Virus record (IMG/VR): IMGVR_UViG_3300035501_000580
DNA from: a virus
Taxonomy: Duplodnaviria > Heunggongvirae > Uroviricota > Caudoviricetes
Strand: one strand, 5' to 3'
Length of the DNA stretch: 64,000 bases
Shown: positions 1 to 64,000 of the stretch, one piece after another
Layout: each line of letters starts with the position of its first letter
Numbering within the stretch: the stretch's first letter is position 1
Notes under the pieces: generated by a model
Seen by the model: the letters and a program-made list of their open reading frames with translations, nothing else
What the model was told of the DNA's origin: nothing
Database searches by the model: none
Translations under genes and position numbers: made by a program

Positions 1-258
1 ATCTGGAATTACACCTCCATTACAAACAGCATCATATTTGAATATACTCTCTACGATGTCATTCTCATAAATCGGCTCACCATTGATGTCATTCAAACCA
101 GTCCATTGGTCAACTGTTTTCTCATCAACAAGGTGATTCTGGTTTCCTACAATAATCTGTGTCTTGTCTTGATACACATTTTTACTGGGATAACCATGAA
201 CCCACTGCTTGTCCATTGTCTTACCACGAAAACGTATATTTCTCATAACTTGTATTTT

Positions 259-909
259 TTATAATGTTCCTTCTATTAATTCACGTGGGATTGTTGCATA
301 GTCCCTGTCGGTTTTTATTCTCAGGATGTTGAATTTGTTGGCCAAGTGTTTCATCTTAGCATTCACACCCTCATCATGGAATTTCAACTTAGTCAAACCA
401 AATTGAACCTCTGTCAATAAATCCATCAATCGTGCGAAATTTATCACTGAACAACCAGATACTAATTCGGTTTCCTTGCCTTGATGCTTCTCGAGCAACT
501 CAGGTAACTCATCTTCAAAAGTTCGCCATTCCGACCTCAACGGATCATTCTCGCTCACTTCACCTCGGACACCATTTTCAGTAGAATGAAGTTCCATAAG
601 ATAACTAAATACTTCCACCGCCTTGGGTAAACCATTCTTGTGGGTAATGTCATCTATACTCAATGTCTCATCAAAACTGTCAATGAAATCAATCACAACC
701 ATTAAGTCATGTATCGGTCTCCGGAAGTCATATGTCAGACCATATTCTTCAAATGTCATGGTCTGTTCTTCATATTCCTTTTGTTTGATTGTGTTGGCGA
801 TAAAGCAAGCGATTCCCTCTTTGTCTACTCGATATAGATTAACCTGACTGCCAAAGAAAGAATTATTCAGTATCCTTATGGCCAACTTTTTCATTACTTG
901 ATTGCTCAT
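259..909 (-). CDS. hypothetical protein (216 aa)
   Basis: long ORF on the uniformly used minus strand; no recognisable motif. Confidence 0.5.
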   Translation of the reverse strand: MSNQVMKKLAIRILNNSFFGSQVNLYRVDKEGIACFIANTIKQKEYEEQTMTFEEYGLTYDFRRPIHDLMVVIDFIDSFDETLSIDDITHKNGLPKAVEVFSYLMELHSTENGVRGEVSENDPLRSEWRTFEDELPELLEKHQGKETELVSGCSVINFARLMDLLTEVQFGLTKLKFHDEGVNAKMKHLANKFNILRIKTDRDYATIPRELIEGTL

Positions 910-931
910 TTGATTGTTTATTTTAGTTGTG

Positions 932-1144
932 TCACTCAGCTTTCTTTATTTCTTCCAACAACTCAACCATTCTATTGTTGTCCTCCATCTCATTAAGGAA
1001 ATCGAGACAATTCCTACTGTGACTTTTCTCTTTGTCATAATGTCCCAGACGGTCAATAATGGATTTTGGGTTTTTTAGTTGCAGGAATTTAATTTTGATA
1101 CTGTCCATTGTCACATCACCAGACAATGTTTTATCATTTTTCAT
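932..1144 (-). CDS. hypothetical protein (70 aa)
   Basis: ORF in minus-strand gene train. Confidence 0.4.
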   Translation of the reverse strand: MKNDKTLSGDVTMDSIKIKFLQLKNPKSIIDRLGHYDKEKSHSRNCLDFLNEMEDNNRMVELLEEIKKAE

Positions 1145-1162
1145 AACAGAACTGACCTTTAA

Positions 1163-1687
1163 TTAGTTTGCACGAGCTCCTTCGACTTCCCAAAATCTTT
1201 TCTTCTCTTTAAAATTAGTAACCAGTTTGTTAGTCATCCATTTTTTAATGTTGGATGAACCACAAAACATTGGTTGGGTAATAGGATCTTCGGAAAGTAC
1301 ATCAATCAATGTAGCGATATTTTTCGTATCATCTAAACGTGTCTGGTAGGGGAATATGTCAAATGGAACAAAAAAGTTGTCATTTATGTATGTATATGTA
1401 AAATTATCATGCCACCAACATTTATGTGCCTTAATAAAATTTCCATATTCAGCAGACACAGCCTGAAACCTTTCAACCATCCATTTGTGTTTATTATTTT
1501 CGGTAAGTCTTTTGTCCTCATCCATATCAACACTCCAGAAATAGTCCAGAAGTTCACATAGTTTTAAGACCGCATTACTTCGACCATTTTTTTTGGATAA
1601 TGATTTGAATGATTCACCGGGGTATATGACCTTTTCATCAATCATACAACTTAATAATCCTTCGATTTGAGAATGTGAAAGTACCAT
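1163..1687 (-). CDS. hypothetical protein (174 aa)
   Basis: ORF preceded (minus sense) by conserved promoter unit at 1715-1815. Confidence 0.55.
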   Translation of the reverse strand: MVLSHSQIEGLLSCMIDEKVIYPGESFKSLSKKNGRSNAVLKLCELLDYFWSVDMDEDKRLTENNKHKWMVERFQAVSAEYGNFIKAHKCWWHDNFTYTYINDNFFVPFDIFPYQTRLDDTKNIATLIDVLSEDPITQPMFCGSSNIKKWMTNKLVTNFKEKKRFWEVEGARAN

Positions 1688-1714
1688 AATTTTTTTTTGT
1701 TTTATTGGGGTTTA

Positions 1715-1815
1715 ACTTTGTTTTTTATTTACACTACAAAGTTACTGGTTTTTTTCAACATATCCAAATAAACTGTGCTAAAAAAAATGTTAAAAATTTC
1801 ATTAGCACAGTCTAC
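1715..1815 (-). promoter_or_regulatory. conserved promoter unit (Bacteroidetes -33/-7 type)
   Basis: tacactacaaagttactgg ... shared with >=11 other copies. Confidence 0.6.
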
Positions 1816-1827
1816 GATTTATTTTCG

Positions 1828-2319
1828 TCATTCAAAGAACTGGATGTTTTTGTCGTTGGGGTTTTCTGATGACCTCGCTTTTTCAGTGGCCTCCTTTACA
1901 ACACCATCTACGGCCTTTCTAACCTGTCGTGAAAATTCCTGAGCCATCACTATCGGGAAAATTTGGTCAACATATCTCTTACATTCTTTCTTAATGACAG
2001 ACAGTAGATTGTTTTGCATCTGATATATCTCATTCCCAATCAAACGGTCAACCTCATCTTTTGTCTGTTGTCTAATCTTCTCGACCACTTCCTTTCCCAG
2101 ATGGTCTTTCACATATCCATTCCATCGTTTCTCATCATATACAGAACCTTCAATGATGTCTTTCACTTTATTGACAACTTCCTCATTTTCGATTTTCTTG
2201 ATGTAGGAGTTCGCCAATTTGTTGAGGACTGTTTCCTTTATCTGGACTTCCAATTCCCCATCACCTTCAATTAACTTTTCGAGGGCTTCCAAACTATTCA
2301 CTTGTAATTTCAAACTCAT
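1828..2319 (-). CDS. hypothetical acidic coiled-coil protein (163 aa)
   Basis: ORF; K/E-rich, no motif. Confidence 0.5.
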   Translation of the reverse strand: MSLKLQVNSLEALEKLIEGDGELEVQIKETVLNKLANSYIKKIENEEVVNKVKDIIEGSVYDEKRWNGYVKDHLGKEVVEKIRQQTKDEVDRLIGNEIYQMQNNLLSVIKKECKRYVDQIFPIVMAQEFSRQVRKAVDGVVKEATEKARSSENPNDKNIQFFE

Positions 2320-2326
2320 CGTACGA

Positions 2327-4471
2327 TTAATTTTCGTTGTTAAACATTCTATAAAATTTACTTGACTTGGCTTCCTCTTCGGTCTTGAAATAATTACCAG
2401 AGTTATATAGTCTTTCTACTCTTGGTTTGACATCATATTCCTCATCACCATAGTCTTGTTCACTTCTGACTATTCCATCAGCATCTACATAATAAAATTC
2501 TCCATCATAAGCTCGCCACTTTGGACAAACATATTTAGACCAATCTCGTTCTGTGTGACTTGGGAAAAGGATACACTCATTATCTTCATATCCTTGGAGT
2601 GTACCATCTTCATTTAACAACAATCTGGATGACAGTTCCATGTTCGGATTAGTGAAGATTGATATGGTTGTTTCATTAGTTACTTTTCTGATACTTCCAA
2701 ATCTTACATATCCAAAACAGGGCGAATATAACTTGGTTCCCTTGGGTGTTCCATTCAATATCTTGGCAATGTTGATGCCTGTTGTTTTCCAGAATAATGG
2801 ATTTTCATCATCTTCAAAGAACTCATCACACCACAAATAATCATTGGCTTCCTTTGTGAAATAATTACCTTGTTCTGTGACCGACGTAATTGTTAACTCT
2901 TGTCCACAATACTGAGTCATTTTTTTACAGAACCAAATATGTCCGGAGGGTTGATCGATGGCGATATCTCCTATTTCTGTCTTAGCGGATTTATCATACC
3001 ATTCCTTGGATTTTACTCGAACAACATCACCAATTTTATGTTTCGGTTTGACTTCTTCCTTGACCTCAAATTCCGGTTTATCTACGGCTGAGTTAGTATC
3101 ACAGTCAACTTCAATGTCATCAACATCATCAAATATTTCCTCATCCTCATCAACTAAGTCAAAGAACTCATCAGACCAAATGAAATACTGACTATCTTCC
3201 TCCATGAAATAATCACCATTACAGTCGATTGCTTTGATGGTCATTACTTGGTCACAATACTCCTTCATCTCTTGGGTAAAACAAGCATATCCAATTCTAG
3301 TAGGAACAACAACATCACCTAAACCTGACAATTTTCCCTTGGACATTTCATTGAACCATTCCTTGTCATGTATCTTTACCTTGTCACCGATTTTGAACTG
3401 AGGGTAAACGATAATGTCTTCAACACCCCCTTCAAAGAAATCAGGTGCCCAGTCATAATTAAGATCATCTTCCTTCAGTCGGTAGTTTCCATCAGTGTAG
3501 TATGTTTCTTCTTGGATGGTCATTTCCCTTCCACAATACTGAGCCATGTCCTTGGTGAAGTAAAATTTTAGTCCACCTCGTTCCTTGATAAATCCACCAC
3601 ACTCATCTTTCGTCTGTCGTGAAAACCAATCCCAATCTTTAATAGTTACTTTATCACCGGGTGAGTATTTCTTGGCTACCTTTACACACACTTTAATCTT
3701 ATCACCAACGGAATCAAAAAACTTGTCTGACCAAAGGTAATCCTCATCAACACCATCAAGAGTATAAACACCAGACTTAACTCCATTGATTTTCATTATT
3801 TGTCCACAGTAATCATACATCTTCTCCGGAAATTTATATTGAATTCCATCATCCTCGAACTCAACATCACCTTCATTATTGTGGGGCAACAAGTCAAACC
3901 ATTCCTCGGACTTTACCTTGACAACATCTCCTACTTTATATCTTTCGTAATTCGTGTCGTCAGCTAAGTCAAAGAAAGCGGGAGACCAAATGAAATCCAA
4001 CATATCCTCCTTAAGATAATAACCTCCATCTTCAGCTTCCTGTTGAATTGTCATTACTTGTCCACAATACACACTCATCTTCTTGGTGAAATAAACCTCA
4101 TGGTCATCTTCTTCACCAACATAAGCTACTACATCCCCATCAATATCCTTGGGTTGATTAGCGAACCATTCAATAGATTTGATTCGCACCTTTTGACCTT
4201 TTTTATATTCCATCTCTTTTACGTATTCATCAAAAAATCGGTCTATCCAACAAAAATATCCATTATCCTCAGCTAAGTGATATAGACCATTATTTAGCAC
4301 TTCACTGATTGTCATTTTCTTCCCACAATATTCACTCATGGGTCGAAGAAAATAAAGGTTGTTGTTTTGTGAATTAAACTTAAACGGTATGTCACCACTA
4401 TTATCTTTTTGTTGTTCATACCATTCCTTGGACTTAATTCTTACTACATCTCCTACTTTATACTCAGCCAT
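2327..4471 (-). CDS. tandem-repeat protein (714 aa) with six ~95-aa repeats (K.GD.V.IKS.EWF ... YCGQ.MTI ... W.D.FF) plus a distinct C-terminal domain
   Basis: repeats visible directly in the translation; C-terminal ~120 aa paralogous to C-terminus of ORF 4474..4986. Confidence 0.7.
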   Translation of the reverse strand: MAEYKVGDVVRIKSKEWYEQQKDNSGDIPFKFNSQNNNLYFLRPMSEYCGKKMTISEVLNNGLYHLAEDNGYFCWIDRFFDEYVKEMEYKKGQKVRIKSIEWFANQPKDIDGDVVAYVGEEDDHEVYFTKKMSVYCGQVMTIQQEAEDGGYYLKEDMLDFIWSPAFFDLADDTNYERYKVGDVVKVKSEEWFDLLPHNNEGDVEFEDDGIQYKFPEKMYDYCGQIMKINGVKSGVYTLDGVDEDYLWSDKFFDSVGDKIKVCVKVAKKYSPGDKVTIKDWDWFSRQTKDECGGFIKERGGLKFYFTKDMAQYCGREMTIQEETYYTDGNYRLKEDDLNYDWAPDFFEGGVEDIIVYPQFKIGDKVKIHDKEWFNEMSKGKLSGLGDVVVPTRIGYACFTQEMKEYCDQVMTIKAIDCNGDYFMEEDSQYFIWSDEFFDLVDEDEEIFDDVDDIEVDCDTNSAVDKPEFEVKEEVKPKHKIGDVVRVKSKEWYDKSAKTEIGDIAIDQPSGHIWFCKKMTQYCGQELTITSVTEQGNYFTKEANDYLWCDEFFEDDENPLFWKTTGINIAKILNGTPKGTKLYSPCFGYVRFGSIRKVTNETTISIFTNPNMELSSRLLLNEDGTLQGYEDNECILFPSHTERDWSKYVCPKWRAYDGEFYYVDADGIVRSEQDYGDEEYDVKPRVERLYNSGNYFKTEEEAKSSKFYRMFNNEN

Positions 4472-4473
4472 TT

Positions 4474-4986
4474 TTATTTTTGTTTAGGATGGTATGCAAA
4501 ATAAATGTTTGATTTCTCGGCTTCCCCTTCTGTCATAAAGTAATTTCCAAAAAGCCAACGACAGGAATCAGTGGGGGTGAGTTGTTCTTCTTCTTGACGG
4601 ACTAACCCACAATCATTAATATAGAAATACCTGTTTCCTTTCTTAGCTCGGTCTTGTGGTTTATATACTTCCGACCATGATAGTTTCTCTTTACTTGGAT
4701 AGAGGGACACATCTCCACACACATCTTCACTCAGTTCATAATTCTTGCCTCTTATCTCAACCATGGCAATTCCTCGATAATTGAACTTCACGATTCTGTC
4801 ATCATCGGTTTTACATTTTATAATTTTAACAGTTGTCCGGAGACTATCTTCACATTCGATACTATAAAATCTCAGGGCACCATACACATCACACCACAAA
4901 GGTATCATATGTCTAACACTAACGGGGAACTCATTAAGATAGTCAACCACGTATTTATCTCCAAAGTGATAATCATTTTCCATCAT
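4474..4986 (-). CDS. hypothetical protein (170 aa), C-terminal domain paralogous to that of the repeat protein
   Basis: shared YF.I.D.G.VR.EEE ... GNYF.TE.EAEK segment. Confidence 0.55.
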   Translation of the reverse strand: MMENDYHFGDKYVVDYLNEFPVSVRHMIPLWCDVYGALRFYSIECEDSLRTTVKIIKCKTDDDRIVKFNYRGIAMVEIRGKNYELSEDVCGDVSLYPSKEKLSWSEVYKPQDRAKKGNRYFYINDCGLVRQEEEQLTPTDSCRWLFGNYFMTEGEAEKSNIYFAYHPKQK

Positions 4987-5390
4987 CGTACGAAATTATA
5001 ATGAATAGCTAAGTAATGTAAACAATCTACCAAACCAGTTACCAGACCTTTTGTGCAATGAAATCTGATGAACTCTTTTCCGTTTAGGTAATAGATAACG
5101 ACATCTGGTACTCCTTTTCCGACCTCGACACTCATGTAAATGTCGGCACTGTCCTCATCATATTTGTCAGTGATTGTTTTAGGGTAGAGGTTCATCAAGG
5201 CACCAACTGACCAAGCAGGCTGATCTCCATCTTTCGACTCATCATAAATCGGCAAACCTTCCTCATCTGTTGTGAAAATATTACCGATGTTTAATACATT
5301 TCCATCATAGTAGAAGTCTGATGTTCGGGGATCAAAACCTAAGACCATCAACATCGAAGATTGGTCAGGCGTGGTTACTTGTATTTCCAT
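4983..5390 (-). CDS. hypothetical protein (135 aa)
   Basis: ORF, 4-bp start/stop overlap with neighbours. Confidence 0.5.
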   Translation of the reverse strand: MEIQVTTPDQSSMLMVLGFDPRTSDFYYDGNVLNIGNIFTTDEEGLPIYDESKDGDQPAWSVGALMNLYPKTITDKYDEDSADIYMSVEVGKGVPDVVIYYLNGKEFIRFHCTKGLVTGLVDCLHYLAIHYNFVR

Positions 5391-5892
5391 TTTTCAGAAA
5401 GTTATAAAATTCAACATTAAATCCTATCACTCTCGCATGTGCTAAGTCACGATAATAAGTGTAATTTTTAATAGCACTCACGAGGTTTTCATTCATCCCT
5501 TCAAAATCATGCTGGAGTCCAAGAACACGTAGAACTTCCAATGACTGATAAATTTCTTCAAACTCATCAAGAACCTCACAAACACATTCGAGGTTGAGGT
5601 CTTGATACATTCCTTCCTTAACAGAACCGAACACATCTTTATATACATTTTTATATGTAGTGTCTAACTCTGCTTTTCTTTTCATAAGGGTGGTGATAAT
5701 CTGTGTGAACCGGGTGACAAAATTACCCCATTCAAATGTCAACAACACACCACTGATGATTGACACATCCTGAGCTTGACGTTTCCTACCATATAAACAA
5801 CTATTAACACAGGTAGCGAATGTCATGTCAGTTTTAGAAGCCAACTCAAAGATAGAGTCAATTAATTTTTTATTTACAGTATTCATATCCAA
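5365..5892 (-). CDS. hypothetical protein (175 aa)
   Basis: ORF in overlapping operon. Confidence 0.5.
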   Translation of the reverse strand: MDMNTVNKKLIDSIFELASKTDMTFATCVNSCLYGRKRQAQDVSIISGVLLTFEWGNFVTRFTQIITTLMKRKAELDTTYKNVYKDVFGSVKEGMYQDLNLECVCEVLDEFEEIYQSLEVLRVLGLQHDFEGMNENLVSAIKNYTYYRDLAHARVIGFNVEFYNFLKNGNTSNHA

Positions 5893-6404
5893 AATCCTTT
5901 TAATACGTCGTTAACTAAATAATCTCGGTCATCTATTTTGTTGAGGTCACGTTTCATATCTTTAATAACCCATGACCAACTTTCCCTAAACGATACGAAA
6001 TTGTTCGCTGTCATTAGGTCAAGTAACTTAGCGATGTCCATTACATTCACATCTTTGAAGTTATAATCATTGTCCATTGGGATTAATTTACCAACTTCAT
6101 GTTCTACCAATGATGTGTAGGTTTTATCCTCATCACAACAGAGTTTATAGATTAACTTTTGTGTGATTAAGGAAGCCGCGATATGTTCAGAAAGAGTGAA
6201 ATAATCGGGGTCATACTCAAGGATATGTTGTTTCTCCTTGTGAGTATTGTAAATCATATCCAAAATCTGAGCTAAGTCTAAGATATGTTTTGGATAGAAT
6301 TCCTCCGTACATACTCTCGAAAAGGAATAACCCTGATAGACGACGAGTTTCTTAGTGATTAACTCATCCAAGGTGTTTGATATTTGTGACTTGTTCATTG
6401 TCAT
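5883..6404 (-). CDS. hypothetical protein (173 aa)
   Basis: ORF; conserved promoter unit at 6417-6470 just upstream in minus sense. Confidence 0.55.
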   Translation of the reverse strand: MTMNKSQISNTLDELITKKLVVYQGYSFSRVCTEEFYPKHILDLAQILDMIYNTHKEKQHILEYDPDYFTLSEHIAASLITQKLIYKLCCDEDKTYTSLVEHEVGKLIPMDNDYNFKDVNVMDIAKLLDLMTANNFVSFRESWSWVIKDMKRDLNKIDDRDYLVNDVLKGFWI

Positions 6405-6416
6405 TTGTTTTTTGAT

Positions 6417-6470
6417 TACACTACAAAGTTACAGGTTTTTCTCGACCTCTCCAAATAAAAACAGCTAATT
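6417..6470 (-). promoter_or_regulatory. conserved promoter unit
   Basis: gattacactacaaagttacaggttttt ... ctccaaataaa. Confidence 0.6.
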
Positions 6471-6474
6471 ATTG

Positions 6475-7023
6475 TTAACCTTCTCGATTTTTTATGATAC
6501 GATTTTTTTCGTCAGTCGTAATAGTAAAATGTCTTTGAAATTGTACAAGCCCATGTTCAATATATGTCATCCTCATCTGGTAACTGTCTAAAAGTCGAAG
6601 ATAAAATGGTGTTCTGTGCCAACTTCCCTTCAATATGTCAATCACTATATCATTTACCACATTAAGAAGTCTGACCAAATTCTCATAATAAAAGTTACGG
6701 TATATTGAGTTCGTGTACATCTGTGGTTCGATTGTTCTAAATGACAATTCCCTTTTGTCTGAATTGTTTATCATCAGATTATATATGTTGTCATTTAAGT
6801 CGGCTTCTACATCTGGATTAATAAAGACACGAATAAGTTCAATGACATAATTAACCATCCCTTTAAATTCTGCATCTCCAACCCCGACATATTTTTGTTT
6901 GAGTCTTTCTATAACCTTTTCTGTCAAACCCAGTACAGTTCCACTCGGTTGATAAAGACTGTCGATTTCATTTACCACATCTCGTATTTCAGTCTGTGTG
7001 ATATATCTTTTGTCTAATTCCAT
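6475..7023 (-). CDS. hypothetical protein (182 aa)
   Basis: ORF. Confidence 0.5.
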   Translation of the reverse strand: MELDKRYITQTEIRDVVNEIDSLYQPSGTVLGLTEKVIERLKQKYVGVGDAEFKGMVNYVIELIRVFINPDVEADLNDNIYNLMINNSDKRELSFRTIEPQMYTNSIYRNFYYENLVRLLNVVNDIVIDILKGSWHRTPFYLRLLDSYQMRMTYIEHGLVQFQRHFTITTDEKNRIIKNREG

Positions 7024-7029
7024 GACGAT

Positions 7030-7449
7030 TTATTTTCGTTTACTTAACCAACAATTAACCCATTTATCACACAATATCAATGAAAAGATAGAGGGACAAA
7101 AACCACCACCACTAATAAACTCATGGTATAGTTCAATCGTGTCCATCATATTAGCCACTACATATATTGGATTGTTAAATGACTTTCTGGATACATTTGA
7201 AGTGAATTTCTTTCCGGAAGGTGTCTCTTGAAGTAGTCGGTCAATATGTTTCTTTATCAACGGCACAGTATTAATCTCCAAAATAGTGTCCAATACATCA
7301 GCTGCGATTGTCCACTGTTGTCCTATTACTGAGGGATAAAGTGGATCATCATTCTTCTCCAACACAACACCTCGACAAGTATTATTATCATCTAAATTAT
7401 AAGTCACCAAGTCAATCACATACTTAGCGGAACATTCATCAAAAGTCAT
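7030..7449 (-). CDS. hypothetical protein (139 aa)
   Basis: ORF. Confidence 0.5.
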   Translation of the reverse strand: MTFDECSAKYVIDLVTYNLDDNNTCRGVVLEKNDDPLYPSVIGQQWTIAADVLDTILEINTVPLIKKHIDRLLQETPSGKKFTSNVSRKSFNNPIYVVANMMDTIELYHEFISGGGFCPSIFSLILCDKWVNCWLSKRK

Positions 7450-7874
7450 ATCACAATATTTTTTAACATCGTATAAAATTTACTGGTCAAAATAAACGGC
7501 ATGTCATTTCTATCTGTTTTCTCCCAGATTGTTTTGATTTCCCTAATGTCATCAATTACATTAGCTACCATTACTGAAACCATCTTATCTTTCTTGATTA
7601 TTTTTGAACTGTCTATAATTCTGTAATGGTTAACCGGACAATATTTAATTCTACAAAATCCAATACGTTCATCCTCATACTCATCAATGGTCTTTCTAAT
7701 TTCCTCATTATGTCCTTTACCAGTTAACTCATCAATAATGTCAGCTACCATAAAGATAGTTTGATTGTTCTCAGGTTCTAATGTGGAGTATTTCAAAAGG
7801 TCATCTCGGAGTGAACCTTTACATGAATATTTGTTATTGAGTAATTTGAAGATTGTATCGTTTCGTGAAGTCAT
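7446..7874 (-). CDS. hypothetical protein (142 aa)
   Basis: ORF, overlapping stop/start. Confidence 0.5.
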   Translation of the reverse strand: MTSRNDTIFKLLNNKYSCKGSLRDDLLKYSTLEPENNQTIFMVADIIDELTGKGHNEEIRKTIDEYEDERIGFCRIKYCPVNHYRIIDSSKIIKKDKMVSVMVANVIDDIREIKTIWEKTDRNDMPFILTSKFYTMLKNIVI

Positions 7875-8394
7875 TTTGTATTTCTTCTATTTGTTTTACT
7901 CTATGGTCATAATCTATAATCAAATATTTCTCCAATTTAGTGTGAGGTTTAGCCCACTTTATGTCGAGGTCATTAGCCTGTTCAAAACTTAACTTTCGTA
8001 TTTCGTCTAACACAACACTAAGTAACCAAAGATAATATTCATAAGCATTGGTCACATCAGGTATCCTTTCTCTGACGAACTCATATGTTTCACTGTCTCT
8101 GAATAATCTCTCTCGTATAAAATCATCAGCCCAGTCACTCATTGTATTTGGGTAAGTTGTCAAGAGTTGGTCAATTATCCATCCAGTGTTTATTCCTGTT
8201 CGACCATCTTCAACATTAGGTAAACCATAACTTTGCACCCAGAAGTAATATGTACAATTAGTGGGGAGTTCATATCTATCATCAGCGGACAAATTTACAC
8301 CTACGAGTTCATCAGGCATCCTATTAATTATATCCCTGACTTCTTTACTGAATTTATCGTACGACAGTTTCATATATTTCTCGATATTTGACAA
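7834..8394 (-). CDS. hypothetical protein (186 aa)
   Basis: ORF. Confidence 0.5.
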   Translation of the reverse strand: MSNIEKYMKLSYDKFSKEVRDIINRMPDELVGVNLSADDRYELPTNCTYYFWVQSYGLPNVEDGRTGINTGWIIDQLLTTYPNTMSDWADDFIRERLFRDSETYEFVRERIPDVTNAYEYYLWLLSVVLDEIRKLSFEQANDLDIKWAKPHTKLEKYLIIDYDHRVKQIEEIQNDFTKRYNLQITQ

Positions 8395-8851
8395 CTAATT
8401 CCACTCTAAATTTCTCCACCATTGTCTCCGGATGTTGGAAATTATATTCAAGTATGTCAAGTAAGGAAGCTATCTTTAAGTAGTTATCACCTCCATCAGT
8501 TTTGACAAGTGTAGAATCAACATAATCTACATCTGGGTGGAGTTTATGTTCATCAATTAGTTTCTGGATATAGTTCTTGTATTTTCTCACATAAGGTTTT
8601 TCCTCATCAAAATCAAGAACAGCATCACAAATGTCACACCATGTTTGGACTGAAGTGTCGGTTTTCTTGTAACAGTTGGTCTGAATTTTAATAGACACCC
8701 AACAATTCAGTATAGTATTTGAACATCTACCTATGTCGAAAAAACCTTGGTCATCATCTCTATCAATGTAGTAGATACTGAGCCAATCAATAAACTCATT
8801 AATATATTCCTTCATGTTCATTCCATTATTTCTCCACCACCAAATTTCCAA
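8354..8851 (-). CDS. hypothetical protein (165 aa)
   Basis: ORF. Confidence 0.5.
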   Translation of the reverse strand: MEIWWWRNNGMNMKEYINEFIDWLSIYYIDRDDDQGFFDIGRCSNTILNCWVSIKIQTNCYKKTDTSVQTWCDICDAVLDFDEEKPYVRKYKNYIQKLIDEHKLHPDVDYVDSTLVKTDGGDNYLKIASLLDILEYNFQHPETMVEKFRVELVVKYREIYETVVR

Positions 8852-9429
8852 ATACCTAAATCTTGTACCTTCACATTTTTACAATTTTTTACAGTCCAAG
8901 TTGAGGGGTTCATGAAAAAATTAATGATGTGTGTCTTGTTACATCTTTGACATTTATATATTAGACAACCATTGTACTCTTGTATTGGAGGATTAACCCA
9001 AATGTTAGCTGAGTATTTGTGAATATTTTCCCAGTTAATATCAACCAAGTCATACCGACGATTTTTTTCGTACCCACAATATTCACACACACATTTGATT
9101 TCTTTATTAGATATCCAAGATTTACCAATACAACATCTATATTCAACTAATGCATCCTTACTTGACACTGTGGGATAATAGTAATTTTCATTTTTACCAC
9201 CAATCCATTTAGAAACTTTGATAGTGATGTCTTGATCCCATAGTCGTTTCAGTTCAATCTTAGCGGTATATTCTTCACTACCATCTTTGAAATCCACACG
9301 TGTCTTTTCAAATGTGAGGTCATCATCATTTATATAGAATACGTATGGTTGGGGTTCACCTTTATATTTCCATTTCTCAGGATAACAGGTAACTTTGATT
9401 CGATAAGTATAAGTCTTTTTAGTTTTCAT
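8818..9429 (-). CDS. hypothetical Cys-rich protein (203 aa), possible zinc-binding (C.C..C ... C..C)
   Basis: paired cysteines CVCEYCG and CQRCNKTH in translation. Confidence 0.5.
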   Translation of the reverse strand: MKTKKTYTYRIKVTCYPEKWKYKGEPQPYVFYINDDDLTFEKTRVDFKDGSEEYTAKIELKRLWDQDITIKVSKWIGGKNENYYYPTVSSKDALVEYRCCIGKSWISNKEIKCVCEYCGYEKNRRYDLVDINWENIHKYSANIWVNPPIQEYNGCLIYKCQRCNKTHIINFFMNPSTWTVKNCKNVKVQDLGIWKFGGGEIME

Positions 9430-9676
9430 ATTCTTCTACATTAAAATTAACAGGTTCATCACAATCAATCTCCGGATATGACTCAACGAAATCAAATTCA
9501 TTAGTCCATTGGTGGAAGGTCAACTCAATATCTTTGTATGTAAAGTGAGCTGAGTATTGTCTATTCCATCCATATTGTGTTTCGTTACTATCCGTCACTT
9601 CCCAATTCAACTCATCATCAAGAATAGTGAGAGGTTCATTGGGATACTTTTCAAATGTCAATATATATTTTCTCAT
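9419..9676 (-). CDS. hypothetical protein (85 aa)
   Basis: ORF. Confidence 0.4.
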   Translation of the reverse strand: MRKYILTFEKYPNEPLTILDDELNWEVTDSNETQYGWNRQYSAHFTYKDIELTFHQWTNEFDFVESYPEIDCDEPVNFNVEEYEN

Positions 9677-10002
9677 TCCAATACTATTACATCTATTGAG
9701 TCGTTAACATAGAAATATTTGTATGTTCCATCTCGACGTTTCATACAATATAGTTTCTTGTTGTCATCGAATTGAAAATTTGTTCCTATTTCATATTCAC
9801 CCATCCTATCTCTAACCAATATAGTCTGGTTCTGGAAAAGGAAACGTTGGATATCACCATCAAAGTTAATATGTATCCAAGCTTTCGTTGGGTTGAATTT
9901 TTGGTCATAGTCCCACCACTCAGCTACTATAAGACAAATAAAATATAGTAGTAAGGGGGCTACAAACATACATAAGAACGGGAGCATATCATCGAGTGTC
10001 AT
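9673..10002 (-). CDS. hypothetical small membrane protein (109 aa)
   Basis: N-terminal hydrophobic helix. Confidence 0.45.
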   Translation of the reverse strand: MTLDDMLPFLCMFVAPLLLYFICLIVAEWWDYDQKFNPTKAWIHINFDGDIQRFLFQNQTILVRDRMGEYEIGTNFQFDDNKKLYCMKRRDGTYKYFYVNDSIDVIVLE

Positions 10003-10336
10003 AATTTATCAACGGTTTTAGGGATAATATTTTTTTCAATTAATCTGTCATATAGTTTATCAGCGAAATCTGTGTTAGCCAAGTTTTCAAGAGAATGAAT
10101 ACCCATCTCTTTCATTAGTTGGTCTATGATGTCGCTAATTTTTTCTTGAGTATTGTCCATGTGATGATGATTTTTAAGGAGTTTACTATAAACATAACAA
10201 AGATAATTTCGTATTACTGTTAAAAGATATTAAGGATGGTCGTAGGAGTTAATTAGAGGACTTCTGACGGACTTTGAGGTGTCAGGATAGAGAAGTTATC
10301 ATCTGTCACCTCAAAGTGTCTTAAATCGCAAATAAA

Positions 10337-11248
10337 TCAATATTTTTTTTCTTCATTCATAAAATAGTCGATACGGTTTTTGATAGCCGTTCTGAGTAGA
10401 GGTATCTTCTCCAATTTCTGATGTTTAACGATGTCGAGATAAAGTTTGAGAAGTTCGGGTTCATCACTAATTCTAACAGTGGCACCCATTACACCACCCT
10501 TCCAAGAATCCCGATTGACGCCAAGTTCAGTGTCAGATTGGAATTCGAGGTCAACATTTATTTTCTTACAATAATTACCAAGACCTATTTTATTGAGGAA
10601 GGGCACTGACCATTCCCATTGTTCAATCCACCAACGGATACGGGAAACATCTTGAACTGTGTCATTCTTCATACGGTAGGTGGTATTCAATCTAACATCA
10701 ACAAGAGGATAATCATTAATGTCATCTAATTGTCTTTTCTCAACTAACGTCTTATTATTAAAGTCGATTATCCAAGAGTTATCATAGTGGGTTGCTTTGA
10801 AAGGGTTAGAAAAAGTACGGTTACGCCATCTAAAATCAGTCCACCATTTTTCACCATTGATAGAATCCCAACCCCAAGAGTATGAAATAGAAGCATAGTC
10901 AAGACCTGTATTCTCATTGAAGTCATTACCCCATTGCCAACACAAGACACAACCACCAAAATAGATTAGAATTTTGTGAGCCCATTTACAGTCGGTATAA
11001 ACTCCATGATGTGTATAATAAATCATAAGACTGGGGTTGTTATAAAATCCAATATAACCTCGATAGTTTTTGAATTCCTTGACCAGTTCACGATCATTAT
11101 ATTTCTTTCTGTAATACTCTGATATTTCCAATCCCAAAAAATGAAGGATATAAGGAAGTATTAAAATTGCTAAGATAATTAAAACAAATGTTATCATAAT
11201 TAAACGTGTATTATTTCTATTTCCGGAGCGTCTTTGAAATGTTCCCAT
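10337..11248 (-). CDS. Trp-rich membrane-anchored protein (303 aa)
   Basis: N-terminal TM segment IMITFVLIILAILILPYILHFLG; many W residues. Confidence 0.5.
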   Translation of the reverse strand: MGTFQRRSGNRNNTRLIMITFVLIILAILILPYILHFLGLEISEYYRKKYNDRELVKEFKNYRGYIGFYNNPSLMIYYTHHGVYTDCKWAHKILIYFGGCVLCWQWGNDFNENTGLDYASISYSWGWDSINGEKWWTDFRWRNRTFSNPFKATHYDNSWIIDFNNKTLVEKRQLDDINDYPLVDVRLNTTYRMKNDTVQDVSRIRWWIEQWEWSVPFLNKIGLGNYCKKINVDLEFQSDTELGVNRDSWKGGVMGATVRISDEPELLKLYLDIVKHQKLEKIPLLRTAIKNRIDYFMNEEKKY

Positions 11249-11838
11249 CTAAGGTTCTGGACAAGTTGTTTTGTTTCAATGTCCTCCTTCAATAACTCAG
11301 CTCGTGTTTGGTCATAATGTTGAACTATTTTTCCTACCGAAGATGTGAAACCGATTTTATTATCTTGTGTCAGGTAGTAGTAATAATAGTCATCAAATGT
11401 ATAAGACAATCCCAACAACAATACTTTCTCATTTTTAACTTCAACCACTGAGCCAAGTATAGGTTTAATCATATCCACCATTACACTCAGTTTAGAGTCA
11501 GGATAAGTTAATTTTTGGAAAGACTCATGTCGTAAATCGTTTTGAAGTTCACGAATAAAAATCGTCGGGTCAGTTACCATATAAACATCTACGGCATCAG
11601 GCCACCAATAATAAGGCCATTTTGTTGTTGATTTCAGTTCATAATTCTTGAAATACGAAAAAAACATATTCCAAGATTTAGTATATTCATTCCACCAAAA
11701 ATAACTATATGTTGTTCCATCCACTTTAATTAGGAAACGAACATCATGGTTATCTTCAGCTTGTTCGATTATATTAAAAACGTCAGTCCAAGAAGATAAC
11801 TTTCCTGAAAAGACTAACTTAAAATTTATATCTTTCAT
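11200..11838 (-). CDS. hypothetical protein (212 aa)
   Basis: ORF. Confidence 0.5.
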   Translation of the reverse strand: MKDINFKLVFSGKLSSWTDVFNIIEQAEDNHDVRFLIKVDGTTYSYFWWNEYTKSWNMFFSYFKNYELKSTTKWPYYWWPDAVDVYMVTDPTIFIRELQNDLRHESFQKLTYPDSKLSVMVDMIKPILGSVVEVKNEKVLLLGLSYTFDDYYYYYLTQDNKIGFTSSVGKIVQHYDQTRAELLKEDIETKQLVQNLRWEHFKDAPEIEIIHV

Positions 11839-11922
11839 ACTCTAAAAATAACAAACTCTAACTTAGTAGGTGACTGAGCTAACTTGCCGAATCTGTTAAT
11901 GGGTTAGAGTTTGTGTAGTTCT

Positions 11923-12216
11923 TTAATATTCTGTCATTTCTTCAACTTCTTTCGGTTGATCTTTGTGACATGGACAATCTGGGTCATGTATCAGACCACC
12001 TCCTTTTTGATGGGCGAAGTATATATATGAATGACCTTTGTATTTGAATGAAGTGATTGATGAAACAAACCCATCAAAAGGGACATTATATATTTTGGTT
12101 CTATCTACAACTTCATAACCTACTTCTCGTTGATGTTCTACCACAGGTTTGTTAACATCCTTACACGAGGTTAGGGATATAAAAAGGATTGATATAATAA
12201 ATAAAATTTTTTTCAT
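11923..12216 (-). CDS. putative lipoprotein (97 aa)
   Basis: signal peptide with lipobox LTSC. Confidence 0.5.
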   Translation of the reverse strand: MKKILFIISILFISLTSCKDVNKPVVEHQREVGYEVVDRTKIYNVPFDGFVSSITSFKYKGHSYIYFAHQKGGGLIHDPDCPCHKDQPKEVEEMTEY

Positions 12217-12414
12217 GACGATAATATTTCGTAATTAAGGGGAGGCTCGTGCCATCTTCGTGGACTTGTTTGGGGGTTTGACAATACTCTAAATATAATC
12301 CTATCTCAATAAATTTTCTATAAACAGGGGGAGGTCTTGTCATAGTTGAAAATAAAGGACTTCAAAGAAATGCAAGAACTCAGTCCGGATTGTTCTTATA
12401 TAAAATATTAATAA

Positions 12415-12756
12415 TTAAAGGTCGATGATTTCATTACCATTAATGTAAGCATAGTCTGCGTTCTTCAAACGGTAGGCATACTTACCATGAACAACACGAC
12501 GTTCAAGATTGTGGTCAACACCTTTGTACTGGGTGTCATACATCATCATTGAGATGATTTTCCAGAGGGGGTGAGAAACTGCTTGACGGGGAGCATTCTT
12601 CTTCTCAACCAGTTTGTTGTCAGATGCCCATGCAATGATTTGATTGACGGTCATCCAGTTATTACCATTGTGACGGAGTGCTTCTACAACTGCGTCTGAG
12701 TAATCTGTTGTGGTCAAAGTACGACCATTTACTTTCACGTTTCCTTTGCGTGCCAT
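12415..12756 (-). CDS. hypothetical protein (113 aa), paralog of 13785..14117
   Basis: shared W(M/A)T.(N/D)(Q/E)...WAS......(K/R)KNA.R.A.SHPLWKIIS.MM segment; flanks tRNA cluster 1. Confidence 0.6.
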   Translation of the reverse strand: MARKGNVKVNGRTLTTTDYSDAVVEALRHNGNNWMTVNQIIAWASDNKLVEKKNAPRQAVSHPLWKIISMMMYDTQYKGVDHNLERRVVHGKYAYRLKNADYAYINGNEIIDL

Positions 12757-12786
12757 GATTTTAATGTTTTAGAAATTTTACAATAA

Positions 12787-12861
12787 ATTTAATTTGTGAC
12801 TTCGGTGGGGATCGAACCCACGACCTTCCAGTGTTTAACCAGACGCTCTACCAGCTGAGAC
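12787..12861 (-). tRNA. tRNA, atypical (75 nt; anticodon arm TCTGG/TTAAACA/CTGGA, nominal anticodon AAA; irregular D-arm)
   Basis: reverse complement folds with 7-bp acceptor and T-arm GTGGG-TTCGATC-CCCAC; anticodon arm identical to tRNA at 13197..13268. Confidence 0.55.
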
Positions 12862-12961
12862 GTACGAAGTCAATCAATGCTATCTCACGACATGATGATT
12901 ATTTGTGTGTAAAAATTTAAATTCTATAAGAATAATTTAAAAAAATTAGTAAAAAACTCTG

Positions 12962-13034
12962 TGACTCCGGTGGGGCTCGAACCCACGACCCACTGATTAA
13001 GAGTCAGTTGCTCTACCAACTGAGCTACGAAGCC
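12962..13034 (-). tRNA. tRNA-Lys(CTT)
   Basis: cloverleaf: D-arm GCTC-AGTTGGTA-GAGC, anticodon loop CTCTTAA, T-arm GTGGG-TTCGAGC-CCCAC. Confidence 0.85.
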
Positions 13035-13196
13035 TAATCAATCATGTCTCACGACATGATGATTTTCTCTCTCTCACTTAATAAATAATTTATTTATAAA
13101 TCAAAAACTTATATACAATGAAAAAAAAATAATGTACTAAAAAAAAACACTTACTATGGTTATGTCTCACGACATAAAAGCATCAAATGAAAAAGT

Positions 13197-13268
13197 AACT
13201 CCGATGGGACTCGAACCCACGACCTTCCAGTGTTTAACCAGACGCTCTACCAACTGAGCTACGGAGTT
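13197..13268 (-). tRNA. tRNA, canonical 72-nt cloverleaf but anticodon loop TTAAACA (nominal anticodon AAA, C at position 37)
   Basis: perfect D- and T-arms; anticodon stem needs two G.U pairs; isotype uncertain (Phe-like?). Confidence 0.65.
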
Positions 13269-13460
13269 TAATCAGTCTATCTCACGACATGATGATTATT
13301 TAATGTGTAAATTTTAAACAACTTTAAAAATATCAATTAAAACTCATTTGTTATGGTCATGTCTCACGACATGATAATTAAATCAAAAACTTATATAATA
13401 TTAAAAATATAGTAATATGAAAAAAATGTAATAAAAAAGCATTTCAACAAAATTCTTAGG

Positions 13461-13545
13461 AACTCAGGAGGGACTCGAACCCTCGTCGCATGGGTTTCAA
13501 TAAAGAAATTCAACATAGCTCGACCAACTGAGACTTACTGAGTTC
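13461..13545 (-). tRNA. tRNA-like gene (84-85 nt) with good acceptor and T-arm but no canonical anticodon stem
   Basis: AACTCAG/CTGAGTT acceptor, T-arm GAGGG-TTCGAGT-CCCTC; central region does not fold as standard anticodon/variable arm. Confidence 0.45.
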
Positions 13546-13700
13546 TCCATGAAGGGACTATTCGCGAAAAAGTCCCAGACCAAAGACGTCTCTTTGGGGT
13601 TCTTCAATCTTAGAGCTCGGTCAGATTGAAGGAATGTCTCTTCCAAAAGGTGATCTAATGTGTACCATAACCTTTTAATTTTTGTATTAACAAGAACCTA
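13546..13700. ncRNA. candidate structured RNA (three strong hairpins) adjoining the tRNA-like gene
   Basis: hairpins gggact-N11-agtccc, ccaaaga-cgtc-tctttgg, tcaatct-N12-agattga; no ORF. Confidence 0.3.
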
Positions 13701-13784
13701 AGATAATTACACTTCATTTATAAATTCTTGATATGAATTGCGGTGAGGTTCTTTACAATTTATATATAACAAATTCAAAAAACT

Positions 13785-14117
13785 CTATTTTTGACGACGT
13801 ACCCAACGACGACCATTTTTGTCAATATAGACATTGGATACTTTCAACTTGTAGATGAAAACATTGTTGATGTTTGACATTCGAGTGATGACCGGATTTT
13901 TTTCCTCCATCATGTTAGAGATGATTTTCCAGAGGGGGTGAGACATTGCCTTTCGATATGCGTTCTTACGTTCACATAAGTTGTGGTGAGATGCCCACTC
14001 GACCATTTCGTCACAAGTCATCCATTTGTTATTGTTTTCTTCGAGGGTAGTAATGACTGCTTGTTTATATTTTTCTTGTGTCATTACCTGACCATTTACG
14101 ATTACTGAACCTTTCAT
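13785..14117 (-). CDS. hypothetical protein (110 aa), paralog of 12415..12756
   Basis: shared motif; preceded by triplicated promoter unit. Confidence 0.6.
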   Translation of the reverse strand: MKGSVIVNGQVMTQEKYKQAVITTLEENNNKWMTCDEMVEWASHHNLCERKNAYRKAMSHPLWKIISNMMEEKNPVITRMSNINNVFIYKLKVSNVYIDKNGRRWVRRQK

Positions 14118-14134
14118 TGTTTCTTGTTTTAGAG

Positions 14135-14425
14135 AGTTAAACTTTGTTTTTGTTTTACATTACAAAGATACTTGATTTTTTCGACCTGACCAAATTTTAA
14201 GTGTTAAAAATTTGTTAAATCTTTTTTCAATCATCTTGTGTAATGTTGTTTTTAATTACACTACAAAGATACTTGATTTTTTTGACTTGACCAAATTTTA
14301 AGAGCTAAAAATTTGTTAAATCTTTTTTCAATCATCTTTTCAATGTTCTTTTTGTTTTACACTACAAAGTTACAGGTTTTTTATAACATCTCCAAATTTT
14401 AAGTGCTAAAACTTTGTTAAAAATC
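14135..14425 (-). promoter_or_regulatory. three tandem copies of the ~70-bp conserved promoter unit (Bacteroidetes-type -33 TTTG / -7 TAnnTTTG)
   Basis: minus-sense reading gives AAATTTGG-N19-TAACTTTG/TATCTTTG then TAGTGTAA; three near-identical copies in series. Confidence 0.7.
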
Positions 14426-15002
14426 AAATGAAGTCCAAAAGGGTTACATTTGAGGTGGGTTCAATAGTTTCGTTTTTTCGTTTCGCATAGAACCAAGGGA
14501 TAAGTTTCTCATACCATCGAGAATCTTTTTGGTCTGTTGCTGAGATAATAGACATATCAGTGAAATCAGGTGAACCAACATATACCTTCTCATTATCAAA
14601 CTTACGTCTACAACCAAGCAAGTGAACATTATTTCTAAAATATCTACTTGTGAATTCCTTACATAGTTTAATGAATTCCACTTCTTGTATTAATGACGCC
14701 TTTTTTGTATCGAGGGTGAGAATGATGTAATAATCGGTATCTTTATCACCAAAGTTGTCTATCTTATTAATAGTGTGTAGTGTGAATACTCTGGGATTAT
14801 AACTTTTGGTTTCATATATCCCATCACAGACAGATACATTACCATGATCATCAAATCGGACATTAATATCAAGAACTCTAATACCTTCTTTGAGTTGTTG
14901 TCCTAAGTCCTTACTTTGGTGTTTATACATTGGAGTAAGAAACCACATCCACCATTTCTTAGGTGTGATATAACTTAATGATTTATGACTTCCTAATATC
15001 AT
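14424..15002 (-). CDS. hypothetical protein (192 aa)
   Basis: ORF. Confidence 0.5.
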   Translation of the reverse strand: MILGSHKSLSYITPKKWWMWFLTPMYKHQSKDLGQQLKEGIRVLDINVRFDDHGNVSVCDGIYETKSYNPRVFTLHTINKIDNFGDKDTDYYIILTLDTKKASLIQEVEFIKLCKEFTSRYFRNNVHLLGCRRKFDNEKVYVGSPDFTDMSIISATDQKDSRWYEKLIPWFYAKRKNETIEPTSNVTLLDFI

Positions 15003-15157
15003 GTTGTTTCTAAATTAATTACATGATAAAGATAACAAAGTAAATAGTGATTCACCCTAATTTACTGTTAAAATATAAAAAAATTTGATCAACATCCGTA
15101 TTCATAGAGTATATATTATATGATATAACAAACGGTCTACTGGTGGTGAAATAAAAA

Positions 15158-15195
15158 AACCGAATAGATTTTACTTCTATTCGGTTGATTGATAA
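15158..15195 (-). terminator. rho-independent terminator (10-bp stem aaccgaatag/ctattcggtt + T-run in minus sense)
   Basis: hairpin followed by TTTTTTT immediately downstream of the SIR2 gene. Confidence 0.6.
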
Positions 15196-15216
15196 ATATT
15201 TAGATTTAGTTAATTA

Positions 15217-17127
15217 CTATATTTTCAAACCCATAAGATATACATCTAACACATGAGAAAGACCATTTGGTGCATATGTTTTAACTATTTCTGTTCTACT
15301 GGTCATCTTTAGTTTTTCTATCATTTCAGTATTTGGATTTGGGTCTATATATATGATAGGTGTAGTCGATGGAACATAAGTCATTAAATTGGCTGCGGGG
15401 AAAGTTTCTAATGAAGTTCCCACCATTACGAATATGTCACAAGACCTAACCAATTCGATAGCTTCTGTCATTCTATTTACGGTTTCGTGATATAGAGTAA
15501 TCCAAGGTCTCATCTTTGCATTACCATTTGATGTCTGTTTGACTTTTGGGAAATAAGTCCAAACCTTAGCATCTGTTGGTAATCCACAATCTTTATGACT
15601 TTCTGTTGTGTCTATTGTTACAACTCCGGATTGTACATACTTACCATTTACTTTTTTATATTTTGAAACTCCTGCCAATGTTGTTGTTGTTGTGTTATCA
15701 TCTTCGGAAACACTTTTTGTCCAATATGATAAGTCAGCATGGTAGTTTGTATTATCGACATCATCTTCATTGCACATAATCATTAAATTACCATGAAGAT
15801 GTATAAGGTGTTCATCTATGAATTCTTTCGCTGTCATAGATTTTCCAATATTGGTAAATTTCATATATTTATAAAAACCACTATCACTAATTCCATATAT
15901 CGGGGGTTCATATGACGTGTTATAATATCTAAAAAAATAGTCACATAATGCTTTGTCATGTAGGTCATCAATATTCTGAGTAATGATTTTCACATCAAAG
16001 GTATTATGTTTATTTGTTCCTTCACCAATAGTATCATTAATGAATTTATTTATAATTTGATAACCAAGATGCATGGTATTTTTATTAATGTAACTGGCTC
16101 TCAATTCATTAAAAAATCTATTCAAGAAAACAGGGTCAGAATTCCACCCGGATTTTGTCATTATCATATCAATAGGGTTCTCATACCACAAATTACCTTC
16201 TTCCTCACTCTTATATGTATAGATACCATTTTCCTCACTCATACCCGCACCTGTAAAGAAAACAATTCTAACAGGGACTTCACTTGTTTTAATAAGGTCA
16301 TCTTCAGGCCAACCATATTTCTCTAATACTTCCTCAGCTTTAAGAATTAGATAGTTAGCACTTGAATCTGTTCTTGACCATTGTTTATACATTTTCTTTT
16401 TTACTCTATCTCTATCGGTCAAATTTGTTTCATCCTCTGTATGTGTCCAAGTTCCACTATCCCAAGGTTGTTTATATATTCTGGGAAATGTGTGTGTGGT
16501 AAATCGTTTATATTCTTGAAGTGTTTTACCGATACAAGTGTTATAGAATATTCGTCTTTGTGACTTATTCATATTATTTTTCATCGCAACATAAGCCCAG
16601 TGAACATGGGGGTATCTGGCATCCATTACGGGATAATATGTGTATGATGTTCTAAAAGGCGTTAGAGCTTCGGAATCAATCAATGTGAATAATAATGATT
16701 GTATTTCGACAGATATAGATTTGAATTTCTCATTTAGCTCACCTGTTTTTAAATATTGTGGAACATTTTGTGTGGTACTATCATAACTAGCAAGAATAAT
16801 ATTATTATACAGATATAAATCTTCAATTTGTGATATTGTAAGATATGTATTTTGAGTTAAAGATATTGATTTAACACCATTTGGGTGAATTTTTACATCT
16901 TCATTACCATCATACCACCCATCAGTCTCAATTATTCTATTGTTATATACGGGTCTATATACTTGTCGAGTTGTACCATCATCTGAAGTGACAGTAACAA
17001 TTCTACTACCTTTTGGTACATAATAGTTGCCCATCTTATAACAAATTCTATATATTTGTTTATATAGTTTTTGTATTTGACAGGCGGTTTTATAATCTTC
17101 TATAAATTTGTTTTGAAGAAAAGCCAT
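15217..17127 (-). CDS. SIR2-family (sirtuin-like) protein, 636 aa, with ~280-aa unknown N-terminal domain; no zinc-ribbon cysteines
   Basis: motifs TGAGMS (Rossmann GAG.S), TQNIDDLH (QNID.LH), HLHGNL (catalytic HG), VMVGTSLETFPAANL (GTSL.V.P) in correct order. Confidence 0.75.
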   Translation of the reverse strand: MAFLQNKFIEDYKTACQIQKLYKQIYRICYKMGNYYVPKGSRIVTVTSDDGTTRQVYRPVYNNRIIETDGWYDGNEDVKIHPNGVKSISLTQNTYLTISQIEDLYLYNNIILASYDSTTQNVPQYLKTGELNEKFKSISVEIQSLLFTLIDSEALTPFRTSYTYYPVMDARYPHVHWAYVAMKNNMNKSQRRIFYNTCIGKTLQEYKRFTTHTFPRIYKQPWDSGTWTHTEDETNLTDRDRVKKKMYKQWSRTDSSANYLILKAEEVLEKYGWPEDDLIKTSEVPVRIVFFTGAGMSEENGIYTYKSEEEGNLWYENPIDMIMTKSGWNSDPVFLNRFFNELRASYINKNTMHLGYQIINKFINDTIGEGTNKHNTFDVKIITQNIDDLHDKALCDYFFRYYNTSYEPPIYGISDSGFYKYMKFTNIGKSMTAKEFIDEHLIHLHGNLMIMCNEDDVDNTNYHADLSYWTKSVSEDDNTTTTTLAGVSKYKKVNGKYVQSGVVTIDTTESHKDCGLPTDAKVWTYFPKVKQTSNGNAKMRPWITLYHETVNRMTEAIELVRSCDIFVMVGTSLETFPAANLMTYVPSTTPIIYIDPNPNTEMIEKLKMTSRTEIVKTYAPNGLSHVLDVYLMGLKI

Positions 17128-17142
17128 GATATTTTACAACGA

Positions 17143-17502
17143 TCAATTTACAGTATTTATGGTCGTTTTCCATATCTCTAAGTATTCTTCGGCTTTGTTT
17201 GTCCACTCATGGGGGATTAAGATTGCTCGTGCGAAAACTTTCTTTGTCCAACCTTGTATATGTCCATGATTATTTCCTATTTGAAGTCCTTTTTCTTTAT
17301 CAACAGCATATACCAAGTGAGTATAGTAGTTTCCATGAATTTTAATGTAAGCGATGTCACCTTTCTTAAATTGATTCCAGTCGGTTTCGGGAACTAATAT
17401 TACTGGTTCTCTGGATTTCAAAATTGGTGTCATCGAATTTCCCGGTTCTCTGGAGATTATAGTTTCACCTTTCTTCAACCTTTCTACTTTGTAATTTCTC
17501 AT
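17143..17502 (-). CDS. putative S24/S26-type serine peptidase (LexA/UmuD/signal-peptidase-like), 119 aa
   Basis: PGNSMTP (G.SM nucleophile motif) and downstream K; size typical of standalone S24 domain. Confidence 0.45.
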   Translation of the reverse strand: MRNYKVERLKKGETIISREPGNSMTPILKSREPVILVPETDWNQFKKGDIAYIKIHGNYYTHLVYAVDKEKGLQIGNNHGHIQGWTKKVFARAILIPHEWTNKAEEYLEIWKTTINTVN

Positions 17503-17647
17503 ATTTACTTATTTATTTTGATTTTAAGACACTTTAACAGTCCGGATGGTAACTTCTTCATCTCAGTCAGTAAAGTCCGTCAGAACTCGTTATTTTAAGC
17601 CGTACAGATATAACAAGAGCCAAGTAATAGAACTCGGCTCATTATAA

Positions 17648-17899
17648 TCACATTCGACGTGAAAGTCGTCTTTTCATTTTTCTTTTTTGTTGTCCACTCA
17701 TGAAACATCCATGCTTGAGGAAGTATTCATAGTCATATACATCAATCATCGCATCTAAATCAGAACGGTCGTCACCTTGTTCTTCTTGAGTATATGTACC
17801 GATATTTTTAGGTTGGGTGTCTTGTGTCATCATGTTGTCAAAAAATTCTTGATTTCTTTCGACAACATCTGCTAAATCTGTAAAATTTTCTTTTCTCAT
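17648..17899 (-). CDS. hypothetical protein (83 aa)
   Basis: ORF. Confidence 0.4.
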   Translation of the reverse strand: MRKENFTDLADVVERNQEFFDNMMTQDTQPKNIGTYTQEEQGDDRSDLDAMIDVYDYEYFLKHGCFMSGQQKRKMKRRLSRRM

Positions 17900-17903
17900 C
17901 TCT

Positions 17904-18197
17904 TTAATATAAATCTTCTGAAAATAGTAATCTTGTTTCTGATGGTTTCTCAGTCACCTGTCCTGCGTTGTAAGCAATAATGTACGCCTCTTTTCTTCCA
18001 ACAAATCTACCATGTGATGTGAAAAAACCTTGATCACTTGGTCTTTTAGAAACTTCACCGATATATCTTTGAAAAATATCATGGTGACGTAAGCCCAACT
18101 CGATGTCACAAATATCATTATTGTTGTGGTAGGGTTTACAATTTCTGGGTGACAGTCTTCGTATCGCAGAACAAACTATGTATTCTTCTTTTTTCAT
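17904..18197 (-). CDS. hypothetical protein (97 aa)
   Basis: ORF. Confidence 0.4.
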   Translation of the reverse strand: MKKEEYIVCSAIRRLSPRNCKPYHNNNDICDIELGLRHHDIFQRYIGEVSKRPSDQGFFTSHGRFVGRKEAYIIAYNAGQVTEKPSETRLLFSEDLY

Positions 18198-18218
18198 TTA
18201 CTATAAAGATAACAAAAA

Positions 18219-18677
18219 TTAAAGATTGGAATAATCAATAAAGATAGTTTCCATATCATCTTTGTAATCAGAGTTCACTTGTTCCACATTATCATATCCG
18301 GGATTCCACGAATTGTTTTCGTATAGATTTTTTAAGTCCTCTGATGTGATATTGGGGATTTCATAACTACCAACACCATAGTGACGATATGTATCAGTGA
18401 AGTCACCACCAATGATAAGTTTTCTGTTTTTATAGTCAACAGTGATACCAATATGTGCGATTAAATCTTTCTGGGCTAACTTAAACATATCTAAGTGACG
18501 GTATTTAGGTTGGACAAATAGAGTAACCGTATAAGGTACCTTCGCTCTTTCCAAAATAGAGGATAGTACATAAGCAACCCAAGCACAACCTCCATCAAAA
18601 ATTGTATATTCTTTGTCATATAGTTGGGTTGTGTCATCCAGTTCTTTTACAAATTTATCTTGAACATCTAATGTCAT
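18219..18677 (-). CDS. hypothetical protein (152 aa), paralog of 23111..23593
   Basis: shared segment F.GGC..A......E..G.PY. Confidence 0.5.
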   Translation of the reverse strand: MTLDVQDKFVKELDDTTQLYDKEYTIFDGGCAWVAYVLSSILERAKVPYTVTLFVQPKYRHLDMFKLAQKDLIAHIGITVDYKNRKLIIGGDFTDTYRHYGVGSYEIPNITSEDLKNLYENNSWNPGYDNVEQVNSDYKDDMETIFIDYSNL

Positions 18678-18717
18678 GATTGAATAGGTTTTATTTTATT
18701 TATGGTGGTATGAACAA

Positions 18718-18752
18718 AAAAAGAGATGTCAATTTTTGTTGACATCTCGTTC
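18718..18752 (-). terminator. rho-independent terminator (11-bp stem gagatgtcaac/gttgacatctc, T7 tail in minus sense)
   Basis: seen directly downstream of RlpA-like gene. Confidence 0.6.
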
Positions 18753-18772
18753 TATTATAAAAAATAGAAACT

Positions 18773-19153
18773 TCATCTTTTCTTATCACCAAGTGAAATA
18801 ACCTCGATGACTACATCAACTACACCAGCTTTTAACATATCAAGTTCGCGGGCGGCTGACCAAGACAAATCGACAATACGACCTTTTACAAATGGTCCCC
18901 TGTCATTTACTTTCACCACTACAGATTTTCCATTCTTCTTGTTGGTCACTTTAAGGAGTGTACCAAATGGAAACACCTTGTGAGCACAGGTTAGTTTCTC
19001 AGGGTGAAGTCTTTCTCCACTACTTGTAATATTCCTACAAGTTTGGGAATAGTAAGTTGCTTTTCCGTGTTCGACCTGAGTGGGTGTGGTCTCTGCCATT
19101 CCCGACATCAGGGTGCAAACCAACAACATACATATCATCATAAATTTCTTCAT
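18773..19153 (-). CDS. RlpA-like double-psi beta-barrel peptidoglycan lytic enzyme with signal peptide (126 aa)
   Basis: ATYYS ... GERL ... LTCAH ... PFGTLLKVTN.KNGKSVVVKVNDRGPF..GRIVDLS.AA motif order matches RlpA/3D domain. Confidence 0.7.
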   Translation of the reverse strand: MKKFMMICMLLVCTLMSGMAETTPTQVEHGKATYYSQTCRNITSSGERLHPEKLTCAHKVFPFGTLLKVTNKKNGKSVVVKVNDRGPFVKGRIVDLSWSAARELDMLKAGVVDVVIEVISLGDKKR

Positions 19154-19972
19154 AACAATAACGTTTATTTTGTATATGTAGTGTTGGGATTGTTTCTCCC
19201 AACGGCTTTTTCAAAAAAATTAATGGTTGTTTCACAACAACCATTAATAATCACCATCTATTTTCCCCTTTTGTTGTGAAGTGAAAACTTGTTTAGGATT
19301 TTCGGGACTTCACTTATTGAATTTCTACGTTCTCAAAAAAAAAATAAAAATTAACTATAATCTAATCAATCAATCAATATAAGTAAAAAGTCCTCACTTC
19401 AACAATTAAATTTGAAGTCCCAAAATTATAAATACATCCCCATTTCCCAACGATGATGTATTATGTCTCATCTTTTCCATTTGTGTCTTTCGTTGGATAC
19501 CCCTCCAACTTCCCACATCCTCAAAACCTCAGTTATCAATCACAGACTGCAATAAGATTTCTCCGCGAGCCAACTTGAGGTTAAGACACATTCCCCAAGT
19601 AAATAGTATGTTAAAAGAAAACAATTTAGGTGTTGTCTATTAACTTCCTGATTCATTCTACCTTGACTTTCGGTAGTCCACAGGCTTAAAATCGGCGGTA
19701 CTTCAACCTATCGTATACACTCTTAAAGTTCATTCACTTTAATTGGATACATATTAAATATAACAAAAATCTTTCAATATTGTTTTTGAGTTGTTGTTCT
19801 CTCAAAAACCTTACATATTAAATATAACAAAGAAGTTAGATTTTTGTCAAATTGAACTCAAATTTTTTCTATTTGTATCATCTTTGTGTAGATATTTATG
19901 AAAAAAAATTTCACAAATTTTGTCAAATTTTTTACAACAATTTTACAATTTTGTTACAACCATGTCAAAAGG

Positions 19973-20254
19973 TCAGTAAGCTAAGACAAAACCATGTGTT
20001 TCCGGAGACCAAAATCTATTTTCATGTTCAATACCTCGGATAGTTATAGTTCCCTTGTAATCATCTTGTGAGAGGTCAAAAGTAACCTTCATAACCTGTC
20101 CCATCTTTCCGAGGTCTTTATCTAATGTCTTATGAACATTATAGACAGGGATTGAATTCTCATTAAGAAAATTAAAAACTTGGTCGATACTTTTCATAGG
20201 TAGGTTGTTTAATCGACCAATAAGTGAATCATGGGTCATTTTAAGTGAAGTCAT
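19973..20254 (-). CDS. hypothetical protein (93 aa)
   Basis: ORF. Confidence 0.45.
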   Translation of the reverse strand: MTSLKMTHDSLIGRLNNLPMKSIDQVFNFLNENSIPVYNVHKTLDKDLGKMGQVMKVTFDLSQDDYKGTITIRGIEHENRFWSPETHGFVLAY

Positions 20255-21204
20255 TATATTTCGATATTACATCTTGTTAAATAGTCTTTTTCATCAGGTT
20301 CAGTAACGGAGGCCGCCTGATAGTTAATTAGTTTATTAGCGACCATCATCAAGTAATTTTTTTCTTCCTGTCCCATCTCATCACATACATTTACATCTTT
20401 AAGGAATGAACGTAAACGAATGGCGAAAGTTTTATCATTTACTATGCGGTTTCCAATAATAGGGTTCTCATCACAAGGAATAACTTTCTTCATTCTTGTT
20501 TTCCTTATACGTTTGAACTCTTCTTCATTGATACGTTGTTGTTCTTTTATCTCATCCATCTCATCAATATCTTTCATGATACCCGGAATGATTGATGGAA
20601 GTTTATTATATACCAAGTCGGGGAAGTAATCTTTATAGTAGTTTCCCAACAGGTCATATGGTTTATCAATATAATTTTCCCAGTTTGATTTCAAGATAGA
20701 AGGTACATCCATATGTTTACCATCTAATGTGTCCGGGTAGATATTGTAACCAACGACATCACATACATCCATCATACCAAACAAGTCCACGAGATAATCA
20801 ATAGTGAGAGCAACATACATCATATCTTGTTTTTCATCTTCACTTAATTTCTCATAATAATTTTTGGTAATGATTTCAAATGTGGTGGTTAATCCCCAAG
20901 CATCTTCAAGGATATAACGACATTTAATAAGGTTGAGGATAATTTTATTTACCTTTTCAACAGTTAGATTGATGAAATGGGTACATGGTTTTGGACCGAC
21001 ATTATCATAGACTATATCCAATACAATACCAATGATTTCATACTCTTTACGAAGTTGAAAGTTGTAATTCAAATTGTAAAGGTCTTGAAATCGAGTATCA
21101 GGATTTTGACCACGATCACTAATAAGGTCATTAATAAGAGCCTTTATCCATTCTTTTTTGGAGGCCATTCTGGTGAGGTTATCTAAATGTCTCATAATTA
21201 ACAA
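20254..21204 (-). CDS. hypothetical protein (316 aa)
   Basis: ORF. Confidence 0.55.
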   Translation of the reverse strand: MLIMRHLDNLTRMASKKEWIKALINDLISDRGQNPDTRFQDLYNLNYNFQLRKEYEIIGIVLDIVYDNVGPKPCTHFINLTVEKVNKIILNLIKCRYILEDAWGLTTTFEIITKNYYEKLSEDEKQDMMYVALTIDYLVDLFGMMDVCDVVGYNIYPDTLDGKHMDVPSILKSNWENYIDKPYDLLGNYYKDYFPDLVYNKLPSIIPGIMKDIDEMDEIKEQQRINEEEFKRIRKTRMKKVIPCDENPIIGNRIVNDKTFAIRLRSFLKDVNVCDEMGQEEKNYLMMVANKLINYQAASVTEPDEKDYLTRCNIEI

Positions 21205-21485
21205 AATGCGATGTCTTCTGGTTCAAGGATTTCAGTATCCATAATCCTTTCTTCAAAATGTTCGGTGAATTTTTTGTTTTCTTCGAGAGTTATATCATCA
21301 CCTTCACCACCATAGTTACAGTGAATACAGACATAACCTCTTGGATTGAACGCTCCACATTTGGGACATACATCAATACATGGAGCCCAGTTTCGACAGA
21401 AGTGGTAATATTTTTTCAGAAGTAAATAATCTTCGATAGATATTGTAACTTCCACATTATCTTCAGAAATTGAATGTTGAATCAT
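21198..21485 (-). CDS. hypothetical Cys-rich protein (95 aa), possible zinc ribbon (CPKCG ... CIHCN)
   Basis: two C..C pairs. Confidence 0.45.
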   Translation of the reverse strand: MIQHSISEDNVEVTISIEDYLLLKKYYHFCRNWAPCIDVCPKCGAFNPRGYVCIHCNYGGEGDDITLEENKKFTEHFEERIMDTEILEPEDIAFC

Positions 21486-21498
21486 CTTAACAATAAAA

Positions 21499-21819
21499 TT
21501 AAAAAATTAACAAAACCCACCCAATCCAGCATCCGATTTCATCAAATAACATATCTACTTGGTCAAAAACTCCATACGAAAAATAATCGTAGAGTTCCTT
21601 ACATAGACCGATGAACAATGTTATAAGACATGAAACGGATGCTTGGTTTATCTTCTCCATTGATTTGAAAAACTTACTGATTAATAAAACCAAGATAAGT
21701 GAAACCAAGAGGTGAAGATAAAATTCAGGTTGGATAGTGAACAGGTAATGATATAGGTCAGTCACCATTTGCCAAGAATTTTTGAATTGAGGGGATTGGT
21801 TCACCCTCATATCCAACAC
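21499..21819 (-). CDS. hypothetical membrane protein (106 aa)
   Basis: two hydrophobic segments. Confidence 0.4.
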   Translation of the reverse strand: MLDMRVNQSPQFKNSWQMVTDLYHYLFTIQPEFYLHLLVSLILVLLISKFFKSMEKINQASVSCLITLFIGLCKELYDYFSYGVFDQVDMLFDEIGCWIGWVLLIF

Positions 21820-21941
21820 GTCTTGCTTCTCTTAGAATATCACACATTAGGTTGATGTTGTGAGTATTCTGTTCAAACTCAGCAATAAGATAATCGAGAT
21901 AGTTGTCAGTGATGTCTTGTTCAAAAACTTCATCTGCGAGT

Positions 21942-22172
21942 TCAATTTCTTCTTTCGTCAACATAAGTAATACTATTTAACTGGTTTACAATTCTTTTAC
22001 ATTTACGTTCGCTAAAGTAACAAATACTTAGGAATTTATATCTATTTCTAATTGTTTCATAAATCGTGTGACCATGTAGGGCGACTAACATATCATAGAG
22101 GTCATAAGGACACATCTCATATTCGATGTGTTCGTCTGGGTAATGGTATCCACGAATTAACCATACTGTCAT
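21942..22172 (-). CDS. hypothetical protein (76 aa)
   Basis: ORF. Confidence 0.4.
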   Translation of the reverse strand: MTVWLIRGYHYPDEHIEYEMCPYDLYDMLVALHGHTIYETIRNRYKFLSICYFSERKCKRIVNQLNSITYVDERRN

Positions 22173-23104
22173 TTATTAAGTATCTTTGAATAAGTTTCGA
22201 TGAGTGACTTGAAGAACTCTCTGTCATCATTTTGACCAGCACTATCACGACGTAGATACATTTTAAGTTGATAAGTGGTCAGACCGAGATAAAACCTGAT
22301 TGTGTCGAGGTATTCATCTTTAAGTCTCTCATCAAAAATATAACAAAAATTAGATGGATAATGACGCAAAAAATCCATAAAATATTGGTGGCCTTTGACA
22401 TCATTATATAAACCAACATTGAGGTATTGTTGACGAACTGGGAAAATAGGATAACCTAAACTAAGGATTCTTATGATGTTAACTCTTTCGTCATTTTCGG
22501 CATCTGAGAAAAAGTCATCAAGACCATCCTCACGAAATATTTCAAGTTGTTCATCATACATTTCACTCCAAGATGTCGCTTTGGTTTTGTTTTTGATACC
22601 ATAATTCCAAGCGAAGTAATTGAAGTCCTGAGAGTCTATAATCTTTTTTACTACATCCTCATGTTCCAAGACAAGACAGAAGTGATTGTAAGGGTTGTTT
22701 AGATTTACTTTTTTGGGGATGTTGTAAAATCGTTTGTGACGGATTTCATCATTATCTCTAAGTTTCATCATCTTTTGTGTTTCCGGACTCGGTTCACTTT
22801 TCCATTCATCACCACCAAAATAAGTGAGATTGTTAAAGTAACATAGAACACCATCAATGTCTTCATCAAAAAACTGTTCTAATATTTTAACAGTTAGAAT
22901 ACCCTCATCAGGAGTGAGATAACCATAGTCATTATAAACACCATAGATAATTGGGCACATAGGTATTAGTGAGTAACAACCATTCCAGAGAATAGCGTCA
23001 CTAAAGTCAAGGTCAGATTGAATTTTACACAGGATACCAGCGACCCTTTGACCTTCTTGAATGGGGATTTGTGAGATACACCCAGATGAATTAAAACATC
23101 CCAT
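22169..23104 (-). CDS. hypothetical protein (311 aa)
   Basis: ORF. Confidence 0.55.
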   Translation of the reverse strand: MGCFNSSGCISQIPIQEGQRVAGILCKIQSDLDFSDAILWNGCYSLIPMCPIIYGVYNDYGYLTPDEGILTVKILEQFFDEDIDGVLCYFNNLTYFGGDEWKSEPSPETQKMMKLRDNDEIRHKRFYNIPKKVNLNNPYNHFCLVLEHEDVVKKIIDSQDFNYFAWNYGIKNKTKATSWSEMYDEQLEIFREDGLDDFFSDAENDERVNIIRILSLGYPIFPVRQQYLNVGLYNDVKGHQYFMDFLRHYPSNFCYIFDERLKDEYLDTIRFYLGLTTYQLKMYLRRDSAGQNDDREFFKSLIETYSKILNK

Positions 23105-23110
23105 AGTTAA

Positions 23111-23593
23111 TTAAATATTTGATTCAAAAATTTTATTCAAGTCTTTTTTGAACGTACGATTATATTTCGTGTTCCAACTTTGATTCCAGTCACCATCACG
23201 ATATACCTTTCGTAGTTCTTTGGCGGTGGATTGTCTTTTTATTCTGGCTAATCCTCGACCAAACATAACAGTGTATTTTATTTCACCACCAATGACGACA
23301 TTTTTATTACCAACACGAACAGAGATACCAACATGATAGCAAAGACCATCATAAACGATTTCACTAAGTGTTGAGGTTTTGATTGATTTCAAACGAGGTG
23401 CCCAGACAATAATGTTATATGGGATACCCAGTTCTTCGAGATGACGAGCGATTTCAGATGCGGCGAACATACAACCACCATGAAAGAGTTCGTGTTTATC
23501 TTTCCAATAGTTGACCAAATCATCAACTTCTTTGATTATGTCTTTTCTTGTTCTCATATATTGTTTGTTTTGAATTACACTACAAAGATACAA
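23111..23593 (-). CDS. hypothetical protein (160 aa), paralog of 18219..18677
   Basis: shared motif; promoter unit at 23572-23640 upstream. Confidence 0.5.
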   Translation of the reverse strand: MYLCSVIQNKQYMRTRKDIIKEVDDLVNYWKDKHELFHGGCMFAASEIARHLEELGIPYNIIVWAPRLKSIKTSTLSEIVYDGLCYHVGISVRVGNKNVVIGGEIKYTVMFGRGLARIKRQSTAKELRKVYRDGDWNQSWNTKYNRTFKKDLNKIFESNI

Positions 23594-23640
23594 GAAAAAA
23601 TTGAAACCACCAAATATTTTACTAAAAAAAATAACAAAAA
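23572..23640 (-). promoter_or_regulatory. conserved promoter unit (variant)
   Basis: attacactacaaagatacaag ... ccaccaaatatttt. Confidence 0.5.
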
Positions 23641-23668
23641 AAAATGGGGCAAAGTAAATTACTTTGTC
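23641..23668 (-). terminator. rho-independent terminator (stem ggggcaaagta/tactttgtccc, T8 tail in minus sense)
   Basis: hairpin + A8 on plus strand. Confidence 0.55.
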
Positions 23669-23711
23669 CCGACCGTTTAGTTCTGTTTACTAATTAACTG
23701 TATTGTAAGTT

Positions 23712-23888
23712 TTAGATACCAAGTGAATCAACGGCTACTGTGTCAACAGCAAGTGAATCTACACCAAGAGAGTCAACAACGACTTCGGTAGAGTCAGTAG
23801 AGGTTTCAGAACCAGCACCTGCACCATTTGTACAAGCAACACATGACATAGCAAACACTGCAACAATCGCGATAAGAATTTTCTTCAT
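23712..23888 (-). CDS. small secreted lipoprotein (58 aa) with VDSLG/VDSLA repeats; not in supplied ORF track
   Basis: translation MKKILIAIVAVFAMSCVACTNGAGAGSETSTDSTEVVVDSLGVDSLAVDTVAVDSLGI; lipobox MSC. Confidence 0.45.
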   Translation of the reverse strand: MKKILIAIVAVFAMSCVACTNGAGAGSETSTDSTEVVVDSLGVDSLAVDTVAVDSLGI

Positions 23889-23973
23889 GATTTTTTAGTT
23901 ATTATTGAATTTTTATTTTATTTATTGGTGGTGACTTTTACATCACCACCAAGGTTATTTATGTTTAATTAAT

Positions 23974-25092
23974 TTATTTACTTGTAACAGTTACCGTACG
24001 ATTACTTTCGTAGTCAGAACCAAATTGCTGAGTAGCACCACCAGCAACCACAGACAGACGAGTAGTAGGTACACCACGTTCTACAAGTGCATTACGAACA
24101 GCTTCTGCACGATGGAGTGAGAGTGTTGAGTTATAAGTTTCCTCACCTTCGATAGATGCCCAACCAGTGATTACATATTCTTTGTTGTCACTCTTAATTT
24201 GAGTTGCGAGAGTGTCAAGGACTTTATTTGAAGTGGGATCCAAAGTATATTCACCCTTTGTAAAGTAAGGAGATGATACTACATAACTTGTTACGGGTAC
24301 TTCACGAACAACTTCACGAACAACATCATTAGTAACTACAACAGTATCAGGAGTTACATTAGATAGACGTTCTACCATTTCATCATATTCACGAACTGTA
24401 TAAGCTTTTGTGAAGTTGTGAGTTGTTACACCCTTTGAATTTTTATGTCCAAACTTATATGTGAAACCAACTTCAAGACCAACACGTGCTTTGTTTACAT
24501 TGTAGTAAGGTTCACCAGTGTAATTAGAACCTGAAAGGGCATACATTACAGTGGGTCGAACATCAATTACCCAAGCTTTTGTTTCACCAAGATTGAAGGC
24601 CAAGTCAATACCCATTTTAGTGGCGAAGGCATTACGACCAACTGCTTGAACGGTAGGAACATTACCTTTATCTTCTACTGTACCATTACCATAAGCATGA
24701 AGCCAACCAACACCAACGAAGGGGATTACTTCTACTCGGTCACTTTCACCACGATATTTGTGAAAGATATTGTTGAGATTTAGACGGGCGTTCAGTCCAA
24801 CATAACTTGCGTCTACGAATTTGTTTCGTGTAGAGAAACCATCATGGAATACTGCTTCACCATTAAGTTCCATACCAAAGATAGGAGTGAACCATTTACC
24901 AAGATAGAGATTAGCATCAGGAGCTACTGTCCAATTTGAATGACCAATAATATCATTCATACCAACTTGTCCACCAACAGAAACACCAACATAAGTGTTA
25001 TCGAAGAATTTAGAACCCTCAACTGTGGTTTGTTGGGCAAACATTGAAAGTGAGGCAAATACCATCACCAACATCATAATAATTTTTTTCAT
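23974..25092 (-). CDS. OmpA-family outer-membrane protein (signal peptide, beta-rich N-domain, C-terminal OmpA peptidoglycan-binding domain), 372 aa
   Basis: C-terminal GWASIEGEETYNSTLSLHRAEAVRNALVERGVPTTRLSVVAGG matches OmpA_C consensus; N-terminal MKKIIMMLVMVFASLSMFAQQ signal. Confidence 0.75.
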   Translation of the reverse strand: MKKIIMMLVMVFASLSMFAQQTTVEGSKFFDNTYVGVSVGGQVGMNDIIGHSNWTVAPDANLYLGKWFTPIFGMELNGEAVFHDGFSTRNKFVDASYVGLNARLNLNNIFHKYRGESDRVEVIPFVGVGWLHAYGNGTVEDKGNVPTVQAVGRNAFATKMGIDLAFNLGETKAWVIDVRPTVMYALSGSNYTGEPYYNVNKARVGLEVGFTYKFGHKNSKGVTTHNFTKAYTVREYDEMVERLSNVTPDTVVVTNDVVREVVREVPVTSYVVSSPYFTKGEYTLDPTSNKVLDTLATQIKSDNKEYVITGWASIEGEETYNSTLSLHRAEAVRNALVERGVPTTRLSVVAGGATQQFGSDYESNRTVTVTSK

Positions 25093-25175
25093 AAAATCTT
25101 TTTTCCTTTTATTAAATTTTGTTTTAATAAGAACTAACGGTTAAAAAACTTACATATTAAATATAACAAACAAAT

Positions 25176-25685
25176 TTATGTTCGTACGACTTTTCGCCGT
25201 AATTTTTCATATTTTTTTATATCCTCATAAGCATTCATTACCCTTTTCCGATACCAATAAGATTTACCATTGTGTAGTTGGATGGCTGTTTTCATTGAAT
25301 AATCCGGGTTGTGGGCTTTCTGCATAAGGTCAAATATTTCATAGGCTGAGTCAAAACTGAGGACATCGTTCATACTGTAATTTGTATTGTGAACTCGATT
25401 TACCTCATTAACATAGACTGGAGTGATTTGAAAATAACCTTTTGCACCTTTTGAGGATACCTGTGTTGAGTCATATTCACTTTCAACCTTCATCAGAGCC
25501 ATAGTGAACATATTCCAATCAGACATTTGGTCATCAGATTCCTTTATATTATTTTCTTGACCTAAAGAAACCGTTTCCACTGTGTTTTCTTGGTTAGTTG
25601 GTCTAAGGAGAAAATAGAGAGTGAAAACGGTATTAAAAAATAGGGAAATAATAAATAGAAATCTTTGCAATCGCAGAAGATTCAT
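25176..25685 (-). CDS. lytic transglycosylase (SLT domain), N-terminal membrane anchor, 169 aa
   Basis: VESEYDSTQVSSKGAKGYFQI matches ES-N8-S.AGA.G.MQ SLT catalytic motif. Confidence 0.7.
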   Translation of the reverse strand: MNLLRLQRFLFIISLFFNTVFTLYFLLRPTNQENTVETVSLGQENNIKESDDQMSDWNMFTMALMKVESEYDSTQVSSKGAKGYFQITPVYVNEVNRVHNTNYSMNDVLSFDSAYEIFDLMQKAHNPDYSMKTAIQLHNGKSYWYRKRVMNAYEDIKKYEKLRRKVVRT

Positions 25686-25746
25686 ATTAAATATAACAAA
25701 TTTTTTTTGGTTTTCATCCTAACCAATTATCAGTCAGGATTCTCAC

Positions 25747-26115
25747 TTAGAGTTTATAAAATCGAGCTCCAGATTCATTGATAAGGGCATGTGTGAACTT
25801 ATCAGCTCTCTCATATGTTTTGAAATGTCGAGTTATCACATCATCATTGGAGAGGTGGATTTCAACACTGGGGTACTCCATGACATACTTAGTGTCAGGG
25901 TGGATATACAAGTCTTCATCAATATAATCTTTTATTTCAGATTCCGGTATGTTTTGTGAAGTTAAAACATCATGGTAGTATCCACCAATGACTGGAAGAA
26001 AAGAGATACCAAAGAGATGATGTTTTGTGTGGTAACAAATAGGAGAATATTCCTTTGAACCAAATAACCTGATTTCTACGATTTGAACTGAGTTGATAAA
26101 TTGATAAGTTCGCAT
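25747..26115 (-). CDS. hypothetical protein (122 aa)
   Basis: ORF. Confidence 0.45.
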   Translation of the reverse strand: MRTYQFINSVQIVEIRLFGSKEYSPICYHTKHHLFGISFLPVIGGYYHDVLTSQNIPESEIKDYIDEDLYIHPDTKYVMEYPSVEIHLSNDDVITRHFKTYERADKFTHALINESGARFYKL

Positions 26116-26270
26116 AATGACAGATTTTTAGACGTAAGATACTACAATTTTCTTTCCTTTAACCTTGATAGAACGTATTTTGTCACCAATAACACATTCA
26201 CCAAAGATGACATCATAATCTTCACATTCATCAGGAAGACTATTTAGAATTTCTTTTAACTTAGATACCT

Positions 26271-26795
26271 TCATGATTCGGAATTTTTAATGTTTGGGAG
26301 ATGTTTAATATAATACTCAGCTTCTGATTTTGTGTCAAAGTAGTTACCACATTGTTTACGGAACTCATCTACAGATTCACGTATTCCAATGATAGCTGAG
26401 CGGATTTGACCTGTCGAACTGATGTACCAATATTTGTAGTCAGATACAGGTTTTTCGATGTCCTCCAATTTGACATGGACTATATTGTCATAACTACCAT
26501 CTATTTTGATATAAGTGTCAAAAGGAGTGATGGGGTTTTGAATAACTCCGGTTTGGTTGTGCCCTCGGTAGGTGAACATAACGTGTGAACCAGATTCAAA
26601 AGGATAAGTTCGTTCGGTTTCGGTAAAGTTGGTTTTGTCATTTATATTTACAAAACTTGGGAGAACTTTACCATCTCGTGTACGATAACTTTTCGTATTG
26701 TCATCCCAAAAGAATGTGTCACCTTTTCGGGGTTTGTCTTCACCAAAGATGGGTAATGTTTTCTTGACTGTATATTGGGTAAAAGTTGTAGACAT
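26271..26795 (-). CDS. hypothetical protein (174 aa)
   Basis: ORF. Confidence 0.5.
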   Translation of the reverse strand: MSTTFTQYTVKKTLPIFGEDKPRKGDTFFWDDNTKSYRTRDGKVLPSFVNINDKTNFTETERTYPFESGSHVMFTYRGHNQTGVIQNPITPFDTYIKIDGSYDNIVHVKLEDIEKPVSDYKYWYISSTGQIRSAIIGIRESVDEFRKQCGNYFDTKSEAEYYIKHLPNIKNSES

Positions 26796-26901
26796 GATTT
26801 ATTGTTTAGATAGTTAGTGATTTTGTTTGAAAAAATTCCCACAGGTCTTTTACCGATCAGGACTATTACACCTGTGGGAATGAACGATATGACTAAAATG
26901 T

Positions 26902-27177
26902 TTAAACTTCTGCTTCTTCTTCAAGTGGTTGAATAGATTTGATTTCCACCACTGAACTTGGGTGGTAGCATCGCCAGTCACAACGGTCGATGTCCCAGTA
27001 AGAGTTGAAACCATATTCACCCGGACCATAACCACCTTGTGGGCGGTAGTTTTGTTCGGAGATGTATTCAGGGTCTGTGGTACCCTTAGCTTCTCGGAGT
27101 TCACCATTCTTTTTGACGTAGGTGAAAGTAACGATTGACGTTTGGAGAGCTTTACGGAGTTGTTGAAGGGTTGTCAT
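26902..27177 (-). CDS. hypothetical protein (91 aa)
   Basis: ORF directly downstream (minus sense) of promoter unit 27195-27290. Confidence 0.5.
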   Translation of the reverse strand: MTTLQQLRKALQTSIVTFTYVKKNGELREAKGTTDPEYISEQNYRPQGGYGPGEYGFNSYWDIDRCDWRCYHPSSVVEIKSIQPLEEEAEV

Positions 27178-27194
27178 GATTTCTTTATTTAGAG

Positions 27195-27290
27195 AGTTAA
27201 ACTTTTGTTTTCTTTTTACACTACAAAGATACTTGATTTTTTTGACCTGACCAAATTTTAAGTGCTAAAAATTTGTTAAATCTTTTATCT
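27195..27290 (-). promoter_or_regulatory. conserved promoter unit
   Basis: tacactacaaagatacttgatttttttgacctgaccaaattttaagtgctaaaaatttgttaaatc. Confidence 0.65.
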
Positions 27291-27302
27291 TATGTAATCC
27301 TA

Positions 27303-27569
27303 TTAAAAAAGGATTCTTTCAAGAAGTGGTCGTTGGGGTGGATATTTAACCAATATATCATCTTCCAATAGATTGAGTAGTTTCTCAGCATGTTCTCTAA
27401 TTGGATGATTCCCATCTCTGGTAGTTAAATCTACTTCACCATCAACCCAACTGAATGGAGGATAAGTCTTGATAGTTTGCCATCCCCACCATCTACGTTT
27501 TTGGATTTTAATGATTTCATAGTCATAATTTCCAGTTGTGTATAAACGATATTTAGTTTTCGTTGCCAT
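27303..27569 (-). CDS. hypothetical protein (88 aa)
   Basis: ORF downstream of duplicated promoter units 27590-27775. Confidence 0.5.
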   Translation of the reverse strand: MATKTKYRLYTTGNYDYEIIKIQKRRWWGWQTIKTYPPFSWVDGEVDLTTRDGNHPIREHAEKLLNLLEDDILVKYPPQRPLLERILF

Positions 27570-27589
27570 AATTTTTTGTTTAGAGAGTT

Positions 27590-27775
27590 AAACTTTTGTT
27601 TTCTTTTTACACTACAAAGATAATTGATTTTTTTGACCTGACCAAATTTTAAGTGCTAAAAATTTGTTAAATCTTTTATCTTTCATCTTGTGTAATGTTG
27701 TTTTTTAATTACAATACAAAGTTACAGGATTCATCTGGTTTCTCCAAATGAATCCTGTTAAAATATTAAAAACAT
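27590..27775 (-). promoter_or_regulatory. two tandem promoter units
   Basis: tacactacaaagataattga ... and ttacaatacaaagttacagg ... ctccaaatg. Confidence 0.6.
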
Positions 27776-27776
27776 T

Positions 27777-28280
27777 CTATTTAGTTTTGTTGTCGTGATT
27801 TGATAGAACTTTATAAACATTACTTTGAATACTTACCATCTCATCAAACAACTCAACCACACTATTATATTGTGTTTCTGTGATTTCTGTACATTTTACA
27901 TTAGGGTGAGGGTTAAAATTCTCACTATAAGGATTGTCGATATACTGTTCAGATACAAAACTTTCGGTTTGAATTGACATGAATATTCCATTCTCCATAT
28001 AAATGTCATCAGAAATTTCGTAGAATCGTTTCGTCCAAAAACCACCAACAGGTTCGTCATAATCTGTTATTTGAAAAACCGATTTGACTTTTTTGTTAAG
28101 GTCTTCCAATACGAAATAACGACCAACTAAGTTATTGTAGAATTGTAAACATTGTTTCTCTTTATCACTGAGATTAAATTGTTTCTCTTTACTGTGATGA
28201 TATACTAAATAATCTCGAAGAGTTGCGTCAGGGTGGTCTACTAAATAATCCGCCGCATCATTTAATTCTTGTGAACTCAT
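27777..28280 (-). CDS. member 1 of five-gene paralog family (167 aa)
   Basis: shared N-terminal ..DATL..Y.. and ..LVGRYFV.. and C-terminal ..QYN.V...F..(M/L)V motifs. Confidence 0.6.
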   Translation of the reverse strand: MSSQELNDAADYLVDHPDATLRDYLVYHHSKEKQFNLSDKEKQCLQFYNNLVGRYFVLEDLNKKVKSVFQITDYDEPVGGFWTKRFYEISDDIYMENGIFMSIQTESFVSEQYIDNPYSENFNPHPNVKCTEITETQYNSVVELFDEMVSIQSNVYKVLSNHDNKTK

Positions 28281-28298
28281 TGTTTATAATTTTAGTTG

Positions 28299-28877
28299 TC
28301 AAAAAGTATAGACAAGTTGGTTGAATGCATTAATCACCTCATTATATTGTTCTTTGGTGATTTCAATAACTTCCAAACCTTCATAATCTTCTTCTTTAAT
28401 TCTTGATTCTTTATGGAAGATTTGATAACGTAGTTTACCATAAGGACTATACTTGAATACATTTTCATTAACATAGTGGATATAGACATTTTCAATCTTA
28501 TAACTCTGGGTTTGGATTTCAGGAACATAGAAAACCATAGTCGTATTACTCTTGTGATCAATAAGTTTGTAATACTTATCTATGTATTCATCATCCTCTC
28601 TAATCCAAGGTCGTAGTTTATGTAACTTCTCGGTATCCTGTTCCAACATATATGAATCCGACCACTCAAGGAAACCGGAGTAATTACCTTCGGGATGTTC
28701 TTTTAGATAGAGTTCCATTAGTTCATTTTCACGAATTACCTCTGGAACATCATCATCATCATTTAATTCATCTCGATAAGGATTTGTGTAGTTTTCATAA
28801 TTTGGTTCTTCTGGTTCTCGTTTTTTTAGAGACTCATAGGCCAATTCTTCCATTGTAATATTCTCATTCATTTTCAA
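28299..28877 (-). CDS. member 2 of paralog family (192 aa)
   Basis: C-terminal ITKEQYNEVINAFNQLV matches family. Confidence 0.55.
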   Translation of the reverse strand: MKMNENITMEELAYESLKKREPEEPNYENYTNPYRDELNDDDDVPEVIRENELMELYLKEHPEGNYSGFLEWSDSYMLEQDTEKLHKLRPWIREDDEYIDKYYKLIDHKSNTTMVFYVPEIQTQSYKIENVYIHYVNENVFKYSPYGKLRYQIFHKESRIKEEDYEGLEVIEITKEQYNEVINAFNQLVYTF

Positions 28878-29364
28878 TATGTTTAGTTTCTATATGTTCA
28901 ATTTGATTGAATACATCCAAAAGACCATTGACTTCTTCTCTCATATGTGAATACTCAAATTCACTTATTTCAAAGACTTCAATTTTATTAACATCATAAT
29001 CTAAATCGACAGTTGAATATGGATTGTCAAAGATATATAGAGGGATTTCTTTGTCCCATTCAAACTTTAATGACTGTTGATAATCCCCATCAAGGTTTGT
29101 GTGATTGATGAATTTAAATATTGTGTGAGTTTTGGCGGTGTCATTTGAAACATGGTCAACCTTAAAGTAAAGAATTTCAGCGTCTCCATTAATCTTAATC
29201 ACAAAATATTTTCCTACCAATGTCTTAAACCACTGGGCATACTCACTATTGTTATCCAGTTCTTCAAAAAATTTAGTTTTAACATAGTATTGTTTAAATT
29301 CTTCAAGAGTTGCGTCTGGATGAATAAAAAGATATTGTTTTAGTTCCTTAAAATATTTTTCCAT
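28864..29364 (-). CDS. member 3 of paralog family (166 aa)
   Basis: HPDATLEEF ... LVGKYFVI ... EFEYSHMREEVNGLLDVFNQI. Confidence 0.6.
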   Translation of the reverse strand: MEKYFKELKQYLFIHPDATLEEFKQYYVKTKFFEELDNNSEYAQWFKTLVGKYFVIKINGDAEILYFKVDHVSNDTAKTHTIFKFINHTNLDGDYQQSLKFEWDKEIPLYIFDNPYSTVDLDYDVNKIEVFEISEFEYSHMREEVNGLLDVFNQIEHIETKHIENE

Positions 29365-29366
29365 AG

Positions 29367-29837
29367 TTATAACAGTGAAAGTTTATCAGATGATGCTTGT
29401 ATTTTTTGTATTTCATTCATAGCTTTTATATACTCATCAGATGAAATTTCTACATATCGGTGTGGATTAAGAGACATTTCTTCAATAAGGGCATATGGAT
29501 TATCAAACTTATCGAATGGAACGTTGTGATTATCCAGTCTTGTAACGGTCACACTTTGTTGTTCATCATAGTTGTCAAAATGAACTTCATACAATTTTTT
29601 AGTCAATCCTCGTTTTGTGTCAAGGTCAACTGCAGACAACAAGAAATAACACAAATACTTATTAGGGATAGTAAGTTTGAAACATTTACCTACTTGTTCC
29701 TCAAACCAAGCATTGTATTTTATTTTTCTCATGTTACGTTCCTTCTTTTCTTCCTGAAGGTAATCATAATATTCTTGTAGAGATGCCTTGGGATTATCTT
29801 GTAGGAAATCTCTAAGTTTTTGTAATCCAGAACCCAT
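29367..29837 (-). CDS. member 4 of paralog family (156 aa)
   Basis: NPKASLQEYYDYL ... QVGKCF ... SDEYIKAMNEIQKI. Confidence 0.55.
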   Translation of the reverse strand: MGSGLQKLRDFLQDNPKASLQEYYDYLQEEKKERNMRKIKYNAWFEEQVGKCFKLTIPNKYLCYFLLSAVDLDTKRGLTKKLYEVHFDNYDEQQSVTVTRLDNHNVPFDKFDNPYALIEEMSLNPHRYVEISSDEYIKAMNEIQKIQASSDKLSLL

Positions 29838-29839
29838 TG

Positions 29840-30202
29840 TTATAATTGTTTTACTAAAGTTATTGTATCATCACTATTTTCCATCAGAGGTTTATACCCA
29901 TTACGAATATACCATTCAAGTATGTCATTGGGGACAACCTTATTATAATCAAGATATACTTCTGTCATACCTGCTTCCTTAGCCAACTGTTCAGCCTTTT
30001 GTAGAAGTCTTGTAGCAATACCTTGTTTACGTTTATCTTCGTCTACATACAAACAATAGATATAAGACTTAACCGGATATATCAAAGAAATTGGTTCATC
30101 ATATATATCCAAGTGAACCGTACCACCTTCTTCAAAAATCAAATCTGTGGTTCGGTCTTTCCAAATTTGATGTTGTACTTTAATCATGTTGTTGTTCATC
30201 AA
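29840..30202 (-). CDS. GNAT-family N-acetyltransferase (120 aa)
   Basis: motif A RKQGIATRLLQKAEQLAKEAG (Q/R..G.A), size and position of acetyl-CoA binding segment. Confidence 0.65.
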   Translation of the reverse strand: MMNNNMIKVQHQIWKDRTTDLIFEEGGTVHLDIYDEPISLIYPVKSYIYCLYVDEDKRKQGIATRLLQKAEQLAKEAGMTEVYLDYNKVVPNDILEWYIRNGYKPLMENSDDTITLVKQL

Positions 30203-30716
30203 TTACGTCAATATCTTCATTTAAGAACTCCATTGTGTTTAGTTGAGAGGGTTGAAAATACTTCTTGACCAAACGAATATAATCATCTTTTGAGATTTCA
30301 TATATCACAGAGTCAGGGTCATTTTTTCTCTCGATATTACCCAACCAAGGATTATCAAACATCTCCAACCATTCCTCACAGTCATATTGGATATTTGTTT
30401 GTACTTCAGTGGGGTGTCCATACTTGTCATAGATAGCACAAGCTTGGTAACATTCTTGAGCGTAGGCTTCTTGTTTTTCCAAGTCAACATGGTCAACTTT
30501 GAATATTTCTCGATACAGGAAAGTAGGAGTTTTCATATCTTCCTTAACAAAATATCGACCTACCAAATTACCATACCAACAATTAGCATATGAAGTTTTA
30601 ATGTCTTGATCTTTTTCGATACGTTTGAGGTGTTTTAGATATTCTTCAAGGGTGGCTTCAGAATTAAACTCCATATATTTTTCTACATTAAATATTTCTT
30701 CACTTAATTTTGCCAT
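30180..30716 (-). CDS. member 5 of paralog family (178 aa)
   Basis: SEATLEEYLKHL ... LVGRYFVKED ... DDYIRLVKKYFQ. Confidence 0.6.
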   Translation of the reverse strand: MAKLSEEIFNVEKYMEFNSEATLEEYLKHLKRIEKDQDIKTSYANCWYGNLVGRYFVKEDMKTPTFLYREIFKVDHVDLEKQEAYAQECYQACAIYDKYGHPTEVQTNIQYDCEEWLEMFDNPWLGNIERKNDPDSVIYEISKDDYIRLVKKYFQPSQLNTMEFLNEDIDVIDEQQHD

Positions 30717-30718
30717 GA

Positions 30719-31003
30719 TTACAACTCATTAATTTCGTTACTTTTATATTTTTGATATGTAATTTTTTGATTTTCAGGATAGACTATATAATTAAAGTCT
30801 GCATCACTAAAACCAGGGTCATATTCTGGTTCAAAACCTGATGACAACAACTCCCAAAGATAATCTCTACCGGATTTTGGTTTGTCAAGAAGGAGTTTCA
30901 ATTTCTGTCCAATATAGTGGGGATAACCATCTTGTGATACATATAACTCAACAGGTTTCTCACTTCTTGAATCTATAATCTTTATTTTACAACTTGTGCT
31001 CAT
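30719..31003 (-). CDS. hypothetical protein (94 aa)
   Basis: ORF. Confidence 0.4.
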   Translation of the reverse strand: MSTSCKIKIIDSRSEKPVELYVSQDGYPHYIGQKLKLLLDKPKSGRDYLWELLSSGFEPEYDPGFSDADFNYIVYPENQKITYQKYKSNEINEL

Positions 31004-31016
31004 AGTTAATCTATTA

Positions 31017-31334
31017 TTAAATTATATCACTATCATAACTAATCTCAACATTTCCAAAATAAAGACCTACATGGGCATATCCATCTTCATTTTGATATGA
31101 AATCTGAAGGTTTTCCTCGATAAAGTCTGTAATGAATCTACTAAGGAACTTACCATTTTTCTCCACCCATTGATAATATTCCTCATTCTCTCGGTCTCTT
31201 TGTAACTGAGAATAGTTTTCATTAATTTGGTCAATAGTTTTTTGATGTTCGATACGTTCTTGTTCCAGTTGTTTGTTTACTTCCAGAAGGTGACGTTCAA
31301 GTTCATCACGAGTTAATTTGTTTGCCATATCCAT
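31017..31334 (-). CDS. hypothetical coiled-coil protein (105 aa)
   Basis: ORF. Confidence 0.4.
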   Translation of the reverse strand: MDMANKLTRDELERHLLEVNKQLEQERIEHQKTIDQINENYSQLQRDRENEEYYQWVEKNGKFLSRFITDFIEENLQISYQNEDGYAHVGLYFGNVEISYDSDII

Positions 31335-31586
31335 TTAATTTCTATTGAGTTTAAGAATTGACCTCTAATCATTTTTTTATTTTTGAGAGGGTATTGAAAG
31401 AGCTCATAATTTTTCCAACCCTTTACAATAAGGTAGTTAAATCTCTTGAAACGAAATCCATATTTTTTGATAGGTCGGCCATAAAGGTCAATCTTATCTT
31501 CACAGGTACCAAAGTTTATAATCATCTTGTTGTTTGATTTAAGATTAATTGGGTTGGGGAGATTGTTTCACTCCCCTTCCCAGATT

Positions 31587-32408
31587 TTATTTATCACCTC
31601 GACGGATATTCCACATTGAGTTTGTTCCACCACCCAAAACAATATCAACATTGGGATTGGCTTTATCTACAATCTTCAACATGATAAACTGTTCAGGGGA
31701 TAGGTTCATCTCTTTCATATACGCCTTGTCGGCCTCAGCACGAGCGATCTCAGCTTTCTTACGGGCTTCCTCTTTTTCAGCCAGTCGTTGTTGAGTTTGA
31801 CGAGCTTGAATTGCGGCGGCGGTGTTATTCATCTCAGCCAGTTGTTTGTCATTAGGTTTAGCTCGACCTGTGATGACTTCTCGAACTTCAACAGGAAATT
31901 CTTTCTTCTTTGACAGATTTTGAATATGTGTCACCAGTTTATTCTTTACTGCGGTATCAATCTGTGTACAAACTTCTCGGTTAGACATTAGGTCAAAAGG
32001 ACTATACTTTGAAATCTCCTCACGAACGAAATTACGATATACTACTTCAATGTTATTCTTGAACCAATCAACACCATAGTTCTTCATTAGAATAGGAGAT
32101 TTACCCGGTGTGATTTGGAGGGTGATATATGTCGCATAGTCCAGAGGGGTGTTATCATTAGACATAATATCATCAAAATCAACATCATATCGTTGGGGTG
32201 TGATTTTGAATGTTTCTGAACTTGTAGATGCACAACACCAAGTCAGACCAGTTTGAACAGGGGTATCATCAACACCACCATGACCAAAAAACCAAGGCTT
32301 GTAAATAAGAACCGCTTCCTCATCAGCATCAGGAGTAACCATATGACAAGAGGACATAGACATCATGGTAACAATGGCCATGACAAAAAATAGAAACTTC
32401 TTAAACAT
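31587..32408 (-). CDS. SPFH/band-7 (stomatin/prohibitin-like) domain lipoprotein, 273 aa
   Basis: lipoprotein signal MSMSSC; central SPFH-like segment and C-terminal A/E/K-rich coiled coil (AAIQARQTQQRLAEKEEARKKAEIARAEADKA). Confidence 0.55.
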   Translation of the reverse strand: MFKKFLFFVMAIVTMMSMSSCHMVTPDADEEAVLIYKPWFFGHGGVDDTPVQTGLTWCCASTSSETFKITPQRYDVDFDDIMSNDNTPLDYATYITLQITPGKSPILMKNYGVDWFKNNIEVVYRNFVREEISKYSPFDLMSNREVCTQIDTAVKNKLVTHIQNLSKKKEFPVEVREVITGRAKPNDKQLAEMNNTAAAIQARQTQQRLAEKEEARKKAEIARAEADKAYMKEMNLSPEQFIMLKIVDKANPNVDIVLGGGTNSMWNIRRGDK

Positions 32409-32437
32409 AATTTATTTGAGATTTAATTAACTTTTGT

Positions 32438-32854
32438 TTACTTTTTTACATGAACATCTGTAATGTAACTGGGTTTCTCCATTGATGTATAAGACATATC
32501 ATCTATCTTTATGACACGATATTGACTGTCAAAACTTACAAACATCGGACCAGAAACTTTGACACTTCCTTTATAAAACCAGACAAATTTGGGTTTTATT
32601 TGATAACTTACCTTAGCATCTGTTTCTTCTATTATTTCAATACAATCAGGTCTTCCATATGCTTCCAAGATTTGTATTGATGATAGAGGGTGTGTCTCAG
32701 GTTCTTGTTCCCATTTTTCGATATATCCTTTGGGATTGAGTGCCCCAAATAACATAGACTTACGAAATCTTTTCGTCTTGTAGTTAGAATACATCTCCGA
32801 TAGTAATAGAAATATAACAAAAACAAGACCTGTTATAATAAAAATAGTTGTCAT
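32438..32854 (-). CDS. membrane-anchored hypothetical protein (138 aa)
   Basis: N-terminal TM helix. Confidence 0.45.
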   Translation of the reverse strand: MTTIFIITGLVFVIFLLLSEMYSNYKTKRFRKSMLFGALNPKGYIEKWEQEPETHPLSSIQILEAYGRPDCIEIIEETDAKVSYQIKPKFVWFYKGSVKVSGPMFVSFDSQYRVIKIDDMSYTSMEKPSYITDVHVKK

Positions 32855-33369
32855 TTTTCTTCAAACATATTATGGAGTTTATAAAATTCTCTTTTCAACA
32901 TAGTCAACACCCTGATGTTAGGTGTTTTGGGAGGGTTACTGGATAGACATGATTCTTTTTCAGTGTATCCATATTCTTCACCATACATATCAAGTATGAA
33001 ACGACAGATGGCTTGTGATCTTGATTTACCAGCTCGACAGTGAATATAGAAATTACGACCTTTATTTCGTTCAATAAATTCTACACATTTCTTAGCTTGG
33101 TCTTCACTGATACCTAAGAACGTTGTCCCTTTGTATAGGAATTGGTCATCATTCACATCATCAAATTCCATATTCAACACATTATCTGTATCTTTTTGGA
33201 ACCAGTGATATGTTTCTTCATGGAGATAGTTGTTAAGACAATCCGGTGTTCCAATGATAGAGATGAACGCCTTGTCTGTTTCTCTCTCCACATTTTCATC
33301 GCTGATATTCATTCGCCACATCTTAATGTCGAAGTCAGCTTGTGAAAAAACACTTATTCGATTTACCAT
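32851..33369 (-). CDS. dual-specificity/tyrosine protein phosphatase (CX5R), 172 aa
   Basis: HCRAGKSRS signature (HC.5R(S/T)) in translation. Confidence 0.7.
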   Translation of the reverse strand: MVNRISVFSQADFDIKMWRMNISDENVERETDKAFISIIGTPDCLNNYLHEETYHWFQKDTDNVLNMEFDDVNDDQFLYKGTTFLGISEDQAKKCVEFIERNKGRNFYIHCRAGKSRSQAICRFILDMYGEEYGYTEKESCLSSNPPKTPNIRVLTMLKREFYKLHNMFEEK

Positions 33370-33626
33370 GACAGTTCACCATTTACTTCCTTAACATCAT
33401 TCCATTTGAGACGGTCATAGCTTGGGAAAATGATACACTCACCTTTTGAGAACAACTTTCCATACATATCAGTTGCATCACAAAAGACCTCATCATCATT
33501 AATATCGCACGAAAACATAATGGTCTCAAATTCAGAAACACCATTAAATGTTACTTCACCATAGACTGTAGTGTAGAGTGTGATACCTTTTTTACAATGT
33601 CTTAGTATATCAGCGAGATTTATCAT
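33363..33626 (-). CDS. hypothetical protein (87 aa)
   Basis: ORF overlapping neighbours by 4-7 bp. Confidence 0.4.
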   Translation of the reverse strand: MINLADILRHCKKGITLYTTVYGEVTFNGVSEFETIMFSCDINDDEVFCDATDMYGKLFSKGECIIFPSYDRLKWNDVKEVNGELSW

Positions 33627-34102
33627 AATATTTTTTTTACGATTGATTGAATATCCTTAATGTCTTTTGTTCGATTGTATTCTTTCTTTTTGTTGATACA
33701 GTCGATAGGTCGTTCAACCCAGAAACCAGTCACAACAGGATCCTTTGATTGGAATTGAATATCTGTTCCAAAGTCGGTAGTTTCTTTGTCCACCAACCAT
33801 ATATCAATGTGTTTATCACCTTTCATATATAGTGACATGGGTTTTCCGGGTGATGTTTCTTGTCCCATTACACGTTCTTGGATATTGTTTACCCAGAGAA
33901 TAAGTCGACGATAAGCTTCTATTTCATCATGTTTTACTCGGATAACAATGTCTATGTCAGTGGCGGCGTCTCTATTTTCAGGGAACAAACCACAAATATC
34001 AAGAGCGATACTTCCACACACCATCATGTCATAGTGAGGAACACCAAGAATTTCAAGGATGGTGATAGCTTGTTCGAGAGTTTTATAATTTTCAGCAATC
34101 AT
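33623..34102 (-). CDS. minimal nucleotidyltransferase (pol-beta superfamily), 159 aa
   Basis: CGSIALDICGL-N7-ATDIDIVI = GS-N(9-13)-D.D.hh NTase signature. Confidence 0.65.
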   Translation of the reverse strand: MIAENYKTLEQAITILEILGVPHYDMMVCGSIALDICGLFPENRDAATDIDIVIRVKHDEIEAYRRLILWVNNIQERVMGQETSPGKPMSLYMKGDKHIDIWLVDKETTDFGTDIQFQSKDPVVTGFWVERPIDCINKKKEYNRTKDIKDIQSIVKKIL

Positions 34103-34308
34103 AATTAATAGATGTTATAAATTTCTTCTTCAAGTTTATAGAGTTCATTAGAGAGGCGGATGTAAATTCTATCTCGAATCTCACCTGTTTCTTCATCACA
34201 TTCACTATACATGAGGTCACGAAGTTTTGCATCTATTGTTTCATGTAGGTGAACCAATTTTTCTTTGAGGTCGTATTTGTCCATTTTATTTGAAATTAGA
34301 GGTTAGAC

Positions 34309-34929
34309 TTATTTGAGGTGATTTGACAACACCTTATAAAGAGCATTTGATTTTTTCTCAAATTCTTCAATATCAATCATCTCTGGTTCTTCATTCATCC
34401 ATTCTTCTTTGGTTTTCTTTTGGATATTAATGAATTTGTCAGCGATTGTGAGTTGATTAATCAGAGTTTTTGAGTGAGAAATGATAAGAACACCTTTGTA
34501 TTTGTCCTTATTTTCAGTCAAGTAGTCATTGATATATTTACCCCATGACATTTGCATAGAAGCACTCATACCAATTTCAGGTTCATCAAGTACGATATAA
34601 CGGTCATCTGAACAACTAAACAAACCTTTGATTCCATTCATTGTGTTACTTGATGTTGCTACCCAAGATGTGTCACGAAGGAAAACACCACCACCACCCA
34701 TTTCACTATGAAGTCCGGTTCGTTTATCCATAGAAGAATCCGCAACAATCACCTTCTCACCATTGTTCTTTCTTTTGAGGTCAGAAGCAAGGACTTTTCT
34801 AATAAGTGACTTACCTGAACCATTGTCACCTGTAAGGATTGTTACCTTTCCAAGTTCAATCTGTTCAAGAGCATCAACTATATTGTCGAAGGCTTGTTCA
34901 GCATATTCTATGTAATCTTGTTCTGTCAT
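34309..34929 (-). CDS. small ABC/SMC-like P-loop ATPase (206 aa)
   Basis: Walker A GDNGSGKS, Walker B VLDEPEIGMS, H-loop-like ISHS; promoter unit 34940-35010 upstream. Confidence 0.65.
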   Translation of the reverse strand: MTEQDYIEYAEQAFDNIVDALEQIELGKVTILTGDNGSGKSLIRKVLASDLKRKNNGEKVIVADSSMDKRTGLHSEMGGGGVFLRDTSWVATSSNTMNGIKGLFSCSDDRYIVLDEPEIGMSASMQMSWGKYINDYLTENKDKYKGVLIISHSKTLINQLTIADKFINIQKKTKEEWMNEEPEMIDIEEFEKKSNALYKVLSNHLK

Positions 34930-34939
34930 TATATCTTGT

Positions 34940-35010
34940 TTTTTAATTACACTACAAAGTTACAGGTTTTTTCTAACATCTCCAAATTTTAAGTGCTAAA
35001 AATTTGTTAA
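34940..35010 (-). promoter_or_regulatory. conserved promoter unit
   Basis: -7 box TAACTTTG (rc of 34956-34963), -33 TTTG (rc of 34983-34986), 19-nt spacer. Confidence 0.7.
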
Positions 35011-35013
35011 AAG

Positions 35014-35322
35014 TTATTTCCCCATCCCCATTATTATCAAACTATCAAAAATGTCATCAAGAATATTATCCATCACATTTCCATATATACCATCAACAAA
35101 ATCTTCATCAAAATCCGACTGGTCAAAATACTCAAATACAAATTTCTTTATTCCACCATTGTCAATTTTTTCAGAAACAACCTCCCAAGAAGATTCACAA
35201 CTGATAAACTCATCAACAACTAACTGAGCTACTTCGGCGATTACTTCATCCCATATCTCTCCACAATCCTCACGTGCTGATGATAGTTCGGACTCACTAT
35301 ATCTATTATCATACTTTTTCAT
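35014..35322 (-). CDS. hypothetical acidic protein (102 aa)
   Basis: ORF. Confidence 0.4.
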   Translation of the reverse strand: MKKYDNRYSESELSSAREDCGEIWDEVIAEVAQLVVDEFISCESSWEVVSEKIDNGGIKKFVFEYFDQSDFDEDFVDGIYGNVMDNILDDIFDSLIIMGMGK

Positions 35323-35626
35323 TTACTAATTCAACTATTGTATTAATTAATTCTTTATGTTCATTAAAAAAATGTGCAGTTTCAGTTGTCACTCCCCCCC
35401 AATGTACTCGACCTACTCTCCAAAGAAAATAATTCTGAAACTTTTGACAGAGATATAAATCATCATCATTATTGACTGCATAAGACAAGGCATCTAAAAA
35501 GTCATGTCTTATCCACTCTCTTAATTCTTTAATTGTAAAATCTTCTTTCTTTTCAATCATAATATTCATCTTTTTTATAAGAGAAAAATTCGTCATTGTC
35601 ATATCCATAAACTCTATAATTATCAC
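35309..35626 (-). CDS. hypothetical protein (105 aa)
   Basis: ORF. Confidence 0.4.
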   Translation of the reverse strand: MIIIEFMDMTMTNFSLIKKMNIMIEKKEDFTIKELREWIRHDFLDALSYAVNNDDDLYLCQKFQNYFLWRVGRVHWGGVTTETAHFFNEHKELINTIVELVNEKV

Positions 35627-35954
35627 GAATCATATCCATAGCATCATCATAGATGTGACAAATCCATTTATATTCTATTGCGAAATCTTCAAAGTATTCT
35701 TCAACTTCCTTAAATCTTCCTTCACCATTGAAATCTACATCAATCATTTCAACTTCATGTCCTTCTAAATAAACATTAACAAAAGTTGAAGATTTTAGGA
35801 TGATTTGGTACACTTTATTAACTATTTCCTCATAATATTTGGGATTATTCAATAGTTCTTTCGCAGTAATTTGAGGTTTCATTGTTTTAACCAGTTTTTT
35901 GATAGGTAGGGTAATTCTTGAAATTTGGCTTGGACTGTATATCCGGTTAACCAT
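35553..35954 (-). CDS. hypothetical protein (133 aa)
   Basis: ORF. Confidence 0.4.
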   Translation of the reverse strand: MVNRIYSPSQISRITLPIKKLVKTMKPQITAKELLNNPKYYEEIVNKVYQIILKSSTFVNVYLEGHEVEMIDVDFNGEGRFKEVEEYFEDFAIEYKWICHIYDDAMDMIRDNYRVYGYDNDEFFSYKKDEYYD

Positions 35955-36970
35955 TTTATCGCACGAACATCTGTCGTCGTAATCTCATCATCTATTTTAA
36001 TCACAGTTCCGGATATATTCAAACAATCATTAGATGGAAATTTACATAGACCTGCTTTCAATAGACCACATTGGTATTTTACATCATGGATTAACTCATA
36101 ATTAAAGGGGATTTCAATATCAAGTTTAGTTTTTGTTTCATGGGATTTCTTATAACTCATACATTTATCCCTCATAGGACAATCCCAACAACCAACCTCA
36201 TTTGGTCTATAATAATGTGCATTTGGATCCCTTTCCAGATTATGTGTATGGGCAATTAAACATGAAGTCTTTCTAAAAATAGGGACATCATAAGACTTAG
36301 CAATTTCTCTCAGTCTATTATCTCTCTCATCAGATATAAATTTCTTCAACCCAAACTCATGTCCATCATACGGTTTGAAATGAATATCTTGACTTTCTAA
36401 ATATTGTTTTAGTGAGGGGTTGACCTGTAATCCTGAATACCCAATAGATGTTTTATATTCAGAAGCAGTTCGACATACAAAGTCAAAGACATCATCAGAG
36501 TCATTTACATCACGAATGATAGGTCTGAACTCAATGTTATACTTGTAATTACTTTGAGAAATGACATCGAGATTGTGAATAAACCGTTTTAATGTATTAC
36601 CATCATAAGGAGAATCATAACCAAAAGTAGATAAACCAAAATGAAGGTTCAAGTCAAAAGTTTCCAAAATAGGAAACTTTGATATATCTCCTTTGGTGAT
36701 TATGATAACTGGGCCTGTATGACCAACACTTTCCAATCTCCTAAGTTTCTTTACAGTATCATCAACTTGTAGAAGGGGATCTCCATACATCAAATTAATC
36801 GCAACCGGAAAACTTTTGAAGATGGGATTGATTTCTTCTGGTAAAATGTCATAGTTTAATTTGTCAGTTTCAATCGCTCGACAATACTTACAACCAAAAC
36901 ATTTATTTAGACCATGTGAATAACTGACGAAACTTTTCGTAAAGTATAGGTCTTTAATTAAATCATTCAT
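35879..36970 (-). CDS. hypothetical Cys-cluster protein (363 aa); possible Fe-S enzyme, not a canonical radical-SAM motif
   Basis: N-terminal CFGCKYC (C.2C.2C) and later C..CPMRDKC cluster. Confidence 0.45.
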   Translation of the reverse strand: MNDLIKDLYFTKSFVSYSHGLNKCFGCKYCRAIETDKLNYDILPEEINPIFKSFPVAINLMYGDPLLQVDDTVKKLRRLESVGHTGPVIIITKGDISKFPILETFDLNLHFGLSTFGYDSPYDGNTLKRFIHNLDVISQSNYKYNIEFRPIIRDVNDSDDVFDFVCRTASEYKTSIGYSGLQVNPSLKQYLESQDIHFKPYDGHEFGLKKFISDERDNRLREIAKSYDVPIFRKTSCLIAHTHNLERDPNAHYYRPNEVGCWDCPMRDKCMSYKKSHETKTKLDIEIPFNYELIHDVKYQCGLLKAGLCKFPSNDCLNISGTVIKIDDEITTTDVRAIKWLTGYTVQAKFQELPYLSKNWLKQ

Positions 36971-37047
36971 CCCACAATTTTATAAAAACATATATTAAAA
37001 GACAGATAGTCACGACAGCTAATGCCATGGCTATCACTAATAGAATA

Positions 37048-37419
37048 TCATTGACCGACATAATCTTTAGAATGTAATTTCAGTGAATAGACTTCATCAA
37101 GCATTGTGACAACTTCTTTTAGTTTATCACATATCTTGTCATACTTATCAATAATCACATTTACATTTTGGGGAAGTGATGTATAACCACTATATCCATA
37201 ATGTCGTTGGAGTTCTTGATAGAATGAATTTTTATCAGTCTTATCTGAGAAGTATTTTATAAAATCAGTAATGTCATCTTTCATTGGTTGGTCACATTCT
37301 TTCTGAGCATCCAACCAACCATTTATATAACTATCAACATTTTTCTTAGAGAGATTGTTGTCATTATATAAAATGTTCAGAGCTTTCTGTTTGACTTCTT
37401 CTGTCTTAAACTTTTTCAT
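37048..37419 (-). CDS. hypothetical protein (123 aa)
   Basis: ORF. Confidence 0.45.
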   Translation of the reverse strand: MKKFKTEEVKQKALNILYNDNNLSKKNVDSYINGWLDAQKECDQPMKDDITDFIKYFSDKTDKNSFYQELQRHYGYSGYTSLPQNVNVIIDKYDKICDKLKEVVTMLDEVYSLKLHSKDYVGQ

Positions 37420-37718
37420 TTTTCTTTGTTTAATTTTTTGTTTATTTTTTTAATATCCCTAATGTTCTCACAAATATCAAAGTAAACATTAATGATCAAC
37501 CAACAAAACAGAGAGGCAACCACAACCACAAAGAAACATAATATACAAAATGTTAGTGTCGCCATTTTTCTAATTGTTTTTCTTTTCTATCGAGAATACT
37601 GTAGGTTATAACGTAGATAATGATTTCGAGTCCAAAGATAATGGCTCCAATACCTGCACAGTAACACATAATCATCAAAACGATAGCATGAATTCCTGTA
37701 AACATACCTTACTTATTA

Positions 37719-37952
37719 TTAATCTTCATCTCCTGCATAGTAACAAACAGAACTGAACAACAGAGCCATGACACCGATCCAAGATGAAATTGACAGGATA
37801 AGGTCAATCAATCTGTCTTTTCTGAGGGTTTCTTTTGAGGGGACAGGTCGAGTTTTATAATAGTTCTTTGTGATTTTTCCAGTCAACCAGAAGTTAACTA
37901 TACAACCAAGAACATAGATGATAAAAATAATTAACCAAGTGCTCATAATCAA
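37719..37952 (-). CDS. small 2-TM membrane protein (77 aa)
   Basis: two hydrophobic helices. Confidence 0.45.
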   Translation of the reverse strand: MIMSTWLIIFIIYVLGCIVNFWLTGKITKNYYKTRPVPSKETLRKDRLIDLILSISSWIGVMALLFSSVCYYAGDED

Positions 37953-38158
37953 TTTTTATAAATGTGAAGTTGAATTATTAAGATGATATAAACTACAACG
38001 GATCCCCAAGAAAAGAGTGACATTATAAAGTGAAATATCAAATCACGTTGTATGTTTTTGAACCTAAGAGATGATTTTTTGTAATCACTCAATATGATAT
38101 GGATAGTATAAAGTCCAAGACAATATGCTACTAAAATACCTAAAATATATCCTATCAT
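37949..38158 (-). CDS. small 2-TM membrane protein (69 aa)
   Basis: two hydrophobic helices; translationally coupled to upstream NTase (ATGA overlap). Confidence 0.45.
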   Translation of the reverse strand: MIGYILGILVAYCLGLYTIHIILSDYKKSSLRFKNIQRDLIFHFIMSLFSWGSVVVYIILIIQLHIYKN

Positions 38159-39429
38159 TTCTGGTTGAATTTATTTCGTGCATATAACAGGAGGTCATTT
38201 ACCATATCAACAGAAATCTCATCAGGAATAACAGATTTAGATATTTCTTCATCCATTTGAGATTTAAGTTCTGTTAGTTTAGACATCAACTCATCATAAG
38301 TATATTTTCTATTTCTAACATCAAGGAGAAAATCAGCATCAATTCCTCTACGGTCAAGTTTAAGTCCTTCACCCTTAGCTACTTCAATCGCCATAGAAAT
38401 CAGACGGAAACAGTGACACATATTCTTAGCATCATAGAACTTCGCTGAGTTTTCTTTTTCGAGTCCTTCAAGGTTGTTTTCATACCGAGCTTTGTTACGG
38501 TTTTTCTTCCAATCCTCATACTCACGATATTTCTTACAATGTTGTCTATAACCATTTTCATTGTAAGACATATAACAAATAGGTGTAGAACCTTTTAATG
38601 TTTCTGAAAAACGGATTTCATTACTTGAACCCACATTAGAAATGATACCGCAGTGTTTACCAAAAGGAGTTTTAATTTTTTCATAAAGATTTTTCATTAC
38701 CCAAGACCATTTCATTTCGGTCTGGTCAAATTTAGATGTTAAAGTTGTATATACATAGTTCAAGAATTTGTCATTACGATTTTTTTCGTCGGTGAAAAAT
38801 TCTTTTGTGATACCATTTAGTTCAATGTGTTGACCAAAGTCATAGAACACATCAAACATATTAGGCATATTGGGCACATTTACCAATCCACAGTTACTTT
38901 GGTCAAGACCTCGTTCACTGAGCCAAGTTTGAATGTTTTGACTACCCTGTCCCTTAAAAGTATAACAAAAATCGAGGGGAGTCTTTCTAACCATCTTCTC
39001 AATGTCCCAGTGAATTTTCTTATCTTGTCCCTGAGCCTTTTTAATCTGAGACACAGCATAACCACCAAAAGGCATGAAACATTGTTTGGTGATGAATTGG
39101 TCACGATACTTTTTGATATTCGTAATGATGGGGTGTTCATACAAGACCTTATCATCAGGAACGAACAGGGCTTCCAATACAGTGGGGTTAGATGATAGGA
39201 GTAGTCTCATGAACTTACCTATCTCCCACCAACAGGTATCATGTTTCTCATCACAGATTTCATTCTGGTAATCAAAACCAAGGTCAAGAAGTTGATTTGA
39301 GGGAGCGATATAGATACCACCTTCATCAACGTCACTTGTTTCGACATTGGTACCATAGACCTGTGAACCCCTTATGTAACGATATAAGAGAAGTCCTTTA
39401 TCTTCTATGTCTTTGAATGTTAGTTTCAT
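38155..39429 (-). CDS. pol-beta-superfamily nucleotidyltransferase, 424 aa (OAS/cGAS/DncV-like arrangement GS.VYGT-N5-SDVDEG)
   Basis: N-terminal RGSQVYGTNVETSDVDEGGIYI signature. Confidence 0.55.
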   Translation of the reverse strand: MKLTFKDIEDKGLLLYRYIRGSQVYGTNVETSDVDEGGIYIAPSNQLLDLGFDYQNEICDEKHDTCWWEIGKFMRLLLSSNPTVLEALFVPDDKVLYEHPIITNIKKYRDQFITKQCFMPFGGYAVSQIKKAQGQDKKIHWDIEKMVRKTPLDFCYTFKGQGSQNIQTWLSERGLDQSNCGLVNVPNMPNMFDVFYDFGQHIELNGITKEFFTDEKNRNDKFLNYVYTTLTSKFDQTEMKWSWVMKNLYEKIKTPFGKHCGIISNVGSSNEIRFSETLKGSTPICYMSYNENGYRQHCKKYREYEDWKKNRNKARYENNLEGLEKENSAKFYDAKNMCHCFRLISMAIEVAKGEGLKLDRRGIDADFLLDVRNRKYTYDELMSKLTELKSQMDEEISKSVIPDEISVDMVNDLLLYARNKFNQK

Positions 39430-39587
39430 TTTATTTCATCATTTTACGATTACCATTTTGGTCAACCTCATAGAGATTATACCATTCAATGTCCGGTTCA
39501 TTCAAACCCCAAAACTTAACGAGGTCATCCTTTGTCATTTTTTTACCTGAGTAAGAGGGTTTGAGAAGGGTGTCATTAAAGACTTCT

Positions 39588-40202
39588 TTAACTTCGGCTT
39601 GATACATGATAGTTGTTGTTATAAAGTTTAGGGAATTTGTTTTCTAACTCGGTTTCGATTTGATTAATGTTCATCTGTGTTTCAACTTGTTTAATCATCC
39701 AAGGAACATAGTTTTCATCATAATCCTCTCTGTCTTTGAACTCTTTGAGAACCTTATCTGTTTTGAAATCTCTAATCGCCCAGTCTGATGTGATACCTGA
39801 ACGACCAGTTGAGAAGATTTCAAGATAACGAAGGTAACTATCTACCAACCAATCCCAACCAAGGACATTATATAGATACATAACCATCGGCCAGTTAAGT
39901 AAAACCAAGTCTTCTTTCTCAATGATTTCTTCACTGACAAGATTTCCATATTGGTAACAACAATGTACATCAAGGAGATATACCATGCCTTTTACTTTAT
40001 CACCAAAATCTTCAGTGATTTTTACCAAACCCCAATCATATTCTTCACCCAAGTATTCTGAGGTGAGTCCTATGAAATCACCTTCCTCATTATTGTGGAC
40101 AGTGAATAGGGGTGAACGGAGGGACTTTCTTGCATATTTACTAAGACACTTGGCCTTAACTATATACAATTTACCTAAGTAGTTGTGGTCGTAACTAAAC
40201 AT
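39588..40202 (-). CDS. hypothetical protein (204 aa)
   Basis: ORF. Confidence 0.5.
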   Translation of the reverse strand: MFSYDHNYLGKLYIVKAKCLSKYARKSLRSPLFTVHNNEEGDFIGLTSEYLGEEYDWGLVKITEDFGDKVKGMVYLLDVHCCYQYGNLVSEEIIEKEDLVLLNWPMVMYLYNVLGWDWLVDSYLRYLEIFSTGRSGITSDWAIRDFKTDKVLKEFKDREDYDENYVPWMIKQVETQMNINQIETELENKFPKLYNNNYHVSSRS

Positions 40203-40214
40203 ATTCTTTAAGTT

Positions 40215-40517
40215 TTAGAAATAACTGGGATAATTGTCTGTTGAAATGATTTTTACATCATCTATTGAAATGTTAACATTAGATAATTGTGATTCTTGAC
40301 CATAATCACCAGTATATGACATTTCAATAGATAGATTATTTTTTAGATAATCTTTGATGTATCTATCCAAGAACTGACCGTTTAATGTTTTCCAGTTTTC
40401 ATATGCTGTGTCAAACTGGTCAAGTTTTTGGATGAGTTTAATATTTTCAGTTTTCAAATCAGTCATCTCATTGTTTAGACGTCTGATTTCATCTCGAAGT
40501 TCCTGTTTAGTTTCCAT
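40215..40517 (-). CDS. hypothetical coiled-coil protein (100 aa)
   Basis: ORF downstream of promoter unit 40535-40610. Confidence 0.45.
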   Translation of the reverse strand: METKQELRDEIRRLNNEMTDLKTENIKLIQKLDQFDTAYENWKTLNGQFLDRYIKDYLKNNLSIEMSYTGDYGQESQLSNVNISIDDVKIISTDNYPSYF

Positions 40518-40534
40518 TTTTAGTGGTGTTTATT

Positions 40535-40610
40535 AATTACACTACAAAGATACAGGTTTTTTTTCAGTCCTCCAAATTTTAAGTGCTAAAAATTTGTTAA
40601 AGTTTTTGGT
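40535..40610 (-). promoter_or_regulatory. conserved promoter unit
   Basis: attacactacaaagatacaggtttttttt ... ctccaaattttaagtgctaaaaatttgttaaag. Confidence 0.65.
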
Positions 40611-40959
40611 TGTTTAGACTAATGTAAGGAAACTTTACTTCCATCACATTCGCAATAATCTCATTTACTTTGTCCTCCGGAAGTTTATCATCAACATATT
40701 TCTTCACTCCCTCTGAAATTTTAGTTGAGATTAAACTGTAAGCCTGTTCTTGAATTAATTGATTAATCATGTCATTCAAATGTTTATCCAGACTTGAAAC
40801 AATTTCTTCGTTCAATCCTGTTTCAATCCAACGATCAAGTTCCTGAGAAATCATCTGGTTCAACTCATCATTGAATTGATTTAGATGTTGTATCGTAAAC
40901 TGATGAAGATTTTGAACTTCCATTCTTAGTAGTGAATGGTTAGGTAACTCTTTTTCCAT
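40597..40959 (-). CDS. hypothetical protein (120 aa)
   Basis: ORF. Confidence 0.45.
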   Translation of the reverse strand: MEKELPNHSLLRMEVQNLHQFTIQHLNQFNDELNQMISQELDRWIETGLNEEIVSSLDKHLNDMINQLIQEQAYSLISTKISEGVKKYVDDKLPEDKVNEIIANVMEVKFPYISLNNQKL

Positions 40960-40974
40960 ATCTATGTTATTTTA

Positions 40975-42420
40975 TTAATTTATATGATTCGTCAAAATTG
41001 CCACGAAATCTTTCGCTCGTGTTAGACCTACATATCTTAGTTGTCTTTGTATTTTTTCATCACCACACTTATTTGAAATGTCGATATCATTCAATAGTAC
41101 ATTTCCAAAAGTACAACCTTGTGATTTGTGGATAGTGTGAACATAACCAAAATCAACTACCTTAGCTTGTAATAGGTTTCCATATTGGTCATATATATTA
41201 TCATTTACAAACAATAACTCATCCAGTGCTTTGATACGTTTCAACACCATTCCTTTTTGGATAGGTGTTTCACAATCTTTATATCTTCGCCACTGTTCAA
41301 CTTTCTCATAACATACAATTTTACAAGCCTCATAATTGACAGGATTATTTCTCACATCTATATAAGGTATTTCCAAAGGTGTTCCTATCGCATCTGAAAT
41401 ATACATATCTGTTATTGTAAGTTCCAAGTCACCACAATATGAATGAATTAAATCCTTTACTCTTTCTTTACGTTCTGATATTATTTCATCAACAGTATAA
41501 CTTTCAGAGTTAAGGAAACGATAAGTTCCATTGTGATAACCCCAATTACTATAAGACATTAATGGTTCACCCGGTTCAGGAATTAGACCATATCCAAGTT
41601 TTTTTCTAATCACTGAGTTTAGTTTTTCAACATTATTATTTGTGTATGTCAAAATTCTAAAATAATTAGGGTCTGTTTTTAGTCCATCAATATACTTATC
41701 AATAATTTCTATTAGTTCATTTCCTGTGGTTATATATCTGACACCTTTATCTCCCTCATACTTAGATGAATATGATAGTTCTCCTTCTATTCTCACTTTG
41801 GTTGCTTCTTCCAAAATAGGGACATCATCAGTTCTCTCTACTTTTGTGAGTTCGATGTTTTTATTCTTATCTCTAAATACAATAGAAATATCACCTTCAT
41901 TCACAGGAGCTAACTGGGCAGGATCACCAATGAAAATAATCTTACAACCATGTGCTTCACTTTTTTCAATGACATCTTTATAATTATCTTCAGACAACAT
42001 AGACGCCTCATCAATAATTATAATACTATGGTCTCGGATTTCATCTTTGTCAGCATATGTTCTTTTCTTTTTGGAAGCGTCAAACTCATTACCATCAAGG
42101 TCATATTCAATCATAATACCAAATAGAGAGTTGACTGTATATACTTTCTTACCCACTTTTGATTTTAAGACCGCCGCCGCCTTGTGTGTAGTCGCCGCGA
42201 ATAGGATAGGTCGATATGTCCAGTAACGAGCATAGACAATTTCCATCATAGTCGTTTTACCTGTTCCAGCCCATCCCATTATTGTGAGCACTCGATTATC
42301 AGGATTGTTGTCTTTTATGAATTTGTCAACCTCATCGAGTGCATCTAATTGTTGGTCATTTAATTTGAAAGGTAACTTAATGGAAAAATCTCCTATTGTG
42401 TTCAGATATGTTTTGTTCAT
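40975..42420 (-). CDS. SF1 DNA helicase, Dda/RecD-like (481 aa)
   Basis: Walker A GWAGTGKTT, motif II IIIIDEASML, C-terminal VHTIHKSQGCTF (helicase motif V/VI region). Confidence 0.8.
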   Translation of the reverse strand: MNKTYLNTIGDFSIKLPFKLNDQQLDALDEVDKFIKDNNPDNRVLTIMGWAGTGKTTMMEIVYARYWTYRPILFAATTHKAAAVLKSKVGKKVYTVNSLFGIMIEYDLDGNEFDASKKKRTYADKDEIRDHSIIIIDEASMLSEDNYKDVIEKSEAHGCKIIFIGDPAQLAPVNEGDISIVFRDKNKNIELTKVERTDDVPILEEATKVRIEGELSYSSKYEGDKGVRYITTGNELIEIIDKYIDGLKTDPNYFRILTYTNNNVEKLNSVIRKKLGYGLIPEPGEPLMSYSNWGYHNGTYRFLNSESYTVDEIISERKERVKDLIHSYCGDLELTITDMYISDAIGTPLEIPYIDVRNNPVNYEACKIVCYEKVEQWRRYKDCETPIQKGMVLKRIKALDELLFVNDNIYDQYGNLLQAKVVDFGYVHTIHKSQGCTFGNVLLNDIDISNKCGDEKIQRQLRYVGLTRAKDFVAILTNHIN

Positions 42421-42776
42421 TGTTTCTCAAAATAAAATAAACCATCCCACTCCAACTCTGTTACCATGTTGTATTTCTCAGCAAGACGGTAAATAAATGG
42501 TTGTTTAACTCTTGACATCAGGGTTTTCAATTTGTTCCTAAACCCTTCTATTGTCAGTACATCTTTATAATAGTTACATTGACGACAAGAAGGCATCAGG
42601 TTGTCTATATCATTCAAATCTATATCTTCTTTTTTCCAATATGAACGATATACTGAAACAACATGGTCAACTTGCATATCTTTCATCTCCAACTCACATC
42701 CACAATATGCACAGTGACCGTTGTATTTTTTATAAACTTCCTCCCTGAGTTTTTTACTTATCGGTTTTCTTTTCAT
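42417..42776 (-). CDS. HNH endonuclease (119 aa)
   Basis: CAYCGC ... DHVVSV ... N ... CRQCNYYK. Confidence 0.7.
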   Translation of the reverse strand: MKRKPISKKLREEVYKKYNGHCAYCGCELEMKDMQVDHVVSVYRSYWKKEDIDLNDIDNLMPSCRQCNYYKDVLTIEGFRNKLKTLMSRVKQPFIYRLAEKYNMVTELEWDGLFYFEKQ

Positions 42777-42829
42777 AACTTCTTAAAAATTAGAAAGTTG
42801 AATCATTTTCAGTTCAACTTTCTATTGTA

Positions 42830-43300
42830 TTATCGTCGGCCTCTACCACCGTTATTATGTTGTTGTGTATTCGGTTTCCCCTGTGGTCGGTTGTTAGATT
42901 TATTTTGTCTAACTTGTGGTCGGTTGTTGTGTCGAGGTTGTGTTCTATATTTAGGTTGGTATCCACGAGGCCTATCATAATAATGGTGTCGTGAATGATT
43001 GTAGAAAATCCATCTCTTTACTGGGACAAAATTCCTAATAAAAATACCACTTTGATTATATAGACCTACCTCAATACCACAAGGTAGAAGTTCCCAATAC
43101 ACATTACTTGGAATAGTTCCCACAATGTGATATGAATAAAACCCATCATTCACAAAGGCCGGGTCATTGATAAGTCCGGTGATGACATAATCATAATAAA
43201 CTGGTCGATAATCACTGTCAACACTCTGAGCCACCACACATGATGTCAGTCCAATAAAAGACATCAATAGACAAACTATGAATTTTCGCATTGTCTTCAT
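42830..43300 (-). CDS. secreted/lipoprotein-like protein with Arg/Gln/Asn-rich C-terminus (156 aa)
   Basis: signal peptide, LTSC. Confidence 0.45.
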   Translation of the reverse strand: MKTMRKFIVCLLMSFIGLTSCVVAQSVDSDYRPVYYDYVITGLINDPAFVNDGFYSYHIVGTIPSNVYWELLPCGIEVGLYNQSGIFIRNFVPVKRWIFYNHSRHHYYDRPRGYQPKYRTQPRHNNRPQVRQNKSNNRPQGKPNTQQHNNGGRGRR

Positions 43301-44070
43301 TTATTTAACCATTTATTTTTTAAGTCTTCTCTGTTTTCTTTGTTAGCAATCTCATAAGAAACAATATCCCATACACTTCTGGTATATTCCTGTCCTTCTG
43401 GGTTTACTTTAACTACTTGTGATTTGTAGATGAAACGACCAAACTTTTTATCATCAGAAACCAAATTCCAATCATTTCCAGTCTGTTCCAAACACAACTT
43501 AACTTGTTCATCTGAATTGTGTCCTCTCAGGGTGTTGTGTGAGAGATATGTCTGACAAAACTGATTCTTTGAGTTCTTAATACAATCTATCTGACGGTAT
43601 AAGAACCAAGCTAACATATCATTCTCATTAGGAACAACCCATACCTTACAGTCGAACACATAATCTTTCATTTCAAAGATGTGGTCAAATCTGGGGACAA
43701 GTTTCAACTCATATTCAATCATCAACTTTGTGAAGTATGATGTTGCAATAGAGGGAATGATGGACAAAAGTTTACACATTCTACCATCAAAGGGTACACA
43801 GGTTTCATTAGTGTCTCGAATGACAAGACTAATTTCATCTGATTGAACAAAAGCACCTACACAATTTTGGATATTCTTACATAGATACTTCGCAGTTTTA
43901 TTCATCATCTCAATAAACTGCTCATCAAATGGTTTCTCAAATTTGTTTTTGATTAATGTGGAAAAATTCTTACCATCAATCATAACCATAATGTAACCAT
44001 TTGGAAGAAGTCGATAATCAGTCAGACTTCTGTAATACTCACATTTTTCTTTTAGGGTTCGGAAAATCAT
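43297..44070 (-). CDS. Thg1-like protein (tRNA-His guanylyltransferase family / 3'-5' polymerase), 257 aa
   Basis: RLLPNGYIMVMIDGKNFS ... KPFDEQFIEMMNKTA ... AFVQSDEISLV aligns with Thg1 conserved blocks (RLLPN.WIVVRIDGR.F ... KPND ... GQSDE.S). Confidence 0.7.
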   Translation of the reverse strand: MIFRTLKEKCEYYRSLTDYRLLPNGYIMVMIDGKNFSTLIKNKFEKPFDEQFIEMMNKTAKYLCKNIQNCVGAFVQSDEISLVIRDTNETCVPFDGRMCKLLSIIPSIATSYFTKLMIEYELKLVPRFDHIFEMKDYVFDCKVWVVPNENDMLAWFLYRQIDCIKNSKNQFCQTYLSHNTLRGHNSDEQVKLCLEQTGNDWNLVSDDKKFGRFIYKSQVVKVNPEGQEYTRSVWDIVSYEIANKENREDLKNKWLNK

Positions 44071-44150
44071 AACAATTAATTTTGAATTTCACTATAAAAA
44101 TAACAAACTCAGCCAAGTTTAAGTTAACATTGACTGAGTTTTTACAATTT

Positions 44151-45284
44151 TTAGTAATTCATTATCATTATGTGTGTGACGTTCGTGTCATTTCTACCCA
44201 TAAAATTGACTTGGTATTTCTTGTCAAACGTCACAATCCTGATTCCGGGTTTGTTATACAGGTCATAAATGAAATCTGTATATTTAATATCTACCATCCA
44301 CTTAGCTTTACATTCATTGATAAGATAGTTCGCTAATCTAATTTGGTCATCCTTTGTAAATTCATTCTGGGCATAAGTGGAGAAGGTACTGTCATAAGGA
44401 GGATCCAAGAATATAAAATCATTCTCGGTTGGATTACATTTCTTCAAAAATTCCTCAAAGTCAAGATTGAATATAGAGGTCTTATTGAAATGTTCCATCA
44501 CCTCATCTGACTTGTAATAATTAGTTTTACTTGATAATGATTTTTTATTATATCCCATTCCTCCATAGGGTACATTAAATTCACCATTGTCATTATACCT
44601 AAACATCCCTGAGTAAGCATAGTTCCTAATAAAAAAATACAAGGCACAGTGGAGAGTTCTATCTTGTTTAGTTAGTTTCTCATCATTATACAAAGTTCGA
44701 TAAGTCATATACAGAGCAGAGTGAATGGCGGTTTGTATATTATCATCAGCCATCATTAGGTCAAGTTCAGTATTATTCTCATCCAACTTTTTCATTCGTT
44801 TCATCTTGCGAAATAAATTCGTTTTGAGTTCTTGAATAAAAGTCCAATTAGTTTTCTTAAATGAATCAGGACAGATACAATCAATATTATCTTTATAGTC
44901 TTCACAATAAGCATCAATCATATCTTTTACTCTACTCTCACGAATGACATCTTTCCAGAATATTGAGTATATACCATCAACTAAGTATTTTTTGGATGTG
45001 AGAAATAAATGTTTTACTAACCCCCAAGACTTAATAATATCTCCAACATACTCAAAGAATTGATTATCAGAGGTTTTAATACATTTATATAGGTCTGTCA
45101 ATTCCCACGAAAAGTCATTGATATAGTATTCATTGGCTTCTACACCCATGAATACAGAACCTCCACCCACAAATGGTTCAAAGTATCTATCAAATTCAGG
45201 GAGGTTGGGAATGATATATGGTAATTCTTTTTCTTTACCACCAGTATATTTAATTATAGGTGATAGTCCGGTACTTCTTTCCAT
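44151..45284 (-). CDS. DNA adenine N6-methyltransferase, Dam family (377 aa)
   Basis: motif I FEPFVGGGSVF and motif IV FLDPPY. Confidence 0.75.
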   Translation of the reverse strand: MERSTGLSPIIKYTGGKEKELPYIIPNLPEFDRYFEPFVGGGSVFMGVEANEYYINDFSWELTDLYKCIKTSDNQFFEYVGDIIKSWGLVKHLFLTSKKYLVDGIYSIFWKDVIRESRVKDMIDAYCEDYKDNIDCICPDSFKKTNWTFIQELKTNLFRKMKRMKKLDENNTELDLMMADDNIQTAIHSALYMTYRTLYNDEKLTKQDRTLHCALYFFIRNYAYSGMFRYNDNGEFNVPYGGMGYNKKSLSSKTNYYKSDEVMEHFNKTSIFNLDFEEFLKKCNPTENDFIFLDPPYDSTFSTYAQNEFTKDDQIRLANYLINECKAKWMVDIKYTDFIYDLYNKPGIRIVTFDKKYQVNFMGRNDTNVTHIMIMNY

Positions 45285-45285
45285 A

Positions 45286-45885
45286 TTACAAATGATGCCA
45301 GTGTTTTCTACAAACTGATTTATATGTTACATTACCTTGTTCGATTTCTACACTCGGACCTCCATATTCGATTTCACCATTGACAAATCTAATATGACAA
45401 ATAGCTTTTCCATCACATCTATCAATCTCACAAGGGGTATCAATCTCAATAAATTCATCAGCAAGTGCCAATAAATGTTTACTCCCTTCAAATAACTCAC
45501 CATTAATGTCAGTTTTTAGACCATAACAAAAGACATCAATACCTCTAATGTCGGCAATATCACATAGAGTTAACACATCTTCTCTTGTCAAAAACTGAGC
45601 TTCATCAACAAAAAGAACCCCAAAATCAAGTAATGATAAGGATTCTCTAAGGTCTTCAAAATAATATGTGGGTTCTTCATTTTTCGTAATTCGTGATTTC
45701 GTTACACCCCAACCAATGAATTTAGTGTCATTCCCAGTTGTTTCTCTGGTGTCAACACATGGTTTTACAATAATTGGATTTTTTCTTCGTCGTTTGTATG
45801 AATCAAATTGGGTTAACATTTTAGATGTCTTACCTGAACCCATACAACCATAATTAAATACTATCTTACCCATTCGTTTCTTCAA
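45286..45885 (-). CDS. tdk: thymidine kinase (199 aa)
   Basis: P-loop GCMGSGKTS, KPCVDTR, VDEAQFL, C-terminal zinc cysteines. Confidence 0.8.
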   Translation of the reverse strand: MKKRMGKIVFNYGCMGSGKTSKMLTQFDSYKRRRKNPIIVKPCVDTRETTGNDTKFIGWGVTKSRITKNEEPTYYFEDLRESLSLLDFGVLFVDEAQFLTREDVLTLCDIADIRGIDVFCYGLKTDINGELFEGSKHLLALADEFIEIDTPCEIDRCDGKAICHIRFVNGEIEYGGPSVEIEQGNVTYKSVCRKHWHHL

Positions 45886-46199
45886 TTTCTTTTTTAATGT
45901 AATATGTCAATCCCCATACATTGTCATAGGTCACTCCACACAGTTCCCACCCCTGTCTACCAAGTGTGTTCAACTGGGCTTCTGAAACCTCCTTGTTGGT
46001 TCTAACTATTTTGTACTTATATCTTTTCATAACCTAAACATAACAAAAAAGAGAGAGGTCATGCGACCCCTCTCATGTTAAATTTTCTCAACCATCCAGT
46101 CAATCCAATCATCAAGTGAAAACAGGTAGTTCTCCGCTGACTCTAAATCATAAAACTTCCCAAAACTACCTAAACCATAAACATTTACTAAGGTATACA

Positions 46200-46421
46200 T
46201 CACCAACAACTAACATCAGTAATGTCCTTTTCAACATTACAGTAAACACATCCGATTAAGACTGATGAACCAAGACCTCCGGGAATGAACTTATAATAGT
46301 AATGTTCACCTGTTGCGGGGAGGTTTCCATTAGCGAAGGAATGAGGACACACTTTCTTATGTTCCTCCATAAAGGCCAACGCTTCCTTTTCTTCTTCGTC
46401 GTTTAATTCAAAAGTCATCAT
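46200..46421 (-). CDS. hypothetical Cys-containing small protein (73 aa)
   Basis: ORF. Confidence 0.4.
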   Translation of the reverse strand: MMTFELNDEEEKEALAFMEEHKKVCPHSFANGNLPATGEHYYYKFIPGGLGSSVLIGCVYCNVEKDITDVSCW

Positions 46422-46423
46422 AA

Positions 46424-47566
46424 TTAATATCCTATTGTTGAACCTTCATATGTACGGTTCAACTGATTATTCACTTTATAGAACACACAACACTTAGGTA
46501 TATCTTTAAGTTTTGTTGCTCCTATATATGTCATTGTACTTCTCAATCCACCAAGAAATTCCTCATTTACATCATCAACTGAACCTACATATGGTACCAA
46601 ACTAACACGGCCTTCACTGGCTCGATACTTACGTTTTCCATCACCAAATTTTTCCTGAGCCAGTGATGAACTCATACCATAGAACAACTTGAACTTTTTG
46701 GTTTCATATACTTTTTCATGATTAACTACACCCATGACATAATTAACCACCTCTGTTGTTCGTTCATTTGTGAGGTATGTCTTTTCAACTATTTCTCCAT
46801 CAGCTTCCGTTGTTCCAGCATACAAACTACCAATCATGATAAAATCCGCACCTGCTCCAAAAGCCTTACCAATATCACCCGGACAAGTAATTCCACCATC
46901 AGAACAACACATACCCCCCACTTGGTGAGCCGCATCCGCACATTCTATGATAGTTGATAATTGAGGGCGACCTACACCAGTTTGTTTTCTCGTGATACAT
47001 TGTCCACCACCACCAATTCCAGCTTTGATTATGTCAGCTCCCGAAAGGATAAGGTCTTCAACAATATCACCAGTAACAACATTACCAACCATCAAAAGAC
47101 AATTAGGATATACCTTACGAATATCAATGACCAGTTGTTTTACCTGTGGAATATAACCATTAGGGACATCAATACAAATGGACATACTATAGTCTTTACC
47201 ACTGAAAACTTCTTCATTCAGTTGTTTCAGTTTATCAACACCATTGTCTTTTAGTCCAATAGAAATAAATGTTCGTTTTCGTTCATCGTCAGACAAACTC
47301 TTGAAGAAGTCAATAAGGTCATTAACTTCATGGTGTTTATGCAGACAGGCAAACAAACCAACTTTTAACATCTTCCTCGTCACATCAAAGTTACCGATTG
47401 TACCCATATTAGCCTGCATTATACCAGTTCCTTTAATCGTATAAGGACACCATTTGAATTTATACTCTCGTGTTATATCTGCATCTTTACGACTGGCGAT
47501 AGTGGAACGACGAGGCTTAATCAAAACATCTGAAAAGTCTAACTCTGTTTTTTCTAATATCTGCAT
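46424..47566 (-). CDS. guaC: GMP reductase (IMPDH/GMPR family TIM barrel), 380 aa
   Basis: VLIKPRRSTI, IGGGGQCITR.QTGVGRPQLS, CSDGGI, LFYGMSS ... YRA.EG ... GGLRS blocks align with GuaC. Confidence 0.75.
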   Translation of the reverse strand: MQILEKTELDFSDVLIKPRRSTIASRKDADITREYKFKWCPYTIKGTGIMQANMGTIGNFDVTRKMLKVGLFACLHKHHEVNDLIDFFKSLSDDERKRTFISIGLKDNGVDKLKQLNEEVFSGKDYSMSICIDVPNGYIPQVKQLVIDIRKVYPNCLLMVGNVVTGDIVEDLILSGADIIKAGIGGGGQCITRKQTGVGRPQLSTIIECADAAHQVGGMCCSDGGITCPGDIGKAFGAGADFIMIGSLYAGTTEADGEIVEKTYLTNERTTEVVNYVMGVVNHEKVYETKKFKLFYGMSSSLAQEKFGDGKRKYRASEGRVSLVPYVGSVDDVNEEFLGGLRSTMTYIGATKLKDIPKCCVFYKVNNQLNRTYEGSTIGY

Positions 47567-47585
47567 TTTTATTTTATTTTAGGAT

Positions 47586-48125
47586 TTACTTTTTACCACC
47601 AGAATAACCATGATCGATTACATCTTCAATGGCTTCTGTTTCTTCAATCTCAAACTGACCAAGACGATATGATGAAAAGTAGAATAGGTCACTTACTTCA
47701 TCAAAAATTCCACTAATTTCTCTAAGACAATTAGTCGCCTTGATATATGCCTTACGTTTAGCTCGACTCATTGCGATACGATAACCTGTGACATCATTGT
47801 TCTCATCATCAGGAGAAAGAGTTGCCACACCTGTTGACTTAGCTTTCCAAATATTCTTCTTGAAATCTCTCTTATACCCATACTTAGTCAGGATTGTTGC
47901 AATGGGTTCAGGAAGTGTTTTCAAACCAAGATTTTCCAACTCAGCTTCCAGTTTTGTGAATTTGAAACCAGACCATACCGATACAATAGTCCGATTTTCT
48001 ACAGTCTTTTTGGAAATACTCGTGTCATCAAAAGTGAGCTTTATAAATTTATTATCCATATCTTTATAAGTATTAATTATTAAATTACATATTAAACATA
48101 ACAAAAAAAGGATGAAAATGGACAT
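47586..48125 (-). CDS. secreted hypothetical protein (179 aa)
   Basis: signal peptide. Confidence 0.45.
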   Translation of the reverse strand: MSIFILFLLCLICNLIINTYKDMDNKFIKLTFDDTSISKKTVENRTIVSVWSGFKFTKLEAELENLGLKTLPEPIATILTKYGYKRDFKKNIWKAKSTGVATLSPDDENNDVTGYRIAMSRAKRKAYIKATNCLREISGIFDEVSDLFYFSSYRLGQFEIEETEAIEDVIDHGYSGGKK

Positions 48126-48139
48126 TACGAAATAAAATC

Positions 48140-48636
48140 GTCAAAAAAAAGACCGGATAATTAAATCCAGTCTTTATGGGAGATAACCTGCCCGGTTGAT
48201 AGAAACGTTCTCGAACACGCTAGAGAGGCTCAGCGGGACAAAACACACAGACCTGAGAACCTTGTGATACACAGTCACCCATGCACCCAACCCCAATGGA
48301 TTTTCTATACCTTTGACACCTTAGTCCTATCATGGGGTACTGCCATGTAATAGTAACCCAAGATGTGATAGGTGTTCAAATATCTTGATATGAGACCACA
48401 TACCTTCAACTATAAGACACCCCTTATTCGGTATAGACCATTTGAGGCCGACCTATTGTTACCAATAGGTGAACCAAGGTCTGAACCTTATTTCTCCGGT
48501 GGTCATTCCACCCTCACCCCACTCCCGTAGGAGTCAAAGGTTCGCCCCCTTCTTTTCCATTCATTTTGTGAACTAAATTATGGCTGACACCAACGTACTC
48601 CTATAGTTTTGTTCATCTCATAAAAACTCAAATTCC
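48140..48636. ncRNA. candidate large structured ncRNA (GC-elevated ~500-nt ORF-free region)
   Basis: no ORF on the coding strand, GC content clearly above surroundings, many short complementary segments. Confidence 0.3.
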
Positions 48637-48753
48637 TTGTTTACCATCGTGGGTTGCCAGAAGATGATTTTTTACAGACTTTGTTCACCAAGAGTCCGAA
48701 TAGAACACACATCCATTGCCTTTCAGATAGCCTCGGTTATCGGCGGAGAGGGA

Positions 48754-48838
48754 GGGATTCGAACCCCCGGACCAATAATGGCCAACGGTTTTCAAGACCG
48801 CCGCAATCGACCACTCTGCCACCTCTCCAAAATTTGTT
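48754..48838 (-). tRNA. tRNA-Ser(TGA), class II
   Basis: anticodon loop CTTGAAA, long variable arm, T-arm GGGGG-TTCGAAT-CCCTC. Confidence 0.85.
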
Positions 48839-49398
48839 TAACCAAATTTTTTAATTGTATCTTGAACTCGATTTAACCAACCTGTCAAGAATTGTTTTTG
48901 TGAAGGATTTTTAGCAACATTATCCTTATATCTTTGGATTCTTTGATTACCTAATTCCTTCGCAATTTCATCTTTATGAACTCCATTAGCATATGAAATT
49001 GTTGTTTGTCCAATCTTACCATCTACAACAATATTCACCTTACATACTTTATTTATGGCTTGTTGTAATAATTTAACTGAACCTACACAACCACTATTTA
49101 CTGCATGATCATATAAATGAGCTGAGATTAATAAAGAATCAAAACTATCAATCTTCATAGTGTTATAAAAATTAGTGAGATAAAATTCCTCTACTAATGT
49201 TTGTAATTGTAGATTGTTTATTTTTTGATTCCATTTTAGAGGTTTATTCTTATCTACAATACTCCATCCAGACCACTTAGGCCAATTCTTTCTGGAAATA
49301 CCACAGTAAGTTTCTCCACCTCTATCTCCTTTTACATTTGCATATCCACCTTCAATAGTTAAAGTTGCGTCAATAATTTGTTTCGCTTTGGTTGTCAT
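48838..49398 (-). CDS. endolysin-type lysozyme, glycoside hydrolase family 108 with C-terminal PG-binding-like domain (186 aa)
   Basis: N-terminal EGGYANVKGDRGGETYCGIS = GH108 hallmark EGG(Y/F).N...D.GG.T..GI. Confidence 0.75.
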   Translation of the reverse strand: MTTKAKQIIDATLTIEGGYANVKGDRGGETYCGISRKNWPKWSGWSIVDKNKPLKWNQKINNLQLQTLVEEFYLTNFYNTMKIDSFDSLLISAHLYDHAVNSGCVGSVKLLQQAINKVCKVNIVVDGKIGQTTISYANGVHKDEIAKELGNQRIQRYKDNVAKNPSQKQFLTGWLNRVQDTIKKFG

Positions 49399-49780
49399 TT
49401 GTTTGTTTTACATATTGTGTATGGTCAGAATAACCAAGGATGTAAATTATTAAAATCTCTTTCTTCACTTACATTTGGTTCATTTAACATCTGACGAATT
49501 TGGTAGTCAGTAAAGTTTCTCAACTGTTTTTCAAAAGTAACATCTTCAAATCGCATAGGTAGAAAATTTTAAGGTTAGTATTAATGCGGAGAGCAGTGGA
49601 CACGAACCACATACGATTACTCGTACAATCGGTTTAGCAGACCGTCCTTTTACCTCAAAAGTTTACTCTCCATAATCAACAAGATTCAAAATCAAAACCA
49701 CCTATATAAATTTATGTACTAAAAAGTTGCGGTATGAATCTTTACTTCATCTAATATATTTATGTAATTGTGAGCCCGGT

Positions 49781-49853
49781 GGGACTCGAACCCACGACCC
49801 CCACATTAAAAGTGTGGTGCTCTACCATCTGAGCTACGGACCCCAACCTAATG
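49781..49853 (-). tRNA. tRNA-Lys(TTT)
   Basis: anticodon loop CTTTTAA; canonical D and T arms. Confidence 0.85.
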
Positions 49854-50441
49854 TTTGTCTTTTATTGTCCATGTGATATTTCTACCAAAACCTCTATTCG
49901 CTCCTTTATATGTAGAAGTGAGTGAGTGACAATTTGGACAAACCAATCTTAAATTATTCTCAGAGTTATTTTCTGAGTTTCCATCTATGTGATCGATTTC
50001 TAAAGGAATAGTGTTTGTATATGGGTTTACTTTTGACCAACCACATTCACAACATTTATAATCAAACTTTTCAAATATATAACGTCGTAATTGCTTAGGT
50101 AATTGTCCCCATTTTGTTGACTTAGCGATTGAGTTATCTAATTTGTAATGTTCCACCCACTGTTTATATTCAAAGTCCTGTTGACATTTATTTGAACAAT
50201 ATTTACATCCGGACTTTATTTCTTTTCCACAATATTTACAGTAGGTTTTCTTACCTTGACCTTTATTGACAGGTTGTTTTCCTGAGTTTTTAGACCGAAC
50301 AGGTAACTCAAAACCTCTATTCCTCATTACTTTCTTGATATTGTTACCAGAACATCCAAATAGACGACCAATTTCCTCATAAGAAAGTTTATCTACAAAT
50401 ATATATCTCTTTAATATGTCAATGTTCTCAGTCCAATCCAT
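49848..50441 (-). CDS. HNH homing endonuclease (197 aa)
   Basis: C..C zinc pairs and PLEIDHIDGNSENNSENNLRLVCPNCHSL. Confidence 0.75.
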   Translation of the reverse strand: MDWTENIDILKRYIFVDKLSYEEIGRLFGCSGNNIKKVMRNRGFELPVRSKNSGKQPVNKGQGKKTYCKYCGKEIKSGCKYCSNKCQQDFEYKQWVEHYKLDNSIAKSTKWGQLPKQLRRYIFEKFDYKCCECGWSKVNPYTNTIPLEIDHIDGNSENNSENNLRLVCPNCHSLTSTYKGANRGFGRNITWTIKDKH

Positions 50442-50443
50442 AG

Positions 50444-50516
50444 AGTTGACGAGCGGAGTCGAACCGCTGAATAATGGTTTTGCAGACCAGTCCCTTAACC
50501 ACTTGGGTACGTCAAC
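50444..50516 (-). tRNA. tRNA-Cys(GCA)
   Basis: anticodon loop CTGCAAA, T-arm AGCGG-TTCGACT-CCGCT. Confidence 0.8.
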
Positions 50517-50526
50517 ATTGTTTAGG

Positions 50527-50608
50527 TGCTCATGAAGGGACTCGAACCCATACGTCTTTTGACAACAGATCCTAAGTCTGTCGCGTCTACCAATTCCGCC
50601 ACATGAGC
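50527..50608 (-). tRNA. tRNA-Leu(TAG), class II
   Basis: anticodon arm ACAGA-CTTAGGA-TCTGT, long variable arm. Confidence 0.8.
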
Positions 50609-50614
50609 AGTCTA

Positions 50615-51313
50615 TTAAGTTCTTTCTTGTTTAGATGATTGAGATGTTTTCAAGATAGAAGCGTCATACATTTCAGGAGAAGTAATAATATCTCTACCTC
50701 TACTTGGTGCATTATTCTTCATATTATCTAACATTGATTGAAATTGTGATTTTCTATCATCACTTGTTTTCAATACATCATCTCTTTCACCACTGGAAGC
50801 CAACTGATAAACTGTATTAGGAGCACCTGATTGAACAGTTCTTGAAGATGCACTATTATATACATTAGAACTTCCAGATAAATAATCAGTTGTTGTAGTA
50901 GGTATGGTAATGTTAGTATTTATTACGCCATTATATCTAAAAAAGTGTATAGTTGTCGTACCTAAACTCGCATATACCATTACACTATTTTGTTTGAAAT
51001 CTGATATCCATTGACTACCAGAATACATACAAATATGACCGGGAGCACTTTGGTTGTAAGTAGGTTTCATATATACTGCAATATCACCGGGTTGAGGTGT
51101 ATATGTACTGGCATTACTACTACTCATCTGGGCAACTTCATTAAAACCTATTGAGGGTAAATAATTAATATATTTCCAAGCCCAGTCAGGTCTTCCTGAT
51201 GTGGATAACCCTCCAGATTCAATGGCCATTCTGACATACTTCGCACACTTACCTTGTGATTTAACAGAGGCTCTACTTGCTAATGAATTTACACATTTTT
51301 GTAAATCAAACAT
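50615..51313 (-). CDS. CHAP-domain peptidoglycan hydrolase with S/T-rich C-terminal region (232 aa)
   Basis: Cys block GKCAKYVRMAI and His block GDIAVY ... GHICMY. Confidence 0.65.
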   Translation of the reverse strand: MFDLQKCVNSLASRASVKSQGKCAKYVRMAIESGGLSTSGRPDWAWKYINYLPSIGFNEVAQMSSSNASTYTPQPGDIAVYMKPTYNQSAPGHICMYSGSQWISDFKQNSVMVYASLGTTTIHFFRYNGVINTNITIPTTTTDYLSGSSNVYNSASSRTVQSGAPNTVYQLASSGERDDVLKTSDDRKSQFQSMLDNMKNNAPSRGRDIITSPEMYDASILKTSQSSKQERT

Positions 51314-51337
51314 AATTCACCTATTCCAATATATCGG

Positions 51338-51408
51338 TTGGAATATCAAGGCTCGAACTTGAAACGACAGAACCAAAATCTGTAGTGTTACCATTACACC
51401 ATATTCCA
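51338..51408 (-). tRNA. tRNA-Gln(TTG)
   Basis: anticodon arm ACAGA-TTTTGGT-TCTGT. Confidence 0.8.
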
Positions 51409-51416
51409 ATGTTTAG

Positions 51417-51490
51417 CGGTGTATATGGGACTCGAACCCATGACCCCCTGCGTGACAGGCAGGTATTCTAACCATCTGAACTAATACACC
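51417..51490 (-). tRNA. tRNA-Asp(GTC)
   Basis: anticodon arm CCTGC-CTGTCAC-GCAGG. Confidence 0.85.
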
Positions 51491-51497
51491 TCACTAT

Positions 51498-51968
51498 TTA
51501 ATAATTATCATCTTTATCTACGGCGACACCTTCCCAAATACCTAAAAGGTTTTCGTCAGTTTCAGGGTTTTCGATAAAGTATTCTTCAACTTTTTCTTTA
51601 GTTTTATTATTAAATTTATAGACAGTTATTGATTTTACGGTAGGACATCTATCTTCTTCTTCTAACTCAGCAATGTCCCATACAACATCAACAATTCTAT
51701 AAAAATCCCAAAAGAACACACCTTCACCAAACCATTGTTTACCTACATAAAAGGGAGTATACATCTCAAGATGTCTTAACACATCTTCTTTATATCTGGT
51801 TTTTATTTCTTCAATTTCTTGTTCTCTTCTAGAACGATACGAACCAGTGTCTTTTATGTGATTTAATTGGTCTATATACATTGTTCTTATATATGAACAA
51901 ATTCTTTCATAATGTTCATGGAAATAATTGATATTTCTACGAGCTTCTTTAATGTGACTTTTTATCAT
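51498..51968 (-). CDS. hypothetical protein (156 aa)
   Basis: ORF. Confidence 0.5.
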   Translation of the reverse strand: MIKSHIKEARRNINYFHEHYERICSYIRTMYIDQLNHIKDTGSYRSRREQEIEEIKTRYKEDVLRHLEMYTPFYVGKQWFGEGVFFWDFYRIVDVVWDIAELEEEDRCPTVKSITVYKFNNKTKEKVEEYFIENPETDENLLGIWEGVAVDKDDNY

Positions 51969-51995
51969 GATTGATTAAAGGTTAAAATATATGTG

Positions 51996-52070
51996 GGGGT
52001 TAGAATGAGGATCGAACTCATACCACAAGTGCCACAAACTCGGATGCTAACCGTTAACACCATCTAACCC
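51996..52070 (-). tRNA. tRNA-His(GTG) with encoded G-1
   Basis: anticodon loop TTGTGGC; extra 5' G pairing with discriminator C (8-bp acceptor). Confidence 0.8.
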
Positions 52071-52226
52071 ATGTCAAAAAATCTCGACTAACAGCTCATC
52101 TTCTTGTATCCATACTTTCCAGATGATTTTGAGCTTCATAGTGTTATCGGGTATGAACTCTCATGGTTACTGACTTCGAGATTTCAAATGTGAACACTAC
52201 TACTAACCATTTTTCATGTTCTTTGG

Positions 52227-52298
52227 TAGCGGGGGTAGGGATCGAACCTACGACCTTAAGCTTATGAGGCTTACGAGCTACCTCTGCTCTACCCCGCA
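52227..52298 (-). tRNA. tRNA-Met(CAT) (elongator or Ile2-type); CCA encoded downstream at 52224-52226
   Basis: anticodon arm TAAGC-CTCATAA-GCTTA. Confidence 0.8.
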
Positions 52299-52303
52299 AT
52301 ATA

Positions 52304-52771
52304 TCATAATTTCAATAGACCATTATCAAATTCCCAATGATGATTAGGACACAAACCAATTAGATTGTCCGGGTTATTTATTTCTGATATTGGAGTGTCA
52401 TCACTAAACTCTGAAACTGGTTTAATGTGAGCTACCTCAACATGATTTGTATAACCACATATTTCACATCTATAAGGTTTATTTGATTTCATGAATGATT
52501 TTCTGGCAAGTCTTGTGATAGAACTTCGAGCGGATTGCCAATTTTTTCTATTTTTGAATAAATCACCTTTTGTTTGGATAGATATTGGAGTTTTAGTTTG
52601 ACTTTGTGGTTCAGGTATCATCAGGTCTTTACATCTTTTTTTGATGGATGTTTTGACATTTGATGACATCGGATATACATAACCAAATCTATAACTTAAA
52701 TCTTTCCATGTAGATGATGTCAAAATAATTTCAGAAAACTGTTCATCATCAAATGAATCTAAATTAGTCAT
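52304..52771 (-). CDS. HNH homing endonuclease (155 aa)
   Basis: CEICGY ... AHIKP ... NLIGLCPNHH. Confidence 0.7.
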   Translation of the reverse strand: MTNLDSFDDEQFSEIILTSSTWKDLSYRFGYVYPMSSNVKTSIKKRCKDLMIPEPQSQTKTPISIQTKGDLFKNRKNWQSARSSITRLARKSFMKSNKPYRCEICGYTNHVEVAHIKPVSEFSDDTPISEINNPDNLIGLCPNHHWEFDNGLLKL

Positions 52772-52786
52772 ATCTTATTATTTTAG

Positions 52787-52859
52787 AGCCGAATAAGGGA
52801 CTCGAACCCATGACCCCGAGATTACAAATCACGTGCTCTACCAACTGAGCTAATTCGGC
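52787..52859 (-). tRNA. tRNA-Thr(TGT)
   Basis: anticodon loop TTTGTAA; one mismatch in anticodon stem. Confidence 0.75.
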
Positions 52860-53100
52860 ATGATTAAAATTTGGTTTTATTTACTACATCAGAAGAAAAG
52901 GTAAAAAGGTGGTTGGAATGATAATGAATTATTTTTGATTTTCTCGCAAATAATTCATAGGTATCATTCCGGAAGGACAAAAGTAGTAAGTAGAAGATGC
53001 TTCAAGATACCACTTAAAGGCCTTTTTAAATGATTTACAAATTTTCTTCATAACTGTAAACTTATTATATATATTAAAATTTCAATGTTCTCTTAATTTG

Positions 53101-53173
53101 TGGAGTCACTCGGGATCGAACCGAGAACCATAGAATGCAAATCTATAATTTTAGCCAGTTAAACTATGACCCC
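53101..53173 (-). tRNA. tRNA-Ala(TGC)
   Basis: anticodon arm ATAGA-TTTGCAT-TCTAT. Confidence 0.8.
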
Positions 53174-53255
53174 CGACTGAGGCGGGAAGGATTTGAACCA
53201 ACAACCAGGATCCCATGCACTACTCCGTTGCCCACTGAGGGGTAAATCCCTCTTC
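53174..53255 (-). other. tRNA-like element (T-loop GGTTCAAATCC) without foldable cloverleaf; flanked by direct repeat ACTGAGG
   Basis: T-arm-like segment only; acceptor complement absent. Confidence 0.25.
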
Positions 53256-53269
53256 CCTTAGTTATCGCT

Positions 53270-53560
53270 TTACGTTTCTGTTCCTCGTGTCACTTGTGTC
53301 CGTATTCCCTTTGTGTCAGTCCGTATTCCATTTTGTGTCACCGAGTTCGTATTCCATTTTGTGTCATCCAGTTTTCCCATTGTGTCATCCCGTTTCCATC
53401 CGGTTCCTGTTTCTGTATCAAGAGTTTCCATCTGTTTCTGTATCCACTTGTGTCCGTATTCCCCAGTGTCCGTTTCCATGTTTTTGTGTCACCTGTAATC
53501 TGTTGTGTCACCCGTAGTCCTATTGCGTTTCCGTAGTTGTGTCGTAGTAGGAAATTACCT
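53270..53560. repeat. degenerate tandem repeat array (TTGTGTCA / GTATTCC / GTTTCC units, ~20-24 bp period), strongly pyrimidine-skewed on plus strand
   Basis: read directly: cttgtgtccgtattcc, ctttgtgtcagtccgtattcc, attttgtgtcaccgagttcgtattcc ... Confidence 0.7.
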
Positions 53561-53590
53561 ACTCTATCCAAATTGAGCTACCGCCCATGG
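53551..53590 (-). pseudogene. tRNA 5'-half fragment (acceptor + D-arm GCTC-AATTTGGATA-GAGT) lacking T-arm
   Basis: reverse complement GGGCGGTAGCTCAATTTGGATAGAGTAGGTAATTTC; no downstream T-arm. Confidence 0.35.
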
Positions 53591-53663
53591 CATCGGGTAC
53601 GGGATTTGAACCCGTGTTCCTACCGTGAAAGGGTAATGTCCTAGACCCCTAGACGAACCCGAC
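53591..53663 (-). tRNA. tRNA-Glu(TTC)
   Basis: anticodon loop CTTTCAC, T-arm ACGGG-TTCAAAT-CCCGT. Confidence 0.8.
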
Positions 53664-53753
53664 AAACTTAAATTGTAATTCTACTTCAAAGAACTGTATA
53701 TTAAATATAACAAATAATCTTGATTTCTCTCAGATTTATTGTTTTTTTTTCTG

Positions 53754-53826
53754 TGGAGAAGGATGGAATCGAACCATCATAAGAGGATTTTCAGTCCACC
53801 GCATTGACCAACTTTGCTACCTCTCC
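53754..53826 (-). tRNA. tRNA-Phe(GAA)
   Basis: anticodon loop CTGAAAA, T-arm GATGG-TTCGATT-CCATC. Confidence 0.8.
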
Positions 53827-53832
53827 ATTTTG

Positions 53833-53916
53833 TGGGAGTGGAGGGAATCGAACCCCCTCAGACGATAGTCAGCAGATTTACAGTCTGCCGCGACTCTCCA
53901 ACTTCGCCGCACTCCC
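53833..53916 (-). tRNA. tRNA-Tyr(GTA), class II
   Basis: anticodon arm GCAGA-CTGTAAA-TCTGC, long variable arm. Confidence 0.85.
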
Positions 53917-53925
53917 AATTTGTTG

Positions 53926-54007
53926 TACCTTCTCTGGGACTCGAACCCAGACACTGTTAAGTATTTGATTTTGAATCAAACGTGTCTACCAATTCCACCA
54001 AGAAGGC
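53926..54007 (-). tRNA. tRNA-Leu(CAA), class II
   Basis: anticodon arm TTTGA-TTCAAAA-TCAAA, long variable arm. Confidence 0.8.
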
Positions 54008-54009
54008 AA

Positions 54010-54052
54010 AAAAGAAACTCACATCTTCTGGTTAATTAGAATATGTGAGTTT
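54010..54052. terminator. bidirectional terminator-like hairpin (10-bp stem aaactcacat/atgtgagttt flanked by A4 and T4)
   Basis: seen in sequence immediately downstream (minus sense) of tRNA block. Confidence 0.5.
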
Positions 54053-54292
54053 TATATCATTTTAATTATTACACATTAACACACATATCCGGTATCCCCC
54101 AAATCTTCATCAGATGTGGTTGATGATTGGTAACAACTATATGTAAACTGTTTATGTGACATAATTATCATATTCTAATAAAATAGACAAGATTCAACTT
54201 TGACCTGAAAAAAATATAATGAACATAAGTTTGCGGTATGAATCTTTACTACCAATTTAATTTATTTATGTAAATTTATTTTTAAAATTTTG

Positions 54293-54365
54293 AGCGAGAT
54301 ATGGGACTCGAACCCACGACTTTCAGATTGGAAATCTGACGCTCTACCAACTGAGTTAATCTCGC
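54293..54365 (-). tRNA. tRNA-Gly(TCC)
   Basis: anticodon arm TCAGA-TTTCCAA-TCTGA. Confidence 0.8.
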
Positions 54366-54640
54366 AAGTAAACAGGCGACGTAGAACTGGGGTTATGTTC
54401 ACCCCAATAAACACACACTCGAAATCTGGTAGCTTTCTACCCCCACTTAGACGTCCCCTTTCGTGTCCTCTGTATCAGGGTTCTCAGTACAGCAATCTTT
54501 CAGGTATCAACACCTCCCCATTCTATGTCTTTGGCTTGGATACACTAACTTCAACCATCAGACCAGTTCTCTCAACATTAGACTCCTATGGATGTGATTA
54601 TCCAAATCGGGATAATCAATACTTCACTCTACTTGATTAG
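54366..54640. ncRNA. candidate structured RNA / non-coding spacer (GC-elevated, no minus-strand ORF)
   Basis: composition shift and absence of coding capacity on the used strand. Confidence 0.2.
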
Positions 54641-54900
54641 AGCAAATGTCTCACATAGTGTCTGTGTCCATTGTATCCAAGTTTCGATTTCCATTGTATC
54701 CAAGTTTCGATTTCCATTGCAACCCCTTCGTTTCCATCTGTTTCCATATTATATAGGTGTCATCACTCTGTATTCCTATTTTTATTGTTTCCCTTTGTAT
54801 CCGTTCGTGACTCAAGTTTTGTATCCACCCTTCGATGTCCATTGTATCCACCCTTCGATGTCCATTGTATCAATCTGTAATCTACATGAATGAGAAATAT
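54640..54900. repeat. second degenerate tandem repeat array (TTGTATCC-containing units incl. two perfect 23-bp tandem copies ccattgtatccaagtttcgattt and ttgtatccacccttcgatgtcca x2)
   Basis: read directly; same TGT(A/G)TCC core as array at 53270-53560. Confidence 0.7.
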
Positions 54901-55016
54901 TGCCCTTATCCCTTTTCAACCACACCATCAACAGGTCGTTTTTACATACGAACTAAACCTTCGACGTGTATAATTGTATTCTACACACCTGTTAAATTTT
55001 CAATGTTCTCTTTTCG

Positions 55017-55090
55017 CGGCTCAGGTAGGACTCGAACCTACGACACCCTGATTAACAGTCAGGTGCTCTAACCTACTGAGCTACTGAGCC
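55017..55090 (-). tRNA. tRNA-Asn(GTT)
   Basis: anticodon arm CCTGA-CTGTTAA-TCAGG. Confidence 0.85.
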
Positions 55091-55098
55091 AACTCATC

Positions 55099-55524
55099 TT
55101 AAATATTTATGATTTTCTCAAACGAAAAATCTTCGTAATTCAAAGGTTCATATTGGTTATGTGTTTCCTTAAATGGTACATTAACCTTTATGGCATTTCT
55201 ATTTTGAAGTTTCTCGATAGGTATTAACATCAATATTTTAGATTCTACATTATAGATTGAAAAATAATCAATGTCATTACAATCATATTTTTTAAAGTAG
55301 TTGTGACCATTCCTAATAGTTCCACTTCTTAAATCTACGGTAAAACCATCTTTCTTCATTTTATATGAAGTTTTAACCTGTATTTTATTAAGTTTACCAT
55401 TAAATTCGGCTATCAAATCAGCACTTTCATTGTCACCAAATGGGATATAAACAGGAACTCCTAACTCCACGAATTTGGTTAATGTAATTGCTTCTCCAAT
55501 ATTTCCAACTCTTTTACTCTGCAT
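55099..55524 (-). CDS. putative PD-(D/E)XK-type nuclease (possible homing endonuclease), ~141 aa from Met at 55524
   Basis: GEAITLTKFVELG ... PFGDNESADLIAE ... KIQVKT resembles D..E.K restriction-fold core; start trimmed to avoid tRNA-Pro overlap. Confidence 0.4.
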   Translation of the reverse strand: MQSKRVGNIGEAITLTKFVELGVPVYIPFGDNESADLIAEFNGKLNKIQVKTSYKMKKDGFTVDLRSGTIRNGHNYFKKYDCNDIDYFSIYNVESKILMLIPIEKLQNRNAIKVNVPFKETHNQYEPLNYEDFSFEKIINI

Positions 55525-55526
55525 AG

Positions 55527-55599
55527 TCGGGATGACACGACTCGAACGTGCGACCTCACCACCCCAAATGGCAAATTCTACCAACTGAAATACATCCCG
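55527..55599 (-). tRNA. tRNA-Pro(TGG)
   Basis: anticodon loop TTTGGGG, T-arm GCACG-TTCGAGT-CGTGT. Confidence 0.7.
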
Positions 55600-55610
55600 A
55601 AAAATTTTAA

Positions 55611-55688
55611 TGGTCAGGTGGGAAGGACTCGAACCTCCAACAGTACGACCTACTTCGGCCGCCCTCTAACCAATTGATCTACCACCTG
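55611..55688 (-). tRNA. tRNA-like gene with genomically encoded CCA; good acceptor/T-arm, irregular D- and anticodon arms; 5' part overlaps the last 8 codons of HNH gene
   Basis: acceptor CAGGTGG/CCACCTG, T-arm GGAGG-TTCGAGT-CCTTC, ACCA tail; anticodon stem closes a 6-nt loop. Confidence 0.4.
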
Positions 55689-56253
55689 TTTTTCTAATAC
55701 CTTGTATGATTTTTCTTGTCAATCCAAAAAACTCAGCCACTTTTTCCCAAGAATTAAGTTCCAGATATTTTTGATTTACTTCATCACAAGAAGGATACCT
55801 TTTATCTTTCAATCTACATTCAGGAGAACAATAGATTTTACCTTTCATTCTGGTGAACAACTTACCACAACATTTACATTTAGTATAAGCTGTTTTCTTA
55901 GGTGTGATAAAAGATGATTTATTGGAATCTTCTATGACTTCATTAATCTCATCCATGTTAAGTCCGGGGTTGTGAATTTCCCTATGACAATTAGCACACA
56001 ATAATTGACATTTATCCAACTCTTTGTTAAGTATGTCAATTCTGGTATTTGCGAAGTGATGGATATCTAATTGAAATAACTTAGTAGAAGGGTTGATGTG
56101 GTGAAAATCGAGAGCTGATATATTATGATTATATCCACAGATTTCACATTTACCACCCTTAAAGATGATAGCCTCATATTTTCTTTTGAGACCTCTTATC
56201 TTCTGGTTAGTATATTTATTAGGGTTGTCCATAACTTCAAAATTTGTGTCCAT
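55666..56253 (-). CDS. HNH homing endonuclease (195 aa)
   Basis: KCEICGY ... DFHHINP ... LLCANCHREIH; second zinc module CKCCG ... CSPEC. Confidence 0.7.
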   Translation of the reverse strand: MDTNFEVMDNPNKYTNQKIRGLKRKYEAIIFKGGKCEICGYNHNISALDFHHINPSTKLFQLDIHHFANTRIDILNKELDKCQLLCANCHREIHNPGLNMDEINEVIEDSNKSSFITPKKTAYTKCKCCGKLFTRMKGKIYCSPECRLKDKRYPSCDEVNQKYLELNSWEKVAEFFGLTRKIIQGIRKTGGRSIG

Positions 56254-56524
56254 CCAAGGAATTGAACCTTTGTGGTTGAAAAATGTCTAACCACCTACGA
56301 CCTCCGGAGAGTCATCCCTATTACCAAACAGGGCAAGAACAGACAAGTGACCATTGTTTTGGTACAATGGAGAAAACCCGTACAAGGCTACCAATTAGGC
56401 GGCGGCGTACATGACCTTTTCGGGTCGTGAAAAATTGTTGCCAGTTAAATAGGCCATAGACTTCTCCTTCATTCCTACTCATATGTCATCAATACCAGTC
56501 ATCCCCTTATATTTATTTTACTTT

Positions 56525-56560
56525 GTGGAGATGGTGGGGATCGAACCCACGTCTAACATA
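56525..56560 (-). pseudogene. tRNA 3'-half fragment (variable loop + T-arm GTGGG-TTCGATC-CCCAC + acceptor CATCTCC-A)
   Basis: no matching 5' half (GGAGATG) nearby. Confidence 0.4.
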
Positions 56561-56589
56561 CTTTCTTAATATTATCAACAAAATCTATA

Positions 56590-56663
56590 GTGGTCCGGAT
56601 AGGGCTTGAACCTATGACCTTCTGATTATGAGTCAGCTGCTCTAACCAACTGAGCTACGGGAC
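56590..56663 (-). tRNA. tRNA-Met(CAT), second copy (distinct sequence; elongator/initiator/Ile2 not resolvable)
   Basis: anticodon loop CTCATAA, T-arm ATAGG-TTCAAGC-CCTAT. Confidence 0.8.
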
Positions 56664-56858
56664 CGAAATACAAAGTTCAATAAATGGATATGAGTTATAA
56701 TGAGTTGCAATAAATTGCGGTATGAACTTTTATGTATTTTAATGAAAATTAATAGACGAATTTATCAAGATACTATCACTCTATGGCAGAGGATTATTGC
56801 GGTCTGTATCTTTATTTAAGTTTCAACAAATTAAATATAACAAAATGATTTCAATTTT

Positions 56859-57317
56859 CTACTTTTTTGTCAATTTTTCTTTGACTATTTGAGAAGCCAT
56901 TGCACCATCAACTTGACCTGTATAAGTTTTGTTGATGTATCCCATGACTTTTCCCATACCTGACATATCCGTTACTGAAAAATCTGAAATAACTTGGTCA
57001 ACGATTTTTTCAACTTCATCTACTGTCAACATTTTAGGGAGATATTCACTAAGGACACGATATTCTCTGATTTCCTTATCCGCTAATTCAGGTCTATGAT
57101 TAACTCGATAAATTTCACAAGTTTCCAGACGGGACTTAGCTAACTTTTGAATAATCTTAATAATGTCTTTATCATCAGGATTTTTATTTCCATTCTTAGC
57201 TGTTTTCAATTCCATGATAGATGTTTTGATATTACGAATTGTATCTGCTCGTAATTCATCTCTGGATTTGATAGCTTCCATTAAATCCTTTTGAAGTTTT
57301 TCTTCAAGAGTGTTCAT
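56859..57317 (-). CDS. YqeY/GatB-C-terminal-domain-like protein (152 aa)
   Basis: LEEKLQKDLMEAIKSRDELRADTIRNIKTSI ... LSEYLPKMLTVDEVEKIVDQVISD ... MGKVMGYINK ... GQVDGAMASQIVKEKL aligns along whole length with YqeY family. Confidence 0.65.
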   Translation of the reverse strand: MNTLEEKLQKDLMEAIKSRDELRADTIRNIKTSIMELKTAKNGNKNPDDKDIIKIIQKLAKSRLETCEIYRVNHRPELADKEIREYRVLSEYLPKMLTVDEVEKIVDQVISDFSVTDMSGMGKVMGYINKTYTGQVDGAMASQIVKEKLTKK

Positions 57318-57337
57318 CTGTAAAAATTTTTAGTTAG

Positions 57338-57411
57338 TTGGACTGATGGGATTTGAACCCATGACCCCTACATTATCAGTGTAGTGCTCTAACCAACTGA
57401 GCTACAGTCCA
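57338..57411 (-). tRNA. tRNA-Ile(GAT)
   Basis: anticodon arm CTACA-CTGATAA-TGTAG. Confidence 0.85.
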
Positions 57412-57589
57412 AGAATAAACAAGATGTGGGTGTTCTTCCTATTTTTATTCAGTGGTGGAAATCCAAGCAACCCACTTTTCTCATATACCGAAGTGATATG
57501 AGCATTGTATAATTAATGATTGTCGAGAAGTTATTGCAGTTACCACATCTTTATGTAAAACAAAACAATAAACAAAAAACAATATGTTG

Positions 57590-57624
57590 TGATCCGGATG
57601 AGATTCGAACTCATGACCCACAGT
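57590..57624 (-). tRNA. 3' exon of split tRNA (anticodon 3' stem ACTGT, variable GGGTC, T-arm ATGAG-TTCGAAT-CTCAT, acceptor CCGGATC-A)
   Basis: pairs perfectly with 5' exon at 58245..58283 across a 620-bp interruption. Confidence 0.6.
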
Positions 57625-58244
57625 TTAGCATACTACTCTATATTTCTATAGCCAATATTATTAATATTGTTGTAGTCTGGACTTTGTCTTCACCATTTCA
57701 GGTAGGAGTGCGTAAAGTCTCTACGGAGTCTCTTATAAGTAAGTTCCCTCGGCGTTTTCTTCATCATTATATTGTGTATAACATGCTAAGACGTTCACCG
57801 ATATAGCACTCTCCAGTTTATGTGTTAATCCATGATGTTGTATTTCAACAGATAATTTACCTCTACACTTACGTGAACAACAAGTACAATTTAGTTTACT
57901 TGGTTTTTGTAAGTGTGTTTGTCGTTTTTCTCTGATAAATATTTCACCACACCACGGACATTGTAATTTTACCATTTGTTTACCTTTTAATAAACCATGT
58001 AATTTACAATGTTCTTTATTCACCATAACTTCAAGATTTTCTATACGATTATCTTTCTTATTATGATTTTTGTGATGAACAACTTCATTACTATTCAAAA
58101 CTCGACCAAGATAATTTTCCATAATTACTCTATGTTCTAAAACATATCCAGCATCTGATGCGTTTGGATGTTCAGGACATAATACATAATTGTAATCACC
58201 TTTACTTATAACTTTTTGAATATTCCACATAAACGCTCCTATTA
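57625..58244 (-). mobile_element. ~620-bp intervening element inside tRNA anticodon loop carrying HNH endonuclease ORF (candidate group I intron or HEG insertion)
   Basis: exon halves on both sides; SD AGGAG + ATG begin 3 nt and 17 nt (respectively) after the anticodon loop. Confidence 0.5.
57733..58230 (-). CDS. HNH homing endonuclease (165 aa) encoded within the tRNA-interrupting element
   Basis: SNEVVHHKNHNKKDNRIENLEVMVNKEHCKLHG (HNH) and C-terminal CPWCG ... CTCCSRKC zinc module. Confidence 0.7.
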   Translation of the reverse strand: MWNIQKVISKGDYNYVLCPEHPNASDAGYVLEHRVIMENYLGRVLNSNEVVHHKNHNKKDNRIENLEVMVNKEHCKLHGLLKGKQMVKLQCPWCGEIFIREKRQTHLQKPSKLNCTCCSRKCRGKLSVEIQHHGLTHKLESAISVNVLACYTQYNDEENAEGTYL

Positions 58245-58283
58245 TTCAAAGACTGTTGCTCTATCCAACTGAGCTACCGGACC
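58245..58283 (-). tRNA. 5' exon of split tRNA (acceptor GGTCCGG, D-arm GCTC-AGTTGGATA-GAGC, anticodon stem ACAGT + loop CTTTGAA; nominal anticodon TTG)
   Basis: reverse complement of 58245-58283. Confidence 0.6.
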
Positions 58284-58376
58284 AATATTTACAAGGTTCA
58301 TTTTCTGATCAAAATTCATAAAAGTAAATCTTGCGGTGAGAACCTTTAAATTAAACTTACATATTAAATATAACAA

Positions 58377-58901
58377 CTATTCTTCATTTTTACCTCTTTT
58401 TCCTAAATTTATTTCGTAATATTTTATCTGATTTGCGAGTTCAGGGCCAAATACAACTTCTTTTGTTGAGGTATGTTCAGCCCAATCTTCGGGATGGTCT
58501 TCTCCGCCAAAAATGAAATACTTCTCACTTATTACAGAGAGTGCATCTTCGAGGATTTCAGATATAAGTTGTCTTGATAAATCTGTTCCATTAAAGAAAG
58601 CTATGACTTCTTTAAGGATACCTTTTTCTCTCAGATTAACATCAACATACGACGCACCCCGATAGACCTTAAATAATTTTTCACCCGTTTCAGGATTGTA
58701 TTTATGTAGGTCTCTAACTGCGATATATGGTTTGTTGTACTTATAGTTATCCAGAATAAACTGAATTACATCATTGACAGCTAACCAATATAAATCAGCG
58801 TCATTTCTTATTTCGGCTTGGTAATATTTCATTTTATATATTTCATTACTCCCCAGACAAAAATAAGGATACCTGCAAGAACCGGAAGTCCACCAAGACA
58901 T
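58377..58901 (-). CDS. hypothetical protein (174 aa)
   Basis: ORF downstream of promoter unit 58995-59065. Confidence 0.5.
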   Translation of the reverse strand: MSWWTSGSCRYPYFCLGSNEIYKMKYYQAEIRNDADLYWLAVNDVIQFILDNYKYNKPYIAVRDLHKYNPETGEKLFKVYRGASYVDVNLREKGILKEVIAFFNGTDLSRQLISEILEDALSVISEKYFIFGGEDHPEDWAEHTSTKEVVFGPELANQIKYYEINLGKRGKNEE

Positions 58902-58994
58902 TCGGGTGTGTAACCATTAAATGAGGCGAGGATAAGGATGATACCGAGAATTATTCTTTTCATAACTTTGTTTTTTAATTTGTTTGACTTGTTT

Positions 58995-59065
58995 TTTAAT
59001 TACACTACAAAGTTACAGGTTTTTCTCGACATAACCAAATTTTAAATGTTAATTATTTGTTAATT
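58995..59065 (-). promoter_or_regulatory. conserved promoter unit
   Basis: attacactacaaagttacaggtttttctcgacataaccaaattttaaatg. Confidence 0.65.
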
Positions 59066-59896
59066 TTTTGATGATGATAGTATTTGTTTCTCTATCAGTT
59101 TATATGACCTAAAAAACATATATGGGAGGATATTCAAATCAGAAAAACCATATGTTCCGCACGAAAAAAAATCGTGAACTTCAATAGGAACAGTGGATTC
59201 GTCTTTCAATACCGCAACATCCAAAGTATATTCTCTGAGATAGGGGATATAGGCTGACAATACATCTATCATTTCTTTGATTATATTGACATCAGGGAAT
59301 ACAGTAAAATCACCTGAGTAGTTTTGAAGTCCACTTAGTTTTTGATTATGGATAAAACAACGATACTCAGATACTATTTCTTTATCACCTATCAGTAACT
59401 CGCTAATTTGGACAGTATATTTATTATCGAAGTAATCTCTAATCTCATAGTCATAGTTTTTACCATTTGATTCGTCTTTAATGAAATGGTTAGACTTCGC
59501 GAATAGAGGTTTTTTATTATATACTGAACTGGGATAGACATTTTTAACCACTCTCTTAGCATAGTTAAACAAACATTCTGGGAGGTTTCTTGGTTGAATA
59601 TTTACATCTACATCGAGTTTAACATATTCAGACATATATTTTTTAAGGAATAATGTGACAAACTCGACGGAACCAATAGGGATAACTCGTTCGATATCAC
59701 ATTTACAAGTTAGTATATCCAATTCATTCAGTTCATCAAATGTACAGAAAGTTGTTCCCATTGAATCTGGAACACACCAATTTTGATATTTCACAGCATT
59801 GACAAGTTCCAGTTCAAAGTCATATATCACCTGATTAGTTTCCGGAGATACTTGACATAAAAACAATATAAAATCACTCTTTTTCTCCATGATCAA
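59060..59896 (-). CDS. hypothetical protein (278 aa), possibly ATP-grasp-like
   Basis: weak; segment ISELLIGDKEIVSEYRCFIH reminiscent of ATP-grasp central strand. Confidence 0.35.
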   Translation of the reverse strand: MIMEKKSDFILFLCQVSPETNQVIYDFELELVNAVKYQNWCVPDSMGTTFCTFDELNELDILTCKCDIERVIPIGSVEFVTLFLKKYMSEYVKLDVDVNIQPRNLPECLFNYAKRVVKNVYPSSVYNKKPLFAKSNHFIKDESNGKNYDYEIRDYFDNKYTVQISELLIGDKEIVSEYRCFIHNQKLSGLQNYSGDFTVFPDVNIIKEMIDVLSAYIPYLREYTLDVAVLKDESTVPIEVHDFFSCGTYGFSDLNILPYMFFRSYKLIEKQILSSSKN

Positions 59897-60434
59897 GTTT
59901 CTGCATGAATTTAATTAGTTTTTCTTTGGCTACTTTACAATGGTCATAGTCATAAAACATATTTCCCATAAATTCCCTGACTGCATCTTTCTTTACATCT
60001 CTACCAAATTTTTCCATATGAATTCCACCATCAGATGAAATAAAGTAGTAGTATGATATGGGAATGATTTCATACTTTTTATATTCTCGTTTATTTAGTT
60101 TATTGATGGTAAAAGATTCATTAGGTTCTCTTTGGTTTTTCCACCTTACAATGAGTTTATTTGGTTCATCAGACACGATAACACCATCATTTAGAATATC
60201 TTTACCATTATATCTAACAGTAATAAATTGTCCCTCTTTGTATTCAGGTATCCAAGGTGAGACTAACTTAAAATAGTCCTTATTACTAAAATCCAGACAA
60301 GGGGGAAGTTCAATACCACCATTTGTAGTATTAACTATTCCATCATTTGAGAACACTATTTTATCACCTGTTTTTATTTTTAGAGAAGGGATAGGTGCAA
60401 TCGCTTCATATGTCTTGTATTCTATATCTTCCAT
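59874..60434 (-). CDS. hypothetical protein (186 aa)
   Basis: ORF. Confidence 0.5.
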   Translation of the reverse strand: MEDIEYKTYEAIAPIPSLKIKTGDKIVFSNDGIVNTTNGGIELPPCLDFSNKDYFKLVSPWIPEYKEGQFITVRYNGKDILNDGVIVSDEPNKLIVRWKNQREPNESFTINKLNKREYKKYEIIPISYYYFISSDGGIHMEKFGRDVKKDAVREFMGNMFYDYDHCKVAKEKLIKFMQKLDHGEKE

Positions 60435-62326
60435 TAATCTTCGTATAATTTAATTTCAACATTATTTTTCTTAGCTTTCGTCATTTTACTTGATGAACCT
60501 TCCAAGTCATTAGTGAACAAAATCTTAACCTCTTTCCATGATGTTGTTTCTACATATTGAGGATGAGCCTGCAACCACAATTTCTTGGTCTTATATGATG
60601 TATTACTGGGTTCACCTGTCATGATAATAGGAATTTTATTTTCCTTTGTTTCAGTCAAATATGGGACATTAAATCGTTTCATATATACCTTAACATCATC
60701 CAATCTCACGTCGTATAGAATAATATCAACAATAGAATTTGGAATACCATCATAAGATACATCAATTCCTGACAATTTCTTAGCTAACCAAAGTGAGTTC
60801 TTCGGACCACAGTTATCAAAACCAAGTGATTCAATTATCTCATTCATAGTTAATTTTGTTCGACGTTCTTTCAGTCCATTGATTATATTGGAGGTGGATT
60901 TACTTTGACCTAATTCCTGTTCAATAAGATTAAGTGATTCATCATCCATTAATTGAATAATGTTATCAGTGTTCTTAATCTCAAACAATTTAGAAGCTAC
61001 CTTTTCACCAATACCATCAATTTTCAAGACCTTTACTGAATTGATAAACTTAATATATAGTTCATCTTGGTCTGTCATTTCTTTCATTAGATGTTCACAA
61101 CCGGACTTTTCATCAGTTTTAATCCATGTACCACTTTTAGGTAGGTCATATTCATCAGAGTGTGTCAATATCTCATAACAGAAGGGAATAATATCACCAG
61201 CTAATGAAATACGGATAGATGAACCAATACCAACATGATTACTTTTTAGATAGTCAAGATTATGAAGGGATACTCGATTTACTTTTTTACCACCAAGTAT
61301 AACATCTTCACAAATACCAACAGGATAATACTCACCAGTTTTACCTACATTCCATTCAATAGATTTAACTTTAGTTTCAACAATTTCCGGTTTGAATTTG
61401 ATAGCAACACAATCTTCTTGACGGGCACGAGTATAATCACCTAAACGATTTTGACAGTTAGGTTTAATGACAAATCCATCAAGAGGCCACTGAGTCCTTT
61501 CTCTGAAATCATCATAATAATCATATATCTCATCAAAGTCATTTAAGTCATCATAACCAAAATTCATCGGACTTACTTGTTCACCCGGTGTAAATTGAGT
61601 TTGATAAGGTACTTCCATGATAAGACCATCAGAATATACTTCACGAAAATCATAACATACCCAAGATAAGTCATTCCTCATCTCTATCTGTTCAGGAGTT
61701 CCTTCCCAATCCTGTCCAAGTAAACCAGCGACAAAACTACGGGGCATGGTGAACTTGTCTGAATATTTTTCCTCAAACAAGCTTTTCATGATTAAACATT
61801 CTCCACGAACAACGAAATATTCTGGAAGTAGATTATACTCATCATCATTAACACAAGTATCAATCCACTCATATACACCATCAATAAAGTTTCGTTTCCA
61901 TTCCTGTTCAAACCACACTTTAATGTCTTTACCATATTCACCATCACCACGAGTAGAAACAGACACCAGTTTACCTTTATTATCTATGACTACCTCAAAT
62001 GAACATCCATCAAGTTTAGGTGTTGTTTGAAATCCCCAAGAAGATGACTTGACATTTTTAGATTTGTCCAGATACTTCTTCACTTCATCAGCATACTTCT
62101 TAAAGTCCACCTTTCCATTTTCATCTTCTTTAATCTGAATTTTGGAAAGTGAACCCATGATGAAAGGATGTTTTACTGTGTATGACTTTTGGTGATGTGT
62201 ACCAATATAACCTTTGTTTTCCAAGTTGAGTTGAGACTCTAACCTGTCAAACTCCAAGTCAGTCATAATGGGTTCTCCATTATAGTAGGCTTCCTTCGCC
62301 TCATCATATAATTCTTTATCTGTCAT
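60434..62326 (-). CDS. ligA: NAD-dependent DNA ligase (LigA family), 630 aa
   Basis: N-terminal YYNGEPIMTDLEFDRL (Ia domain), adenylation lysine motif KLDGCS, C-terminal HhH IDGIGEKVASKL. Confidence 0.7.
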   Translation of the reverse strand: MTDKELYDEAKEAYYNGEPIMTDLEFDRLESQLNLENKGYIGTHHQKSYTVKHPFIMGSLSKIQIKEDENGKVDFKKYADEVKKYLDKSKNVKSSSWGFQTTPKLDGCSFEVVIDNKGKLVSVSTRGDGEYGKDIKVWFEQEWKRNFIDGVYEWIDTCVNDDEYNLLPEYFVVRGECLIMKSLFEEKYSDKFTMPRSFVAGLLGQDWEGTPEQIEMRNDLSWVCYDFREVYSDGLIMEVPYQTQFTPGEQVSPMNFGYDDLNDFDEIYDYYDDFRERTQWPLDGFVIKPNCQNRLGDYTRARQEDCVAIKFKPEIVETKVKSIEWNVGKTGEYYPVGICEDVILGGKKVNRVSLHNLDYLKSNHVGIGSSIRISLAGDIIPFCYEILTHSDEYDLPKSGTWIKTDEKSGCEHLMKEMTDQDELYIKFINSVKVLKIDGIGEKVASKLFEIKNTDNIIQLMDDESLNLIEQELGQSKSTSNIINGLKERRTKLTMNEIIESLGFDNCGPKNSLWLAKKLSGIDVSYDGIPNSIVDIILYDVRLDDVKVYMKRFNVPYLTETKENKIPIIMTGEPSNTSYKTKKLWLQAHPQYVETTSWKEVKILFTNDLEGSSSKMTKAKKNNVEIKLYED

Positions 62327-62391
62327 AATATAATTTGATTAAAAAAGTAAAAGGAGATACCTTATAAAAGATACCTCCTATATTAATTTAG

Positions 62392-62474
62392 TACCAGCAC
62401 TGGGACTCGAACCCAGACAGCACAATTGCCAAGGGATTTTAAGTCCCTCGTGTCTACCATTCCACCATGCTGGC
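62392..62474 (-). tRNA. tRNA-Leu(TAA), class II
   Basis: anticodon arm AGGGA-CTTAAAA-TCCCT, long variable arm. Confidence 0.85.
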
Positions 62475-62496
62475 ATCCTTATATTTATGTAGAAGG

Positions 62497-62967
62497 TTAA
62501 TTTACCTTTTTGTTTTTACCTCTATAATTATCTGTAAGAGCATGACAATTTGGACATAATACTTGTAAATTATCTAATCTATTGTCACTTCGATTACCAT
62601 TTATGTGGTGTAGTTCTAATGGGATTGTTTCATTTTCCCATGTTGTCCTACCACACCTCTCACATTTACAATTTTTTAAACCTTCTCGTATAAGTCTATT
62701 TTTTAGTTTATATGAATTGTAATAACATCCATCAACTAATATTTCAGATAGAGGTTTGGTTTCTATTGGCTTGAATTTTAGTCCAACATTCCAACCTTGT
62801 CCTGTAAAATGTGAAATGTCTAAATTTAACTCTTTTATCTTTTTAGTCACAGTTTCATAATTACCACCAGCAGGAATTAAACCCAATGTTTTGATAACAC
62901 CTGCAATAGAATTATTTTCAGTGACTGCTTTGACAAATTGTTCATCAGTCCATTTCTTTTTAGACAT
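62497..62967 (-). CDS. HNH homing endonuclease (156 aa)
   Basis: CKCERCG ... [29 protein letters not shown]. Confidence 0.75.
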
Positions 62968-63010
62968 ATCTGAATTAAACTACATATTAAATATAACAAA
63001 AATACTTAGA

Positions 63011-63997
63011 TTATTTGGATTTCTTCATCTTTTTTTCATTTTTTACTTGTTTCAAAAGACTGGGAAGTTGTCTATAACATTCAGTTTCTGTTATCGTCGG
63101 TCGTGCGAAAGCTTGTTTTAATAGTTTATCCTTAATCTCCTGAACTTCTTTACATGGTTCTAACTCCAAACTATACATGATATCATCTCCACTAATAGGT
63201 AATTTATATCCAAACATAGGATTATTAATATGTTTCATGAAGTAATCGAATTGACCTGTTACATTGTGTTCAGGAGCATGGGACATATTATCACATTCGA
63301 TAAGTTTACACAGTCTGATATACATTTCGGTCGTACCACATTCATAAACTAACTTATTAAATGACTTTTCTTTCATCTTACAACAGTCATTTCCAAAGTT
63401 CTTAGTTCTCATGTGATTTCTTACCAACCAAGATACTTTTTTGACAGTTTTATTATCAAATTTGAGGTTGTATAACATTTTCTGGGCATACTTTACGGAA
63501 TAAACCTCATGTTCATAAAAATGTACTTTATTATCTTTACGAATTTGGGTTTCAATTTTTCCATAATCATGACAAATACAAGCCAACGCATTGATTAGGT
63601 CAGGTTCATAATGGTTCTGGTAGTATTCAAGAACGGCCATTGTGTGTTCATAAACGTCACCAAAATGATATTCGTTTTGTTCCATACCCATCATGTGTCT
63701 AAATGTGTTATCGACGAAATCCATTACTTTGGTTTCACATAAAGTTCTAACACCATAGACAGGATTTTTTGACACGAGGATTTTAGAGAACTCATCACGT
63801 ATTCTCTCTCTTGAAATGATATTAAGACCATATCTATTTTCGATTAGACCTTCATATGTTTTCTTATCAATATCAAAACCAAGGACAGTGGCCATACGAA
63901 TACATCTCATAATACGAAGTGGATCATCATTGAAAGTAGTGTTTACATCTTCCAAAGGACATCTAATGATTTTGTTCTTAATGTCATCCAATCCCAT
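63011..63997 (-). CDS. tRNA nucleotidyltransferase (CCA-adding enzyme) C-terminal body incl. HD-like region; N-terminal catalytic head lies beyond the window edge
   Basis: FNDDPLRIMRCIRMATVLGFDID = hallmark ED.LR.LRA.RFAA.LGF of class-II CCA enzymes/poly(A) polymerases; CHDYGK HD-like motif; ORF open at window boundary. Confidence 0.6.
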   Translation of the reverse strand: MGLDDIKNKIIRCPLEDVNTTFNDDPLRIMRCIRMATVLGFDIDKKTYEGLIENRYGLNIISRERIRDEFSKILVSKNPVYGVRTLCETKVMDFVDNTFRHMMGMEQNEYHFGDVYEHTMAVLEYYQNHYEPDLINALACICHDYGKIETQIRKDNKVHFYEHEVYSVKYAQKMLYNLKFDNKTVKKVSWLVRNHMRTKNFGNDCCKMKEKSFNKLVYECGTTEMYIRLCKLIECDNMSHAPEHNVTGQFDYFMKHINNPMFGYKLPISGDDIMYSLELEPCKEVQEIKDKLLKQAFARPTITETECYRQLPSLLKQVKNEKKMKKSK

Positions 63998-64000
63998 CTT

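Follow-up and report, generated by a model that had tools for sequence, protein, structure and literature searches.

The question raised by this locus is why a phage should carry five diverged copies of one small protein in tandem, with an acetyltransferase gene lodged among them, and what these proteins do. The window, i.e., the whole 64,000-nucleotide stretch that was analysed, belongs to an uncultivated phage of about 350 kb. The array is real and conserved, and the link to tRNA-acetylating toxins proposed for it in an earlier, sequence-only reading is not supported. The explanation that we favour, though tentatively, is that the paralogs are old, sub-functionalised, non-enzymatic binding proteins, accompanied by an independently acquired accessory acetyltransferase.

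A check of the open reading frame list recovered six close-packed genes between positions 27777 and 30716, where the sequence-only reading had placed them, all on the minus strand. Their strand had gone unmentioned in that reading. Paralog E (30180..30716; 178 aa, pI 4.55, net charge −18) is the first gene of the array, and its stop codon overlaps the start of the gene for a short acetyltransferase of the GNAT type (29840..30199; 119 aa from the ATG at 30199, within an ORF of 29840-30202). Alternative starts at TTG 30202 and ATG 30187 would give a GNAT protein of 115-120 aa and set the overlap at 8-23 nt. A gap of 2 nt separates the GNAT stop from paralog D (29367..29837; 156 aa, pI 5.67), followed by paralog C (28864..29364; 166 aa, pI 4.75), the member chosen for modelling. 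Paralog B (28299..28871; 190 aa from ATG 28871, or 192 aa from the alternative TTG 28877) overlaps the stop of C by 8 nt and has its N-terminus lengthened by an acidic stretch of about 50 aa; paralog A (27777..28280; 167 aa, pI 4.66) closes the array.

A terminator-like stem-loop on the same strand (27724..27758; 15 pairs, 6 of them G-C), located 19 nt past the stop of A and overlapping a promoter-like motif at 27717-27748, may end the transcription unit of the array. The Bacteroidota-type promoter motif TTTG-N20-TAnnTTTG has 15 matches against 4.8 ± 2.4 expected, and the nearest upstream copy lies at 34955..34986 on the minus strand. No minus-strand copy occurs between 34955 and 27748, and the unit holding the array probably starts at the 34955..34986 motif. 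The array is a segment of a long minus-strand accessory-gene operon, along the whole of which overlapping genes are the norm, and it is located beside a strain-variable cassette. Within the array, no structured RNA was found at Rfam gathering thresholds.

The description of the locus as a tandem array of five diverged paralogs, with the GNAT gene between E and D, holds under the comparison with shuffled controls that had been suggested for it. Pairwise Smith-Waterman scores among A, C, D, and E were 108-120, against 33-38 ± 6-7 for shuffled sequences (z = 10.2-15.5); because none of 200 shuffles reached the real scores, this similarity is not compositional. Paralog B is far less evident, with z values of 4.5 to A, 2.9 to C, 1.6 to D, and −0.9 to E, and a borderline match to the profile of the other four (E 0.044). 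Against family profiles that include outside homologues, B was detected by hmmsearch among 1022 ORFs at E 3.4e-7, and hhalign matched it to family profile A4 over 119 columns (96.4%, E 1.3e-9). The corresponding E values for the other copies were 7.3e-23 for E against A4, 1.7e-30 for D, and 1.2e-35 for A. Paralog B is best regarded as a degenerate family member, recognised by profiles only. The motifs said to be shared by all five proteins are indeed present in A, C, D, and E, but B has degenerate versions of them, namely HPEGNY for HPDATL, IDKYY for VGKYF, and YSPY for DNPY. At the DNA level, repeats among the copies are limited to motif-sized remnants of 18-33 nt.

The same divergence had been taken as the mark of a fast-evolving family, a view that comparison between strains contradicts. 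Relative to one strain with 91-97% nucleotide identity, dN/dS was 0.05 for E, 0.05 for the GNAT, 0.23 for D, 0.11 for C, and 0.30 for B, values comparable to that of the neighbouring Band_7 gene (0.06). The array genes are under purifying selection between strains, with ratios of 0.05-0.30 in those compared, and the paralogs are anciently diverged rather than in rapid divergence now. Nor was copy-number variation, which the sequence-only reading proposed to look for in related phages, observed: all eight related contigs, one of them 351.6 kb long, contain the five paralogs and the GNAT in identical order. In strains L004-L007, a 156-aa ORF replaces the variable cassette, and it is not a family member.

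The paralogs are at least as close to homologues from other phages as to one another, and their divergence is saturated, at 1.5-2 substitutions per site. A recent monophyletic expansion was considered and rejected, given that the best matches fall outside the array and that clades containing window paralogs alone reach a neighbour-joining bootstrap of at most 14%. As the paralogs are not mutual nearest relatives, the array is probably old and each copy maintained individually; it may also have been built from separate acquisitions, and in neither case would it represent a recent burst. Bacillus phage G, with about 35 zinc-ribbon copies, exemplifies lineage-specific paralog expansion (PMC7824862). 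The array resembles such expansions in holding several copies of one small non-enzymatic domain in a huge phage, but differs in having five copies that are saturated in divergence and not monophyletic.

A broader search among 1.84 billion proteins yielded 121 family representatives at E ≤ 1e-3, nearly all of them single-domain proteins of 140-170 aa. For 72 members, Pfam returned nothing significant (six different families, one member each, at E 0.001-0.01), and a single PHROG of unknown function matched one of the 72; NCBIfam and PADLOC had no match for the family. A word-index search with the 72-sequence alignment found four proteins. The 4.5 kb array region had no blastn match in INPHARED, where tblastn with a distant member matched solely an unannotated 5.7 kb gut phage fragment, and two protein queries together with the degenerate DNA pattern HPDATLxE[YF] found no member in IMG/VR. 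Among the matches listed from GTDB genomes, none was a full-length member; all were IS630-type HTH ORFs, which the motif itself had picked out. Judged from these searches, the family of ~150-aa proteins is undescribed and apparently restricted to phages.

The IS630-type matches reflect a local resemblance. The first ~25 residues of the family (L-x-x-Y-L-x-x-H-P-D-A-T-L-x-E-Y) match the start of each repeat in HTH_Tnp_IS630 (PF01710) proteins, as compared in P0077, P0090, and P0117, the common part being helix 1, the turn, and the start of helix 2 only. An HTH_Tnp_IS630 domain was rejected, as PF01710 has no match to any of the 72 members at E ≤ 0.01; with modelled helix 2 extending over 28 residues, a distinct third (recognition) helix is not apparent. 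The 'Cas2' label given by JGI to an ortholog of paralog A can likewise be corrected as spurious: there is no Pfam Cas2 match at E ≤ 1, and the family model is helix-plus-barrel, not ferredoxin-like.

Nine distant loci carry one clear family copy each. A possible second copy in one of them, L027 (1321-1791, with a DNPY motif), obtained an hhalign probability of 4% and was not accepted. All-against-all BLASTP of the nine loci revealed no conserved partner gene upstream or downstream, and no GNAT adjoins the member in any of them (BLAST including the GNAT, and Pfam on part of the neighbours).

The AF2 model of paralog C (pLDDT 93.8, pTM 0.75) begins with two helices that form a hairpin, with the conserved HPDATL turn as its cap. 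The predicted core consists of one helix and then strongly bent antiparallel strands, like an Sm/LSm (SH3-like) barrel; it leads through the conserved loop W-F-x-N-P-Y to one last strand, and a long helix closes the protein at its C-terminus. The features that define the Sm/LSm fold, an N-terminal helix and five strongly bent antiparallel strands, are present in this model, and Sm/LSm chains were its best fold matches in two independent programs, one of them Foldseek against the PDB. In BFVD, the best matches were uncharacterised phage proteins, with a protein named Sm-like at rank 26. The model of B is less confident (pLDDT 73.9, and below 50 for residues 123-154) and retains, besides the helices, strands b1, b2, and b6. 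Kinship with the neighbouring WYL_2 (Sm-like SH3) protein was rejected, at an hhalign probability of 0.2%.

Since SH3-like barrels abound, little about the ligand can be read from the fold. Identity between the family and Sm/LSm/Hfq proteins is 1-16%, with no sequence-level relationship and no LSM/Hfq Pfam match, and the phage proteins have an N-terminal helix with the HPDATL cap, the WFxNPY loop, a sixth strand, and a C-terminal helix of ~30 residues as additional elements. They also differ from Sm/LSm/Hfq in being strongly acidic. Four of the five paralogs have a pI of 4.5-4.8 and a net charge of −13 to −22, against a family median pI of 5.6; with a window median of 5.7 and 28% of window proteins below pI 5, this acidity is only moderately unusual for the phage. 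No catalytic motif or enzyme family was detectable in the paralogs.

Fold, charge, and conservation are the basis on which we infer a mechanism for the paralogs. Each would act as a non-enzymatic binding module, whose ligand site may be formed by the barrel and the conserved aromatic/Asn loop and whose long helices may offer a scaffold or an oligomerisation surface. The target would be a host or phage macromolecule bound during infection. Retention of five copies could reflect a separate target for each, or work as distinct subunits. The GNAT would be a separate accessory enzyme, acquired in this lineage only and co-expressed with the array, and its substrate would be a small molecule or a protein of host or phage.

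One alternative assigns the paralogs a more definite ligand. As RNA-binding Sm-like proteins, they would act on phage tRNAs, tmRNA, or damaged host tRNA as chaperones of the Hfq/LSm type, possibly in a mixed ring, within a tRNA-centred programme. The genome is indeed tRNA-rich, with 22-23 tRNAs, a permuted tmRNA, and Thg1, RlaP, and CCA-adding-type genes in the window, and the top fold matches, Sm/LSm chains in both programs, agree with this proposal. So do the conserved W111, N114, and Y116 (C numbering), which are of the type that stacks on and reads bases, although the W-F-x-N-P-Y loop to which such residues belong follows strand 5 and lies outside the Sm1/Sm2 loops. In two related distant contigs, L027 and L028, the sole member lies 1-5 kb from RNA ligase, Tpt1/KptA, and Thg1 genes, and in another, L013, a member is located near an AAA_33/KTI12-type kinase. 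This neighbourhood association is nevertheless weak, since L027 and L028 represent one lineage and five other loci show no RNA genes; in the window itself, the array is ~29 kb away from the 276-aa ORF (59060-59890) that is taken to be Thg1. Moreover, a net charge of −13 to −22 is unfavourable for general RNA binding, and Pfam detected no Sm/Hfq family in the five window proteins (E ≤ 1) or in the 72 members (E ≤ 0.01). We regard RNA binding as unlikely.

A second alternative, close to the sequence-only reading, sees the paralogs as anti-defence or host-takeover inhibitors. Each would have its own host target, a defence or a housekeeping protein, and would neutralise it by, e.g., mimicking nucleic acid or acting as a sponge. 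Small, strongly acidic, non-enzymatic proteins from an accessory operon with a strain-variable cassette next to them would suit this role, and in a related phage with a Band_7 protein 80% identical, another family member occupies the position of this cassette. Among the other products of the window is an Acb3-like CBASS inhibitor, and the family was not found in the scans of bacterial (GTDB) genomes, among the matches listed. Nevertheless, no rapid or diversifying evolution between strains is seen (dN/dS 0.05-0.30), copy number is constant in the eight related contigs, and the fold matches listed include no known anti-defence protein. This proposal, which we also hold to be rather improbable in its specific form, is a special case of the binding-module explanation and overlaps with it.

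The identification of the inserted gene as a GNAT N-acetyltransferase is well founded. It exceeds the Pfam cutoffs for Acetyltransf_1 (PF00583; 39.9 bits vs. 20.7), Acetyltransf_7 (PF13508; 39.0 vs. 27), and Acetyltransf_10 (29.0 vs. 23.6), and it matches the PHROG acetyltransferase phrog_1249 at E 1.8e-10. The motif RKQGIATRLLQKAE quoted for it includes the acetyl-CoA motif R-x-x-G-x-A; motif A corresponds to R57-K-Q-G-I-A62, aligned to motif A of the best PDB match, 1vkc (E 2.7e-5, residues 41-104 only), and the C-terminal element W-Y-x-x-x-G-Y is also present. The protein shares these features with the GNAT superfamily but is short, 115-120 aa against 140-166 aa in single-domain PDB relatives. 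A complete GNAT fold includes an N-terminal b1-a1-a2 arm for the acceptor site; here, residues 27-105 alone match profiles, and only in their second half, and the segment preceding motif A is short. A word-index search found no relatives outside this phage lineage. GNATs are common accessory genes in jumbo phages, where they are predicted to modify host proteins, and the phiKMV Rac-like enzymes are likewise single-domain accessory genes in huge phages (PMC7824862). The overlap with E and a conservation as strong as that of E could mean a functional link, although the favoured explanation treats them as incidental.

Such a link can be imagined as a complex built around the co-translated mini-GNAT, which the Sm-like paralogs would serve as auxiliary or specificity subunits or as substrates. 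The model for it would be NatC, an N-terminal acetyltransferase that has an Sm-like subunit, Naa38. The overlap of the GNAT start with the stop of E and the equal dN/dS of both genes (0.05) are consistent with this arrangement, and because the GNAT is short and has Pfam and PDB matches in its C-terminal two thirds only, a partner may be needed for the acceptor site. The GNAT also resembles Naa30 weakly, in the PDB entries that contain Naa38 (E 0.04 and 0.52). Neither resemblance is specific, however: dozens of Sm-fold chains were matched besides Naa38, and Naa30, whose score is not significant, was among 37 GNAT matches. In addition, overlaps between genes are standard in this operon, and no GNAT stands beside the member in the nine distant loci (Pfam covering part of the neighbours). 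We consider such a complex improbable. More improbable still is that the five Sm-like paralogs would form a hetero-oligomeric ring or scaffold that binds the tRNA/tmRNA pool or recruits the mini-GNAT in the manner of Naa38. It would be a viral counterpart of the heteromers of eukaryotic Sm/LSm proteins, for which we know of no bacterial or phage precedent.

Least credible of all is a TacT/AtaT-type tRNA-acetylating toxin, a class to which the earlier reading pointed, with a neighbouring paralog as antitoxin. This idea draws on the general facts that such toxins are small GNATs and that this phage is rich in tRNA genes, and on the overlap of the GNAT with the gene upstream of it, a frequent position for antitoxin genes. 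Against it, a phmmer search of all PDB chains (E ≤ 10) returned 37 sequences, none of them TacT, AtaT, KacT, or ItaT, neither E nor D, which flank the gene, matches a DUF1778 or RHH antitoxin (Pfam, E ≤ 1), PADLOC found nothing, the best NCBIfam matches are generic aminoglycoside or RimI-type models far below cutoffs, the protein has 115-120 aa against ~160-175 aa for TacT/AtaT-type toxins, and the gene belongs to a long operon, not to a two-gene module.

At present, the array has modest practical value. An unannotated family of about 120 clusters, apparently confined to phages, now has a confident structural model, and the speculation on a tRNA toxin has been removed from its neighbour. If the paralogs were inhibitors of host proteins, the phage would hold five related yet distinct binders built on one scaffold, which could aid in finding new host targets, probably in Bacteroidota. 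If, instead, RNA binding or mixed rings proved true, Sm-type biology would be extended to phages, and the array would be linked to the unusually large set of tRNA, tmRNA, and tRNA-repair genes of this phage.

On the minus strand at 27777-30716, six ORFs are closely packed: E (30180-30716, 178 aa), the acetyltransferase gene GNAT (29840-30199 or 29840-30202 according to which of three candidate start codons is used; 115-120 aa, short for a GNAT), D (29367-29837, 156 aa), C (28864-29364, 166 aa), B (28299-28871 or 28299-28877, 190-192 aa) and A (27777-28280, 167 aa). The sequence-only reading took these as a tandem array of five diverged paralogs with an embedded GNAT, and this is borne out. Pairwise local alignments of A, C, D and E score 108-120, far above the 33-38 ± 6-7 of shuffled sequences (z = 10.2-15.5), and none of 200 shuffles matched the observed score. 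B joins them through family profiles. Its pairwise similarity to the others is weak (z at most 4.5) and its match to a four-sequence profile borderline (E = 0.044), still the top non-member of 563 ORFs; profiles with outside homologues recover it at E = 3.4e-7 among 1022 ORFs, and hhalign at a probability of 96.4% (E = 1.3e-9, 119 columns). B has an acidic N-terminal extension of ~50 aa, and its structure model (pLDDT 73.9) retains the two N-terminal helices, first beta-hairpin, last strand and C-terminal helix, with no confident structure where the other paralogs have strands 3-5. Profiles and model mark B as a degenerate family member. Profile searches of the window ORFs found no additional copy.

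DNA-level sharing between the copies is confined to motif-sized remnants. The closest BLASTP matches of all five paralogs lie outside the array, and in an NJ analysis with distances of 1.5-2 substitutions per site, any clade of window paralogs only had bootstrap values of 14% or less. The five are no closer to each other than to homologues elsewhere, which points to an array that is either ancient or built up by separate acquisitions. JGI and Logan contigs as long as ~352 kb carry the same proteins, and the order E-GNAT-D-C-B-A is identical in all eight related contigs; the copy-number variation that had been envisaged is therefore absent among them. Compared with one strain that shares 91-97% nucleotide identity, the window's E and GNAT genes each have a dN/dS of 0.05, C 0.11, D 0.23 and B 0.30 (A was left out because of an indel); the neighbouring gene Band_7 has 0.06 and an upstream 94-aa gene 0.10. 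The array genes tested are accordingly all real and evolve under purifying selection, and rapid evolution of the paralogs finds no support between these strains.

The stop of E and the start of GNAT overlap by 8-23 nt, depending on the start codon; gaps of 2 nt separate GNAT from D and D from C, B and C overlap by 8 nt, and 18 nt lie between B and A, a spacing typical of translational coupling. A 15-bp hairpin (27724-27758, minus) lies 19 nt past the end of A, and beyond it come two copies of a promoter-like motif of 32 nt, TTTG-N20-TAnnTTTG (minus-strand form TTTGG..(N)..AAAAAA.C..GTA(A/T)CTTTG), which we take to be a Bacteroidota-type -33 TTTG / -7 TAnnTTTG promoter. The window holds 15 matches against 4.8 ± 2.4 expected, 12 of them on the minus strand (1737-1768, 6424-6455, 14163-14194, 14264-14295, 14365-14396, 23583-23614, 27224-27255, 27615-27646, 27717-27748, 34955-34986, 40545-40576 and 59008-59039). 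By reading, the copies sit in intergenic gaps, and the three at 14163-14396 are exactly 101 bp apart, a pattern suggestive of a host in the Bacteroidota and of a repeated promoter cassette. With 34955-34986 (minus) as the closest upstream copy, the array is probably the tail of a ~7 kb transcription unit. That unit also encodes the Band_7 protein and, as read from translations, two further proteins, one bearing a CX5R phosphatase signature and one nucleotidyltransferase-like.

Directly upstream of Band_7 lies a strain-variable cassette (window 32438-33369, minus; 6520-7403 in the related contig L004). In the window and contigs L002/L008 it contains a 172-aa ORF with the CX5R signature (HCRAGKSRS) and a 138-144 aa ORF of membrane-protein-like appearance; L004-L007 carry unrelated 156-aa and 105-aa ORFs there. 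In L010, one of nine distant loci examined and from a fairly close relative (Band_7 80% identical), the single family copy sits upstream of Band_7, at this cassette's position.

None of the five paralogs has a significant match in Pfam, PHROGs, NCBIfam or PADLOC. Among 72 aligned family members, one matches phrog_420, of unknown function, and Pfam gives scattered matches only (E 0.001-0.01). A word-index search returned orthologs and two distant homologues only; exhaustive HMMER over 1.84 billion representatives yielded 121 proteins at E <= 1e-3 (57 at E <= 1e-10), almost all of 140-170 aa and matching end to end. A few long proteins match repeatedly, through the first ~25 residues only; these are HTH_Tnp_IS630 repeat proteins, the start of whose HTH unit therefore resembles the family's N-terminal Y-L-x-x-H-P-D-A-T-L-x-E-Y motif. 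Membership in HTH_Tnp_IS630 was rejected, as none of the 72 members matches it in Pfam at E <= 0.01. No family member was found in IMG/VR scans or among the matches listed from GTDB genome scans, and blastn of the 4.5 kb array region against INPHARED gave no match. JGI names P0003, an ortholog of A, 'CRISPR/Cas system-associated endoribonuclease Cas2', a label that looks spurious given the different predicted fold and the lack of any Cas2 match in Pfam.

An AlphaFold2 model of C, built with the 72-sequence alignment (pLDDT 93.8, pTM 0.75), has helices at 2-14, 20-47 and 135-165 and strands at 53-58, 63-72, 76-89, 95-103, 106-108 and 128-133, with WFxNPY in the loop between the last two strands. 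The most conserved positions of the family, numbered as in C, are P16, G51, 111 (W in 67/72 members), P115, E132, N114, Y116, F54 and 108 (N in 56/72). Foldseek against PDB concurs on an Sm-like fold (probabilities 0.96-1.0, E-values 0.014 or worse), and in BFVD the top-ranked entries are phage proteins of uncharacterised function, several of them encoded by jumbo phages. Model and fold matches indicate a predicted Sm-like (SH3-type) barrel as the core, to which the family adds helices of its own; Pfam assigned neither the window proteins nor the 72 members to an Sm family by sequence. Three genes downstream of the array lies a WYL_2 protein (PF10902, an Sm-like SH3 barrel; 26902-27177, minus), rejected as a relative of the family (hhalign probability 0.2%).

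The paralogs are acidic (pI 4.5-4.8, net charge -13 to -22, except D at -3), and four of them rank within the 12 most acidic of 90 window proteins. Across the family the median pI is 5.6, and only 6 of 68 members exceed 7. Given this acidity and the lack of any catalytic signature found in the paralogs, a binding or adaptor role is favoured over general nucleic-acid binding, and specific RNA recognition is compatible. That the paralogs are RNA-binding Sm-like chaperones is unlikely. Gene context gives a weak RNA link: in one distant phage lineage (loci L027 and L028), the single family copy lies no more than a few kb from RNA ligase (PF09414), Tpt1/KptA 2'-phosphotransferase and Thg1 genes (L027 2010-9638, L028 5740-6294), and at L013 it is near an AAA_33/KTI12-type kinase. 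Equally doubtful is that they are anti-defence inhibitors, a role that overlaps with the binding proteins preferred here.

The window itself has 22-23 tRNAs, and Pfam matches among its other ORFs include Thg1, RlaP, PolyA_pol_RNAbd (CCA-adding type), YqeY, Sir2, two R2K ATP-grasp families, an Acb3-like CBASS inhibitor, IMPDH/GMP reductase, thymidine kinase, NAD-dependent DNA ligase and several HNH endonucleases. A permuted tmRNA (56395-56585, minus; Rfam RF04321, 60.7 bits against a gathering score of 47) adjoins tRNA-Met at 56591-56664; ARAGORN calls tmRNA* at 56304-56615 with tag peptide GNNFSRPEKVMYAAA, which suggests that the phage has a tmRNA of the two-piece type. An extra tRNA at 12797-12871 (minus; Rfam, 39.8 bits) is absent from the ARAGORN calls, which include an odd tRNA-Phe (anticodon AAA) at 13195-13268.

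Pfam and PHROGs clearly assign GNAT as an acetyltransferase, over residues 27-105, the motif A (RKQGIA) region and C-terminal part; NCBIfam matches are generic and far under cutoffs, the top PDB relative is 1vkc (E 2.7e-5), and a word-index search found no relatives outside the phage lineage. A GNAT-paralog complex is improbable. GNAT weakly matches Naa30 (E 0.04), and Sm-like Naa38 in the same NatC entries is matched by the paralog model; both matches are generic and so only a lead. Each of nine distant loci has one clear family copy, with neither an adjacent GNAT (Pfam on part of the neighbours; neighbour BLAST including GNAT) nor a conserved neighbour gene found. Least credible of all is a toxin module, and the suggested tRNA-acetylating toxin is unsupported, since no TacT, AtaT, KacT or ItaT chain occurs among GNAT's PDB matches at E <= 10, no DUF1778 or RHH gene adjoins it by Pfam, and PADLOC gives no match.

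Jumbo phages often carry accessory GNATs, predicted to modify proteins of the host (PMC7824862). Our tentatively preferred explanation is that the paralogs would be old, non-enzymatic Sm-like binding proteins, each maintained on its own, with GNAT an independently acquired accessory acetyltransferase co-expressed with them in an accessory operon. Confidence in the anatomy of the array is much higher than in this mechanism. The fold and this kind of arrangement are already known; what is new is the family, hitherto undescribed.

Follow-up and report, generated by a model that had tools for sequence, protein, structure and literature searches.

Does a phage that encodes many tRNAs together with a Thg1-like protein (TLP), a CCA-adding enzyme and a YqeY-like protein carry a discrete system for repairing tRNA ends, and is such a system directed against host defence? 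The question is raised by the window analysed here, a stretch of 64,000 nucleotides (IMG/VR record IMGVR_UViG_3300035501_000580, Caudoviricetes), which belongs to the genome of a jumbo phage, uncultured and about 350 kb in size, found in metagenomes of gut or rumen type. A nucleotide search of GenBank phages with positions 43000..48000 gave no match, so no close relative has been deposited. The closest deposited relatives are the Lak megaphages, whose homologues share 45-47% identity with the TLP and 34-36% with the CCA enzyme. The closest genome-contig matches are gut and rumen MAG contigs of inconsistent taxonomy, which are probably misbinned phage contigs, and no host was assigned. Contig L002, 99.98% identical to the window over 4258 nt, continues past the window end. 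We find the three ORFs of the preliminary description where it had placed them, on the minus strand and with the motifs it quoted. The answer we favour is that the phage probably makes and maintains its own tRNAs, and repairs their ends, with genes that are dispersed and share one orientation.

The first protein, of 257 amino acids (43297..44070, minus strand), belongs to the 3'-5' templated nucleotidyltransferase family, as had been read from its motifs. It matches the Pfam Thg1 family PF04446 (E=3.3e-29, 101.9 bits with a cutoff of 29.2, profile positions 9-130 of 130) and phrog_4717, 'tRNA-His guanylyltransferase' (E=6e-48). Its best solved relative by sequence is the B. thuringiensis TLP (BtTLP; 4kgk, E=2e-18), with whose catalytic motifs its IDGKNF and QSDEIS align. 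The fold of an AlphaFold model (pLDDT 89, pTM 0.85) is also closest to BtTLP: the best structural matches are 4kgm/4kgk (TM 0.76/0.85), the top 32 matches cover 4kgm, 4kgk, 7cv1, 3otc, 3wbz and 5axk with E down to 9e-19, and the next unrelated fold follows at E>3e-3. We considered an mCpol/GGDEF-like cyclic-nucleotide synthase and rejected it, because the matches of the model to Cas10 and cyclase structures stay at E>4e-3 and TM<0.3. BtTLP and the Thg1 proteins of C. albicans and yeast carry matching motifs at D32 (MIDGKNF) and D78-E79 (QSDEIS), residues that are invariant across 16 phage TLP relatives of 53-67% identity. We take the D of the xDG motif and the DE of the SDE motif to be the metal-binding carboxylates of the Thg1 structural literature. 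Where eukaryotic Thg1 has its HINNLYN motif, the TLP reads IKNSKNQ, near the SKNSISM of BtTLP (aligned segments: phage TLP RQIDCIKNSKNQ, C. albicans Thg1 RQVDCHINNLYN, BtTLP RQQDASKNSISM). With HINNLYN absent and BtTLP as the best PDB match, the sequence assigns the protein to the bacterial/archaeal TLP type and not to eukaryotic Thg1 proper.

The second enzyme is cut by the window. The C-terminal 329 of its 472 amino acids are encoded at 63011..>64000 (minus strand), and the first 143 fall past the window end. The windowed part matches PolyA_pol_RNAbd (E=3e-14), HD (E=9e-8) and phrog_2244, 'tRNA nucleotidyltransferase' (E=2e-40), in agreement with the class II body recognised earlier. The GG.VRD head expected beyond position 64000 is present as GGSVRD on L002, where the full protein (8539-9957) has the order PolyA_pol, RNAbd, HD, with E=7e-27 for the PolyA_pol head. 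Its head motifs there are GGSVRD...DIDLV (motif A), RRDFTINAL (motif B) and DDPLRIMR (motif D), of which only motif D and the sequence downstream lie inside the window; the HD motif is CHDYGK. Among NCBIfam models the best match is tRNA_CCA_actino (214 bits, cutoff 439); pcnB scores 108 bits, and both are under their curated cutoffs. Several PDB relatives were deposited as 'poly(A) polymerase' or 'polynucleotide adenylyltransferase', so that names do not decide specificity. The HD domain is shared with bacterial Cca, unlike PcnB. By its sequence the protein is probably a class II CCA-adding enzyme, in a family where sequence does not separate CCA-adding, A-adding and poly(A) specificity.

The third protein, of 152 amino acids (56859..57317, minus strand), is YqeY-like (GatB C-terminal-like), as proposed. 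It matches PF09424 over its full length (E=5.4e-38, profile positions 2-143 of 143), phrog_1460 and the solved YqeY structures 8xjg (E=7e-18) and 1ng6 (E=2e-13), and is presumed to bind tRNA. All three families have PHROGs. The evidence backs both these assignments and the idea that the proteins act on tRNA 5' and 3' ends, and the repair toolkit goes beyond the genes first listed. Outside the originally described segment (43297-63997), at 38155..39429 on the minus strand, lies a gene for a 424-aa RlaP-family Pol-beta nucleotidyltransferase, an RNA 3'-end repair enzyme (PF10127, E=2.7e-19; phrog_388, E=6e-48), 3.9 kb from the TLP gene. The RlaP family appends one or two NMPs to damaged RNA 3' ends (PMC12776372). 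Genes for an RNA ligase, a Pnk-like kinase and (metallo)phosphoesterases follow shortly beyond the window end, immediately upstream of the CCA gene on L002. The ligase is of the phrog_968 type (E=8e-43), with an Rnl5-like N-terminal OB domain, and is not Rnl1, Rnl2 or RtcB.

What these enzymes would work on can be asked of the phage RNAs. The 'full tRNA set' of the preliminary description amounts to 22 tRNA genes covering 17 amino acids, with none for Arg, Val or Trp in the window. Nineteen form the main array (48742..57411, minus strand; ARAGORN and Rfam agree), among HNH and PD-(D/E)XK endonuclease ORFs and small ORFs. A tRNA-Leu(TAA) called by ARAGORN and Rfam at 62391..62474 (minus strand) is an outlier of the set, and a small second cluster at 12797..13268 (minus strand) holds a tRNA-Lys(CTT) and two tRNA-like genes with an AAA anticodon. 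There is also a permuted, two-piece tmRNA gene on the minus strand at 56395..56585 (Rfam RF04321, 60.7 bits with a gathering score of 47), which ARAGORN places at 56304..56615 with the tag GNNFSRPEKVMYAAA*. A CCA end is encoded in three of the tRNA genes, those for His, Met (52224) and Glu; the other 19 and the tmRNA gene are without it, so maturation by itself already requires CCA addition. In other phages, too, few of the tRNA genes beside a TLP encode CCA (1 of 21 in L027, none of 10 in L059, none of 7 in L062 and 2 of 11 in L082).

This obligatory step raises the possibility that maturation is the whole story. The CCA enzyme, TLP and YqeY would then raise processing capacity for a burst of phage tRNAs, adding CCA to CCA-less precursors and controlling the quality of G-1 on tRNA-His, with no anti-defence role. 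The genes do lie in or beside the tRNA array, and genome papers call such genes tRNA maturation genes (PMC5852040, PMC6102473). However, the RNA ligase, Pnk-like kinase, phosphoesterases and RlaP of the same segment serve break repair and have no normal maturation role, and across viral contigs the TLP associates with break-repair genes, including KptA, more than with tRNA genes. G-1 is, moreover, already encoded. We therefore consider maturation alone an unlikely account and prefer a gene set that also repairs ends.

The tRNA-His(GTG) gene (51994..52070, minus strand) shows the encoded G-1 directly. Read from the sequence and the acceptor-stem table, its body spans 51994..52069, the G-1 at 52070 faces C73, as had been noted before, and CCA is encoded. 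All five independent tRNA-His genes adjoining phage TLPs, this one included, encode G-1 with C73, and we rejected the supply of a non-encoded G-1 as the task of the TLP. None of the 22 tRNA genes has a 5' acceptor-stem mismatch or overlap that would demand 5' editing by a TLP, as in protist mitochondria. Mismatches are seen in the two tRNA-Met genes, U1.U72 in one and C6.C67 in the other, the former being the only 1:72 mismatch of the set. No tRNA gene here has a 5' defect needing the TLP, and at most phage TLP loci the nearest tRNA gene, if any, is more than 10 kb away. This could mean that the TLP acts chiefly on non-tRNA substrates, for instance the phage tmRNA or small RNAs of other kinds, as some eukaryotic TLP paralogues do; the Dictyostelium TLPs differ in function (PMC5041481). 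Against this, every characterised bacterial or archaeal TLP repairs tRNA 5' ends (PMC4820378), the phage protein is nearest to BtTLP in both sequence and fold, and the neighbours of the TLP gene are tRNA- and RNA-repair genes. A chiefly non-tRNA substrate thus seems very unlikely to us, and we keep to tRNA ends as the presumed target.

The gene arrangement speaks against the discrete module that had been suggested. The TLP, YqeY and CCA genes are spread over 20 kb, with 19 kb from TLP to CCA. Between them lie genes for an NAD-dependent DNA ligase, an ATP-grasp protein, HNH (homing) endonucleases, an endolysin-like (lysis-type) protein, nucleotide metabolism (GMP reductase, thymidine kinase) and a Dam methylase. 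RlaP and the RNA ligase are about 27 kb apart in the same genome, a loose association and not an operonic one. A promoter and terminator scan around the TLP gene found sites no more often than in shuffled sequence, so that operon boundaries could not be drawn there. The TLP-CCA distance is 42-136 kb in the Lak megaphages, and a CCA gene lies within 10 kb of the TLP gene in only 3 of 80 viral loci; any tRNA gene does so in 12 of the 80. The three genes are neither an operon nor a discrete module.

It might follow that they form no functional unit at all, being independent accessories in a large 'auxiliary' region whose co-location is incidental. The unrelated genes between them and the spacing just given favour this view, to which we grant some room while thinking it rather unlikely. 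It leaves unexplained that RNA-repair genes are in excess around the TLP, in a distance-dependent way: across 64 dereplicated viral loci, 24 RNA-repair or tRNA-protein genes lie within 4 kb of it and 12 far from it, where 43% would be expected near (p=0.003, with relatedness among loci not fully corrected), as against 2 near and 10 far for control genes. Of these 36 genes, 34 are on the same strand. The order of TLP and RlaP is conserved, two relatives (L010 and L012) having RlaP some 4-5 kb downstream of the TLP gene, and the genes are all co-oriented. A relative of 473 kb has an RNA 2'-phosphotransferase gene directly upstream of its TLP gene and an RNA ligase gene 5 kb off. A recognisable repair gene is found within 4 kb of the TLP in 17 of the 64 loci. 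The small number of TLP loci near repair genes or tRNAs, the wide TLP-CCA spacing and the lack of a 5' defect in the 22 tRNA genes run counter to the explanation we propose.

That explanation, a dispersed set for making and maintaining tRNAs, is supported by the family and fold assignments, the conserved TLP carboxylates, the CCA-less tRNA genes and the repair genes near the TLP. The CCA enzyme would complete those phage RNAs whose CCA is not encoded, namely 19 tRNAs and the tmRNA. By analogy with the E. coli enzyme it may also rebuild 3' ends missing part of CCA, its HD domain stripping 2',3'-cyclic or 3' phosphates. The TLP, if it behaves like the characterised TLPs, would add missing 5' nucleotides by Watson-Crick pairing with the 3' strand and restore the G-1 of tRNA-His opposite C73. 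RlaP, RNA ligase, Pnk-like kinase and metallophosphoesterases could form a heal-and-seal pathway for cleaved tRNAs, with YqeY probably a tRNA-binding accessory. The likely benefit would be that translation is kept running while host RNases, including abortive-infection tRNases, damage tRNAs; any such counter-defence role is inferred. A more specific idea, which we regard as quite improbable, is that TLP, the CCA enzyme with its HD domain, and RlaP are a viral answer to immunity that attacks the tRNA acceptor end and not the anticodon loop. Such immunity exists: toxSAS enzymes pyrophosphorylate the tRNA CCA end (PMC11559606), and Cas12a3 of Bacteroidetes, a tRNA-tail-cleaving defence described in 2026, trims 2-4 nt off tRNA 3' tails. 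According to the paper describing it, viral tRNAs offer no way around Cas12a3, and no viral counter-measure is known (PMC12851939).

Were the specific idea true, the phage CCA enzymes, found in 273 GenBank phage records, would be a widespread anti-defence class. Many GenBank phages carry annotated Thg1-like genes: a TLP homologue is present in 143 phage records there, and in at least 257 contigs of IMG/VR. Because the seed searches used single sequences, these counts are lower bounds. A previously undescribed counter-defence module had been called plausible, which these records and earlier papers contradict. Iyer et al. 2021 (Viruses 13:63; PMC7824862, section 3.4.9) proposed that jumbo-phage CCA enzymes restore tRNA 3' ends and Thg1 5' ends, and placed both within RNA repair against host RNases. 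The 2018 paper on Xanthomonas phage XacN1 (PMC5852040) lists a tRNAHis guanylyltransferase, a Glu-tRNA amidotransferase-like protein, a CCA nucleotidyltransferase and 56 tRNAs, and the genome paper on Agrobacterium phage Atu_ph07 (2018) lists the same genes beside a large tRNA set. Since reports on other giant phages have already described and interpreted this set, the phage is an ordinary new example; as it stands, the finding annotates correctly, in a new uncultured lineage, a gene set known from jumbo phages. The literature searched holds no biochemical or genetic test of any phage TLP or phage CCA enzyme, and the finding would gain weight if these enzymes were shown to rebuild tRNA ends damaged by host immunity. 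The neighbourhoods link the TLP with RlaP, RNA ligase, RNA 2'-phosphotransferase and YqeY, which yields a list of candidate partners and of well-conserved proteins.

Compared with known systems, the phage TLP resembles those of B. thuringiensis (4KGK/4KGM) and Methanosarcina acetivorans (5AXK-5AXN) in Pfam family, fold and catalytic D...DE motifs, and has TLP-type sequence in place of HINNLYN. It differs in being phage-encoded, at about 24-25% structural-alignment identity and with a predicted activity, and in belonging to a large gut/rumen jumbo-phage clade of 53-67% mutual identity. The CCA enzyme shares the head, body and HD architecture of the multifunctional E. coli Cca (NF008137, E=6e-30, residues 26-389), although its score of 104 bits is far under the equivalog cutoff of 451. 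Phage T4, whose Pnkp and Rnl1 mend PrrC-cleaved tRNA-Lys, shows the same logic of phage enzymes that heal and seal host-inflicted tRNA damage. T4, however, mends breaks in the anticodon loop and lacks both TLP and CCA enzyme, whereas this phage adds the putative end-rebuilding nucleotidyltransferases TLP, CCA enzyme and RlaP, known here from their genes. A further likeness is to the jumbo-phage sets of Iyer et al. 2021, XacN1, Atu_ph07, Bacillus phage G and the Prevotella Lak phages, which combine many tRNAs with a CCA enzyme, Thg1-like and GatB/YqeY-like proteins, RlaP, RNA ligase, kinase and phosphoesterases under the same published interpretation, and from which this phage differs by its separate uncultured lineage and its phrog_968-type RNA ligase.

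The minus-strand ORF 43297..44070 encodes a protein of 257 aa that covers nearly the whole Thg1 profile of Pfam (PF04446, E=3.3e-29) and also matches phrog_4717, 'tRNA-His guanylyltransferase' (E=6e-48), which bears out the family and the motifs quoted in the preliminary description. Its top solved relative is the Thg1-like protein (TLP) of Bacillus thuringiensis (BtTLP, 4kgk, E=2e-18), with the eukaryotic Thg1 enzymes scoring behind it. An AlphaFold model built on an alignment of 16 relatives (pLDDT 89, pTM 0.85) resembles Thg1/TLP structures alone at E<1e-11, with BtTLP again at the top (TM 0.76/0.85). The catalytic motifs are matched by IDGKNF (D32) and QSDEIS (D78, E79) and show no variation across the phage clade. 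At the position of HINNLYN in eukaryotic Thg1 the phage protein reads IKNSKNQ, which resembles BtTLP, likewise without HINNLYN there, and this identifies the protein, as judged by its sequence, as a TLP and not Thg1 proper. The literature searched yielded no study of any phage TLP or phage CCA enzyme by biochemistry or genetics. A further minus-strand ORF (42830..43300, 156 aa) has a 4-nt overlap at the TLP stop codon; its product has a lipoprotein-like signal peptide and a tail rich in Q/N/R/P but no family match, and in relatives its slot is filled by other genes.

The gene of the predicted CCA-adding enzyme (63011..64000, minus strand) is cut by the window edge, with its PolyA_pol_RNAbd and HD domains inside. 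We extended the edge by using the neighbouring HNH protein to find public contigs. One of these, L002, is 99.98% identical to positions 59743..64000, and another, of 351,598 bp, shows 99.5% identity; the window therefore belongs to a jumbo phage with a genome of about 350 kb. The full product, read from L002, has 472 aa and includes the PolyA_pol head domain (E=7e-27) expected past position 64000, with the motifs GGSVRD...DIDLV, RRDFTINAL and DDPLRIMR. The NCBIfam scores (214 bits for the actinobacterial CCA model versus 108 for PcnB, with curated cutoffs higher for both) and the HD domain favour a CCA-adding/repair enzyme. The remaining gene named at the outset encodes a full-length YqeY (56859..57317, minus strand; PF09424, E=5e-38; PDB 8xjg, E=7e-18); the putative tie of YqeY to tRNA is its resemblance to GatB and GlnRS domains (PMC13374519).

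The 22 tRNA genes of the window cover 17 amino acids. They are joined by a permuted two-piece tmRNA (56395..56585, minus strand; ARAGORN 56304..56615), which scores 60.7 bits for Rfam RF04321 against a gathering score of 47 and encodes the tag peptide GNNFSRPEKVMYAAA*. The tmRNA lies directly downstream of tRNA-Met 56590..56664. As CCA is present in only three of the 22 tRNA genes and is also missing from the tmRNA acceptor piece, CCA addition is an obligatory maturation step for the phage tRNAs. This need is a simpler ground than counter-defence for carrying a CCA enzyme. No 5' acceptor-stem defect calling for TLP editing was found in the 22 tRNA genes. The tRNA-His gene encodes both CCA and, as previously read, G-1 (52070) opposite C73; G-1 and C73 are encoded in all five independent tRNA-His genes beside a phage TLP (the window and the loci L010, L027, L062 and L082). 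In the same five genes an ATG trinucleotide abuts G+1 on the 5' side (52070..52072 in the window), and the common A-3 and T-2 may reflect chance or RNase P site selection. A second small minus-strand cluster (12797..13373) contains tRNA-Lys(CTT) and two tRNA-like genes (13195..13268 and 12797..12871), both with the odd anticodon loop UUAAACA (anticodon AAA, C37). The repeat CATGTCGTGAGA occurs there in five copies, one with a mismatch, where 0.27 would be expected, and each of the three genes has one such copy shortly upstream; the cluster could represent variant tRNAs or decoys, or else a leader/promoter unit in several copies.

While the three genes of the preliminary description are real, the set it described is incomplete. 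Every gene between 38 and 64 kb lies on the minus strand, and 3.9 kb downstream of the TLP is an RlaP nucleotidyltransferase (38155..39429, minus strand; PF10127, E=2.7e-19; phrog_388, E=6e-48), a family recently demonstrated to add one or two nucleotides to damaged RNA 3' ends (PMC12776372). Further repair genes follow on L002 just beyond the window end, in the stretch immediately 5' of the CCA gene: an RNA ligase (phrog_968, E=8e-43; PF21189 OB domain, E=6e-10; weak similarity to Naegleria Rnl5), a Pnk-like P-loop kinase (phrog_505, E=2e-13; bacterial Pnkp kinase domain, E=5e-14) and two metallophosphoesterases. The unit is a loosely organised region of about 35 kb, all in one orientation, in which tRNAs and tmRNA are accompanied by maturation enzymes and a heal-and-seal set for RNA repair. 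Scattered in it are unrelated genes for a DNA ligase, GMP reductase, thymidine kinase, Dam methylase, an endolysin-like protein and several HNH endonucleases.

A 620-bp segment (57629..58248) with the HNH ORF 57733..58230 is missing from two compared contigs, L001 and L003, which are elsewhere 97.7-99.5% identical, a polymorphism typical of mobile homing endonucleases; five other HNH or PD-(D/E)XK ORFs lie among the tRNA genes. The GMP reductase gene (46424..47566, minus strand) is intact in the window, but in L010 (955..3599) and L012 (645..3280) it forms two IMPDH-domain ORFs with a Hint/NUMOD3 ORF between them, a pattern suggestive of an inserted intein or homing endonuclease. Elsewhere on the minus strand, 10337..11248 weakly matches the CBASS inhibitor Acb3 (PF25187, E=3.5e-7, barely over the gathering score) and 15217..17127 encodes a SIR2-domain protein (636 aa, E=4e-15); both may have a role in anti-defence or be NAD-related.

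Among GenBank phage records, 143 contain a TLP homologue, in many cases already annotated, and 273 a CCA enzyme. The closest of these TLPs are in the Lak megaphages of Prevotella (45-47% identity), where all 15 genomes carry both genes, 42-136 kb apart. More than 1000 relatives are found in a metagenomic protein collection, among them a clade at 53-67% identity whose contigs measure 216-473 kb. The order GMP reductase, thymidine kinase, TLP, PIF1-like helicase, RlaP is kept in relatives of 57-63% identity; in a 473-kb relative, by contrast, the gene directly upstream of the TLP is an RNA 2'-phosphotransferase (KptA), with an RNA ligase at a distance of 5 kb. Among species-representative genomes the closest TLP relatives (44-62% identity; for example JBGVNW010000068.1, 360,293 bp) lie in gut or rumen MAGs labelled Bacilli, Clostridia, Mycoplasmatota, Bacteroidales or Paludibacteraceae, and these are probably misbinned jumbo-phage contigs.

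In IMG/VR, TLP relatives are present on at least 257 contigs, and we examined 80 loci with 10-kb flanks. RlaP, CCA, RNA ligase, Pnk-like kinase, KptA, YqeY or metallophosphoesterase genes lie within 10 kb of the TLP in 32 of the 80, a lower bound given by single-sequence seeds rather than profile HMMs. tRNAs are present in 12 of these loci and tRNA-His in three. Across 64 dereplicated loci, 24 repair and tRNA-protein genes fall within 4 kb of the TLP versus 12 farther away (43% expected near; binomial p=0.003 in a simple, not phylogeny-aware test); control genes (two near, ten far) show no such excess. The TLP strand is shared by 34 of the 36 repair and tRNA-protein genes. The companions of the TLP are RNA-repair genes, rather than tRNA-His or CCA specifically.

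We consider it most likely that the region is a toolkit for both maturing and repairing tRNAs. In this reading the CCA enzyme would complete CCA-less phage tRNAs and rebuild trimmed 3' ends, the TLP would replace nucleotides lost from 5' ends, G-1 opposite C73 among them, and RlaP, ligase, kinase and phosphoesterases would mend internal breaks. The family memberships, CCA-less genes and gene neighbourhoods are observed here; the enzymatic specificities and the tie to host defence are what we infer. Cas12a3 of Bacteroidetes cuts back tRNA 3' tails, and its authors describe viral counter-measures as unknown (PMC12851939). Phage CCA-adding and end-repair enzymes are candidates for this role, a topical link and the sole forward-looking angle of our finding.

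The proposal of a previously undescribed counter-defence system does not hold. Iyer et al. 2021 (PMC7824862, section 3.4.9) already described jumbo-phage RNA repair by RNA ligases, polynucleotide kinases, phosphoesterases and RlaP, with tRNA 3' ends restored by a CCA-adding enzyme and 5' ends by Thg1 in the setting of host RNase effectors. PHROG entries exist for all three families (TLP, YqeY and CCA). The three-gene finding is a sound annotation and not a new kind of system: phage XacN1 has 56 tRNAs together with a CCA nucleotidyltransferase, a tRNAHis guanylyltransferase and a Glu-tRNA amidotransferase-like protein (PMC5852040), the genome paper of Atu_ph07 gives a similar gene list (PMC6102473), and both phages carry the same kind of gene set beside many tRNAs as the window does.

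Follow-up and report, generated by a model that had tools for sequence, protein, structure and literature searches.

Is a phage tRNA array that is interspersed with endonuclease genes and apparent tRNA fragments a working set of genes, or the remains of repeated DNA cutting? The question is raised by one viral record (IMGVR_UViG_3300035501_000580), of which we analyzed a stretch of 64,000 nt (the window). The source phage is at least ~95 kb long with 34% G+C, and weak similarity to Bacteroides crAss-like phages hints, weakly, at its host. A preliminary description had explained the tRNA halves and remnants as debris of repeated cutting by homing endonuclease genes (HEGs), illegitimate repair, and gene conversion. 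We favor a different reading, with a probability of about 0.8: the region that includes 48742-62474 is a phage translation-support island of ~22 tRNAs plus a tmRNA, colonized by homing-type endonuclease genes and containing a split tRNA-Arg. The features are collected in Table 1.

Table 1. Features of the island (window coordinates)
Feature	Position	Strand	Evidence or remark
tRNA-Ser(UGA)	48742..48828	-	ARAGORN; Rfam 58 bits
tRNA-Ser(GCU), atypical class II	49586..49671	-	Rfam 35.4 bits (gathering score 29); ARAGORN -ps
tRNA-Lys(UUU)	49770..49843	-	ARAGORN; Rfam
HNH gene, free-standing, 197 aa	49848..50441	-	PHROG HNH 3.5e-20; Pfam HNH_3/HNH slightly under cut-off; packed between tRNA-Cys and tRNA-Lys
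tRNA-Cys(GCA)	50443..50516	-	ARAGORN; Rfam
tRNA-Leu(UAG)	50525..50608	-	ARAGORN; Rfam
tRNA-Gln(UUG)	51336..51408	-	ARAGORN; Rfam
tRNA-Asp(GUC)	51416..51490	-	ARAGORN; Rfam
tRNA-His(GUG), CCA encoded	51994..52069	-	ARAGORN; Rfam
tRNA-Met(CAU), CCA encoded	52224..52298	-	ARAGORN; Rfam
HNH gene, free-standing, 155 aa	52304..52771	-	Pfam HNH_2 49.2 bits (cut-off 21)
tRNA-Thr(UGU)	52786..52859	-	ARAGORN; Rfam
tRNA-Ala(UGC)	53100..53173	-	ARAGORN; Rfam
Region A: tRNA-derived ends around repeats	53174..53587	-	
tRNA-Glu(UUC), CCA encoded	53588..53663	-	ARAGORN; Rfam
tRNA-Phe(GAA)	53753..53826	-	ARAGORN; Rfam
tRNA-Tyr(GUA)	53832..53916	-	ARAGORN; Rfam
tRNA-Leu(CAA)	53925..54007	-	ARAGORN; Rfam
tRNA-Gly(UCC)	54292..54365	-	ARAGORN; Rfam
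Region B: non-coding spacer	54366..55015	-	
tRNA-Asn(GUU)	55016..55090	-	ARAGORN; Rfam
PD-(D/E)XK gene, free-standing, 141 aa from ATG 55524	55099..55524	-	PF11645 83.7 bits (cut-off 26.1)
tRNA-Pro(UGG)	55526..55599	-	ARAGORN; Rfam 48.4 bits
tRNA-like gene, CCA encoded	55611..55688	-	Rfam 30.2 bits; ARAGORN -ps; sequence
HNH gene, free-standing, 195 aa	55666..56253	-	PHROGs match only, 4.8e-23
Circularly permuted tmRNA gene	56304..56589	-	RF04321; ARAGORN 'Permuted'; 3' limit approximate, may extend to ~56254
tmRNA tag reading frame GGC...UAA	56395..56442	-	ARAGORN; encodes GNNFSRPEKVMYAAA and stop
tmRNA 5' acceptor strand GGGGAUG	56500..56506	-	G3 pairs with U70
tmRNA 19-nt intervening segment	56507..56525	-	predicted removal gives two RNA pieces
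tmRNA acceptor piece	56527..56550	-	
tmRNA 3' acceptor strand CAUCUCC	56533-56527	-	discriminator A at 56526; no encoded CCA
tmRNA T arm GUGGG-UUCGAUC-CCCAC	56550-56534	-	
tRNA-Met(CAU)	56590..56664	-	ARAGORN; Rfam; immediately upstream of tmRNA gene
YqeY-family protein gene	56859..57317	-	PF09424 130.7 bits
tRNA-Ile(GAU)	57337..57411	-	ARAGORN; Rfam
tRNA-Arg(UCU) 3' exon	57589..57628	-	CUAA + ACUGU ... CCGGAUC A
Group I intron, 620 nt	57629..58248	-	RF00028 on homologues; alignment
Intron terminal G	57629	-	
Intron P9	57676-57672 / 57636-57632	-	
Intron P7	57719-57714 / 57685-57680	-	
Intron P3	57815-57806 / 57711-57705	-	
Intron P2	58234-58226 / 57824-57816	-	
Intron IGS GAG in AGGAG	~58239-58235	-	
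Intron-encoded HNH homing endonuclease gene, 165 aa	57733..58230	-	Pfam HNH_3 45.1 bits
tRNA-Arg(UCU) 5' exon, positions 1-34	58249..58283	-	ends ...CUU
tRNA-Leu(UAA), uninterrupted	62391..62474	-	ARAGORN; Rfam
HNH gene, free-standing	62497..62967	-	phrog_10822 3.1e-48; 22 nt upstream of tRNA-Leu(UAA)
CCA-adding enzyme gene	63011..63997	-	PolyA_pol_RNAbd + HD; N-terminus past window edge

tRNA genes and their CCA ends

All island genes (22 tRNA genes, the tmRNA, YqeY, and the CCA-adding enzyme) lie on the minus strand. The tRNA genes comprise 19 canonical ones, an atypical tRNA-Ser(GCU), a tRNA-Leu(UAA) at 62.4 kb, and an intron-split tRNA-Arg(UCU). The 19 canonical genes had all been folded in the preliminary description with the isotypes of Table 1, and every one was matched by both ARAGORN and the Rfam tRNA model (RF00005) between 48742 and 57411, at 47-77 bits against a gathering score of 29. 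A supposed tRNA-like remnant near 49575-49665 proved to be the atypical tRNA-Ser(GCU), which aligns with a normally called tRNA-Ser(GCU) of another phage (L003) and has an identical acceptor. The tRNA-like gene with an encoded CCA, also described earlier, is present, with a marginal Rfam score; it has a perfect acceptor stem and T arm but a 6-nt anticodon loop (GAAGUA), and is a pseudo-tRNA or else a tRNA mimic that does not decode.

CCA is encoded in only four of the 22 tRNA-type genes, a count that takes 21 tRNA genes plus the tRNA-like gene and keeps the tmRNA acceptor piece separate. The full 472-aa product of the CCA-adding enzyme gene (L191) has PolyA_pol. We suggest that transcription of the island yields long precursors, from which host RNase P and 3'-processing enzymes would excise the tRNAs; the phage CCA-adding enzyme would then finish the tmRNA acceptor piece and the products of the 18 tRNA-type genes that, like it, lack an encoded CCA.

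The interrupted tRNA-Arg(UCU) gene

With introns allowed, ARAGORN found a tRNA-Arg(UCU) gene (58283-57589) that was absent from the preliminary description and is interrupted by a 620-nt insert between positions 34 and 35. Excision of 58248-57629 leaves a canonical 75-nt tRNA-Arg(UCU) with the predicted ligated junction ...GUCUU/CUAAACUG... (slash, junction), and uninterrupted tRNA-Arg(UCU) genes with an identical anticodon arm occur in 18 IMG/VR contigs. The default ARAGORN boundaries give a Gln(UUG) reading of the split gene, which conflicts with group I rules.

Several observations identify the insert as a group I intron. First, its core motif was found in 48 IMG/VR contigs, and in 40 the motif is located within a tRNA gene. 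Second, the Rfam Intron_gpI model (RF00028) scores 47.8 (E = 4e-9), 36.8, 36.2, and 29.1 bits on homologues, the best being just below the gathering score of 50; it gave no match on the window's own intron because the open reading frame (ORF) splits P2. Third, a 12-sequence alignment supports P1, P2, P4, P7, P8, P9, and the tRNA stems, the pairing of P3 and P6 being checked by eye only. In this alignment, 95.9% of the cells are paired, versus 72.5 ± 1.1% in shuffles and 35-43% with partners slid; double changes occur in 41 of 59 pairs, and 11 of the 12 introns have the P1 U.G at the splice site. Fourth, the ~220 nt outside the ORF loop align with ORF-less introns (195-245 nt) of the same family, and two introns (L044 and L055) are otherwise 94-99% identical, with the HNH ORF deleted. 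The HNH gene itself sits in the P2 loop, its start codon in the P2 5' strand and its 3' end overlapping core helices P3-P6; it is part of an intact group I intron and is not a free-standing gene.

The locus could alternatively be a dead tRNA-Arg(UCU) gene into whose anticodon loop a free-standing HNH gene was inserted, without splicing, as the missing Rfam match in the window and the default Gln(UUG) boundaries might suggest. This we consider very improbable, given the alignment with ORF-less relatives and its level of pairing, the presence of both the U.G pair preceding the splice site and the intron's terminal G, the RF00028 scores of the homologues, and the intact exons that yield a canonical tRNA. 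Codon usage speaks against it as well: AGA is the commonest Arg codon of the phage (43% of Arg codons), and the split gene is the only tRNA-Arg in the window. For the intron reading, we propose self-splicing in which guanosine would attack after the P1 U.G pair and the exons would be ligated after the terminal G, so that the product would be the window's only tRNA-Arg, reading AGA. The intron HNH enzyme may in turn cut intron-less tRNA-Arg(UCU) alleles of co-infecting relatives, into which the intron would be copied.

The circularly permuted tmRNA gene

An apparent orphan 3' half (56525-56560) proved to consist of the T arm and 3' acceptor strand of a circularly permuted tmRNA, recognized by ARAGORN and by RF04321 (60.7 bits against a gathering score of 47, at 56395-56585). 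The thresholds of the alpha, beta, and cyano lineage models were not reached, beta_tmRNA scoring best (37.2 bits against 84). Synteny between the YqeY gene and the permuted tmRNA extends to relatives, and this YqeY-adjacent arrangement is conserved in at least four other phage contigs. Across the tmRNA homologues (L194, L197, L202, L203, and L195), the acceptor and T stems covary through compensatory changes, and G3.U70 is kept in five of five. RNAalifold on five homologues, four of them close relatives, did not recover the T arm and gave a covariation term of ~0. When 185,579 species genomes were scanned for the exact pattern, this tmRNA type appeared on only one 360-kb contig, probably a phage itself, whose tRNA island is dispersed.

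Fragments of ssrA are known in prophages (cited in PMC9004378), and a non-functional scrap of a host ssrA acquired by the phage would fit both the ARAGORN output 'Tag not identified' and a tag shorter than those of relatives. However, the gene is complete: a P2 strand, the T arm, and the two acceptor strands are present, and the tag frame closes with AAA and a stop; its context is conserved across at least five phage contigs, together with the compensatory stem changes and the invariant G3.U70; and the one contig found in the genome scan is itself probably phage. A host scrap thus seems highly unlikely. As a two-piece tmRNA, the precursor would lose its 19-nt linker to yield an acceptor piece and a coding piece, which would pair into an alanine-accepting tRNA-like domain and, with host SmpB, would rescue stalled ribosomes and tag their products.

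Endonuclease genes, repeats, and known systems

Six homing-type endonuclease genes lie within ~14 kb. As the preliminary description had proposed, the five HNH ORFs (49848, 52304, 55666, 57733, and 62497) have HNH profile matches in Pfam and/or PHROGs, and the putative PD-(D/E)XK nuclease at 55099 matches PDDEXK_5; a 141-aa product is also called in L190. One HNH gene is intron-borne; the other four, like the PD-(D/E)XK gene, stand alone in the spaces separating tRNA genes. Sequence comparisons support the mobility of such genes within these islands. The YqeY-tmRNA synteny is maintained in related islands, where other nuclease genes occupy neighboring spots. Where HNH 55666-56253 stands here, the corresponding gaps are <25 nt in L194, L197, and L202, and in L203 the 20-nt gap from the tmRNA to the next tRNA has no ORF of at least 90 aa. 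Furthermore, a 55%-identical homologue of HNH 62497 is encoded by an intron inside the tRNA-Leu(UAA) of another phage (L024).

Two further supposed orphans, a 5' half (53551-53590) and a T-arm-only element (53174-53255), belong together as the opposite ends of one tRNA-derived element, region A. Its 5' end consists of acceptor and D arm and its 3' end of T loop and acceptor strand, around ~330 nt of A/G-rich short repeats; the T stem is weakened by two U-U pairs, the first acceptor pair is mismatched, and there is no usable anticodon arm. Region B contains two tandem arrays, at 54667-54719 and 54819-54871, each with 2.3 perfect copies of a 23-nt unit (GGATACAATGGA[C/A]ATCGAA). Both regions and the 6-nt-loop tRNA-like gene lie outside the reach of the translation-support explanation.

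An origin of the fragments as debris of HEG activity draws on the density of endonuclease genes, the degenerate ends of region A, the 6-nt anticodon loop, a gene order that is not constant between related islands, and public assemblies of the phage that end inside the island. We nevertheless judge it unlikely: the 3' half belongs to a conserved permuted tmRNA, the remnant, a tRNA-Ser(GCU), has an intact homologue elsewhere, the split tRNA-Arg holds an intact, covarying group I intron, neither duplicated tRNA segments nor conversion tracts were found, and the island has the same sequence in four independent assemblies. Of the proposed HEG-driven rearrangement and gene conversion, HEG mobility is supported by the ORF-less introns, the L024 homologue, and the differing neighbor nucleases; the fragments as its debris are not supported. 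Only the region A element, and perhaps the 6-nt-loop gene, could be decay products.

The translation-support island has counterparts in several known systems. The T5 tRNA region reportedly contains free-standing HNH F-Tfl enzymes. In the T5 and T4 tRNA regions (T4 SegB, PMC2330249), endonuclease genes are likewise wedged between same-strand tRNA genes with few-nt spacers; the present island adds an endonuclease borne by an intron inside a tRNA gene, plus a tmRNA. The PD-(D/E)XK product matches PF11645 across the full domain and belongs to the family of I-Ssp6803I, the homing endonuclease of the Synechocystis tRNA-fMet intron; the I-Ssp6803I gene is intron-borne, whereas ours is free-standing between tRNA-Pro and tRNA-Asn.

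Group I introns are known in the anticodon loops of cyanobacterial and plastid tRNA-Leu(UAA) (at 34/35) and Azoarcus tRNA-Ile, and Bacteroidota have tRNA-Arg(UCU) and tRNA-Leu(UAA) introns with homing-endonuclease genes (PMC13011429). Our intron resembles bacterial and plastid tRNA introns in several ways: it is inserted into the anticodon loop directly 3' of U34; its short P1 (CUU/GAG) contains a U.G pair and stacks on the anticodon stem; its core measures ~200-230 nt, and a peripheral loop can house an endonuclease ORF; and the host tRNAs are the same (Arg(UCU), Leu(UAA), and Ile(UAU)). It differs in sitting in a phage tRNA gene, and it carries HNH_3 whereas the reported bacterial tRNA-Arg(UCU) introns carry PD-(D/E)XK genes. 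According to a 2014 review, every phage intron then known was in a protein-coding gene (PMC3984707), and we found no later report of an intron in a phage tRNA gene in the literature searched.

Two-piece tmRNAs are known from Alpha- and Betaproteobacteria, Cyanobacteria, and marine phages such as Melnitz, and 50 of the 53 earlier ones from isolated phages were marine or aquatic (PMC9004378; tmRNA database, PMC11915505). The present gene has the same order (P2 3' strand, T arm, 3' acceptor strand, linker, 5' acceptor strand, tag frame, and pseudoknot region), has G3.U70, and passes the general permuted model RF04321, but not the alpha, beta, or cyano lineage models. In L044, a phage that shares the intron, the tmRNA is of the one-piece type. 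In contrast to the mostly marine or aquatic earlier phage examples, the gene described here lies in a tRNA island beside YqeY, on gut or animal-associated phage contigs.

Gene content of the tRNA island

ARAGORN, run on the whole window, returned 19 minus-strand tRNA genes in the island (48742-57411) with exactly the isotypes that the preliminary description had listed for its 19 canonical tRNAs, and these genes score 47-77 bits with the Rfam tRNA model (gathering score, 29). The same search recovered a tRNA-Leu(UAA) gene further along and a second small tRNA cluster near 13 kb. All island genes lie on the minus strand, and the G+C content of the window is ~34%. A supposed tRNA-like remnant proved to be a real gene, a tRNA at 35.4 bits (Rfam) with a class II tRNA-Ser(GCU) fold, whose acceptor and 5' region are shared with a normally called phage tRNA-Ser(GCU) in L003, one of the phage loci fetched for comparison. 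The tRNA-like gene at 55611-55688 has a perfect acceptor stem, a T arm, an encoded CCA, and an anticodon loop of 6 nt; it is unable to decode normally. CCA is encoded by only 4 of the tRNA-type genes, which number 22 when this gene is added to the 21 tRNA genes, and the acceptor piece of the tmRNA also lacks it. Besides a CCA-adding enzyme, the phage encodes an RlaP-family nucleotidyltransferase (RNA repair pathway) and a SIR2-domain protein (coordinates of the three, in this order: 63011-63997, 38155-39429, and 15217-17127).

The five open reading frames (ORFs) claimed to encode HNH endonucleases all matched PHROG HNH families (1e-8 to 3e-48). Pfam matches were above cut-off for ORF 52304 (HNH_2, 49.2 bits), ORF 57733 (HNH_3, 45.1 bits), and ORF 62497 (27.8 and 24.3 bits); ORF 55666 matched a PHROG HNH family only, with no match in Pfam. 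The proposed PD-(D/E)XK nuclease was borne out: ORF 55099 matched PF11645 (PDDEXK_5, the I-Ssp6803I family) at 83.7 bits against a cut-off of 26.1, with residues 21-146 covering profile positions 1-128 of 138. It starts at an ATG (55524) two bases after tRNA-Pro, and a 141-aa product is called in another assembly. This gene and the HNH genes 49848, 52304, and 55666 are free-standing, wedged among tRNA genes with spacers of 1-14 nt. Overall, the preliminary gene inventory is correct, far above chance.

The HNH gene 62497 stops 22 nt upstream of the intact tRNA-Leu(UAA). In the phage locus L024, a homologue with 55% identity (E = 1e-60) is carried by a group I intron, of the family described below, that interrupts the tRNA-Leu(UAA) gene. 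One endonuclease lineage therefore occupies two positions with respect to a single target gene, within its intron and free-standing next to it, and this pair offers a case for studying moves between the two lifestyles.

Megablast of the island against GenBank phages gave no close relatives, with tRNA-sized matches only. Four public assemblies of the island are identical. Independent public assemblies of the phage stop at ~59870 (the IMG/VR contig end, 59871) and at ~51850-52140 (JGI contigs L190 and L192); these ends may reflect strain heterogeneity or island repeats. Since the matches to Bacteroides crAss-like phages are weak and come from one large protein, the host assignment is tentative.

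The second cluster, also on the minus strand, comprises tRNA-Lys(CUU), two near-identical tRNAs, and a weak call for a tRNA-like gene whose loop has 6 nt. The near-identical pair has the anticodon loop UUAAACA, read as Phe(AAA); this anticodon is not normally used. Interspersed among these tRNA genes are five copies of the motif ATGTCGTGAGAYA (hairpin CAUGUC-GUGA-GACAUG), with 0.01 copies expected by chance, and three of them sit ~10-23 nt upstream of a tRNA gene.

Coordinates of features in and around the tRNA island (strand given where reported)
Feature	Coordinates	Strand	Detail
Second tRNA cluster	12796-13534	-	
ATGTCGTGAGAYA copies	12881-13372		
tRNA-Ser(GCU)	49586-49671	-	
Region A	53174-53587	-	
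Arrays within region A	53298-53398	-	21/26-nt units, TGACACAA and GGAATACG motifs
Region B	54366-55015	-	
Tandem arrays within region B	54667-54719, 54819-54871	-	Two perfect 23-nt x2.3 arrays, unit GGATACAATGGA[C/A]ATCGAA....
tRNA-like gene	55611-55688	-	
T-loop-like hairpin region	56248-56338		AAGG-UUCAAUU-CCUU
tmRNA, ARAGORN call	56304-56615	-	
tmRNA, RF04321 match	56395-56585	-	
tmRNA T arm	56550-56527 (with 3' acceptor strand)	-	GUGGG-UUCGAUC-CCCAC, read from sequence
tmRNA 3' acceptor strand		-	CAUCUCC, then discriminator A, no CCA
tmRNA linker		-	19 nt, between acceptor strands
tmRNA 5' acceptor strand	56506-56500	-	GGGGAUG; G3 opposite U70, 7-bp acceptor stem
tmRNA tag frame	56442-56395	-	GNNFSRPEKVMYAAA*
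YqeY gene	56859-57317		
tRNA-Arg(UCU), interrupted	58283-57589	-	
Intron of tRNA-Arg(UCU)	57629-58248	-	620 nt
HNH ORF 57733	57733-58230	-	165 aa
P2, first strand	58234-58226	-	GUUUAUGUG, contains the AUG of the ORF
P2, second strand	57824-57816	-	CACAUAAAC
tRNA-Leu(UAA)	62391-62474		
HNH ORF 62497	62497-62967		
CCA-adding enzyme gene	63011-63997		Full 472-aa product in contig L191: PolyA_pol, RNA-binding, HD domains

A group I intron in tRNA-Arg(UCU)

With introns allowed, ARAGORN called a further tRNA interrupted by 620 nt that enclose the entire HNH ORF 57733. This seemingly free-standing nuclease gene, described previously as standing between tRNAs, is thus an intron passenger. The boundaries that ARAGORN chose, giving Gln(UUG), were rejected under the group I splice rules that we used (5' exon ending in U, intron ending in G): they have neither the U nor the terminal G, and the alignment sets the U.G pair after CUU. 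The sole boundary pair that satisfies these rules and leaves a 7-nt loop is ...ACAGU-CUU / intron / CUAA-ACUGU..., with anticodon UCU. ARAGORN at default thresholds calls the spliced sequence a canonical 75-nt tRNA-Arg(tct) with the loop CU-UCU-AA, and the predicted ligated junction is GCAACAGUCUU/CUAAACUGUGGG. The island holds no other tRNA-Arg gene. AGA is used more often than any other Arg codon in the window's ORFs (231 of 543), and the same anticodon arm occurs in uninterrupted tRNA-Arg(UCU) genes of 18 IMG/VR contigs. Because the intron splits the gene, standard tRNA finders miss this tRNA for the commonest Arg codon of the window.

Downstream of the ORF, the intron resembles a 210-nt ORF-less intron in the tRNA-Ile(UAU) gene of a 485-kb megaphage (LR745208.1), which itself gave a weak match to Rfam Intron_gpI. 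The core motif CGTAGAGACT...GGTGAAGA...AGTCCAG is present in 48 IMG/VR contigs and lies inside a tRNA gene in 40 of them (ARAGORN), where introns are ~195-305 nt long without an ORF and ~600-780 nt with one. Hosts among the aligned examples are Arg(UCU), Ile(UAU), Leu(UAA), and Thr(UGU) genes, always interrupted after U34 (splice rule, read by eye). On RF00028, intron homologues scored 47.8 (E = 4e-9), 36.8, 36.2, 29.1, 27, and 23.3 bits against a gathering score of 50; the E-values of the top four are significant, although the scores fall below the curated 50 bits. RF00028 gave no match on the window's own intron, because the ORF lies in the P2 loop and splits P2. The final ~30 codons of this ORF traverse P3-P6.

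With its P2 loop removed, the window's intron aligns with 11 ORF-less introns, and RNAalifold on these 12 sequences recovered the four tRNA stems, P1, P2, P4, P7, P8, P9, and a P9 hairpin. In a structure derived from this same alignment, 95.9% of cells are paired, versus 72.5 +/- 1.1% when shuffled and 35-43% with partners slid; double changes occur in 41 of 59 pairs. Covariation backs P2, P4, P7, P8, P9, and P9b, and P3 and P6 were seen by inspection only. P7 is GACUUU/AAAGUC, inside the R/S-type motifs GUAGAGACU and AGUCCAG. The U.G wobble of P1 beside the splice site, formed with the internal guide sequence (column pair 38-69), is found in 11 of the 12 sequences, the window included (exon ...CUU, guide GAG). 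The terminal intron G lies at 57629, followed by the 3' exon CUAAACUG, and by eye a G precedes the 3' exon in 12/12 sequences. The pre-tRNA-Arg is predicted to self-splice with a guanosine cofactor. A second group I intron-like match, resembling the core of the window's intron, was noted in L030 (4701-4890; RF00028, 25.8 bits), a phage locus that also carries an intron-containing tRNA-Arg.

The phage loci L044 and L055 have a copy of this intron (94-99% identity) that lacks ~320 nt of the ORF interior and keeps a 17-codon stub; for the intron ORF, presence/absence polymorphism is thus shown directly. The signs for the free-standing genes are indirect only. One is the intron-borne homologue in L024. 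In addition, relatives that share the YqeY-tmRNA pair described below have no room for an HNH gene after the tmRNA, the next tRNA following within 25 nt, and one of them (L203) has other nuclease-like genes nearby: a DUF559 gene and a GIY-YIG match of SegE type that is weak, at 20.5 bits, and falls below cut-off.

A 2014 review placed all phage introns then known in protein-coding genes, despite the many phage tRNA genes (PMC3984707), and a 2026 survey reported endonuclease-bearing introns in the tRNA-Arg(UCU) and tRNA-Leu(UAA) genes of Bacteroidota genomes (PMC13011429). Our search for phage tRNA introns, in which coverage of the searchable literature was incomplete, found no describing paper. 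Across dozens of phage contigs in IMG/VR, megaphages included, the window's intron family sits in genes for Arg(UCU), Leu(UAA), Ile(UAU), and Thr(UGU) tRNAs; group I introns therefore have a genuine niche in phage tRNA genes, against the older generalisation.

A two-piece tmRNA next to YqeY

An apparent orphan 3' half (56525-56560) coincides exactly with the T arm and 3' acceptor strand of a permuted tmRNA. The general permuted tmRNA model (RF04321) scored 60.7 bits against a gathering score of 47, and ARAGORN independently called a 'Permuted' tmRNA with the tag GNNFSRPEKVMYAAA*. The gene order is that of a permuted tmRNA, in which the 5' acceptor strand and tag frame come after the T arm and 3' acceptor strand. 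The tag frame fits what is expected of a tmRNA (a resume codon, a stop, and a hydrophobic or Ala-rich C-terminus), and relatives encode GKNNGFSVNFGPVAQTAAPKAMVAFA*. G3.U70 is the alanine identity pair in tmRNA and tRNA-Ala.

Just upstream of the tmRNA lies a gene for a YqeY protein with relatives at 56-61% identity in L194/L201 (a 411-kb contig), L197, L202 (a human-gut contig), and L203. In each of these loci, a permuted tmRNA follows YqeY within 0.8-1.6 kb, with the tag GKNNGFSVNFGPVAQTAAPKAMVAFA or close variants; the L194 tmRNA scores 47.1 bits on RF04321. A further member, in the locus L195, has a linker of ~85 nt. In alignments, acceptor pairs 4-6 (L194, L197, L203, and L195) and the T stem change compensatorily, and G3.U70 is invariant. 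RNAalifold was uninformative on the five homologues, a small and unbalanced set, because of its low diversity.

None of the alpha, beta, or cyano lineage models (RF01849, RF01850, RF01851) claims this tmRNA: a partial beta_tmRNA match reached 37.2 bits against 84, and the alpha and cyano models gave none. It is conceivable, but unlikely, that the YqeY-linked form represents an independent, phage-borne origin of the two-piece tmRNA outside these three bacterial lineages. Scanned with an exact pattern, a set of one genome per prokaryotic species yielded a single instance of this tmRNA type, in a 360-kb 'Bacilli MAG' contig (L277, JBGVNW010000068.1) with a dispersed array of 12 tRNAs, which is probably a mis-binned large phage. 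An exact 29-mer of the tmRNA had no match in IMG/VR, where the contig of the same phage stops at window position 59871. Two-piece tmRNAs in phages have already been described, with 53 unique ones in isolated phages, 50 of the 53 marine or aquatic (PMC9004378), and at least 120 IMG/VR contigs have the permuted arrangement; the supplementary tables of the tmRNA database paper hold no phage breakdown. This gene therefore belongs to the known phage kind, but its setting is unusual, and the YqeY-linked form widens the phage range from marine to gut and animal-associated phages with large tRNA islands. The predicted tmRNA would work with SmpB, its two pieces being made by processing.

At the 3' end of the tmRNA region, a T-loop-like hairpin and a weak tRNA-like fold directly precede the HNH start codon and may signal where the coding piece is processed at its 3' end. 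The locus L044, whose tRNA-Arg intron is near-identical to that of the window, has an amber-suppressor-type tRNA (CUA) and a standard one-piece tmRNA (tag GEYNEYRMAA), at 3785-3859 and 4426-4792.

Repeat-rich spacers and the working of the island

The remaining fragments, a '5' half' (53551-53590) and a 'T-arm-only' element (53174-53255), are two ends of one element, region A. UGGGCGG and a canonical D arm make up its 5' part, the GGUUCAAAUCC T loop and CCGCCUC its 3' part, and together the two form six acceptor pairs around an interior of ~330 nt of A/G-rich short repeats. As an intron-containing tRNA, region A was rejected: in 3,800 trial splices, tRNA calls came only via the fixed acceptor, D, and T parts, with no convincing anticodon arm or normal variable region. 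The idea of a second tmRNA was likewise rejected, since neither Rfam nor ARAGORN called one and G3.U70 is lacking. Region B is a spacer with tandem arrays, and such arrays are confined to these two tRNA-flanked spacers. Neither region had a homologue in the phage collection, in IMG/VR (by pattern), or in 2.5 Mb of fetched loci.

Both regions could be decay products, and with the tRNA-like gene at 55611-55688 they are the only candidates left for that role. Alternatively, regions A and B and the tRNA-like genes with 6-nt loops would be functional phage non-coding RNAs that RNase P and 3'-processing enzymes release from the tRNA precursor. They would act as decoys or sponges, the targets being, for example, an RNA-binding protein or host defence nucleases that attack tRNAs. 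We regard this as unlikely. The RNA of region A is not stably folded. Both regions were rejected as structured RNAs (fold z-scores of +1.17, -1.88 (20 shuffles), -0.51, and -1.12, and no Rfam match to either even at E <= 10) and as CsrA-type sponges, GGA being only mildly enriched (20 versus 14.6 +/- 2.2 and 14 versus 11.6 +/- 1.9).

We conclude that this is a real tRNA island invaded by homing endonucleases. Most of its 'fragments' turn out to be functional genes whose kinds are already known, namely a two-piece tmRNA, a tRNA split by an intron, and an atypical tRNA-Ser. Long precursors would be transcribed and then matured by host RNase P, 3' trimming, and CCA addition; the pre-tRNA-Arg would splice itself, and the tmRNA linker would be removed. 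In L021 (2191-2415; LR756508.1, a 484-kb phage), a HEARO RNA (Rfam RF02033, 144 bits) adjoins tRNA genes. The guide GAG is part of AGGAG and precedes the endonuclease AUG by 7 nt, and that AUG falls in P2; thus, folding of the ribozyme would be expected to hide the start of the endonuclease gene. tRNA islands invaded in this way are known, and the expected hiding of the gene start has a parallel in phage T4 intron endonucleases.
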